DNA from: Reclinomonas americana ATCC 50394
Taxonomy: Eukaryota
Reading direction: 5' to 3'
Length of the DNA stretch: 40,861 nt
NCBI GenBank assembly: GCA_048213135.1
Contig: PS015309.1
Coordinates: 1 to 40,861 of the forward strand
In this document: piece by piece, positions 1 through 40,861 of the stretch
How positions within the stretch are numbered: position 1 is the first letter of the stretch
How the letters are laid out: every line of letters begins with the position of its first letter
The notes under the pieces: generated by a model
Told to the model about the DNA's origin: nothing
The model's input: the letters and a program-made list of their open reading frames with translations, nothing else
The model's database searches: none
Translations under genes and position numbers: made by a program

Positions 1-5
1 TGCGC

Positions 6-3000
6 ATGTCACACGCCTCGTCGCACGGAGCAGGCGGTGCTCTCCACCACGGCTTCTCCGTCATCTCCGCCGTGCACGAGTCTGCCTCCTCCTCCTCCTC
101 TTCCTCCTCTGCTGCGAATGCGTGCCCCGGGTGGCCGGAGGGCTTGGAAAACGTGCATCCGTCGCTGCGTAACACTGACTGCACGCGACCGGCGTTCCTC
201 TCCACGCGACGCAATGAGCAACTCGGCACCATCATTGATACGTTTGTGTCGCCTGCGTTCTTCTTGAAGCCGGGTCAGACGGTGCGTGCATTTTCACACA
301 CGCAAAGAGAGAGAGAGAGTGTGTGTGAGAGAGAGAGAGTCTTTGTGTGTGTGTGCATGCGTGCATTTCAAATTTGTGACATGCATTGTGTGAATCTGCG
401 CAGGTGAATTCGAACCCCGATCCCAGTTGCGCCTTTTGCTGACTGCCCTGTCTGTGCACTCGTGTGAGTGAGAGAGTGACGCTTGTATGTACGTGTGTGT
501 GCAGGCAAGACGCCGCCGTTCATGATGCCGCCGGGAGTCATTGGTGAGTTGTTTTGTGATTTTTTCGTCAATGTTTTGTTTGTTGTCTTGCGCTGACATG
601 CGTGTGTTTTTTGTGGTGGTAGGCGTGGTCCGCATTCATGGCGATGTGCGTGTGTCTGTTACTGCTGCTGTTGTGGCGTGTGTGTCTTTGCCTGACGTTG
701 TGCGCGCTGTTCGCAGGCTGTCGATTCGATGCTGCAGGTGTGAGGCGCGCAAGGCCAGTCTGCCGTGGTGCTTGTCTCTCATTCTCCCTTTTTTTTTGTA
801 GCCGATTCCGCTCTCCGAGGCCTACTTGGTGAGTCGCCCTGCGTGTTTCCTGTGTGGCAGAGACTGTGGCTGATGTGAGCGCGCAGCATCACTGGGTGGC
901 CGGCAGTCCGTTCATCAAGAGCTGGCCCTGCAGTGACATGTTCACCTTTGGCGGAGTGCGTACTGGCACATGTGTTTCGCGCACACGGACGCCGTCACTC
1001 ACTCTTTCGCATCCGTGTGCAGGGTGCCGAGACACGCCACACTTCGTGGGCTTCCCCGGATCCCGCCTACGCTGTGATCACCGACACCGCCAAGGACTAT
1101 TGTTGCGCTCCCCTGTGCTACGGAGATCATCGGTGGGGTCCTTTTTGTTGTGACGCTCTGTGTGGTGTGTTGTAGGGCTGGTCAATTACCACATTTTGGA
1201 TGTGCGCGGTGTGCCGGAGGACAAGATGAAGGCTTGTTGCGTACAATCACGGTCGTTTGCTTGTGCTTCCACCGTCTGTGGCGTCGCGTTGACCATGGGG
1301 TTGTGACGTTGTGCGCAGGCCTGGAGTGCTGGTGCCCCGACGGCTCGACTGGCGGAGTGGGTTGCTGCCGTAATGGTGAGGAGGGGTGCTTGCTTTGAAA
1401 CGTAGCATTCCACTCATGTGTCCGTTTCGTACGCAGGCCGCATGTGCCCGCAGACTGCCGGTGCCAACTTGCCGACCAAGAGTTGCGTGCGACTGAACAC
1501 GTTGTCGAGGAGGAGCAACGCATTCTCATCGATGTCGTGCAGCTCGTTACATCAAGTACGAAGTCGAGTACTTTGCCGACATTACCGACATCAAGCCGCT
1601 GGACGTGATTGTGTTTGATGGTGTGTCCACGTGCGCAATGGAGGTTGCTGGTGAATCACACTCGCTGACACGCGTCCATTGTACAGCTGCCGAATGCAAT
1701 GTCGAGTTCGACATTTCGTCGGCTGACGGAGTGCGTGTTTTTCTTAAATTTGTCGCAGAGTTTGGCGGCGACCGCACGTTCTCATGTTTTCCTCGTCGCA
1801 GTGTACTCGTGACTCAAAGGACGCCAAGTGCATCCAGGTGCAGCGCGGCGAGCAAGTCGTGACCAAGGATATCAATGTGCTCGGCGCTGTCGGCCACCTG
1901 CACACGGGCGGCATCAGCTTGACTGCCACTGTGCGCCTCGGCGGCGCCACCGGCCAAGAGGTGCTGATTTGCACCTCGCTGCCCACATACGGCACCGGTG
2001 AGTGAGCAACCCGTCATCGTGTAGCCTGTTTGCTCTCTGGTGCCTCATGTGGCGCGTGTCTTTCAGGCTCGCCCACCGACGTCGGCAACGAGGGTGGCTT
2101 CCTCGTGGGTATGAGCTCCTGTGCGCTGGACGAGCCGCTCTTGGTGCCCGCCGGTAGCATTATGACCATCACCGCCCAGTATTACCGTGACAACAAGTAC
2201 CTCGGGGTGCGTGTGTGAGTGCGCAGCGGTAGCACGCGAGCGGGAGACTAAACTCCAATTCTCCGACTGGCAGGTCATGGGGCTGATGAATGTGTTCGCA
2301 AACCCGGCGCCTGAACCCGCGTGCATGCTGCCCGAGGACGCCTCACAGGTGCACCCGTCCATTCGCAATCGTGACTGCTCGCAGCCGATGCGTCTGGAGA
2401 CCGTGAAGAACGCCGACGGCACGTACACGGACACGTTTATCTCGCAGGCTCTCTTCATGCGCCCCGGCACTGTCGTTGCGTGATGGCTGTGTGGTGGCGA
2501 GATGAAGAAATAATAATCAGCAGAGCTCATGCGTTCCTCGTGCACACAGATCAACACGGATCCCCGTGCGTGACGTCGTTGAAATTTGTGTCGTGCCGTT
2601 CGCTTGCAACTCACCGCGTACTGCACGCAGGCTACACTCCCGGCTTCATGATGCCCGAAGGCACTGTTGGTGAGTGCGTGCGTGCGTGTGGCACCGTTTT
2701 GAAAGGGGCTATATAAACGCTGTACTCACTGCGATGGTGCGTGCGTACAGCTGTCAAGAGCATCAACGGCGAGGTAAGTCCGCCTTTCCCTTGCCTCTCA
2801 CGCAGTGTCAGAGATGCCAACGATTTTGTGTTTTTTCTGCAGGTTGTGGACTCGATGCTGCAGGTATGTTTGTGTGTTTTTCTATTTTTTGTGTGGTCTC
2901 CACGCTCACATCGTGTGTGATGCCGTAGTCGATTCCTCTTTCCGAAGTCTACATGGTTTGTTTGGTGGTGCTGCATGGTTCTATTGTGGTGCGAACGTGA

Positions 3001-4668
3001 GCCTCACTTTTTTCTGTGCACGCGCAGCACCATTGGGTCGCCGGTACATGCGAGGGGAAAGTCCTTCTTCGCACGCGTTCGATCTGGACTCACACCCTTG
3101 ATTTTGTGCGAGTGCAGGAAGCCCGTTCCACCGGAGCTGGCCGTGCCGCAATCAGTTTGTGTTTGGCGGAGTTGCGTGTCGCCTTTCCATCACTGTGCGG
3201 GAGCTTGTGCTCATCTCCACCGGTCACGCAGGGCGCGGAGAGCCGTCGCACAGACTGGAGCACAAAGAATTCGGCATTCGGACTGGTGACCAACACCATC
3301 GCTGATCGCTGTTGCGTTGTGGTGTGTTGTTGAAGCGACCATGTTTTGTCTCACGTGCTGCGGTCGATGGTAGGGCTGGTGAATCTCCATCTGATTGATG
3401 TGCGCGGTGTGGCCGACATGAAGCACTGTTGCGTGGAGACTGCACCCACAGATGGCATCTTGCTGGCTCGTACCAACCTCCTCGTGCACTACATGCAGGC
3501 ATTGAGTGCACATGCCCTCCGGAGCGAGGTGGTGGAAGCGTAGAGTGCTGCCCCGACGGTTACCAGTGCACATTGCGCGCCGGTGCCAACACTGACCTGC
3601 GCAGTGCGTCCTCAGTTTCTATGTGCTTGTCTGTTGTGCGTCCTCACCGTGATTCGTGACCGCAGCTCGTTTCCTGAAGTACAAGGTCGTCTATCGCCCG
3701 GCGTCCAATGCCGAAATCCCCGCCGACGTGTTTGTGCTCGACGGTGCGTGTTTGTTGCGTATACTGCGTCGCTGGCGGCTTCACTCATGCAGTGTGCCCT
3801 GCTGCAGTGGCCAATTGCGAAATTGAGTTCAACGTGTCCGCGGTGCCGGGGGTAAGTCTTTTCCGCTGTATAGTGCGGTTGTCGACGACGACGTGCTCAT
3901 GTTGTGTTTCGCGGTTGATTGCACCACGCAGTGCACGCGTGGATCGACCGACTCCAAGTGCATTCATGTGCTGGAACGCCGCTACACGACGACCGTTGAC
4001 ATGCAAGTGACGGGCGCGATTGGTCACCTGCACATTGGTGGCCGCAAGCTGACCACCACCGTCCTCGTTGGTGGCGCGAACGGTGTGTTGACGTTGTGAT
4101 CGCTGCACTCCACAATACTCCTCTTTGACATCATCACCATTGTGTGCAGGTGAGGCGCAGCAAGTGTGCAACTCGATTCCGCTGTACGGCACGGTGAGAG
4201 CGCGAGCTTGTCGTAATTGTTTGCTGTCACTCTTCCTCACTCACGTGCTTGTGAGCAGGGCCCGGTGACCGAAGCCGGCAACGAGGGTGGCTACGTCGTC
4301 GGTCTCGGCACGTGCACCATTTCGCCGCCCATGTTCGTGCCGGCCGGCAGTGTGTTTGTCACGCGCAGCGAGTACGACCGTGATCAGGATTACAACGGAG
4401 TGCGTACGCGACTTGTCTTCTCTATCAACCGATCACATTGTTGCCTGAATCTTGTCCTCGCCAGGTCATGGGTCTCATGAATGTGGTCGGCGCTCCCTTG
4501 GCGGCCCGTGCGCCGCCGCAACGATCGTGGGCGTGGGTGGCCGTTGCTGCCATCAGTGCCGCTGGACTCATTGTGCTCCTCGTGCTGCTCATCCGGTCGG
4601 CGTTTGGCCGCGCGGCGCACGGCATGATCCCGGAGAGTGTTGCCACTCGTCCGCAGCAGCTGCCGTGA
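6..4668 (+). CDS. Multi-exon protein with two tandem SURNod19 (stress up-regulated Nod19)-like domains and a C-terminal TM helix; probably 5'-partial
   Basis: Spliced domain 1 reads PIPLSEAYL-HHWVAG..GGGAETRHT..WLVNYHILDVRG..CLECWC..GGVGCC..CNVEFDI..VGHLHTGG..LICTSLPTYGT..VGNEGGFLVGMSSC..YLG-VMGLMNVF. Domain 2 (about 2330-4490) repeats these motifs (SIPLSEVYM-HHWVA, WLVNLHLIDVRG, CIECTC, GHLHIGG, AGNEGGYVVGLGTC, YNG-VMGLMNV). They match remembered SURNod19 motifs. A hydrophobic tail WAWVAVAAISAAGLIVLLVLLI precedes the TGA at 4666-4668. Bases 1-33 look like an intron 3' end, so the true start is probably upstream of the window. Confidence 0.8.
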
Positions 4669-4856
4669 GCATCGTCACTGTTTTTTTTCTCTGTTGACCA
4701 CCCTCCCTACACACTAAGCGCCCCCTCGTTGATTTGATTAAAAGAAAGGCGTGTTTTTTCCACCTCACTCTTTTATGAGGGGCATACTAAGACAACTGCG
4801 ACAGCATCGTGTGCGCGATAAACAAAAATACTGCTAGCGACTTGCAAACAAGTCCG

Positions 4857-7714
4857 TTACGGTGATAGACCGGTAGCAGCGTCGTCGTTGGCACCGTGCG
4901 ACGACGGCGACGCATCACGCACCGGCGGCTGCTGAGTCATAAAGAAACTGTTGGGCTGACTTATCGGTGCGGCCCGAGAGGGAGTCACCGCATCGGACGA
5001 GCGCGCCGACGACGGTATCGTTTTCAGCAAGTCCAAAATGGAGGTGCCAGCCGGTGGCGTCTCGAATTGAGGCACTGCGAGATGGGGAGAAGTGAGAATG
5101 CATTCTTCCTCTCCTCTCCTTCTGTCTACCCCTCCGTGAACAAGCACACCTCGCATTCCCGAGCTGACAATTCGACGTGCCGCCTGACCCACTGGTGACG
5201 CCGCCACACTGCTGGAGGCCGATCCGGAACGCTTGCCGCGCTTGCCTCCGGCGCTGGCGGGCACTGGTGATGAGGGCGCGGTGGACGAGGCGCCTGGTGG
5301 GTGGTACAGATGCGTGAACCGGAGCTGCTTCAGGGCGTCCACCGTCGTCATCAACTGCTTGATGTCACGCTGCTGCTGCGCCACTTTTTGCTGCTCCATT
5401 CGCACGTTGCCTTCCAACTCACGGGCGCGGTCCTTCAACGACTCGACCTCGTTCAACTTGGCGACATATTGCGCCGCCAGATGCTCGAAAATCGCACGAT
5501 GCCGTCCCTTCAGATCCTCCTTTTCGTGGAAGTGCTCCATCCACAGACGATTGGCGAGGCCACCGAGGTCACGGAACGCCTTGCCGGCTCGATTCGGCAC
5601 AAACTCGATAAACATGTTCTCGATGCCCTTGACCACGTCAAACGGATCCTGCATCTCCGGCTGCTCCACCGGTTTTGACGCTTGCTGCGCAGTCACCACA
5701 CTACCGATGAGCAAGTGGATGTGCGTGTGGGGTAAAGGAGCAGAGAGGGTGTGGTACGCAACCGATGACCACCGATGCCACAAGTTGTTGACCGACTTGC
5801 ACAAGTCAATGTAGTTCTCGCTGGTCTCGGTGTACTTGACAATGGTGGCCTGCATGACATCCACGTTGCGCTTCATGTCGGCCAGCTTTTTCTCCATCTG
5901 CCACACAGCGCATGAGTACCACGTAAGAAAGTGGTGTTGGCGCATTGTTCTGTCTCGCTCGCACCTTTTCGCGTTCCTTTTGGTGCTCCACGTACATCTG
6001 ATGCGACAGCGACGCTTTCTCCTGTCGCAGCTGTGCCACCTTCTTCTCGAGCTCGTTGCGTTCCAGCTGCACTTCTTGCAGCTCAACAAATTGCTCGCGC
6101 TGTGCAACAACAATGAGCGGGGAGATGGATGGATGAAAATAAAAGAGAGGGAGGAAACCACACGCAACATTGGTGGTCTCCAGGTTGGCCAACTTGGCGA
6201 GAATGTCTTGCGCGCTGTCAAATGCAAAGCTCTGCGTCAGCTCCTCAAAGATGGGCTCCATGTTGCGGAAAATCTGCATCCCCCCCCCACAGCAAGTCAG
6301 CAAGCAGCCAAGATAAGCATGCAGGCACACGCATGCAAGCAAAAGACGCGACCTTGAGTTTGCGCTCATTCTCGATCTGGCGCTCGCCGACCTTGGTGAT
6401 CTTCTGCTTGTACATGCTGATCATGTGCTTCAACGAGTCGCGTTCGTCTTCCAGCGACTTGACGCGCTCTTTCAGTTCCTGCAACGCACCACATGTCAGC
6501 CACCGCGACAGAGCGACTGCTAACAATGGAAGTGACGAACTCTGACTTGCAGCGAAAAGTCGGCCCGGTCCTCCATCACTTGTGTCAAGCGCTTCTCGTA
6601 CTCGGACACTGTGCGCTCGTGCTCCTTTTGTGCCTCGATCTTGACGTCCTCCACATGCAACGCCTTCATGTACTCCTTCATGTTCTCACGCGCTCGCACC
6701 TGCGCCGCGTCCTTCCACTTGGCCTTTTCAAAGCGCTCCACGCGACCTGCAACCACCCACACACTCTCTCAGTCAATCCTCCGTCACGCAAGGAGCATCA
6801 CGGCTATTCACGCAACGAGACGCTTGTGCCTTTTCTGCGTCGGACAAGTTCTCTCGCACTCGTCGCAGCAGCTTGCGCGACTGGTTCTTCATCACCGATC
6901 GTGCAGACTTGCGTTCGACGGCGGCGACTGCCGAGAACAAATCACCGCCAACCTCGGCAGTGCCACGGCCCGACGCACCCCTTCCACCACCACCACCACC
7001 ACCACCCTCCGAGTCGGAACTAAACGGCAACGACGCCGGCGAATCGCGCCCGCCTCCGACGGGCGAGCTCGAGAAGCGCTCCCGATCACGGTGCGCCGCT
7101 GCACGCGCCGAGATCCTCATCTCCAGCTCCCGATCTTCATTCTCATTGCGCGACAAGACGTCCTCGAGGAATTGCTGTTGAATGGGGAAATGTGTGAGAC
7201 GAATCACCGCCATCACAGCCACTGCAAGCACAACGAGCGCACCTCATCGTCTTGGTGATCAAACTGGCTCGGCGTCGACATTTTCGCCTGTCGCTTGATC
7301 TCGCCCTCCATCTCCATCCACCGACGTTCCTGCCAGTCGCATGATCGCACTCAGCACAAGACAGAGAAGGGGATAGAGAGACGGGAATGAGAGTGCACGC
7401 ACCACAATCTTCTTGCGGGCACTGAGCGAGCGCGCCGCACTCAACGGCGGAGGCGGGGTGTTTCCGCCCGCCGCACTCGTCATCGACGACGGCGACGCCG
7501 CTCCCGCTCCCGTGATCGACGAACCAGACGGTGAATGCAGAAAGGCGCCGGCCGCCGTCGACATGCGCACACCGGGCGCGAGCGGAGGCGGTGCATGCGT
7601 CGAACGCAGCTTGCTCAACGTCGGAATCGAGTTTCCCGAGCCCTGTTGCCCCGCACTCGCGGCCGCCGCCATGGCTCCGCCCACAAGTCGCGCTCGATGC
7701 GTGGCAGTCGACAT
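4857..7714 (-). CDS. Multi-exon coiled-coil protein of unknown function with low-complexity termini
   Basis: Exons join in frame through GT-AG introns: MSTATHR..RKKIV|ERRWMEME..DDE|QFLEDVL..KAQAS-RRVERFEK..DFSLQ|ELKERV..KLK|IFRNMEP..LETTN|REQFVELQ.. ending ..ATGLSP* at 4857. Heptad-like E/K/Q/R-rich composition. No family recognised. Confidence 0.65.
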
Positions 7715-8490
7715 GGGTCGCTTGCGGCTCTTGAGTCGGGAAGATCGGCCAAATAAAAAAGTTGATGGAATGAATGTTGGCCGTTTGCTCGCGGCCGGAC
7801 AGTGATTACAACTGTCCAAGTCATCAATCAACAACGACACGAAAAGAATGTTGGCAAGAGGCGGCGTTGCGCTGCTTCGCACACGTGTGATGGTGAGCCT
7901 CCTTTGTGCAAGCGTGTGCGTGCGTTTGTGAACGTGCAACAAGGGTTTTGCTTTGGTTTGCGTTGTTTTGTGCGATCTTTGGCGCCATTGCGCGCCCTTT
8001 GTTTGTGTTTCGCCCTCTCCTTCTTCTCCTTCTTCTCTCTTCACGCGTTGCTGCTGCTCTCCGTCTCTGTGTTCTTGTGTGTGCGTGCGTCTGCGTGTGC
8101 GTGTGCGTGTGTGCAGAGAAGGCGAAGAGAGTGCACCCGTTTGCTTGTGTGGTGACTTCTGCAGTTTTCACTTTGAAACCCAACCGACCGCATTGCATAC
8201 ACGCTGCACACACACATACACACACACACGCACCACACACGTGTGTCTCCATCTGCACGCACGAGTGAGTGCGTGTCGCAGGAGATCTCATTCACATCAT
8301 GTGCGCGTTTCCTCACACTCTCATCTCCGTCACACAGGCTGCACCTCTCTCGACGCTGATTCTCCCGTCGACGGCCACCACCTCCAGCAGCAGTGGAGCT
8401 CATCAGCAATGCGCGCCGACCTTCCACTCGCGTCCGTGGGAGGCCTTTTTCACCACGCATGTGGGAGCGTACCAGGAGGGCACCTCGTCG

Positions 8491-9159
8491 ATGATGATCA
8501 GTGAGCGAGAGGCGCGTGAGATTTCCCGCTCACTCACCGCACACGCCTACTCCACTCGCGCCACGGCCGCTTCCCACCGCTTGGTGGTGGAGGATCCGCT
8601 GCGCATGAGCTACGAGCAGGAGAAGGGCGGCCTGCCGCCGCACATTTACGAGGTGAGTGCAGCAGTCGGGATCACGAGGGAATTACTTTTCATTTACCCC
8701 CGACCGCGCCCGGCAATGTAGGATGCGCGTGGCAAGTCGGTGCATCATCACACCCTCCCGCCGCCGTCGGAGACCATGAAGCCGGCCAGCAGCGGCCCGC
8801 TGACCTCGGATCCGCAGCTGCTGTCGGGTCTGTCGGCATCGCATGCGTACTCGTCGGCTGCACCGCGTGCGTGGGCCAACGCGGCCACGGCGCCCTCCAG
8901 CGGTGTGGAGGTCACCATTGCTGCTCGTCGGTTAGAGGATACGATTGGTGAGTCGTGGAGGGCGACGAGTCGGAACCAGGGCGCAATTAACTAATTAGCA
9001 CCTTTCACAGCGTCGCTGTCGTCGGCCGTTGGAGAACTGGAGTCGCTGGTGGGCTCGCTTAAGGACGAGGTGGCACACGAGCGATTGCACAGGAAGAAGG
9101 TCGAGGCCGACTTGGCCGCGATGCGCGCGTCATTCGAGACGCTCTCGGGTTCACGTTGA
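8491..9159 (+). CDS. Small hypothetical protein with C-terminal coiled coil (start uncertain)
   Basis: MMISERE..PHIYE|DARGKSVHH..LEDTI-ASLSSAVGELESLVGSLKDEVAHERLHRKKVEADLAAMRASFETLSGSR*, joined by two GTGAG..AG introns. The frame is also open upstream to about 8338, so the start may be earlier. Confidence 0.5.
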
Positions 9160-9492
9160 TCGTAGAAGAGAGAGTATGAGTTTGTGTGTGTGTGTGTGTG
9201 TGTGTGGCCGCCGGCGTGTGGTAGCTGATTGATGGGCACTTCAAGCGAAAGTACTGTTGGGTTGTGGTGGCTCTCTGCTGCCCCCCTTTGCTTGCATGGT
9301 CGTCCACCAGCGCCAGTCCCACGCCGGTTGTTTATCTCCCCATCTGTTTGTTGACCTCTTTTTTTTTGTTGCCATTGTTCCTATTGTTGTTGTGTTGTTG
9401 TTGTTGTTGTAACCCTACCTACATATCTCGTAAGTGAATCCCCGTATCCCCGCACCTTCGCCTCCGTCGTCCTGTTGCATTGTTTGCATTCA

Positions 9493-10281
9493 ATGGCCTC
9501 GCGAGTGACGAAAAACTTGTTTGTGACTGGCGACCCGGGTGTCGGCAAGTCAACGCTGGTCTGACTGCAAAGCAGAGAGAAGCGACGTGCCATCCGTCCA
9601 TCCGTCCATCGCCACTGACGATGCATGCATGCAGATCGCTCGCGTAGTTGCCGCTCTGCGCAGTCGCCCTGCGCTTTCTTCGATGCCCATCTGCGGCTTT
9701 TACACCGAGGAGGTGCGCTCGGCGTCATCCAGGGAACGCATCGGTTTCGACGTGGTCTCTCTCGTCGAGTCGTCGTCGTCGTTGTCGTCGTCTGCTGCAC
9801 CGTCGTCATCGCTGCAGTCGGCAGTCTCTCGCGCCCCTCTGGCGCGCGTTGGCGGCTCTGATCGAGCACCTCGAGTGGGGTGCGTGCAGTGAGTGCTGTG
9901 TGTGTCCGCGTGGGCTCTCATTGTGCCAGTTGTCGCAGCAAGTACACTGTCGACCTGAATAGCTTCGAATCGATCGCCTTGGCCAGCATGGAAGGCACGG
10001 AGGCGCGGTTGGTGGTCATGGACGAAGTCGGGCGCATGGAGCTCTTCTCGCGACGCTTCATTGCCGCCACACGCGCCGCTCTCGACGACCCCATGGCCGT
10101 CGTCCTCGGCTCCGTTCCCGTCAACGATCGAGGTCTGCAACTCGTGCACGAGATCAAGGACGAGCGAGACGATGTGCTGCTGCTGGATGTTACACGCGAC
10201 AATCGCGATGATATGGTGGAGCAACTCGTGCAGCTCGTCGACGAGCAGTGGCCGAGAAGACCACAAGAGAAAACGCAGTAA
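9493..10281 (+). CDS. NTPCR: THEP1/NTPCR-family P-loop nucleoside triphosphatase (3 exons)
   Basis: MASRVTKNLFVTGDPGVGKSTL|IARV (Walker A), GFYTEEVR..RIGFDVV, RVG-KYTVD, and LVVMDEVGRMELFS (Walker B plus family motif). TAA at 10279-10281. Confidence 0.92.
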
Positions 10282-10429
10282 AAACGTCTGCTGGCCATCG
10301 CGATTTCATTTCTTTAAAACCCCATGCAGCATGCTGCGTGATAACAGCACCACTCCACGGGGTGCGCTATCATCATCATCTCATCACTACCACCAGTGAG
10401 GTCGCCAACAAAACCTCGCGAGCGACACC

Positions 10430-13400
10430 TCAATTGGCGGTCTTCTCGCTGAGAACAGTGATAATCGCCTGCAACCGCCGCTCGAGTGGCGACGATGGCG
10501 CGAAACCCGGTGCAGCGGCTTGCAGGTGCAGCAGAATGTTCTCGCCCACCGGCTTTACGTGCGGCAGCACCGACTCGTCGGTCGGATCGAAAGCCTGTGC
10601 CGCCTGCAACAGCCACGATAGGCGCAGCTCGCAGTCCGCCGACGTTGCACTGATGAACAGCGCCAACTGCCACGAGAGACAAGTAATCAGCAACCACGGA
10701 TCAAACACACTCTCCCTCCCTCTCCCCTCTCCCCTTGCACTCACCTGTTGCATCAGTGACAGAATGATGCCGGCGGAGAGGCGGGGCCGCGCAGAGGACA
10801 AAACGTTGCGCACATCCAACAACTCGCACGCCTGCACCAGCAAGCGGATATCCTGGTAGCGCAGCACATTGACAAAGGCCTCCTCGTAGTTGCCGGCATC
10901 CAGCAGCGGTCGAATCGACGCCAGGGGCGAGACGGCTTCGGGAGCAGCCGCAGCCGCAGTCGTCGCCGGAGAAGCGCCACCGGCGGCGGCGATCGGCACC
11001 GAAGCCAGTGTGGCCTGCAACTCGGCCACTTGCCCTTGCAGTGAGCGAATGAGGGCGGCTTGCTCCGCAAACTCGCTGCGCGACGGCAGCTGCGACAGCG
11101 ACTGGCGGAACTCGGCCAACCACTCCTCCACTCGCGACTGCATGACACCACCGAGTGCCACGGAAATCTGCTGGAACATGGCGTTGACGACACGCTCAAA
11201 CTGCGGCAGCAGTGTGCTCTCGAGTGCGTTGCGGAACGTGTCGGCAAAGTCCATGGGCTCCGCCGAATGACGCGCCTCCAACTTGGCCATAGCGTGCGAC
11301 AGGCTCTGCTCCAACGGCTCCGTGACTGTACCACGCAGCTGCGCACACACGGCCTCCACCACTCGCGGCACGACACGACCCTTGGTCTGCTGTGAGATTT
11401 GCTCCACAATCACAGCCTCAATGTGCTCCGGCAAATCCTGATTGAGTGTCTCCGCCACCGAGCTGTGCAATCGCTGCAGGCTCTCGTTGATGTGCGCCAT
11501 TCGTTGATCGTGCTGTCGTTGCATCTCCGACCCTACAAGCAACACGGTATGTCAAACAACAACAATGTGACGCACGAGTATGCAAACTAGGAGAGAAAAG
11601 AAAACGCAACGGATCTCGTCGCGGTGTCGAGTCATGACACTCTCCACCGACGACAGCAGTCGCGACTCCAAGCGCGCGAATGCGTCCTCGTCCATTGGCG
11701 ATGGGGCGGACTTTGATATTGCACATGGATGAGAAAATGGAGGGCCCCGCGCAGCACAATGACACGTTCATCTCACCATGCGCTGCGATCCGGTAATCAG
11801 AGGCGATCCGCGGCCGTGCACAGGAGCCATGAATTGCATGTGTCCTGCAGCGTGTGAGCGTTCAGTACCACTGACTCCACACCAGCAACTGTGGAAGCAC
11901 ACTCACCGCCACCGACGCCACCGGCTGGTGTGTTGGCTGGAGTCGCAGAGGCGCGCAGATCGGAGGGCGTGGCGGGCGAGTTCACGGCGGACTGGAAACG
12001 AAGAACGCCCGGCGGGCTTTCCACACCATTGTCGCTGCTGGCAATCGACGAAGCCGACGTGCTGTTCTTGGCCTTTTTCGACAGCAAGGCCTCCAGCTGC
12101 GCAGCATCGATGCCTGGCAGATGGGGGCCTGCTGCTGCACACAAGCAAACAGAAAACCGTGCACTGTCATTCAGCAACACATTTTCTGGCACGCAGCANN
12201 NNNNNNNNNNNNNNNNNNNNNNNNNNNNNNNNNNNNNNNNNNNNNNNNNNNNNNNNNNNNNNNNNNNNNNNNNNNNNNNNNNNNNNNNNNNNNNNNNNNN
12301 NNNNNNNNNNNNNNNNNNNNNNNNNNNNNNNNNNNNNNNNNNNNNNNNNNNNNNNNNNNNNNNNNNNNNNNNNNNNNNNNNNNNNNNNNNNNNNNNNNNN
12401 NNNNNNNNNNNNNNNNNNNNNNNNNNNNNNNNNNNNNNNNNNNNNNNNNNNNNNNNNNNNNNNNNNNNNNNNNNNNNNNNNNNNNNNNNNNNNNNNCAGG
12501 CGACTGCGACATCATGGCAGACACGGCGGCAGAGGCCGCAGCCAGCGTCGCAGTGGGCACATTGGAGGCGGGACGAGGTGGCGGTGGCTTGACTGGATTC
12601 GCTGGCGCATCAGTGAGACCACGGAGGGCGGCTTCCAAATCGGCCATTCTCAACGCCCCGGCTGGTGGCGCTTCCGAAGCAGGTGCTGGCGCTGCTGGTG
12701 CGGGTGCCGCTGCTGGTGCTGCTGGTGCTGGTGCTGCTGGTGCTGCTGGTGCTGGTGCTGCTGGTGCTGCTGGTGCTGGTGCTGCTGGTGCTGGTGCTGC
12801 GCTCACTGTCGCGGGCGCTGGAGATTCTGGAGTGTCACACACAAATCGAGCATGAACATCAGGGCACGGACATGGCAGAGCGAGCAAAACAAAGAAAATC
12901 TCACCTGCACCAACGCCATCGTCGGCCGGCATGCATTGATGCGGCGCAAACATGTACACCTGCACCAACAGAAACAGACGGTAAACAATCACATTCATGT
13001 TGATGGTCGCCTTCTTTTCACTCTGTGCGGTGCGCGACGTACCTGAATCACGTCCGTGTTGACAGCATACAAGCACACTTGTGTGTTGTCGGGGTAGGCC
13101 TCCAGCCGCGCCACGCACGAAAGAATGGAGGTCTTCGTGGAGAACTGGCACAGGTGCCGCAAGACTGCACTCGACAAGCAACATTGAGTGATTCGTCAAT
13201 CGCACTTCCAGCCACTGCACTCCACTCCACCGACTTACCTCGGCTCCACGCGCCAACGTCGTTCTCGACTTGCGGAATTTGGTAGTTCACGACATAGAGC
13301 TCCTGACCCTTGATGTCGGCCACAAACAGGAACGGGGCGCTCGTGCAAGCGCACACGCGGTTGAGGAACTCGGTGGAGCTGGCACCGCCAAACCGCGCCG

Positions 13401-14602
13401 TCTGCACGCACTCCAGCGCACAAGGTGCATTCGGTCCCGGAGCCAATCGCCGCAACCGCCACACGCGCAACTCCACGTTGCGCTTGTCTCCCGTGACGAA
13501 CACATCGGGTGCCAAGAAATGCACCGAGAACAATCCGTCGTTCTTCGAGGAGATCGTGTCGGCCAGTCTGGCATACGAAGGCGCCTCGAACACGGTCACG
13601 TTGGCGTTCGAGTCGCCGCCCACCAGCAGACCACCGTCGGGCGACCACTCGAGAGCCACCACATTCTGCTCCACGACGTGAGCACAGCGGGGGTGACTAC
13701 AATTCACAAAGCAGGAAAACAAAACACACCGATGCAAACGTATGAATGCGGCGCTTGGTCACATCGTCCAGCACATTGTCACGACCGCGGTCGCCCAGCG
13801 TGCTCAGCCGCACCTCGTGCAGCGTGTGCTGGAAGTCGCAGCACACCAAGATATCGCTGTCGAGCGGATGCAACGCAAAGCGCGTCAGTGGCGCCGAACC
13901 ACCACGCAAGGTGCACATCAGACGACCACTGCCAAGCACATCATCATGATCAGTCAAGGACCAGCAAAAACCACGTCCGCGCTGCATGAAACAAACGACG
14001 CAACCCCAGTGCAGCGCTGACATTCGCCACCTCGATCACCTCGTGCACCGCCACCACACCACTGGCATCAATGGTCACCACGTACGCCACCATGAGCGAA
14101 TTCCGCGGTGCCGCCGCCACAATCTGCAAATCAATGATTGCCGCCTCACGATCGGCCAGCAACGTCTTTTGCGCTGTTCGCTTGTGCAGCACACGAATGC
14201 GGTTCTCTACATCACGAGTGTGAGTGGCTCCACTGCTGTCGGGTGGCGCGCGCACAGAGACAACTCAACTCTTGACCACGTAGCAAATGAAGTGTTCGGA
14301 GACGGCCACAATCTCGCCGAAAAAGTAGTTGGCTTCGGTGGAGGCGACTGCCACAGCGCGGGAGACCAGCTCAGGCAGTGCACTTCCACTGTCGGACGAG
14401 GAGAGCAGTGCGTGGCGACGCGGGATCTCACACGCCACCGACGACAGTGGAACACCGGCATACCGCGCCTCGACCGCGCTTCCTTCTCCTTCACTTCTGC
14501 GGTGCGCGAGAAGGCAAAGACAAGGGGGAAAGAGAGAGAGAGGGAGAGTGAGTGAGAGCGAGGGGAGAGAGAGAGCGAGGGCGCGGTGGACATGCGCTTC
14601 AT
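10430..14602 (-). CDS. EDC4: Enhancer of mRNA decapping 4 (Ge-1/VARICOSE)-like protein; spans a gap, start tentative
   Basis: The N-terminal WD40 region (GEIVAVSEHFICYVVK-KNRIRVLHKRTAQKTLL, ALEWSPDGGLLVGGDSNANVTVF) is followed by an A/P/S-rich linker and a helical region (FRNALESTLLPQFERVVNAMFQQI). The C-terminus resembles Ge-1 (LSAGIILSLMQQ|LA..LRLSWLLQAAQAFDPTDESVLPHV). Confidence 0.85.
12199..12496. other. Assembly gap inside the EDC4 linker
   Basis: Run of N. Confidence 1.
12681..12800 (-). repeat. Coding tandem repeat of (GCA/CCA)n encoding an (APAAP)n linker in EDC4
   Basis: gctggt/gctgctggt iterations on + strand, read as AAPAPAAPAPAAP on - strand. Confidence 0.85.
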
Positions 14603-14802
14603 TTCCGCGCCCACGCGCGCTCACACACACTCTCTCGCACACACAGGTGTGCATGTCGAGCGCAGGTCAAGTGTATGCATAGAGAGTGTGCATGTGTGGT
14701 GGGGTGGAACGCAACGATGAAGCCATGCGGATGAATGACGAACTTGCAAGGTGGGGGACAAGTCAGAGTCCTGTGCGCGAGCGGCTTCATCGTCAACTTT
14801 GC

Positions 14803-17577
14803 ATGTCAGGCGCTGGTGCAGTTGCTGCTGTTGCAGCTGGTGGTGGTGGTGCCAATGCGGCTGCCGCACCCGCAGTCAGCCCACTGAAGAAGATCCTTAT
14901 CCAGGCAGTGGTGCGTCTCTCACACACTGTCGCTCTTTCTCCACCACACACTCACCCTCGCACTTTGCACAACCACACCAGGTGATGATTGTCATGTACT
15001 TTGTGTTCCGCAACCTCTCAAAGCACGTGATGCCGTCGGTGCCGACGGTGGCGCCTGTCGACGACAATGCATCGCCGCTGTCGGGATTGATTCCCGTGCG
15101 CGTCGTCTCCGCCGATCGGCCCCTCCTAGTCACCACGCAAGCTGTCGACACTGATGATGATGATGGAGGCGGAGGGGGAGGAGGAGGAGGAGTAGTGGCG
15201 GAGAGTCACGTGCAGTTGCCGCCTGTGCCGCGACAGGGCATCAGTGCCAAGGCGCTGCGCAGTGTGCGGCCGCAGTGGGCGCCGTCGCAAAAGATGGTGT
15301 GCCGCGCACGGTGTTTCCTGTGTGTATGTGTGTATTAGGGTGTGCGCTTACATTGCGTGGGGTAGACGGTGCGAGTGTTCTTGTCGGTGGAGGAGGAGTT
15401 GTCGGACTTTTCCGAGCCGGCATGGGAGGTGGCGGGCTTGCGCATGTCGGCTGAGGATACGACAGTGTATGCACACAACATGACGCTGCCGGCGTCGCTG
15501 GTGCAGCACCTGATCGCCAACGGGACGGTGTATGCGCATGCCTTTGCGACTGCGCCTGGCGCGGAGATCAACCCGCGATCAGTCAACTTCAAGCCGTCGC
15601 TGTCGTACGGAATCGTCGTTCGTTGAGTTTCTCGCTCGCCTCCTCTTCTTCATCATCATCTTCTTCTTCTTCCTCTTCATGCACGTGGTGTGTGCTCACA
15701 TGGCAGCCACTCGACAGCGCTGAACCACTTTGAGGTGGTCAAGGCGAAACCCAAGACCCGCAACTTGCTGTTCGACGAGGCAACGCCGTCGGACGACACG
15801 ACGGCGACGCAAGACGTCGCCACAGTGGACACGGACGCAGAGTTCGAGGTGGATGTGCATGGCGAGCCACTGCCACCACCGCAGCAGTGGGTTTCGGTGT
15901 TCCATCCTATCATGGACCTGCAAATGATGGCCTCGCCGCTGACCATTGCACTCGCCGATCTCCCTCCGAACGCGCTGCGTCGTTGCGTCCCTTTTCACCT
16001 GTGTGATAATGCTACTTATTTACCCACACGTGGACGAACACAGAAATCACCTTTACCTCCAAGGGTAAGTACTACCCGCCGTTCTTCATCAACAACTTCT
16101 GGACCATGTCGGAGCAGAACATTCCGGTCAACGCCACCGTGGAGGAGCTGCCGCTGAACATGTCTTTCTCATTCACCACGGTGACCAAGTGGATGTTTAC
16201 GAATCAGATGGAGAACTCGCTGTCGATGCAGGAGAATCTCACCGCCATGTCCTCGAAAGACAAGGACGAGTACAAGGTGTGTGTGCATTGTGCGCTCTCC
16301 TCATCATCTCGCCTATGCGCCTCGCCAACCAGCACGGTGTGACAGCGCATTCTGTTGGAGACGAATCCGTGGTTGCTCGGTGTGACCGTGGTGGTCTCGA
16401 TTTTGCACATGGTCTTTGACTTTTTGGCGTTCAAGAACGGTGTGTGCACTGTGCATCCTTTGTCTCTCTTTGCTTCTTGACTCACTGGATAGGGTGGCAG
16501 ACATCATGTTCTGGAAGGACCGCAAGAGTCTGGAGGGGCTGTCGATACGCACTGTGCTGCTCAACGCCTTTTGCCAATTCGTCATCTTCCTGTACCTGCT
16601 CGACAACGAGACCTCACTGCTGATTCTGGCCTCGGCCGGCATCGGCGTTTTAATTGATGGGTGGAAGATCACCAAGGCCTGTAACGTGTCGGTACGGTGG
16701 GTGCTGGGTGGACGCATCCCAGTGCCGTCGTTCCGCGCCAAGGAGTCGTACGAAGACTCGGATACCGATAGGTTCGACAAGGAGGCCATGCGCAAGCTCG
16801 GCTATGTGCTGGCCATTCTGCTGTTCGGCTACAGCATCTACTCGGTGTTCACGAACGAATTCAAGGGCTGGTACTCGTTCGTGTTGTCGACTACTGTCGG
16901 CGCCATTTACGCGTTTGGTGAGTCCCTGTCTGTGAACCAGCTGCGAAACCTCTGTGTTACCAACAATCAATCCATGTCGCAGGCTTCGTGATGATGACAC
17001 CGCAGATCTGGATCAACTACCGCACCAAATCGGTGGCACACATGCCGTGGCGTACGCTGACATACAAGGCACTCAACACGTTTGTCGACGATCTCTTCGC
17101 GTTCATCATCAAGATGCCGACGCTGCATCGACTCAGTTGCTTCCGTGACGGTGTGCTGCGGTTCCTTGTCTGTTTTTTGTGCATACACGCTCACGAGTCA
17201 CTCACCGGGGCCACTCGTGACCACCAGACATTGTGTTCTTTATTCTCATGTGGCAGCGCTGGATCTACCGAGGTTTGTCGCAGTGTGTGTGTGTGTGGTG
17301 AAATTTGGAGCAGCAGAGTGGTGAATTGGTGATTGTGCGTGCAGTGGACCCGAAGCGTGCCAACGAATACGGACAGCGTCTCATTGACGAACAGGCGGTG
17401 GTACCAGCAGGCGGCGATGCAGCCTCTGCCGACCAACAACAACCGGTGCAACAGGAACCGGCCAGCCCGTCGTCTGCTGCAGGTGCGATTGCGGAGAAGG
17501 TCACATCCAGTCAGCAGCAGCAGAAGCCAAAGGACAAGGGTCAGCGCGGAGAGCAGTCAGTGAGACAACGCAAGTAA
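14803..17577 (+). CDS. CLPTM1: CLPTM1-family multi-pass membrane protein (putative lipid scramblase family)
   Basis: Motifs NGTVYAHAF, KPKTRNLL, YYPPFFINNFW, RILLETNPWLLGVTVVVSILHMVFDFLAFKND-IMFWKDRKSLEGLSIRTV, GFVMMTPQIWINYRTKSVAHMPWRTLTYKALNTFVDDLFAFIIKMPTLHRLSCFRD and QRWIYR-VDPKRANEYG. TAA ends at 17577. CLPTM1 versus CLPTM1L is not resolved. Confidence 0.93.
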
Positions 17578-17681
17578 GCCGTGACGTAGTTTCGTTTAGA
17601 GAGTGTGCCGGAAAGGAAAAGAGAATCATCATCATCATTACAACACACATTCATTGCTAGTCCACAAGAAAAAAACATTAG

Positions 17682-18342
17682 TTATTGCACACGTGCATTC
17701 GCGTGAGCGGCAAGCATCTGCTCCATCATTAACCGCGTCTCCTGGAGCAACCGCTGTTGCTCACGTAATGCCTCCTCCACCTGCCGCCTCTGCTGCACAA
17801 GTTCGGCCGCTTGTCGCGTCAGCTCCTCACGTTGTGTGCGCATCTCCTCACGCTGCACTCTCAACTCCTCCTCCTGACGCTGCCGCTCCGCCCGCGCCTC
17901 GGCCGCCTCGGTGCGCAGTTGCTTGATCTCCACGTCCTGCTCGCGCATCGCTTGCACAATGATGGTGGTCATGCGACTGTAGTCGACGAGCTTGTAGAAC
18001 GAGCCGTCGCGCTTGTTGGCGCGCAATATGAGTTCCGGGAACTCCATTTCGACCTCCTGAGCAACAAAGCCGAGATCAAGGCCCTTGTAGCCGTCTTTCT
18101 CGGCCTCGCTGTTCCAGCGATAGCGCACACTGCGTAGGCCGAGCAGGCGATCGCGCACCGGTTCCATCGGCACAATGTCCTCTTTCTGTGCGCGTAGCGA
18201 ACACAGCACAAGAAAATGAGTGCATTATAGCAGCAATCGAGGCGAAACACAGATGGCGAACCAGTCTCATATCCGACGGCGCGCCGAGTTGGATCGGGAA
18301 ATCAGTGCACGAGGATGTGATCCAACGCGGAGAGGTGCCACT
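17682..18342 (-). other. Peptidase S74 / intramolecular chaperone autoprocessing (ICA) domain, last two exons (18262-18342 and 17682-18185)
   Basis: The S-D-x-R-L-K motif has Ser at 18274-18276 and Lys at 18183-18185, with intron 18186-18261 between L and K. It is followed by Y-x-W, G-F-V-A-Q-E-V, F-P-E-L and V-D-Y, then a long coiled coil. Confidence 0.92.
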
Positions 18343-21300
18343 CTGTAGCAGTGCATGGACATGAACAAAGGTGATGGATTGACGTGCGAGGGAAACGGCA
18401 CGCAACTGCGTACAGAAGATTGTACGACGCATTGCATCCGGGATTCGCCGATAGCACGTACAGACCGTTGCGGAAGAAGACCGTATTGACTGTGCACAAC
18501 GAGGGGTGAGGCACGAATACGGTAGCTGGCGACAGTACGTTGCCAGTGCACTCAACTAGTTGCGGCGCCCGTGAATGTGCTGGTGGTCGTCACGCTCAGC
18601 GACGTGCCGACAGAGACCGAGGTGGCGACCGTCAGCGACGAGTTTAGCGTTGTCGCGTTGGTCACTGTGAGAGTGTCGCCAACGGAGACAGCGCCGCCGA
18701 CAGTGAGACTGGAGGTACCGAGGATGCTGACATTGCCGCGCAGGTTGATGATTGGCGAAAACACAGTGGTTGAACTGAGCGCGCCAATGTTGCCGATGCG
18801 CACATTGAAGGAGCTGGTGTTGGTACCGAGGTTCACGTTGGCGTTGCCACCTTCGCCCGCCAACAGTGACCTGTGCGACAGCACAGAGCCAGTCAGTTGC
18901 CATACACACACTCTCACACTCGTCCCGCAAACATGGTGAACGCACAGATCGCCGCCGTTTGCCGCGTTGCCGTCACCGGCTTTCAGTTCGACATTCATGC
19001 CACTGACACCGGTGCTGGAGGCAGCGTAGCCTCGAATGCTGAACACGCCGGTGAAGTTTGGCACGCCCAGAATAATGTACTTGTTGGAGGGGTCTCCGCG
19101 ATCTAGTGACCAAATAAATGTGTGTGAGAGGCCAGCAGAGGAACAATTCTGTGTGGTCGGTCGCGCGGACGCAACTGGCATCGATGTAGATGCGGAGTGC
19201 AATGTCAAACGTGAGCTCAATGTCGGAGCGCACGATATTCGTACGCACGCCACCGACAGCATACTGCGCGGACATTGCGTCAGTTGGGCACAGCACGGAA
19301 CGTGGAGGAAGGACACACTGTCGAAAACGCAACTGTCTCGCCAGAGGTGGTGAGACCGCCATTGATCTGTGCTGACTGCTCGCACAGCAGCTGTGCGAGT
19401 AAACAAGGCATACTCAGTCTCACTAATAACCATGTGTGTGCATGAGAAAAAAACGCACAAGATTGCGAATGGCAGTCGACGTGCCGATACCGGGACTGCC
19501 GACAACGACGCCGGTGGAGGCACCGCCGAGAAGCAGAGTCTGTCGACAAGGTGAGTATGACGGCGCGAAAGAAACAGGGCGGAGAGGAATACGGCAGACA
19601 AGACTCACCGACGCCGTGTCGAGCGTAATGGTGGATGCGCTCTTCAGCAACACACTGGACGCCGTGCTTTGGATTTGCACGGCGTTCGCCACGGTGGCAG
19701 TCAACGACACCATGGTGAACACAGACAAGCCACTCTCGATGGTGATCTGCAATGCCGGTCAGTAACTGGCGTGCGTGTGTGCCACAAATGAAACGAAAAC
19801 TCGCTCGTACCGAGCCGCGAGTGGACCCAGTAGGGCCGGTTGATAGCACTAGATCGCCACCGGTGACGGCTCCCGCGCCAGCGTCGTGAATGGCGCTCTC
19901 AATACGAAGCAGCGGTGGGGATGTTGGCGCCGCCATACGATACACCGACGTGTGTCGGATAGTGGTCGTGGTGTCTGAAGCAGCAGCACACCACCGCATG
20001 TCATTTTCGTCGTCCAAACGGGTAGCACACACCGACTTTGTACTCGCATACCTTGACGACCAACGCGGAAGACATTGTCGATACCGCGCACAGGACTCGT
20101 GGTGGACAGCTCCAGCGGCGAATTCCACTGCGTGAGAGAGAGAGTGTGTAAGTCACCAGTGAAACGAGATGCCGTGGCACTGATCCCACACTTGCGCACC
20201 ACCACATTCGAAGCCGTGACAGTCACAGGCGCAGCACTGTTGCCGATGCTGAGGCTGGCAGTCTGTGTGACACCCATGATGACGGCGCCATTACCGCTGC
20301 TGCCGGAGCCGCCACGCAGGACTCTGCATAAGCACGCCGTGAGTGATTCAAATCATAGTGTGGCTTGATGAGCACCTCCGCGCCACTCACAAGTCGCCAC
20401 CGGCGCCGCCTGTCGTCTGCTGGCCCTGCATCACAAACGGACTCGGCGATCCGGCAATATCCGACGGCGACAACGTGAGGGTCGTTGTCGGTGTGCCGAG
20501 ATCGTAGCCAAAGAAGAAGCGCCCAGCCGTGGCAATGATGCTCACAGTCGTCGCACTGAAGATGGTGGTGGTCTTCAGCTGAGTCGTCAGGGTCATGTCC
20601 TGCTGCACGGTCAACTGCACACGAGGAGCGAGAATCCTCCGACGTGAGAAGAGCAACCCGGTGAGGCGTGCGGGGACTGCAATAACGACAAACCGGTCCC
20701 TGGATGGTGGTGGGCTTGCCGGTCGCAGCAATGGTGATGCCGGTGAGCGACGCGTCGAGTGTGCCGATGGTGATTTGCGTGGCATCCAGTCTCAGAGTGT
20801 TACCAGTGATGCTTACTGTCTTGGCGTCCACCGAGATCTGTCCGCCACCACCAGGGCACCACGATGAGCTGACCGGGAGGGGGCACAAAAATGAATGGAT
20901 TGCGTGCAGACGCACCAAATCGGTGGTTCGTGTGGACGAGCCGAGGTACAGATTACGGCTGGTGCCTTGACCAGGGGCGATGCGAAGCGCAATGGCAGGC
21001 AATCTGCGAGGCCATGAAGCACAATACAAGGCGCCAATCAGTGCGGAATCAGAAGAAATGAGAGCAACGCCCCAGACGCACGCTACAGCGTTGTCAATGG
21101 TAAACAGATTGACTAGCGAGGTGGAGCTCGGAGTCCCCTGCAGCCGCACAGTGTCGACGGGTGCCGCAATGCCACCAATGACGGTGGCGGCTCCACCGAT
21201 GCTGAGACCGCCGGCCAGCTGAGCAGCAATGCAACAAGTCAACACAAGCAGCAGCGTTCACCAGCTTGACGATCCACATCACATACGCACCGTGGTGGTG

Positions 21301-24300
21301 CCGGAAACAGAGAGAGTTTGCTGCATGGATACGGCGCCCTGCACCACCACCGGAGTACTGGCGGCACCCAGGTAGACGGACGCCGAGCCTGCACTGCCAA
21401 TCCACACCGCGCCAGGTGCGCCGCCCGCACCGGCACTCCCACCATCAACAAGCCTACAAAAAAATTGTGACCGATCAACAACAGGCCACAAGCATTGCAA
21501 TTGGTGGTAGTGTGAGGTGGACGCAACACGTCGCCGCCATTCTTCATGGCTTCCGCAGTGGTCTGGCCGATCAGCTGCAGACTGACACCATTGTCCAGAG
21601 CACGAGACGCCAGTTGCATCACAAACGGAGTGGTACCCGGTTGCACAAGCGACAGCAGTCCGCTGGCCGGTGCAACACTAATGGCGCCAGCCGCACTCGA
21701 CAGTGTACTCATCTGCACTGTGGTGGCGCTAACAGAAGGCGCAGTCAACAGGCCGGTCGACACAGTCAGATTTTGTGTGACCACCATCTACATGAGGTGT
21801 GTGAGAGAGCACGTCGATGGCGACGACGAGCATCGACGACGCAACATCGCCAAGCGCGCGCACGAGATTGGTCGTGGTACCGAGTCGGACCTCCGAGCTC
21901 GCTGCCGGGCCGTTCGCCTGCACCACAAAGTGGCCGGTGCTGGTCGACAGCGTCACAGTGTTCTGCACTGTCGCAGTCAACGAGCGCGACGTCAGAGTGA
22001 TCTGTTTTGCCAGGCAGCTGTCAGTGTCACGTCAACAACAAAGTACAAAGCAGAAACTCCCAAACCCCATTGGTGCGGAATCCGGCAGCGCCAATCGTGA
22101 TGCTTCCGTCGACCGTGTTGGCACTGCTTTGACCGGCTGTGCAGTGCAGATTGAAGAAATAATGAGCACAGCAGCGACAGCACAGCCATCGGCAAGATAA
22201 CTCACCCTCGATGAGCAGGTCACCGCCAGTGCCGCCAGTCGCACCACGGCGAATGGTGAACGGCGTGCCAATGGCATTGTTGCCGAACTCCACGGCGTTG
22301 ATGCTGGACTGCACTTGGCCTGTGGTGAGGGCCAGTGTACCAACAGTGGCCGTTGATGTTACGCTCAGCACGCCTGTGGTCACCGTCGCACTGAAACTGG
22401 CGGTTCCGGCAATGGTCACGCTCGACGAAGCGTTGCCGATGGTCACATTGCCACGCGTTGTGCCTGTACACGAGACGGGCAGAAGAGGAGGAGGAGGAAG
22501 AGGGATGTTTGTACGCATGTCGAACGAATGACACGACACGCACACGAAGGCGAATCCTTCCTTACCAATCAGTGTCTGGCCGGCACCACCCGGTCCCGTG
22601 CCCGGATCCACCACACTGTCCGTCGAGTGAGTTGGTGGCCCACCATCATTTTTGCAGTGCAGCAAGGAGTGTCAGGGAACGCAACATGTTGCCACCGGCA
22701 CCACTGGCTGCAACCTGGCCAACGACAGAGAGAGAGAACGCTGCGCCAGTGGCGTCGGGACGCGTCAGAGTGAATGTTGCTGCAGTACCACCCAGTCTGC
22801 GCAACGCAAACAGTGAGGGAGGGGACGAGTAGACTGGCTGGGTGTACGACAATGGGCCAGAAGAGCAGAACCTCATGATGCCCGAGGCCGCAGAAATGGA
22901 CAGATCACCCGACGTGGTGGTAACGCTGCCGGTGCGCACGCCGCTGCTCAGTGTGGCCAGACCAGCAACAGTGAGCGTTCCAGTGGTCACAGTGACATTT
23001 CCCGCAATGGTGGCAGTGGTGCCAACGGATATCGATCGGGAGAACGTCGACTGTGACGTGAGAGAGGACGTGTCAAAAAAGCACAATCACGGTCGCAGTC
23101 AAGCGCAACCACGACTCACCGCCGAGTTCACAAGCAGATTGGTGGTGGCGGTGCCGACCTCCACATCGGCAGTCGACCCGGTACCAATGTTGATCTTGAC
23201 GGCACCAAACACATTGACAGTCTGACCGCGCATTGTCACCTGCACAGAAGCAAGTGTCAGTGCGTGTTTGTGCACGAGAAAGCATCATTTTTGCGCACCT
23301 GCTGAGCAGCATCATCGCCGACTGTGAGGAGTCCATTGGCTACGCTCGCGCTGTTGCGGCCACCACGAATGGTGATGCTGCCGCCGATCGTGGAACCATC
23401 ACCGCCAGCAACAACAACATCGCCGCCGGCGCCGCTGGCCACCGTCGCTCCCATCAACCACAACGGTCCAGGAGACCCCGACGATGCAGGGGCACGCTGC
23501 AAGCGGAAAGTGCTCGAGTCCGGATCACCAAACAGGAGCGACTGAGTGGTGGCCGAGGGCGAGATGAGGACAGTCGAGCCGGCGGACAACACCACGTTGC
23601 CCGTCACTCGCAACACGGGCGACGACACAAGAACGCGAGTGGTCGTGGACTTGCCCAACTCCACTTCGGATGACGTGAGCGTGCCGACACGCACTGCACC
23701 CTCCAGTNNNNNNNNNNNNNNNNNNNNNNNNNNNNNNNNNNNNNNNNNNNNNNNNNNNNNNNNNNNNNNNNNNNNNNNNNNNNNNNNNNNNNNNNNNNNN
23801 NNNNNNNNNNNNNNNNNNNNNNNNNNNNNNNNNNNNNNNNNNNNNNNNNNNNNNNNNNNNNNNNNNNNNNNNNNNNNNNNNNNNNNNNNNNNNNNNNNNN
23901 NNNNNNNNNNNNNNNNNNNNNNNNNNNNNNNNNNNNNNNNNNNNNNNNNNNNNNNNNNNNNNNNNNNNNNNNNNNNNNNNNNNNNNNNNNNNNNNNNNNN
24001 NNNNNNNNNNNNNNNNNNNNNNNNNNNNNNNNNNNNNNNNNNNNNNNNNNNNNNNNNNNNNNNNNNNNNNNNNNNNNNNNNNNNNNNNNNNNNNNNNNNN
24101 NNNNNNNNNNNNNNNNNNNNNNNNNNNNNNNNNNNNNNNNNNNNNNNNNNNNNNNNNNNNNNNNNNNNNNNNNNNNNNNNNNNNNNNNNNNNNNNNNNNN
24201 NNNNNNNNNNNNNNNNNNNNNNNNNNNNNNNNNNNNNNNNNNNNNNNNNNNNNNNNNNNNNNNNNNNNNNNNNNNNNNNNNNNNNNNNNNNNNNNNNNNN

Positions 24301-27300
24301 NNNNNNNNNNNNNNNNNNNNNNNNNNNNNNNNNNNNNNNNNNNNNNNNNNNNNNNNNNNNNNNNNNNNNNNNNNNNNNNNNNNNNNNNNNNNNNNNNNNN
24401 NNNNNTAAAGCGCACCGACTTGGAGGTGTTACCGGCGTTGCCAATGAGAATGGAGCCCGGAATGCCACCAGTCGACGGAGCGCCTCCCAGGATTCGCAGA
24501 TCGCCACCATCGCCGGCAGTTGCACGAGTGGTACGCTGCAATTGGAACTCGGTGCCCACGGCGGTGCCAACAAACAGCACGGAACCAGAGGACACGGAAA
24601 CAGTCGGCGACGCCGACGTCATGACAAGAGTACCGCCGACCTGCAGCGTGGTCGACTGCACAGTGGTGGTCGCACCCGTGCGCCCCACAATCACTGAGAC
24701 GGCGCGCTCGGCGCCCACCAACACACTGCCGCCGACGGCTGCCGGAGTGGCGCCACTGTCCACGTATCTGTGTTGACATGGTGGCAGTGAGGGGGGATGA
24801 AAAAATACACGAACACGCAACGCCAACCCCTTGACCGTGACGCAACATAGCTCCTGGCGTGGAGCCAGTGGGACTGTCCTGGCCGAGCAACTTGAGGTCG
24901 ACGCCGTTGGAACCAGCCGAGGAGGGCCTCGTCACCACAAACACCGTGGAGGACGAGGACGTGCCCAGGAACAGCTGAGAGGACGCTGGCTCCAAACGCA
25001 GCGGTAGCGCACTGTCGGTAGTAATCGAGGCTCGAACGAGAAGACCGCCAATGAAGGTGGCCACCGGTGTCACTGCAAGGCTACCGGCAACGCTCACTGC
25101 ACCTCCGCTGCGTCCAATGGCCACAGACGGTGTGGAGGCGCCAGTGCCGAGTCGAACCTCGGTGCTCCCGTTCAAGTCAATCACTTGCGCTGTCGCACTT
25201 ACCTGTATCACGTGCGTGTCAGTGCACATGTTTTCTTCTGCTTCTTCTTATTAAAACCGCTTAACACACGAAACAGTAGCAGTACTCAAAGACCCGAGGA
25301 TCAACACTCCGGAGACCGCCGCTGTCCCAGTGCCGGGTGGCGGTGTGATACGCAGACTGCCACCGGCGCGGTTGGCCGCCGTGGGTGTCGGTCGCGTTAT
25401 GCTAAATGTTCCCTGGTCCTCAACGCCGAGAACCAGCGTCTGCGTCGTCGACGCCGTGAGAGCGCTGTTGCTTGACATGTCGATCGAGCCGAGAAACTGC
25501 AGGTGTGTCGCGCCAGTGAGCACCGAGCACGCAACGAGATGAAGAAGAAGACATGGAAGGCAGTAGTACCTGCACACTGCCCTGCGCAGTGACGGCCGAT
25601 GCAAACGTCGTCGTGCCAACCACACTGATCGAGTCGGCCGCCGCAGCTCCAAGCTGCACGGCGCCAGCAGCAAATGTCGCAGAGCCACGTCCTCCAGCCA
25701 GTATCCTGCCAGTGACGAGAGCGGATGAGAAACTGTGCGATCGGTGGACGTCGAGGGTCGCGGGCAGTACGCAACAGTGGGCCACCATTGCCGGAGGAGT
25801 TGTCCTGGCCAGCAAGGGTGGTCGACGTGGCACCACCACCTCCGCCGGCAATGGTGGGTCGTGTCACAGTGAAGCTGGCGCCACTGGCCGATGTGCCGAG
25901 AAGAATTCTCTGATTGGAGGACTGGATAGACAGGTTGCCGCCGGCAACGTCGCTCAACACTGGTGTCTGCACTCCGACTGTGACAGACACCTGGAGTGTA
26001 TCGTGGAATTCAGTCACTTATTACACAAGAGAGAGAGGGCGGAATCAGCGGCGACGCACCGTGCCAGCGATGGTGGTGGCACTTGTGGCTGACCCAATGG
26101 TGATGAGGGGAGTGGAGATGGTGCCGAGGCGCAGTTGTCCAATGGAGTCGACCGAGGTGATGGTGGCCGAGGTCACCGTCACTTGCGGGGTGCTGGTGGA
26201 CGCGCCGATTTCCACGTTGCCGGCAGAGCCACCATACACTCGCAACACATTGGTGACGCCTGGTCGGCGAATGGTGAAAATCGACTGCGCCGAGGTGCCC
26301 AGAATCAGATCCGACGTGTTTGGCGACAACAGTGTGGCGTTGTCCAGGCTCAGAGCGCCGAGGACAAGTGGGTTGACCGGAGCCAGGAAGGTCACCGGGC
26401 CGTTGAATGTGGTGTCGGAGAGCACTTGCAGCGGTTTGCCGGACTGACCGACACGTACCTGCATGCACAAAGCAGGGACGTCGCCGTGTTAGTATCAACA
26501 CGCCCACCAGGAGATGCAATCGGCCGAGAGACGCACAGAGCCACTTGATCCACCAACGACCACGTCGCCGGGAGTCATGCCGCCACCCGCATCGACGTAA
26601 CTGCGGTACGACGGTGGTGAGTGAGAGAGAGACGAAAATCGACAGTGGGCATTTGACACGACGCAACACATCGCCTCCACGTGCACCCGTGGCCGTCTGA
26701 CCAAGCAACGATGTGCGAGAGCCTGCTGCCCCGTCGCTGCGACTCGGACGCCCGAGGATGAACGCGTCAGTGTCGCCAAAATTAACCTGGTCGCCATAGG
26801 GCGCCACCGACAACGCCGACACGGACGACGATGTGGTGATGGTGGCAAGCGAAAGCGCGCTTTGCATCTACGCTCCACCCCCACAATCAATTGAGTGAAC
26901 GTGCGATGATTGACGGAGGGAGAGAAAGGGGGCGACGCAACCTGGACGGTGCTGCTGCCCGCAGACAACACCAACGGCAGATCCGGCGAACTGATGCTGA
27001 ACTGTGATGCCGACATTTGCAGGGTTGCCGTGCTGCTGGTCACGGCAAGCGTGATGCGAGCGGAGCGCGCTGTTCACCCACGCACTGCGTATGAGACACA
27101 ATGCACAACACACAGAGGAGGCGTGAAGTCAAGGCACGCACATGAAAGCTGCGTCTGGAGCGACAACAGGCTGTCGTTGTCGGCGGAGAGCACAGACAGC
27201 TGATTGACGAAGGAACCGGTGGAGGGGAACGTGATACCACCAGCGGCCGGAATGGTGAGTGCCGTGATGCCGGCAGACGTGAGAATGCGCAATCCGACAG

Positions 27301-27403
27301 GATCGGCCACAATGGTGTAATACTCGGAGAGATCCGGTCGANNNNNNNNNNNNNNNNNNNNTTGCATACCACGCAGTGTCGAGTGAGACGAGGTGTCGCC
27401 CAT
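17682..27403 (-). CDS. Giant (roughly 2,300 aa, about 30 exons) tail-fibre-like Gly/Thr/Ser/Val repeat protein with C-terminal peptidase-S74 intramolecular chaperone and coiled coil
   Basis: Exons chain in frame from a putative MGDTSSHSTLR (ATG 27403) through repeats of the form F-x-I-x-R...L-x-L-x-GQ...GGD(L/V)-x-V-x-GG...G-x-V-x-IG to ..CTDFPIQLGAPSDMRL|KEDIVPMEPVRDRLLGLRSVRYRWN..LGFVAQEVEMEFPELI..LVDYSRMTTIIVQAMREQDVEIKQLR..*. Two gaps interrupt the model (23708-24405 and 27342-27361). Confidence 0.8.
23708..24405. other. Assembly gap inside the fibre gene
   Basis: Run of N. The repeat-type coding sequence continues on both sides. Confidence 1.
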
Positions 27404-27590
27404 AATCTCACGCACGCACACACACGAAAAGAAGGCAAATGGCCGATTGGTGGTCAGATGAAATCAGACAAAGTTTCGCCAAGGGTCTCGTGCATTGCCT
27501 GTGCCACTCGTGACGAGTGCATGCATGTACAAACTCAAGCGCGAGAGAGCGTGTGGGGATGGAATGAATAAAAGTCTTGATTGTCGTCGT

Positions 27591-28472
27591 TCATTTGCGC
27601 CGCAAGTCACGCAGCGCCGATTTCGAGCGTGCAAACAGCAGCTCCGACGAGGGCGCGTGAGCTGCAGTGCGTGAGGCCCATTGCGACAAAGAGTCGTGAT
27701 GCTGCCGGCCGCCGTAGCAGTGCCAGATGGTGACAAACGGCGCCGTCTTCTTGTGCGTGTCACTCACTCGCTTCTCGCGTGAGCCGGGCGGCGGAATGTA
27801 GGTGTACCGCCGACCGGCGGCTGGCACCAGATAAAAGGGGAACTGGGTGCGCGCCACTGCATCCTCGTAGTAGTCCTTCTTGTGCATAAAATTGGGCGCA
27901 AGGAGGAACCAAGGACGACTTGATTGGCTGCAGAATCGAGCGATGCGCTGCAAGTGATCTCCGCTGTATGGCTACAGCTCTCATCATCAGCGCCGTCGAC
28001 AGCAGCAGGATGCACCAGGACGAAAAACACCAGACGCAACTGGGTTCGTCAGCAGCACGTCGTACTCCTCCACTTCGCCACTCTCCCACTTGGCGTAGCA
28101 GTCCTCGTTTCGATTGTAGACGTTGGTGAAGCCGAGAGCGGCCATGCGCTGCACCACGCCACCGGCGCAGTAATACGGGTCTGCAGGCCACAGACGTGGT
28201 CAGCAATACGTAGCCAGACAGGTATGGACATCGCAACCACCTACCATAGATCCGCAGCTGACTCGGCGTCTTGCCCAGCATGGCGGCCAGCTGGCGCAAC
28301 ACCGGAGCAATGTCCTCGTACGCCTCTGGCGGTGTTTCGCAGTGGTCATCCTCGTCGACCTCGAATGCATACGCCACAGCAGCTGCTGATGCTGCAGCTG
28401 TTGTCGTTGTTGTTGTCGTGGTTGTTGTGGTGCTCTCCTCCTTNNNNNNNNNNNNNNNNNNNNCGAGACGAC

Positions 28473-28544
<72 letters not shown>

Positions 28545-28664
28545 CTTCTTCAATGGAGGTGCTTCGTCATCGACGTCATCTTCTCGCTCACGTTTTCTGC
28601 TCTGCTTCTCGTCGGCAGGCTCTCCGGCCTTCGGCTTCTTCGCCTTTCTCTCTGTCTCACTCAT
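27591..28664 (-). CDS. Putative SAM-dependent amino (N6-adenine-type) methyltransferase with NPPY motif
   Basis: MSETERKAKK..PLKK|..DDHCETPPEAYEDIAPVL..LRIY-DPYYCAGGV..GFTNVYNRNEDCYA..YDVLLTNP|PYSGDH..PWFLLAPNF..|KTAPFVTIWHCY..DLRRK*. The NPPY catalytic motif is rebuilt across the intron at 28040. Substrate unknown. Confidence 0.7.
28478..28540. repeat. (CA)n microsatellite in the first intron of the methyltransferase gene
   Basis: About 31 uninterrupted CA units next to the 20-N gap at 28444-28463. Confidence 0.95.
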
Positions 28665-28978
28665 CACGACGCGACTTGGAGCAGTGTGGGACAGAGAGTG
28701 CATGAAACAGGACGCGAGGCAGGCGAAGAGGGAAGATGAATCTGAGCAAGAGAAATCGGTTTTTTGCTTGAGGGTTGTTGGAGAGCGGGACTGTGTGCGC
28801 GTGTGTCTGCGAGTGTTGTGCGTGTACGAGCTGCTCGAGTGTAGAGCACCGCATTTGGATCGCCAGCCAGCAAGCAGCGTACTCGTCATCTTGTCGTGTC
28901 GCGTGATCGACAACGAGTTGTTCGCTTTTCCTCCTACACAAGAATCTCTGGATCGTGTGTCGACGCCCATCGTCGACG

Positions 28979-31900
28979 ATGCGAACGTTACGAGGCGAGA
29001 TGCGAGTGCCACTGCTCTGCGTTGTGCTGCTGCCGGTGCTGCTGTTGTTGCTGTGCGCAAGTGCAGTTGGTACGTGTCACACGTTTGCATCGCGCGAAAG
29101 AGAGCAGTGAATCGCCGTGCCCGTCATCTGACTTGCATGTGTGTGTCATAGTGCGGGCCGATGAGTTTGTGGTGCGCCACGCCCATTGCTCACGACAGCT
29201 GACGCTGTCGACGACCACGATTTTCGCACCGGCGGCACTGTGTGCCGAATTGCATGACGCCGAGACGGTGGTGGACTTCTCTGTTTCGTTTACCATGAAG
29301 AAGCCGACTGGTCCGCTCTACGTGCGCGTCCATCACCTGACGACGGAGACGAGTTTGAGCGCGTCGGCCCACCTCGACGGTCGTCCAGTGCCGGTGCAGA
29401 TCTCGGGTGAGTTTTCGACATTCTTCGTGCCGGCCGGAACGTCGACAGTGGCGATTGAGGCCACTGCCTCGCTTGTGCGCATCGAGTACCAGAGCGCCGA
29501 CGCACGGAACACCAATGCGGAGTGGAGCAACGCTGCCGAACTGGTGGCGACAACGATTGTGGCCACGGGCGCGATGGAGTGCGACCCGCTGACCACATGC
29601 TCCGGCGGTGGCACATGCAACACCGACGGCACATGTGCGTGCTTCTCTGGCTTTGGTGGCGCCAACTGTGCGTGCAATCCGTCGGTGACCTGCCGCGGGC
29701 ACGGTCGTTGCAACGCCGACGGAACGTGCCAGTGCTTCCCCAACTGGAAGGGAGGTGTGTAGTGTGTGCGCACCGTGCACCCGCAGCGCAGCGTTGAAGG
29801 AAGACACTGAGTCGCGCGCCTGCACAGATCAATGTGCTTCGTGCAACACGGACTGGTTCGGAGCCGAGTGTTCGCGCTACTGCAACGCGTCGCAGACCTG
29901 GTACGTACATGTCGTGCGCACGGGTGAGGTGTTGAGACAGACCACTGACCACTTGAGAACTTGCTTGTCGACGTCAGCCGTGGCAATGGATCCTGCAGTG
30001 CCGGCGACGGTGCATGCCTCTGCTTTGCTGGCTTTGGAGGATCGAACTGTGCGTGTGCCAAGTCCACCTGCGGCAACTATGCCATTTGTGATCCGACTGG
30101 TGTTCTCGGCGAGTGTGTGTGCCCGGCCGGCTTCGGCGGACCTGCGTGCACATGCTCCAACGCAATCAACTGCAACGGCAACGGCTCGTGTCGTGCCGAC
30201 GGCACCTGCCAGTGTGATGCAGGTGCTGGCGGTCCGAACTGTGCGTGTCGCGATGTCGTCGACTGCAGTGGACATGGTGCGTGCCAAGCCAATGGTTCGT
30301 GCTTGTGTGCACAACCGTTTGGAGGCAAGAGCTGCGCCTGCGACGAGAGCAAGTGGTGAGTGATATTTGAAAACCCCCCATTTTTTCGTATGTGTCGCTG
30401 AGCAACACTCGCCGCCTGTTGCAGCACACCGGGTCGCAGTACCTGCGACAAGAACTCCACCGACGGCTCATGCTCGTGTTTGCCTGGCTGGTTCGGTGCG
30501 GACTGCCAGTGCGATCCCAACACGTGTGGCAAGTCGGCCGGTCGTGGAGACTGCGCAGCCAAGGGCACGAGTGGCGCCTGCGCGTGCGCCGCTGGATTCG
30601 GTGGGCCTGGTTGCCAGTGCTCAGACGCGGTGAACTGCTCCGGCAATGGCACCTGCAATGCTGACGGCACCTGCACCTGCAAGGCTGGCTTTGGTGGCAA
30701 GGACTGCAGTTGTGTCGAGTCGTCGTGCTCGGCCGCCGGACACGGTCGCTGTGATCCGAACAGCACCACTGCGGCGTGCTTGTGTGACAACGGCTTTGCC
30801 GGTCTGCATTGCTCATGCTCACAAGCCAGCTGCGGCTACAACAGCAATCCTGCCGTCTCACGTGGTTCCTGCGATCCGACCAGTGGCAGCGGTGCGTGCC
30901 AGTGTGCGGCTGGGTGGGGTGGGCGGAACTGTTCATGTTTGGAGTCCGGATGCGGCCATGGTAAGTGCAATCCATCCGCATCCGACGGCTCGTGCCTGTG
31001 CGATGCACCGTACACGGGTGCCGACTGCAGCTGCAATTCGACCACTGACTGGTGAGGGGAGAGAGAGAGAGAGAAGCCGCAGCGTGTGATGATTGTTTGT
31101 TGAATTTAACGTTTGTTCGCTGCACAGCTCAGTGACTCTCGGTCAGGGGCAGTGCGACAGCAGTGGGCTGCGCGGCGCTTGTGTGTGCGGCATTGGTTTC
31201 GACGGCCTCCATTGCTCATGTCGCAATGCCAACTGCAAGAACAGCACCTTCTGCGATCCGTCGGCAAGTGACGGTAGCTGCCTGTGCTCGGACTCGTTTG
31301 TCGGCAAAGATTGCGGCTGCGACGGAGCTGTCGAATGGTGAGTGAGAGTTCTGCAGGCGACTACGTGTGGACGTAGGCTTACCACACACTTGCAGCAATG
31401 TGAGCAACAACGGCGTGAAGCAGGGTTCGTGCGACGCTCATGGAACCAACGGTCAGTGCGCATGCGAGAACGGCTGGGTCGGCAGCACGTGTCAGGTGGC
31501 CTGCAATGCTGCCACCGACTGTTTCGGCAACGGGACGTGCAATCCCGACGGCTCATGCGCGTGCTTTGAGGGTTTCGGCGGCCTGAACTGCGCGTGCGAC
31601 AGCCGTCACTGCAGTGCGATTTCGTCGCGCAGTCAGTGCAACGCGCTGGCCACCGATGGCTCGTGCATCTGCGAGGCTCCGTGGAGTGGTGCCGACTGTC
31701 AGTGCAACTCGCAGTCTGCCTGCTCGACTGCCCTCGGTCACGGCCAGTGCGACCCGCACGGTACTAACGGCGCGTGCGTGTGCGAGCCAATGTGGGGTGG
31801 TCGCGACTGTTCGTGCTCTGAGTTGCGAAGAAGAAGAAGAACAGCATCGCAGCGGTCAGCTGTAGTGCACTTGTGAATCTCACCCCACCACTGCCTGTGT

Positions 31901-34869
31901 GAACATACAGAACCTCGTGTGGCTTCCCGTCGCGTGGTTCGTGCGATCCGCTGGCCACCGCCTCAAGCTCGTCGCAGTGCATTTGTGCGGGAAACTACAC
32001 CGGTCGTGACTGTGGCTGCGATGCGGCTGCTGACTGCGGTATTGCGAATGGTCGCGGAGAGTGCGACGCCAGTGGTGTGAACGGCAAGTGCGCGTGCCAC
32101 GGAGGATTTGGTGGCCAGAACTGTGCCTGCACCGAGTCTGTGTGCGGTGCCGACAGCGGGCGAGGCAAGTGCAACCCGACCGCCACAGACGGCTCGTGTG
32201 CCTGCATGGCTCCGTGGACTGGCCTCGACTGTGCGTGCAACATGGCCTCGGACTGCGGCGTCGGCGATGGTGAGCGTGACTGCAAGGGACAGCGCTGCGC
32301 GCTTGTGAGAAACTGACAGCTAGTGGTCTCTTGCAGATCGCGGGCGCTGCAACACTGCAAGCACCGAAGGCCGATGCATCTGCAACAGTGGTTTTGGTGG
32401 CCGTCAGTGCGACTGTCTGCATTCTTCGTGCAATCAGCCGAACGGCATGTGCGATCCGGAGTCGTTCACCGGTGCCTGCCTTTGCAATTCACCTTGGTGC
32501 GTCACGCAACAACGGTCCGTCGTGTACCATGCACTTGCAGTGCACTCACTCGCACGCATATTGTTACAGGACTGGTGCCGACTGCTTGTGTGACTCTAAG
32601 TCATTCTGCAACGTCAGCAGTGGCCAGGTACGGCACCAAAGAATAGACACGAGCAACTATTTGTGCAGAGGAGCTGTTGCTGATTGACGAGAGTGCTGCT
32701 ACACCCAGGGTTCGTGTGCAACGAACGGCACGCACGGAAGCTGCACATGTGCTGCCGGTTGGCTCGGCGCCACCTGCTCCGACGTGTGCGACTCGGACAC
32801 GTACTGCTCGGGTCGCGGAACGTGTGGTGCGAACTCCACGTGCACGTGCAACGCGTCGTGGACCGGCAACGCCACATGTTCAGAGTGCACGCCCGGCATG
32901 TACGGAGCCAGTTGTGATGAGTCATGCGCAGTGTGCGACACTGCTGGCACAGAGCGGTGCTCCGACGGCACTGCTGGAACCGGTTGCGTGTGTCGTGCCA
33001 CATTTACAGCGGCGACGTGCGACACTTGCGTGGCGGGTAGCTTTGGTGTCTCTTGCACACCGTGCGCGTCGTGTGTGGCCAGCAACACCACCAGCTGCGA
33101 CAGCGGGCGCACTGGGCGGGGCTGCCAGTGCAAGACTGGCGCCGCTGGTCCGCTGTGCCAACACACCGACATTGCCACGTGCAACGGCCGTGGTGCGGCG
33201 CAGGCCGACGGCTCGTGCATCTGCTCGGGTAACTTTGCTGGTGCCTCCTGCACCGAGTGTGCCAAGGGCTACTTTGGCGCCAACTGCAACAGCGCTTGTG
33301 TCACATGGTCTGTTGGCAGTGGCGACGCATGTATGTAGTTGACGTCGCACTCATATCCTCCACCACCACAGCGCGCTAAACAACACACTCCAGTGCGAGG
33401 ACGGCATCAGTGGCCGTGGATGTGTGTGCCAGGCAGGCACAGCCGGATCTCGGTGCCAGTACACGGATGCGCAGACTTGCAGCGGTCATGGCGTGGCACA
33501 GGCTGATGGTTCGTGTCGGTGCGACTCACGCTGGCAGGGTGCCGCGTGCTCGGAGTGTGCCGTCGGCTACTTTGGCGCCGACTGCTCCAGTTCATGTGCC
33601 TTGTGGTGCGCTTCGTGTGTTCTTCCTCCTTTGCTTTCGTGTTCACACAATTTTTGCCAACGCCACGTCCCTGTTCTCCTTCTCCAGCACGGCCGAAAAC
33701 ACGGCATCATGCAGTTCGGGTCTTACCGGCACCGGCTGCATCTGCAACGCCGGCGCCGTCGGTTCGCTGTGCGAATTCTCCGACGCGGTGACGTGCTCTG
33801 GACACGGCACAGCGCAGACCAATGGCACTTGCCTGTGTGCGACGCCCTGGAGTGGTACTGCGGCCGACTGTTCCAAGTGCGCCGCTGGTCTCTTTGGCAA
33901 GACTTGCACCGATTCGTGCACCTCGTGTTTCGCCAACGGCACCACGTCGTGCCTCTCCGGCACCACTGGCTCGTGCGTGTGTCGCACTGGGTTTGCCGGC
34001 AAGTTCTGCGACGATTGCACCACTGGCCGCTTCGGCAGCGACTGCTCTGGCAGTTGCAGCGCATGGTAAGTGAGAGAGAGAGAGAGAGACTGTCGACACC
34101 CACGTGATGTGATGCTTACGCCCTTGCACACAAACGCACACACACACACAGCAACACGGAAAACAGTACAACGTGCGACTCGGGTCGTGCTGGCGGTTGC
34201 CGCTGCCGCAGCGGCACTGCCGGCCCTCTGTGTCAGTATTCGAACGAAAGCACGTGCTCAGGGCACGGAGTGGCGCAATACGATGGCTCATGCATCTGCG
34301 ATGCGGCGTGGAACGGCAATGCGTCGTGTAGCGAGTGCACCGTCGGCTTCTTTGGTAGCACGTGCCAGAACAAGTGCTCACAGTGCGACAGCACCGGAAC
34401 TGCATCCTGTGCGTCGGGCACGTCAGCAACAGCCGGCTGCAAGTGCGCTACGGGCTTTGCTGGCCTCCTGTGCAGCGACTGCGCGGCTGGCCGCTTCGGG
34501 GCACAGTGCCAGAGTCGTTGCGCCGATTGTGAAGCGCAGGGTACGCAGTCGTGTTCCGCGGGTCGCCAAGGCTCCGGGTGCGTGTGCAAGGCCAACGTAT
34601 TCGGCGCCAGCTGCGATCAGTGCGCCCCGACACAGCCGCTGTCGTGCACCTCGGCCAACAACGGCTCATGCAATCCAGCCACCAACAAGTGCGACTGCTA
34701 CCCGGGAGTCGGCGGTGCATTCTGCCAGTGTCGTCCGGTCGAGACCTGCAACGGCAAGGGCGTGTGTGCTATTGACGGCTCATGCGTCTGCCACTTCCCG
34801 TACGCCGGCGCCAACTGCACGGATTGTCTGCCAGGGTACAGTGGTCCCAGTTGCACCAAGGTGCAATAA
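28979..34869 (+). CDS. Large (roughly 1,600 aa) secreted EGF-like/laminin-EGF-like Cys-repeat protein
   Basis: Signal-like MRVPLLCVVLLPVLLLLLCASAV (ATG at 28979 or 29000) and a Cys-poor N-domain of about 140 aa. Dozens of CSGxGxCxxDGxCxCxxGFGGxxC repeats follow, switching after about 32750 to units with CxxC (C..C..GxFGxxC). The frame ends GPSCTKVQ* at 34869, with no TM segment seen. Confidence 0.85.
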
Positions 34870-34974
34870 TAGGAGGAGAGAGGGATACGATTTGTTAAGC
34901 GTTTATAGAGAGGGACTGACTGATAAGTGACGATGATGGAGACCATCTGTGTATGTTATTACGCAATGGTGGAC

Positions 34975-35010
34975 AGATAGAAGTAGTAGTAGATAGATAG
35001 ACAGATAGAT
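34975..35010. repeat. Short imperfect (GATA)n tract between convergent genes
   Basis: agatagaagtagtagtagatagatagacagatagat. Confidence 0.6.
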
Positions 35011-35093
35011 GAATGATATGTAGGGTTTTTGATCAAGTGTACCATTTTGTCAACAAACAAAGTCAATAATCATCTACGTGTTGTTTTTCATTT

Positions 35094-38000
35094 TTAAGCG
35101 TTGGCAAGTTTCATGTGCACCGGTGGATCGCACTTGCGCTTGATAAACTGACCAATGTACACCGGCAAGCACGAGCAAAGGGTGATGAGGCACACCTTGA
35201 GCCAGAACGTGGCCGTCAACACAAAGGCCAGATCTGTGGAGAGAGAGAGAACGATTAGTTGGCGGCACAGCACGCAACACACGCACGGCTACGCACTCAC
35301 CAAACTCAGACGGCAGTGCCAAGAACGACGAGAGGTAGAGCACGAGCGAGAAGACCACGGCGTACACATTCCACATCTGAATCTTGTGCAACTCGAACGC
35401 CACCATCAGCATCTCGGTGAGGATGAGGGCGGTAAAGGTGATGGAAACAACGTTGAGGAAGGAGTTCTCAAACAGCGCAATGGCCAGCAGCATAATCACG
35501 CCGCCTTGGTAGACGCTGAGCAGGAACCAGATGAGGAAGGTCTTCATCGATAATGTGCGACCCTACAACGTCGACACGCCACACAGTCAGTGACAGTGAT
35601 GCCGCAACACTCACACGTGCGTGCGTGCACACCTTCAACAACTCGCGATACAACTCGGGGTACGTGAGCGCGACATCGGCAGTGACATCCTCATCCAGCA
35701 CCAGTGAGAAGACAGGGAACATGGTGTACAGTGTGGCGTACCTATGTGTGACAAGAGGGGAGGAAGAGGTAAGCGTCACCGAGATGACGCAGTGGGGAGA
35801 GATGACTAACCCAACAGCCAGCCAGCCGGCGTAGATTGGCAGTGGTGAAAAGTAAAACAGCGCGGAAAAGAGCGCTTGGATGATCGAGATGATGAGGCCG
35901 CGGTGAATCACAAACTGCGCCAGTCGAGCACTCCGATTGTATGAGTTGCGCCCGTGCCAGACTGCGATCGCATGAGCAAGAAAAACGCGTGTCGCACAAT
36001 GCACATTAACTCGTGGAGGACGCAACACAGGAGACGAGTAATGTGTGAAAACTGTGTGATTGAAAAATCGGCGGCCAGCGACGCCTGCTTGCCCTCCTTG
36101 CCCTCAATGCCAATGCCAACATCGGCTGCGTTTCGCGAACAAGCAACATATCAGTGGCCCGCACAAACACGTAGGCAGGCCGAGGAGGCGATTTGCACGC
36201 TTTGTTACCTGATTGAATCATGGCTACGTCGTTGCCACCGTCGCCGACTGAACACGCACGAGCACCAGTGATGCGTCGAATCAAGTGGACCACCAAGGCC
36301 TGTGCGTGGAGTGTCAGGCATAGCCCGGCAACTTGCTGCACGGCTGCAACGCGTTGCGTACCTTTTGTGTCGGAGAACAGCGACAGCATACGACTGCTGG
36401 CGCGCGACATGCCAACTCGGCAAAGCGTTGGCGCACACTCTCCGACAAGCAGAATCCGAGTGTCAATCCATCGACCACAATCACAGTCTCCGTGGTGGCA
36501 TCCTCGCCACGCCCTCGCACACCCGTGGAATCGACTGCGAGAGATAAGTCAGCGCGCAGAGAGCAGCACAAGTCACTGCGCGCAACACTGTGCAACGCAA
36601 CACTGCAAGTGGCCGCGACCACCCATCATGCCGGCCAGACGATCCAACTCCAAGTTGGTGGTGGTGATGTCCGAGGCCTGCCGAAAAGCAATGATTACAC
36701 GTGCAGGTGTTGTGGCGTGCATGCAACACACTTTGCAAACCATGAGCTTGAAGATAATGTGGGTGCGAGAAAACAGTCGGGCACTTCGCGCAATGCAAAT
36801 AGCAGTTTCCACCTTGTCGCCCGTCAGCATCCACACCTTGATGCCCGCATTGCGGAAGTTCTCCAACGACGCCTGCACCTCATCCTGCACGGCACACGCC
36901 CAGCAGGTGAGCTGCAAGATAGATACACGATTCTCCACCACCTCATACACACACACACCTGCAACTTGTCCTCCACACCAGTGACGCCAATTAACGTGAG
37001 ACCGCGTTCCAGGTAGTGCTCCAGAACCTCTCGCACGCGACCAGCCCGGTTCTGCAACCACAACGACGACGACGACGACGACACGTTAGGGTGGGAAGTC
37101 GGTGGCGGAGCACGCGAAATGGTACAAACCTCGATCGCTGCCTTGGCGTCGTTGTGCTGCAACGTAAACTCCTGGAACTCGTCCTCGGTCAAGTACCGGT
37201 ACGCAAACACCAGTGTGCGCAGGCCTTCACGTGCCATATTGTCGCACTCCTCCACGAGCCAGTCGCTGGTCAGCATTTTGCTCATGACCGCATCCGCACT
37301 GATGCGCGACGCGTCAACAACATGTTGCTTCGTCGCCACACACGCAAGAGAGAGAGAGAGAGACGCACCCTTTGATGTAAAACACAATCTGACCCGTCTC
37401 CCTCGATCGCACAATGATGCCCATGCGTTTCGTCTCCGACGTGAACGGGAACACATTCAACACTTCGTATTCCTCCGCGACACCGGTGGGCGTCCGAAGC
37501 GTGATGGTGCTCAGCGAGCGATCCTCCAGCACCAGTTGCACACTCTCCGTGAACTAAGTGCGGGCAAGTCGATGTTTCAGCGACGCTGACATGCAATCAT
37601 GGAGCGGAAATACACACCTGCACGAGAGCAACTTCGTCGGGCGACGACGCCTGGTAAGTGTGCTTCCCGTTCTCGACCACCGGCGTCACATTGTGACACA
37701 GTGCAATGGCGCGCACCGCCATGGTCACGCGCGCCACGTCCTCATCGCCGAGTGCCAGACCGTTGGCAGCAGACGCTCGCGGCACAGTGGAGCGGCTCAT
37801 CAGCGACGAACCTTGCACACGCATTCGCATGAGCACGCTGCTGCGATCGAAAAGCACGACGCACACGACGCAACTTGACTCGCTGTGTGGCAGGTGCACG
37901 CCAATAGAGTCGACGTCGAGCAGACCGCTGCCGGATGCGGAGCCTTGCGGCGATGCCGCATCGGCGACGGATGAGGTCGGCGACATGACATGCGCGCCGT

Positions 38001-40721
38001 ACCAGCCGGCTACCGCTCGCGCCACATCACTCATGGTCTCCTTGGAGAATGAGAGCACGCCCAGATGCAACTTTTTGAACACCATCTCTGAACCGAGTGC
38101 GACCCACCAAGATGAGTACGAGGCGATGTGACATGCACAACACACGCCACTGCCGATTCGCACCGTTTCTTGTCAAGGTGCCGGTCTTGTCGGTGAAGAT
38201 GTATTGCACGCGCCCCAGCTCCTCCGGGATGTTGCTGTTGCGTACAATGGTGCCGGGTATGGCCTTGTCGCGCACAATTTGCACCGAGTAGAGCGTCTTG
38301 CCCATGTCGAGGTTGACACGCAACGAAATGGGAATAATGGAGGAGAACAGGAGGGTGAAGCGGAACATGTAGATGATCCACGGCCCGTGCAAGCCCTTGA
38401 GCAGGACCAGCACAATGGCCAGCACCACAAGAATGCAAAACAGCAGCTGCACTGGGGAGGTGAGTGGAGTTGCACGCACACGCACGCACGCACACACATG
38501 CACAAAAGTACGCACCTTGGACAGGAAATTAATCTCCATGTCCAACAGGCCGGTCTTGGACTTGGGCACCGATGCATTCATGGCGGCTCGCGTCTCGCGA
38601 CCAGTATAAATCACCAGGCCAACCACAGTTCCGCTGGCGACCACAGTGTCGGCCCACAGCGTGTTCTCCACACCCAGCGACTCGACAACTTTTTGTGCCG
38701 TCTGCGATCAGAAAAGCGAGAGAGCAAAAGAGAGTGAGCACTCAATGAGGGTGTGTGTATGTGTGTGACGCACGCGACGCGCGGGAGAGACCTCAAACGC
38801 CGACGGATCACCGCCGAGACCAGTGTAGTGCGTACACCGCCCGATAAATTCGTAAATGTCCTTGCGCGGCGCCTCCGAGTACACTGTGGCATCGAGCGAC
38901 AGCAGGTCGCCCGGGCTCGGTAACCTCTGCGTCAATCGCACCGCATGCCTGCGAGGGACGGCCTCCGCATGAACGACACGATCGCGGGGATAAACAGGAG
39001 GGGCCACACACCTGAGTTTCCAGTCGGTTTCACCATCGAGTTGGTCTGTGCGGATGAAGGAGGCGCCCGACTTTTCAGTCGTCTGCATGAGGATGCAGTC
39101 GGCGGGCACTCGCTGATTCGTGTGTATGCGGATAAAGTCGCCGACTCGTACTTCGCGCCGCTCAATGGTCTCGAAACCGCGCAACGTCAAGCGTTCCACA
39201 CGCTCGCGGTTGGCTTCGCGGTCGCGCCTCCACCGCTTGATGTCGTCCACCGCCTCCTTGATCAGCGTCACTGTCAACACAAACGCCAGCGGCGCAATGT
39301 AGGAGAACAGGAAACCTGCGTGAATGGAAGTAAGTCGATCTACGGCAACACCATCACCAAACACCGACCACTCACGCACCGACTTTGAGTGGCGGAAAGA
39401 ACTGAGTCAGGGCGACGATCAAAAAGTAGAGGTTGAAGAAGAAGCGGAACTGCTCGTAGAGCACGAGCGGGATGAAGGTGACGGGGTTGTACTTGTTGTT
39501 CTTGGTGACGTTGGGGCAGTAGACTGGGATGCGCGTCGATTTCTGCGATGCACCGGCCGCCAACGACGACGCCGCCGACGAAGTTCGCATCACCAGTTCC
39601 AGCTGTGGATTGAAGTAGAGGGTGCGCGGCATGTAGCGCTTCACAGTCTTGCATCCGCAACTCTTCTTCACGTAGTGCCAGCAGCGACGGCACGAACGCT
39701 TCATGCGACGCCAGCACGACGGCATCGAGGTGGCCGCCGAGTGCCGCTGCTTGTGCCGGCTGGAGACCATGAGGCTGTCGCCTGCACGATCGTCGTCGCT
39801 GTCGCTGCCGCGTACCGACGCATTGTAGTCGTCATCTTCATCGTCGTCATCGTCATCGTCAAAGCTCAGGCGACCGCCACTGCCGCCTCCGCCACCGCCG
39901 CCACCGCCGCCGCCGCCTCGCGCCACCAGTGGCTCGTTCACTGAGATGTCTGATCAGAGAAACCACACAACACACACAAGAGTGGATGGATACACACTCG
40001 CGGAGGGTGGAAGGTGGTGTTTGGCAGAAAAACTAAAGAGCATTCGTTACCTGATGATGAATTGGCCGGCTCGGTGTCACGCGACGGCGTGTTGGGGTTG
40101 ATGGACATCACCGGTGACACTGGCACCTCCACGGTCGTCGAGTGCGTGCTCAAGCCTGCGCACGCAAACACACACACACACACGCGCACACATGTCACGC
40201 ACATGAACGAATTTGTAGATTCTTGCAACAGCGCGCAGACCTTGCGCGGCCAGACGACGATCAGCGCCGCCGAGGCCCCTCGCCGCCAACTCAAACAACT
40301 GGCCTCGCAAGTGACTCGACGAGGGCGTCGGTGGTCCACTCGTGGCAAACACGCCGCGACGAAACACCTCGCTGCCAAATCGCGCCGCGGGTGCACCCGT
40401 CGTTGTCGTTGTCGTCGTCGTCGTTGTTGTCGTCGTCGTCGTCGTTGTTTGCAATGGCTGACCGGGCGGTGTGGTGGGCGAGATGCTCCCGTCGGTGGTG
40501 AGGAGTGGAGTCGCACGGCCTCCACCGCCAATGCGAATGCGCGGCAGCGCGGTTGCTGCTGCTGCTGCTGTCGTCGCCGTCTGCGTTGTTGTTGTGTTGG
40601 CGGCGCCAATCGCCCGCGCGAACTCGTCGTCTGAGTCGCTGGCGGCGGCGCCAGGCACGCCGGTGCGATTGCGCAGGATGAGCTGCCGGCGTGGGCCCGC
40701 CTCGTCTGCCGCTCGACGCAT
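35094..40721 (-). CDS. NEO1: P4-type ATPase phospholipid flippase, NEO1/ATP9 subfamily (about 21 exons, long low-complexity N-terminus)
   Basis: [73 protein letters not shown] (phospho-Asp), [53 protein letters not shown] and [14 protein letters not shown] at 35094. The start at 40721 is tentative. Confidence 0.95.
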
Positions 40722-40861
40722 CGCTGTGGGATGATGAAGATTGATCGGGTGGAAAACCGAGTGAAAAAAATGGCAGTCTTGCTCTCCTGTGCCCCTCCCT
40801 GGGCGTGCGATTCACCGTGAATGGTTTTCGGTGAGGGAGCAAGAATAGAGAGAAGAGGTAG

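Follow-up and report, generated by a model that had tools for sequence, protein, structure and literature searches.

Does the splicing machinery acting on this locus of Reclinomonas americana read a single kind of 5' splice site, or also a second one in which the donor carries an additional T? A preliminary description of the 40.9-kb stretch of DNA analysed here, in the following referred to as the window, had listed 26 GTTGCG and three GTTGAG motifs as intron starts, and each of these 29 motifs is present at its given coordinate and strand. All counts refer to this one window, with junctions predicted from sequence. GTTG[C/A]GT sites appear to be true starts of short GT-AG introns that are ordinary members of the major (U2) type, and the donor class that they form appears to account for about a quarter (about 21-28%) of the introns modelled in the window. 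Our analysis suggests that splicing at this locus frequently places its cut one base upstream of the usual register.

Motif, strand and gene models

GTTGCG occurs 66 times on the two strands of the window, among 5748 GT sites, and is followed by T at 24 of the 26 listed positions. On a gene-strand map built from Pfam and homology, the heptamer GTTGCGT lies in sense orientation 32 times and in antisense orientation five times, and 25 of the 32 in sense serve as donors in the models. When 1688 heptamers are ranked by strand bias, it comes second (32:5), directly behind GGTGCGT (21:0), from which it differs solely in its second base.

A donor-blind model, which gives every GT an equal donor score and draws on codon potential, open frame and the acceptor signal, chose GTTGCG more often than any other hexamer, for 17 of 148 donors where 1.7 were expected. 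Each of these picks lies on the coding strand, and the model recovers 16 of the 29 listed sites. Applied gene by gene, it placed 118 introns, 25 of them with a GTTG[CA]G donor, and the score of each gene dropped by 3 to 46 bits when the class was forbidden. In the final gene models, 32 of 116 introns start with a class donor; except for gene A, NEO1 and CLPTM1, these models use a donor table that was trained on this window and favours the motif, and from which 22 of the 32 class donors and most of the other donors come. The 32 are spread over 8 genes and comprise 27 of the 29 listed sites together with five unlisted ones (12654, 13456, 14004, 19333 and 36601). Whereas the class had previously been placed in 8 of 10 genes, our gene map gives 9 of 10. 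T is found at +7 in 28 of the 32 donors.

Class introns have a median length of 70 nt, compared with 69 nt for the others, and 21 of 32 contain a branch-like CT[CG]AY motif, versus 55 of 84. Lengths not divisible by 3 are found in 22 of the 32, and 7 of the 10 with a length divisible by 3 contain an in-frame stop. TAG acceptors are enriched in the class (9 of 32 versus 6 of 84, p = 0.005), and no internal sequence family shared among class introns was found. In-frame alternative donors close to class sites are mostly non-consensus.

Junctions in the individual genes

The introns and candidate introns of the class are compiled in Table 1.

Table 1. Introns and candidate introns with a class donor, ordered by position in the window (blind, donor-blind pick; trained, trained model; not 3n, length not divisible by 3; stop, in-frame stop if the intron is retained; new, unlisted earlier).
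Sequence	Status	Position	Strand	Gene	Phase	Basis and remarks
GTTGCGCC	intron	426..504	+	SURNod19 copy 1	1	31-intron curated model
GTTGCGCT	intron	1102..1175	+	SURNod19 copy 1	1	Y-W-LVN; ORF requires removal; not 3n
GTTGCGTA	intron	1236..1318	+	SURNod19 copy 1	1	KA-C-LEC; ORF requires removal; not 3n
GTTGCGTG	intron	1482..1542	+	SURNod19 copy 1	1	paralogue with GTGCGT donor at 3604
GTTGCGTG	intron	2475..2549	+	SURNod19 copy 2	0	paralogue with GTGCGT donor at 282
GTTGCGTG	intron	3171..3231	+	SURNod19 copy 2	0	FGG|GAE; paralogue with GTGCGT donor at 956
GTTGCGTT	intron	3311..3373	+	SURNod19 copy 2	1	ORF requires removal; stop at +20
GTTGCGTG	intron	3428..3498	+	SURNod19 copy 2	1	ORF requires removal; not 3n
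GTTGCGTA	candidate	5685..5762	-	coiled-coil gene B		codon-potential model; -1 G
GTTGCGTG	candidate	6100..6168	-	gene B		blind
GTTGCGTG	intron	6747..6816	-	gene B		blind; length 70, not 3n; stop
GTTGCGTT	intron	11533..11610	-	EDC4-like		blind; stop at +56
GTTGAGAA	candidate	12588..12654	-	EDC4-like		new; weak; trained only
GTTGCGGC	candidate	13379..13456	-	EDC4-like		new; weak; trained only
GTTGCGTC	intron	13929..14004	-	EDC4-like		new; blind; -1 G
GTTGAGTT	intron	14207..14269	-	EDC4-like		in-frame stop at +2
GTTGAGTT	candidate	15622..15717	+	CLPTM1		in-frame stop at +2
GTTGCGTC	intron	15982..16043	+	CLPTM1	1	homologue alignments
GTTGCGTG	intron	18343..18406	-	orphan repeat gene F		blind; not 3n
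GTTGAGTG	intron	18490..18556	-	gene F		blind; in-frame stop at +2
GTTGCGTC	intron	19103..19175	-	gene F		blind; not 3n
GTTGCGTT	intron	19264..19333	-	gene F		new; trained; not 3n
GTTGCGTC	intron	21454..21527	-	gene F		blind; not 3n
GTTGCGTC	intron	21788..21845	-	gene F		trained; not 3n
GTTGCGTT	intron	22616..22685	-	gene F		blind; not 3n; stop
GTTGCGTC	intron	24768..24846	-	gene G (paralogue of F)		blind; not 3n
GTTGCGTA	intron	25706..25775	-	gene G		blind; not 3n
GTTGCGTC	intron	26601..26667	-	gene G		trained; not 3n
GTTGCGTC	intron	26868..26941	-	gene G		trained; not 3n; -1 G
GTTGCGTC	intron	27972..28040	-	methyltransferase	0	NPPY motif; blind
GTTGCGAA	candidate	31822..31910	+	EGF-repeat gene	2	EGF repeat spacing only
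GTTGCGTC	intron	35962..36026	-	P4-ATPase (NEO1/ATP9-like)	1	RLL-F-WHG; homologue alignments
GTTGCGTT	intron	36535..36601	-	P4-ATPase		new; blind
GTTGCGTC	candidate	37812..37874	-	P4-ATPase		variable loop; AAG acceptor

For the SURNod19 gene, which is present in two copies, a hand-curated model with 31 introns, eight of them of the class, yields one 823-codon ORF. At four paralogous intron positions, the copies differ by one T while the exon boundary is constant, and the exact junctions at 1482, 3171 and 426 are fixed by collinearity with paralogous partners that have GTGCGT donors. Introns 1482 and 3604 occupy the same codon position, introns 3171 and 956 share the identical exon end ggcgga, and the copy-2 partner of intron 426 has its donor at 2566; moving the class donor 3 nt downstream costs 15, 11 and 7 alignment points at 1482, 3171 and 426, respectively. 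If retained, intron 426 would bring an in-frame stop at +14 and intron 2475 one at +6; for the latter, a donor 3 nt downstream is compatible with paralogy (delta +1). The partner of intron 1236, intron 3428, belongs to the class too, and since the same applies to 3311, the partner of 1102, paralogy leaves room for a GC donor 3 nt downstream of 1102.

Homologues provide a second set of exact junctions. In the P4-ATPase gene, the RLL-F-WHG motif had been said to force intron 36026, and 18 of 18 homologue alignments, with GT and GC scored alike, place precisely this donor and acceptor. Intron 36601 shows a branch motif (CTGAC) and ends in a CAG acceptor; once it is removed, the stretch between the homology-anchored phase-0 introns 36958 and 36361 is in frame (283 + 173 = 456 nt). 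By contrast, 37874 is the donor in 0 of 18 alignments; this candidate of 63 nt is in frame and stop-free, and our models read it as exon. In CLPTM1, donor 15982 was chosen in 11 of 20 alignments, again with GT and GC scored alike, while 3 of 20 preferred position 15979, a GT located 3 nt upstream. Candidate 15622, near which no other in-frame donor exists within 45 nt, was used in fewer than two of 20, and 15605 in three.

Conserved motifs point in the same direction for two further genes. Read directly, splicing at 28040 in the methyltransferase gene gives ...DVLLTNP|PYSGDH..., and the earlier assertion that TNP|PY forces this donor is borne out in that, among the cuts compared, only this one keeps NPPY: the motif would become NPVPY if a GC donor 3 nt downstream were used, and NPAY if the cut were made one base later. 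Likewise, splicing at 31822, within an EGF-repeat gene that is here without a full model, would produce CSCSETSCG, a product with the same C-S-C-x-E-x-x-C spacing as the sister repeats CSCVESSCS and CSCLESGCG.

In the remaining genes, the evidence comes largely from reading frames. Removing 25 introns of 58-79 nt from gene F results in one long ORF with a Peptidase_S74 domain at its end. Retention of intron 19333 would introduce an in-frame stop, and the sole in-frame alternative donor is a GC at +3 both for 21527 and, in gene G, for 25775. In the EDC4-like gene, the frame is unchanged in the EDC4_C domain downstream of intron 11610; intron 14004, with a length of 76 nt (not divisible by 3), contains an in-frame stop, and intron 14269 lacks an alternative GT or GC donor in frame within 45 nt. 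Candidate 12654 follows a C at -1, ends in an AAG acceptor and has A at +7 instead of the usual T of the class, whereas candidate 13456 is in frame, stop-free and accompanied by many alternative donors, so that read-through is possible. The same applies to candidates 5762 (78 nt) and 6168 (69 nt) in gene B, as both are in frame and stop-free.

The exon-terminal G and pairing with U1

The base preceding the 29 listed donors is T in 12 cases, A in 10, C in 5 and G in 2, the latter being exactly the two exceptions named previously, 5762 and 26941. The described bias against G at -1 is strongly confirmed in the final models: it is present at 4 of 32 GTTG[CA]G donors, compared with 63 of 84 ordinary donors (Fisher 1e-9) and 22 of 34 GTGCGT/GTGAGT donors (1.5e-5). 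In the best-anchored subset, i.e. the NEO1 and CLPTM1 alignments and the curated SURNod19 model, the figures are 0 of 10 for the class versus 35 of 41. Other donors with T at +3, such as GTTTGT or GTTAGT, have the -1 G in 9 of 10 cases, and 28 of the 40 donors with a G[C/A]GT core that lack it carry the extra T.

GTTGCGT corresponds to the usual seven-base core G|GTGCGT in which the second base has become T, i.e. |GTTGCGT. The sole GU then lies one base upstream, and the cut falls before its G. The U1 5' end would pair with this heptamer one base out of its usual register, so that the +1 G of the intron pairs at the usual place of the exon-terminal G and the +2 U is mismatched, and the cut site may be set later via GU recognition in the catalytic core of U6, U5 and Prp8. 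We lean towards this account, a genuine second donor class read in a shifted register with the GU cut set later, as somewhat more probable than not. It explains why the class lacks the -1 G that ordinary donors prefer, and since a plain bulged-U register would still gain from this G, it fits better than bulging. Of the original proposal that the +1 G replaces the missing -1 G in a shifted or bulged U1 register, the shifted part is thus supported by the -1 statistics, while the bulged part fits less well.

Nearest-neighbour duplexes with the standard U1 5' end, from which the host's own U1 may differ, give the class a mean energy of -1.75 kcal/mol, the weakest of all donor groups, compared with -3.1 kcal/mol for H|GTG[CA]GT and -8.3 kcal/mol for G|GTG[CA]GT. 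The predicted partner of the +1 G in the 32 class donors is C9 in 7, C8 in 5 and another base in 6, with 14 unpaired, and no single register prevails. Explicit cores yield +1.8 kcal/mol for the shifted and +2.2 kcal/mol for the bulged arrangement. Given these weak energies, pairing with a standard U1 does not account for the frequency of the extra T among core donors without the -1 G. An Rfam search of the window returned no match.

The commonest -1 base of the class is T (13 of 32). As pairing of this position with U10 would favour A, this counts against a shifted register.

Discussion

Could the motif coincide by chance with manual or model splicing, the true donors being other nearby GTs or the segments being partly coding? 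Four or five sites with alternatives (37874, 15622, 5762, 6168 and 13456), the preference of the window-trained model for the motif and the prediction of junctions from sequence speak for such an artefact. However, the donor-blind model still puts the motif first, the heptamer has a strong strand bias, several junctions are base-exact from homologues, paralogues or motifs, and nearby in-frame alternatives seldom match the consensus, which makes this explanation very improbable. We give even less credence to GC-AG introns that start 3 nt downstream (GTT|GCGT) and keep GTT in the exon. Such a donor would leave the reading frame intact wherever GTTGCG is found, and for the pairs 1102/3311 and 1236/3428 the paralogue score gains 9, with an additional matched Cys, when both donors are moved. 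Yet all alignments prefer GT at 36026, and GC at 15985 never reached at least two votes in the 20 CLPTM1 alignments. The same shift loses points at 1482, 3171 and 426, disrupts NPPY at 28040 and breaks the EGF repeat spacing at 31822, and GTTGAG sites are without a GC at +4.

Standard U1 might also pair in the canonical register with one U, at +2 or +3, bulged, an arrangement that PMC4856993 presents as validated in humans ('bulge +2/+3'). The motif can be written as GT + T + GCGT, its part after the extra T is identical with positions +3 to +6 of the most frequent ordinary donor, and the single-T difference at a fixed exon boundary in the SURNod19 paralogues agrees with this. Yet a -1 G would still pair with U1 and is nevertheless rare in the class compared with GTGCGT/GTGAGT donors, and the energy is not better than that of the shifted core; we consider bulging improbable. 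Somewhat more weight, though still well short of likely, is due to a dedicated adaptation, such as a helper protein, a changed U6, U5 or Prp8, or a second U1 isoform matching GUUGCGU, for instance with A replacing the C opposite the +2 U; the organism would then operate two donor classes in parallel. Such an adaptation would be in line with the very weak pairing of the standard U1 5' end, with the share of core donors without the -1 G that the class still supplies, with the high uniformity of the motif up to +7 and with the TAG acceptor enrichment, which hints at a broader class difference. Branch-site motifs and intron lengths, however, are alike in both classes. Furthermore, in the tunicate Fritillaria borealis, donor identity changed genome-wide while the U1 5' end stayed strictly conserved (bioRxiv 10.1101/2025.08.15.670264), so that a variant snRNA would not be required.

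The reading that we prefer, in which U1 pairs one base out of register, has a precedent in humans, where PMC4856993 documents the shifted register at rare sites. The class described here, which is itself real and abundant, would represent a variant of this register, seldom used in humans, and the later fixing of its cut by the U6/U5/Prp8 core would resemble what has been proposed for these rare human sites.

Gene content

The window (40,861 bases, ~57% G+C, four runs of N) is eukaryotic DNA, dense in short introns. Third codon positions are 76% G+C in the P4-ATPase exons. The introns whose position is fixed by homology measure 62-83 nt; their branch motif resembles CT[CG]A[CT], and most of their acceptors are CAG. 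The gene map in the table is based on Pfam searches with coding-like ORF pieces; Rfam, applied to the window only, returned no RNA families. A metagenome scan with a NEO1 exon returned 80 loci, the best of them 69% identical over 94 aa, and found no close kin. A protein atlas gave only a weak lead (score 0.91, clusters labelled Chlorophyta), which was not used in the analysis.

The product of the orphan repeat gene (gene F; ~1750 aa, 25 short introns) has GGD-rich, β-helix-like repeats, and a search with a 290-aa piece of it found no database relatives. The Peptidase_S74 (endosialidase chaperone) domain at its end is more familiar from the tail spikes of phages. Its paralogue, gene G, is cut off by an N gap, and the EDC4-like gene (10314-14654, minus strand) is broken by another at 12199-12496; a WD40-like piece (12500-14650) and an EDC4_C piece (10433-11491), both on the minus strand, look like parts of one EDC4-type decapping-enhancer gene. 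The sequence a little upstream of the methyltransferase coding region includes a long (GT)n run (~28470-28545) that adjoins a 20-N gap.

Genes of the window and donor sites discussed in the text
Feature	Position	Strand	Basis
Gene A, one gene with two tandem SURNod19 domains	1-4700	+	Pfam
Gene B, coiled-coil	4857-7700	-	
NTPase_1 gene	~9680-10250	+	Pfam
EDC4-like gene	10314-14650	-	Pfam
CLPTM1	~14750-17580	+	Pfam
Gene F, orphan repeat gene, Peptidase_S74 domain at end	17800-23707	-	
Gene G, paralogue of gene F	24406-27341	-	
Small NPPY methyltransferase	27600-28440	-	
EGF-repeat gene	29000-34800	+	
NEO1/ATP9-type P4-ATPase	35100-40700	-	
GTTTGT/GTTAGT donors	37129, 35810 (-); 17273, 2956 (+)	-, +	Homologue votes (18/18, 17/18, 17/20) or curation
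GTTGCG/GTGCGT paralogous donor pairs, gene A	426/2566, 2475/282, 3171/956, 1482/3604	+	Alignment of the two copies

A donor motif in excess of chance

The preliminary description had placed 29 intron donors at GTTGCG (26 sites) or GTTGAG (three sites), and each of these motifs is present at its assigned position. The preceding base is other than G in 27 of the 29, as had been claimed (T 12, A 10, C 5, G 2), and T follows GTTGCG in 24 of the 26. In the following, we refer to introns with either donor, GTTG[CA]G, as the new class.

To gauge the motif against chance, we applied three tests that make no assumption about it: strand bias, a donor-blind gene model and a gene-by-gene rerun of that model. 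On the gene-strand map, 32 copies of GTTGCGT are in sense and 5 in antisense orientation, which is the second strongest strand bias among the 1688 heptamers with at least 12 copies, after GGTGCGT (21:0). The donor-blind model scores only codon usage and open frame, together with a heuristic for acceptor and branch site and a penalty per intron; as donors, all GTs count alike. Its most frequent donor hexamer is GTTGCG, chosen for 17 of 148 donors, where its frequency among the 5748 GT sites leads one to expect 1.7; each of the 17 is on the coding strand defined by Pfam or homology, and 16 of the 29 listed sites are recovered. When run per gene on the right strand, the model places 25 GTTG[CA]G donors in 118 introns. 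When the class is forbidden, all genes lose score, by 3 to 46 bits, compared with 0 to 31 bits when GTGCGT is forbidden. Two further models were discarded. A first one without codon potential produced spurious antisense chains; another, which had a length prior and lax acceptors, predicted too many introns (254, on both strands), and its picks included 21 of the 29 listed sites.

The final set comprises 116 introns in eight genes. Gene A was curated by hand, the P4-ATPase introns follow homologue votes, with the intron at 36601 inferred by frame closure, and those of the remaining genes rely on a donor table trained on this same window, which introduces a circular element. In this set, 32 introns (28%) have GTTG[CA]G donors, i.e. 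27 of the 29 listed sites together with 12654, 13456, 14004, 19333 and 36601. Given the donor-blind share of 21%, the earlier estimate of about a fifth of all introns is a fair one, while the number of genes containing the class, originally put at eight of ten, rises to nine of ten on our map.

Junctions fixed to the base

To place individual junctions, we wrote a protein-to-DNA spliced aligner in which every GT and GC is an equally costly donor and every AG a possible acceptor. Of the junctions that had been described as forced by conserved motifs, two are borne out: in the P4-ATPase, 18 of 18 homologues place an intron from 36026 to 35962, within RLL-F-WHG, and in the methyltransferase, splicing from 28040 to 27972 directly reads DVLLTNP|PYSGDH, while a GC donor three bases downstream would yield NPVPY and a cut one base later NPAY. 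In CLPTM1, 15982 is used by 11 of 20 homologues and the GT three bases upstream by 3 of 20; 15622 is used by fewer than 2 of 20 and 15605 by 3 of 20. The product spliced at 31822 preserves the cysteine spacing of the sister EGF repeats. None of the 18 P4-ATPase homologues uses 37874 (minus strand) as a donor. The segment 37812-37874 on this strand, a 63-nt candidate intron in the variable loop of the protein, is in frame and stop-free; its donor is GTTGCGT and its acceptor AAG. As both retention and splicing are conceivable, the segment is a candidate for alternative splicing.

In the hand-curated SURNod19 gene, removal of 31 introns (58-122 nt), eight of them with a GTTGCG donor, leaves a single ORF of 823 codons. 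The two domain copies (337 and 334 aa) are collinear in alignment, and at four paralogous positions an intron in the same codon starts with GTTGCG in one copy and with GTGCGT in the other. Keeping the GTT in the exon costs 15 (1482), 11 (3171) and 7 (426) units of paralogue score and gains 1 at 2475. The pairs 1102/3311 and 1236/3428 belong to the new class in both copies, so that paralogy cannot decide between the GT and a GC three bases further on. A representative search with a SURNod19 exon returned three weak matches, and two of them used in the spliced aligner, one of low complexity and one covering only the C-terminal part, were of no help for these two pairs.

The copies also differ in other respects. 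Class status flips between them by gain or loss of a single T, the intron at 1376-1436 (plus strand) is found in copy 1 only and that at 3044-3117 (plus strand) in copy 2 only, and one shared intron is offset by a base, being in phase 1 in copy 1 (1998, plus strand) and in phase 0 in copy 2 (4194, plus strand).

Ordinary introns with an unusual donor

Apart from the donor, the new class resembles its neighbours. All 32 introns are GT...AG, with CAG (22), TAG (9) or AAG (1) acceptors, and their median length is 70 nt against 69 nt for the others. YTNAY within 40 nt of the acceptor is present in 27 of 32 class introns and 66 of 84 others, the CT[CG]AY branch motif in 21 of 32 and 55 of 84. Of the 32 lengths, 22 are not multiples of three, and an in-frame stop is present in 7 of the remaining 10 introns; the three that can be read through are 5762, 6168 and 13456. 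By these features, the class would consist of major (U2-type) GT-AG spliceosomal introns whose removal is needed for an open frame. The class has an excess of TAG acceptors (9 of 32 versus 6 of 84; Fisher p = 0.005), although this could be an effect of the modelling.

Other identities for these introns were considered and rejected. As GC-AG introns, they would leave the GTT in the exon, but the aligner chose GT at 36026 in 18 of 18 alignments with GC scored alike, NPPY at 28040 requires GT, and the paralogue scores fall at 1482, 3171 and 426; the comparison does not discriminate at 1102/3311, 1236/3428 and 2475. U12-type (minor) introns are marked by RTATCCTT at the donor and TCCTTRAY at the branch site and are served by separate snRNAs, whereas the donors of the class are GTTG[CA]GT and its acceptor-proximal CT[CG]AY is the same as in other introns. 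Likewise, an introner or transposon-derived family is not apparent: when all 116 introns are compared pairwise, just 16 pairs have three or more internal 9-mers in common, and none of these pairs joins class members into a family.

The exon-terminal base and the pairing register

The most distinctive property of the class lies just upstream of the cut. The last exon base (-1) is G in 4 of 32 class donors compared with 63 of 84 others (Fisher 1e-9), and the difference persists against GTGCGT and GTGAGT donors alone (22 of 34; 1.5e-5) and in the subset that is anchored by homology or paralogy or curated by hand (0 of 10 versus 35 of 41). At the same time, positions +4 to +7 of the class (G in 32, C in 28 or A in 4, G in 32, T in 28; n = 32) match positions +3 to +6 of ordinary donors. 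Viewed from the G[C/A]GT core, 22 of 26 donors with -1G are ordinary, while 28 of 40 without it carry the extra T. Since the ten other donors with T at +3 (GTTTGT, GTTAGT etc.) keep -1G in nine cases, the effect is specific to GTTG[CA]GT and not a property of +3T as such; the four such donors in the table, with +3T and -1G, behave as donors in the ordinary register.

The heptamers G|GTGCGT and |GTTGCGT thus share the same core, with one base changed and the cut one base further upstream, as a U1 pairing register shifted by one base predicts. A bulge, in which one U of GUU stays unpaired, also accounts for the intron side, as the consensus is restored when this U is left out. It fits the exon side less well: with a U bulged out in the normal register, -1G would still be an advantage, yet it is found in just 4 of 32 class donors compared with 22 of 34. 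For the shifted register, the preliminary description had suggested that +1G stands in for the missing -1G. The -1G statistics fit this idea, but U1 pairing lends it no consistent register. In nearest-neighbour duplexes with the standard, universal U1 5' end, mean energies are -8.3 kcal/mol for G|GTG[CA]GT, -3.1 kcal/mol for H|GTG[CA]GT (H, non-G) and -1.75 kcal/mol for the class. Among the 32 class donors, the predicted partner of +1G is C9 in 7 cases, C8 in 5 and another base in 6, and 14 leave it unpaired; the core energies are +1.8 kcal/mol for the shifted and +2.2 kcal/mol for the bulged register, and by these energies neither register is consistently preferred.

With pairing this weak, standard U1 does not explain why the extra T should be the majority state in donors without -1G. 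A dedicated adaptation that reads the class, for example a U1 variant or an altered U6/U5/Prp8 interface, is therefore a live rival, with which the weak standard pairing, the enrichment of TAG acceptors and the fact that T, and not A, is the commonest -1 base are consistent. A variant snRNA would not be required, though, judging from the tunicate Fritillaria borealis, for which genome-wide changes of the donors are described together with an unchanged U1 5' end (bioRxiv 10.1101/2025.08.15.670264). In its strongest form, this explanation would posit two co-equal donor classes throughout the genome, G|GUGCGU and H|GUUGCGU, cut one base apart relative to the same core, with the second maintained by selection through a dedicated spliceosome adaptation, such as an additional U1 isoform with complementarity to GUUGCGU, or a changed U6/U5/Prp8 interface that tolerates one extra base between scissile bond and paired core. 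We regard this as unlikely.

Implications and comparison with known systems

Should transcripts confirm these junctions, Reclinomonas americana would offer a natural system in which U1-type recognition and the choice of the cut are uncoupled by one base in about one intron in four. It would then become testable whether U1 pairing or a later U6/U5/Prp8 step fixes the exact position of 5' cleavage, and a single spliceosome would be seen to carry two donor grammars within the same genes. On a practical level, gene prediction based on one donor matrix alone would splice roughly one in four introns here wrongly and throw most multi-exon genes out of frame, and annotating this genome would need a two-class donor model.

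Judging from the sequence of this single window, the new donors would represent a rare but known mode of 5' splice-site recognition in a new and very abundant form. In a search of titles and abstracts, we found no account of a GTTGCG or GUUGCG donor class. As a second donor class beside the major one in the same genes, it is reminiscent of U12-type introns, but it has neither of their motifs and shares its branch and acceptor signals with neighbouring introns. In Fritillaria borealis, the unusual donors are genome-wide, the U1 5' end is strictly conserved, and the authors considered a shifted U1 register (bioRxiv 10.1101/2025.08.15.670264); as described in this preprint, however, its intron ends are diverse and non-GT/AG and are linked to U2AF paralogues and m6A changes in snRNAs, whereas the introns here stay GT-AG and differ by a one-base offset of a single motif.

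The closest parallels are human. According to Table 3 of PMC4856993, which draws on Roca et al. (2012), 120 of 201,541 human donors (~0.06%) are predicted bulge sites, 68 at +2/+3, 51 at +3 and 1 at +2. The +2/+3 sites and the class have in common a GUU start, one extra U and a consensus restored downstream; yet the class accounts for 32 of 116 modelled donors, and its depletion of -1G is not predicted by a bulge. In the shifted-register sites (Roca and Krainer, 2009, as summarised in PMC4856993), all U1 pairs move by one position, so that +1G pairs at the usual place of -1G, the cut still falls at GU and the exon-terminal G is dispensable. Judging by sequence, the same would hold here, with +1G in the pairing place of -1G and no exon-terminal G needed. 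According to that summary, however, the human sites are rare and atypical, and the site that was tested differs in its core (GUCAAGUAU), whereas in the present window one uniform motif, GUUG[C/A]GU, is found at about a quarter of the modelled donors.

Follow-up and report, generated by a model that had tools for sequence, protein, structure and literature searches.

How does a gene that lies among housekeeping genes in a eukaryotic nuclear genome come to encode a giant fibre ending in a phage-type self-cleaving domain? The Peptidase_S74 (ICA) domain is a textbook example of a phage component that eukaryotes have put to new use, and MYRF is its best-studied carrier among them; to our knowledge, MYRF, which keeps just the cleavage module, is also the sole cellular use of the domain that has been studied. 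The question is raised by a locus of Reclinomonas americana ATCC 50394 (assembly GCA_048213135.1, contig PS015309.1, positions 1-40,861), and these 40,861 nucleotides are the window analysed here. In this work we establish by computation the domain membership, the intact catalytic motif, the fold, the predicted stalk trimer, the cellular flanks and the host-like composition and splice signals of this gene, and we weigh, on that basis, how it may have arisen.

The exon model is ab initio (a DP model, revised at exons 33 and 34), with predicted exon borders. On the minus strand, from an ATG at 27403 to a stop at 17684-17682, it joins 35 exons through 34 GT-AG introns into one frame of ~2,418 codons, 240 of which are X owing to the N gaps (23708-24405 and 27342-27361) that break the model and conceal part of the gene; no frame-breaking lesion occurs across the 2,178 readable codons. 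The ATG of exon 1 is the first to follow the stop codon of the ORF that lies upstream on the minus strand (ORF end ~27591), and the matches to the repeat HMM and the S74 HMM are confined to minus-strand ORFs within 17685-26867. The introns are 43-121 nt long (median 73), with a GC content of 0.544 (0.613 in the exons), and retention would break the frame for 27 of them; the other seven would leave it open, so that some exon borders could be in error. In the case of exon 33, the DP procedure first gave a shorter exon and a 121-nt intron, and we prefer the longer version (that of the earlier note on this DNA) because it leaves a 64-nt intron whose donor, GTTGCGT, is the commonest. The main features, all on the minus strand, are the following:

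17682-27403, minus strand: whole predicted gene (DP model with revised exons 33/34; repeat-HMM and S74-HMM matches).
27142-27403, minus strand: exon 1, beginning M-G-D-T-S-S and containing the 20-N gap at 27342-27361.
18946-26867, minus strand: shaft, with 13 visible units of ~105-130 aa (alignment, anchor list, self-BLAST, HMM domain table).
23708-24405, minus strand: 698-N assembly gap within the shaft, true length uncertain.
18557-18870, minus strand: exon 32, a short-period beta stretch rich in T, S, V and G, for which an intertwined homotrimer is predicted.
18407-18489, minus strand: exon 33 (preferred version), in frame, encoding the tip's first half and first Cys; donor GTTGCGT, 64-nt intron.
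18262-18342, minus strand: exon 34, the remainder of the tip, including the second Cys, ending on the catalytic Ser in S-D-M-R-L.
18186-18261, minus strand: intron 34, 76 nt, phase 0, GT..AG, separating the Ser and Lys codons of the dyad.
17685-18185, minus strand: exon 35, with the catalytic Lys, the Peptidase_S74 core and a ~100-residue helix (coiled coil), followed by the stop at 17682-17684 (Pfam, PHROGs, PDB profile, AF2, Foldseek).

Much of this layout had been read from the letters in the earlier note, and it is confirmed here on the minus strand: the nuclear, intron-rich setting, the roughly 14 degenerate repeats, the T/S/V-rich stretch (exon 18870-18557), the two-Cys tip (exons 18489-18407 and 18342-18262), the intact S74 domain with an intron between its catalytic Ser and Lys codons, and the coiled coil. 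At the other end of the protein, the predicted N-terminus shows no visible signal peptide, and there is no convincing TM helix along the chain (the top KD19 window, 1.89, falls within a beta-type repeat), so that an extracellular role is unsupported.

The last exon alone matches PF13884 with an E-value of 1.7e-9 (38.3 bits for a cut-off of 22, profile positions 5-57 of 58), and an HMM of 20 relatives, from which the fibre gene was left out, gives 117.6 bits in an alignment that crosses the splice junction and includes the dyad motif. At this junction, S-D-M-R-L closes one exon at 18262 and K-E-D-I-V opens the next at 18185. The 20 relatives carry S-D-x-R-x-K, the Lys is an invariant column of their alignment, and all invariant columns are kept in the fibre protein; the catalytic roles of the Ser and Lys in this motif are known from the K1F endosialidase. 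Tail or fibre families account for 14 of the 15 PHROGs matches of the S74 exon (best E 1.4e-14), and the 20-relative profile finds, among PDB sequences, the S16 long tail fibre (6f45, 1.7e-19), the MyRF ICA domain (7dc3, 1.2e-14), the fibre 8jov (2.2e-12) and the GA-1 appendage (3gud, 3.6e-7). The AF2 model of the domain has a pLDDT of 94.9 and is followed by the ~100-residue helix; in Foldseek, only three chains of 7dc3 are found at E <= 0.001 (best E 2.9e-4), with 3gw6 and 3gud next at 0.07-0.2. Judged by family profile, dyad motif and predicted fold, the S74/ICA domain is intact. Its best relatives are 25-48% identical; a metagenome scan with the last exon returned three distant loci (30-38% identity) and no orthologue, and among 6,265 longer candidate proteins only two relatives of this exon were found, both bacterial-looking.

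Immediately before the tip, 104 residues were modelled in three copies, giving an ipSAE of 0.87 versus 0.00 for the best of three controls, at least 95% contact agreement between runs and a partner pLDDT of at least 85, with contacts spanning residues 9-104 and a register shift of ~6 residues. The stalk is predicted, in these models, as an intertwined trimer, in agreement with the trimeric fibre proposed in the earlier note and fitting the position of an S74 domain C-terminal to a trimeric beta fibre. The mark applied to this three-copy model was calibrated with two copies, being attained by 21 of the 30 proteins solved as one-chain pairs and by none of 23 single chains; among eukaryotic proteins, 17 of 29 attained it, but only one of the seven without an older solved relative and none of 30 single chains. 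The score may stem from the model's memory of solved viral fibres. Additionally, exon 32 has a weak PHROGs match (phrog_36281, E 1.7e-4).

The shaft is built from units of ~110 aa with the core L-x-L-G .. F-x-[ILV]-x-R .. G-G-D .. G-G-x-[IV]. An HMM made from 12 units detects 13 in the visible sequence, a count that is partly circular given that the HMM comes from the same gene; an independent check is provided by an otherwise unrelated database protein, P0153, in which the HMM detects 10 units (104.9 bits). Only five of 100 shuffled controls gave any match (best -73.9 bits), self-BLAST of the shaft yields five long internal matches (E 5e-33 to 7e-18), and the 698-N gap may conceal about two further units. 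The unit has no family match in Pfam, PHROGs or NCBIfam, its profile has no match among PDB sequences at E <= 10, and no relatives of a single unit were found among 4,640 candidates of 199-2,000 aa; as far as these comparisons reach, it is an undescribed repeat family. A single unit modelled alone as an AF2 monomer has a pLDDT of 59.8, unusable for fold search. As a lead only, the ESM Atlas places the repeat unit, at 0.92-0.94 and with a recognition below the usual mark, near unnamed eukaryotic clusters, whose assignment to Chlorophyta rests on few members.

P0153 (profile E 1.3e-24 over the whole database) is, apart from its companion P0154, the sole shaft relative found outside the fibre gene. 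Both are unnamed metagenome proteins, of 1,770 and 1,905 aa, which share the repeat unit with the fibre protein but are without S74 and close with another kind of globular segment, ~150 aa long; moreover, P0153 is encoded by a single uninterrupted intronless ORF, unlike the fibre gene. Neither protein matches Pfam or PHROGs, P0153 is also without an NCBIfam family, and scans of IMG/VR viral, metagenome and genome contigs gave no locus related to it. In the ESM Atlas, P0153 comes at best to 0.77, to phage hypotheticals, which we record as a lead only.

The introns of the shaft bear on where it grew. Seven units share a phase-2 intron at one alignment column, after G-G-D/N/P or P-G-A, which supports growth of the shaft inside a eukaryotic genome. 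Introns at homologous unit positions do not prove duplication, since their similarity is no higher than that of shuffled controls (best pair score 18 versus shuffled maxima of 13-20) and is restricted to the splice sites; parallel intron insertion at a proto-splice site could also have produced the pattern, as an alternative to the duplication of intron-bearing units.

The surroundings of the gene are cellular. Six of the 27 flanking ORFs match EDC4_C, CLPTM1, EGF/teneurin (two), PhoLip_ATPase_C or E1-E2_ATPase, the flanking cellular genes being CLPTM1, EDC4 and a P4-ATPase. The immediate flanks, within 0.4-0.7 kb, are a CLPTM1-family match on the opposite strand just downstream (16386-16988) and a cellular-type ORF without family match (end ~27591). 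No capsid, packaging ATPase or integrase family was found among these 27 ORFs, which are the larger ones. Across the window, the donor-type motif GTGCGT/GTTGCGT tracks the gene strand, with 26 occurrences on the minus and five on the plus strand at 18-28 kb, 21 plus and none minus at 0-4 kb, and 14 minus and four plus over the P4-ATPase. The GC3 of the fibre gene is 0.69, compared with 0.69-0.78 in the flanks, and there is no GC anomaly. Because donor motif, GC3, GC and cellular flanks agree, we regard the gene as native to this genome.

Based on these results, we consider it probable that the locus is a single nuclear gene, rich in spliceosomal introns, for a precursor that exceeds 2,400 residues and is built like a viral attachment fibre, most likely derived from a virus, bacterium or phage, and long resident. 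The precursor would comprise, in order, ~13-15 divergent beta-rich units, the short-period T/S/V stalk, the two-Cys tip, the S74 domain and the long coiled coil. In such a protein, the C-terminal domain and the coiled coil would align three chains in register, and this registration would nucleate the folding of the intertwined trimeric beta stalk and of the shaft; the Ser-Lys dyad (S-D-M-R-L-K) would then cut at the conserved Ser, freeing a fragment of ~173 residues and leaving a stable trimeric fibre. Expression, cleavage and the site where the fibre acts are parts of this scheme that we infer. The donor would most likely have been the fibre gene of a eukaryote virus (polinton-like or giant), or of a bacterium or phage, and residence in the nuclear genome would have lasted long enough for host-type introns and composition to be acquired. 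A further-reaching proposal, which we put forward only tentatively, is that the host captured a viral-type S74 trimeric fibre as a cellular gene, which gained introns, whose shaft grew by tandem duplication of intron-bearing units, and which serves the cell, for instance as a structural or cortical fibre put together in the cytoplasm, or in defence against the ancestral viruses, as a decoy or blocker.

The gene could instead be a relic of an integrated eukaryote virus (PLV, virophage or giant virus) of which the rest has decayed, either silent or virally expressed and with no cellular role. According to the available part of PMC12220804, S74-terminated fibres are widespread in PLVs, being called ubiquitous in those of most eukaryotic groups; these fibres reach 3.9k aa, each has one S74 at its C-terminus, and protist genomes contain many integrated copies. 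Giant algal viruses have such fibres too: the accessible portions of two other sources describe a giant algal virus S74 fibre, the 1,529-aa HaV protein (bioRxiv 10.64898/2026.02.06.704369), and giant-virus S74 fibres in chlorovirus islands (PMC13620141). The absence of an N-terminal signal peptide is what cytoplasmic assembly would lead one to expect, and the intronless 1,770-aa ORF of P0153, with its different globular C-terminus, follows the modular pattern typical of viral fibres. Nevertheless, we find such a relic rather unlikely: the gene encodes, as that of a viral element would, a large protein of modular build whose only S74 is C-terminal, but it does not have, among the larger flanking ORFs, the neighbouring viral hallmark genes; its 34 introns are of the spliceosomal type, with donors that match those of neighbouring host genes; its nearest coding sequences are cellular in type; its GC and GC3 resemble those of the flanks; its readable codons have remained free of lesions; and three scans of IMG/VR viral contigs gave no relative.

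It is improbable that distinct genes, or a repeat array in partial decay, have been over-joined in the 35-exon model. The model is ab initio and interrupted by N gaps, an ATG opens two internal exons (26867 and 21787), seven of the 34 introns are frame-neutral, and the DP procedure required an artificial intron beside the large gap in order to hold the frame. Yet the gaps between segments are all <=121 nt with GT-AG borders, whereas the nearest true intergenic space measures ~190 nt, and the repeat units form one array on one strand, with the sole S74 domain and the sole stop at its 3' end. The shaft of an S74 fibre without its C-terminal chaperone would lack a folding nucleus, which also argues against a shaft encoded on its own.

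That the locus encodes a divergent MYRF/MrfA-type membrane-tethered transcription factor, with the DNA-binding domain hidden in the gaps, is scarcely credible, even though 7dc3 is the best Foldseek match and MYRF the best-studied eukaryotic carrier, given that the 26 minus-strand ORFs covering the exons (the 698-N gap being unreadable) contain no NDT80_PhoG domain at E <= 0.1, no MRF C-terminal domain and no Pfam domain other than S74, that the stop directly follows the coiled coil, with no hydrophobic window in the C-terminal part and no TM helix or luminal part after it, that the opposite-strand CLPTM1 match leaves scant space for downstream exons, that the S74 sequence is nearer to phage and bacterial types (searched singly against the PDB it finds 6f45 at E 0.28, with MyRF absent from the six entries up to E 10), that NDT80 occurs in none of the 28 top S74 relatives, and that the body of the protein is a beta-repeat fibre. 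The earlier note had already set MYRF aside for want of an Ndt80 domain and a TM helix, and we do so because neither the domain nor a convincing helix was found.

If the further-reaching proposal, capture of the fibre as a cellular gene, is true, it would be a second, MYRF-independent eukaryotic domestication of the phage ICA domain, and the first to keep the fibre itself; no intron-bearing cellular S74 fibre gene is described in the titles and abstracts of the literature surveyed. A solitary, intron-rich copy surrounded by housekeeping genes would demonstrate that host genomes can take over a whole self-assembling fibre, and would offer a tractable case of how viral structural genes turn cellular and of how introns arise or are copied together with repeat units. 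It would also raise the question of what use a cell would make of a very long trimeric fibre that resists proteases. The family of shaft repeats, being apparently undescribed and adjoining a stalk with a confident trimer prediction, is worth a structure.

Compared with known systems, the fibre protein has in common with the K1F endosialidase CTD (3gw6), GA-1 (3gud) and S16 (6f45) the domain family, the fold and S-D-x-R-x-K, and the ICA domains of phages follow a trimeric beta stalk, as is predicted here. It differs from phage fibres in being the product of an intron-containing eukaryotic nuclear gene, in that the protein is several times the typical length of a phage fibre, and in that the helix after the domain, of ~100 residues, is longer than in the 20 aligned relatives. 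MYRF and Dictyostelium MrfA are likewise eukaryotic nuclear genes, which use the ICA domain for trimerisation and self-cleavage (PMC3828593, as far as its accessible text goes), and the MYRF domain is the best structural match; unlike these, the fibre protein is without the Ndt80-type DNA-binding domain, the TM helix and the C-terminal luminal region, and its ICA domain is terminal, after a fibre. The earlier note had compared the gene only with phage tailspikes and MYRF and missed the class which, in the parts of the literature available, comes closest, the S74 fibres of PLVs and giant algal viruses. Those fibres sit in viral elements, whereas the present gene stands alone between cellular genes, with 34 introns and host-type splice signals; their shaft modules, in the part of PMC12220804 available, are laminin_G_3, collagen, adenovirus fibre, BppL_N and phage tail repeats, whereas the unit described here matches no Pfam, PHROGs or NCBIfam family, and a PLV fibre with the same unit may yet exist. 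Like the fibre protein, they are, so far as these partial sources describe them, very large, modular and repetitive, with one S74 at the extreme C-terminus, and are presumed to be trimeric attachment fibres, often lying within protist nuclear genomes. The large S74-terminated fibres of polinton-like and giant algal viruses are the closest known kind.

We read the fibre gene as one nuclear gene, whose precursor probably trimerises, folds and cleaves itself, on the basis of computed results for its terminal domain, the catalytic motif, the fold, a predicted trimer and the host context. In this mechanism, three chains would trimerise from the C-terminal ICA domain and coiled coil, the trimerised C-terminus would then drive folding of an intertwined beta stalk and of the long repeat shaft, and a cut at the conserved Ser, which we infer, would release a fragment of about 173 residues.

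On the minus strand between 17.6 and 27.5 kb, stop-to-stop ORFs carry Gly/Thr/Ser/Val/Ala/Leu-rich segments, with the frame shifting between them. Exons were modelled by Viterbi chaining (codon table derived from six long segments set by their coordinates; GT-AG introns allowed from 40 to 130 nt; splice-site weight matrices taken from a first pass), which gave one path from an ATG at 27403 to a stop at 17684-17682 (minus strand), with 35 exons and 34 introns (43-121 nt before revision of the 3' end, median 73 nt). Two small 3' exons were revised by eye to 18489-18407 and 18342-18262 (minus strand), which replaced the 121-nt intron by one of 64 nt with the commonest donor, GTTGCGT, present at 8 of the 34 introns. 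The revised model has 2,418 codons and no stop, 240 of the codons being X from two N gaps, and its GC content is 0.613 in exons against 0.544 in introns. Retention would break the frame for 27 of the 34 introns; the other seven are frame-neutral, so some exon borders are uncertain.

The end of the predicted protein belongs to the S74/ICA family, since profile, catalytic motif and fold agree. The last exon alone matches Pfam Peptidase_S74 (PF13884; E 1.7e-9, 38.3 bits against a cut-off of 22, profile positions 5-57 of 58) and 15 PHROGs families, of which 14 belong to the tail category and a tail-fibre family scores best (E 1.4e-14). The missing profile start sits in the preceding exon, which ends in S-D-M-R-L at 18262; a 76-nt phase-0 GT..AG intron follows, and K-E-D-I-V continues from 18185. 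Against an HMM of 20 relatives (fibre gene left out), the spliced model scores 117.6 bits across the junction, S-D-M-R-L-K being placed on the consensus S-D-x-R-L-K, and every invariant column of the alignment is kept. The alignment profile finds, among PDB sequences, the phage S16 long tail fibre (6f45, 1.7e-19), the MyRF ICA domain (7dc3, 1.2e-14), the fibre 8jov (2.2e-12) and the GA-1 neck appendage chaperone (3gud, 3.6e-7). In the AF2 model (relatives' alignment as input; pLDDT 94.9), a helix of about 100 residues comes after a small alpha/beta core; Foldseek matches to this model reach E <= 0.001 only for the three chains of 7dc3, with 3gw6 (endosialidase chaperone) and 3gud next. The earlier note had described this domain as intact, with an intron between the catalytic Ser and Lys codons, and was right on both counts.

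The trimer that the earlier note proposed also gains support, although not proof, from structure prediction. Three copies of the 104-residue stalk exon just before the tip (18869-18558, minus strand) gave an ipSAE of 0.87, against 0.00 in the best of three controls, a pass that may reflect memory of solved fibres and that is read against a calibration with two copies instead of three. In that calibration, 21 of the 30 proteins whose solved structure is a pair of one chain reached the ipSAE mark, and none of the 23 single chains did; for eukaryotic proteins, the figures were 17 of 29 pairs (only 1 of the 7 without an older relative of solved structure) and none of 30 single chains. Runs agree in at least 95% of contacts, with partner pLDDT of at least 85, and the contacts extend over residues 9-104 of each chain, with partner residues shifted by about six positions, the pattern that an intertwined beta structure should show.

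The shaft is built from a repeat with the anchor F-x-[ILVMF]-x-[RL], found 13 times along the predicted protein: 11 in the shaft at a spacing of 105-180 residues, one within the tip, and another at position 2029, shortly before the anchor of the last repeat unit. Self-BLAST gave five long internal matches (E 5e-33 to 7e-18), and an alignment of 12 units, each from a single exon, has the core L-x-L-G .. F-x-x-x-R .. G .. G-G-D. The HMM of this alignment finds 13 units in the model, a partly circular count (it was built from units of the same gene), and independent support for the unit comes from P0153, an unnamed metagenome protein; of 8,000 candidates scored, it alone was recovered by the profile (E 1.3e-24, calculated over the whole database). 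P0153, a 1,770-aa uninterrupted ORF, contains 10 shaft units (104.9 bits), whereas only 5 of 100 shuffled sequences gave any match (best score -73.9 bits); it lacks an S74 domain, and its C-terminus is a globular segment of another kind. No Pfam, PHROGs or NCBIfam model matched the shaft exons or P0153, and the repeat profile found nothing among PDB sequences, so that, judged from sequence, the unit appears to be an undescribed repeat common to two fibres with different C-termini. One unit folded as an AF2 monomer was unusable (pLDDT 59.8). The terminal segment of P0153 (residues about 1625-1770, ~150 aa, Cys-containing, no family match) may be a receptor-binding knob; its cluster member P0154 is 135 aa longer. 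Within the window, both the repeat HMM and the S74 HMM match only the fibre gene.

A shared shaft with differing C-termini matches the modular build common among viral fibres. The main rival to our reading, which we consider unlikely, is that a viral fibre gene was left stranded here and has no cellular role. A phase-2 intron lies at the same alignment column in seven units (six after G-G-D/N/P, one after P-G-A), and three units run through this column without one, which fits an array that grew within a eukaryotic genome as intron-bearing units were duplicated and some introns lost. Compared in pairs, the intron bodies show no similarity above that of shuffled controls (best pair score 18; maxima after shuffling 13-20), so repeated insertion at a proto-splice site is a possible alternative to duplication.

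The surroundings of the gene are cellular. Six of the 27 flanking ORFs matched eukaryotic cellular families, and none of the 27 carried a viral hallmark:
10433-11551, minus strand: EDC4_C
16386-16988, plus strand, convergent with the fibre gene: CLPTM1
from 28845 and from 33343, plus strand: EGF/teneurin-like (two matches)
35471-39406, minus strand: P4-ATPase C-terminal and E1-E2 domains
GC is even across the window except at N gaps, and GC3 is 0.69 in the fibre gene against 0.69-0.78 in four flanking domain segments. The donor-type motif GTGCGT/GTTGCGT is strand-biased with gene orientation (26 minus and 5 plus at 18-28 kb; 21 plus and 0 minus at 0-4 kb; 9 plus and 2 minus at 30-34 kb; 14 minus and 4 plus at 36-40 kb), indicating that the fibre gene shares its splice signals with the neighbouring genes. 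Given this context, both contamination, which the earlier note had also discounted, and an intact integrated virus at the locus are very unlikely.

Window-wide, donors are mostly GTGCGT or GTTGCGT, their strand bias alone traces gene orientation, and intron length is very uniform (about 55-100 nt); introner-like intron families in the source genome are a possibility worth checking. Four assembly gaps occur (12199-12496, 23708-24405, 27342-27361 and 28444-28463), two within the fibre gene; a long (GT)n/(CA)n microsatellite (~28465-28540), translating as a C-V-C-V run, adjoins a 20-N gap. The upstream minus-strand ORF stops at ~27591, ~190 nt from the fibre ATG. This neighbour (27594-28200, minus strand) reads ..L-L-T-N-P and P-Y-S-G-D-H.. 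across a likely intron, giving an N-P-P-Y-type motif that presumably resembles those of N6-adenine or glutamine methyltransferases; its last exon has no Pfam or NCBIfam match. The large plus-strand gene at 28845-34927, with teneurin-type EGF repeats and many GTGCGT-type donors, may encode a big extracellular protein adjacent to the fibre locus.

Expression of the fibre gene and its site of action are likewise inferred. The predicted N-terminus, M-G-D-T-S-S (27386-27403, minus strand), has Gly at position 2 and Ser at position 6, which we take to fit the general N-myristoylation pattern; a 20-N gap 14 codons after the start makes this stretch uncertain. No signal peptide is visible, which hints at cytoplasmic assembly, in line with viral fibres and with MYRF's cytosolic part, and would fit poorly with a secreted scale or extrusome protein, an argument weakened by the same break.

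A MYRF-type protein can be set aside, in agreement with the earlier note. Besides S74 and sub-threshold noise, 26 minus-strand ORFs covering the exons contain no Ndt80-type or other Pfam domain at E <= 0.1, the chain ends after the coiled coil, and the most hydrophobic 19-residue window (1.89) lies within a beta-type repeat and is probably not a TM helix. The 698-N gap, bordered by ordinary repeat units, could hide another domain. When 1.84 billion representative proteins were searched exhaustively with phmmer, 12,177 matched the S74 domain at E <= 1e-3 and 96 did so at <= 1e-10, and none reached 1e-30 (best E 6.4e-17; identities 25-48%). Among 28 of the top matches scanned with Pfam, all carry Peptidase_S74 and none an Ndt80-type domain, YadA_head repeats occur in three and a type-IX secretion sorting domain in two; several of those inspected have signal-peptide-like starts. 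From these features, the nearest relatives resemble bacterial or phage proteins rather than MYRF, with no close one among them. Among the PDB matches listed up to E 10 for the single domain sequence, 6f45 appears (E 0.28) and MyRF does not. Many of the best relatives (P0003, P0005, P0006, P0014, P0018 and others) have two or three S74 domains, in some cases mid-protein, and some also carry YadA_head repeats and a type-IX secretion tail, an odd multi-chaperone architecture in apparent bacterial surface proteins.

Viral S74-terminated fibres are a closer class than the phage tailspikes and MYRF/MrfA chosen for comparison in the earlier note. PF13884 is called ubiquitous among polinton-like viruses of most eukaryotic groups (PMC12220804), a Heterosigma akashiwo virus MAG encodes a protein of 1,529 aa that combines an FhaB-like region with S74 at the C-terminus (10.64898/2026.02.06.704369), and giant-virus genomic islands are enriched in the S74 domain (PMC13620141). 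The literature collection searched contained no report of an intron-bearing cellular S74 fibre gene. By their main-text descriptions, the viral fibres have other, named shaft modules, whereas the unit found here belongs to no described family; they lie within viral elements, whereas the present gene stands alone between cellular genes and, unlike the viral genes as described there, has 34 predicted introns of host type.
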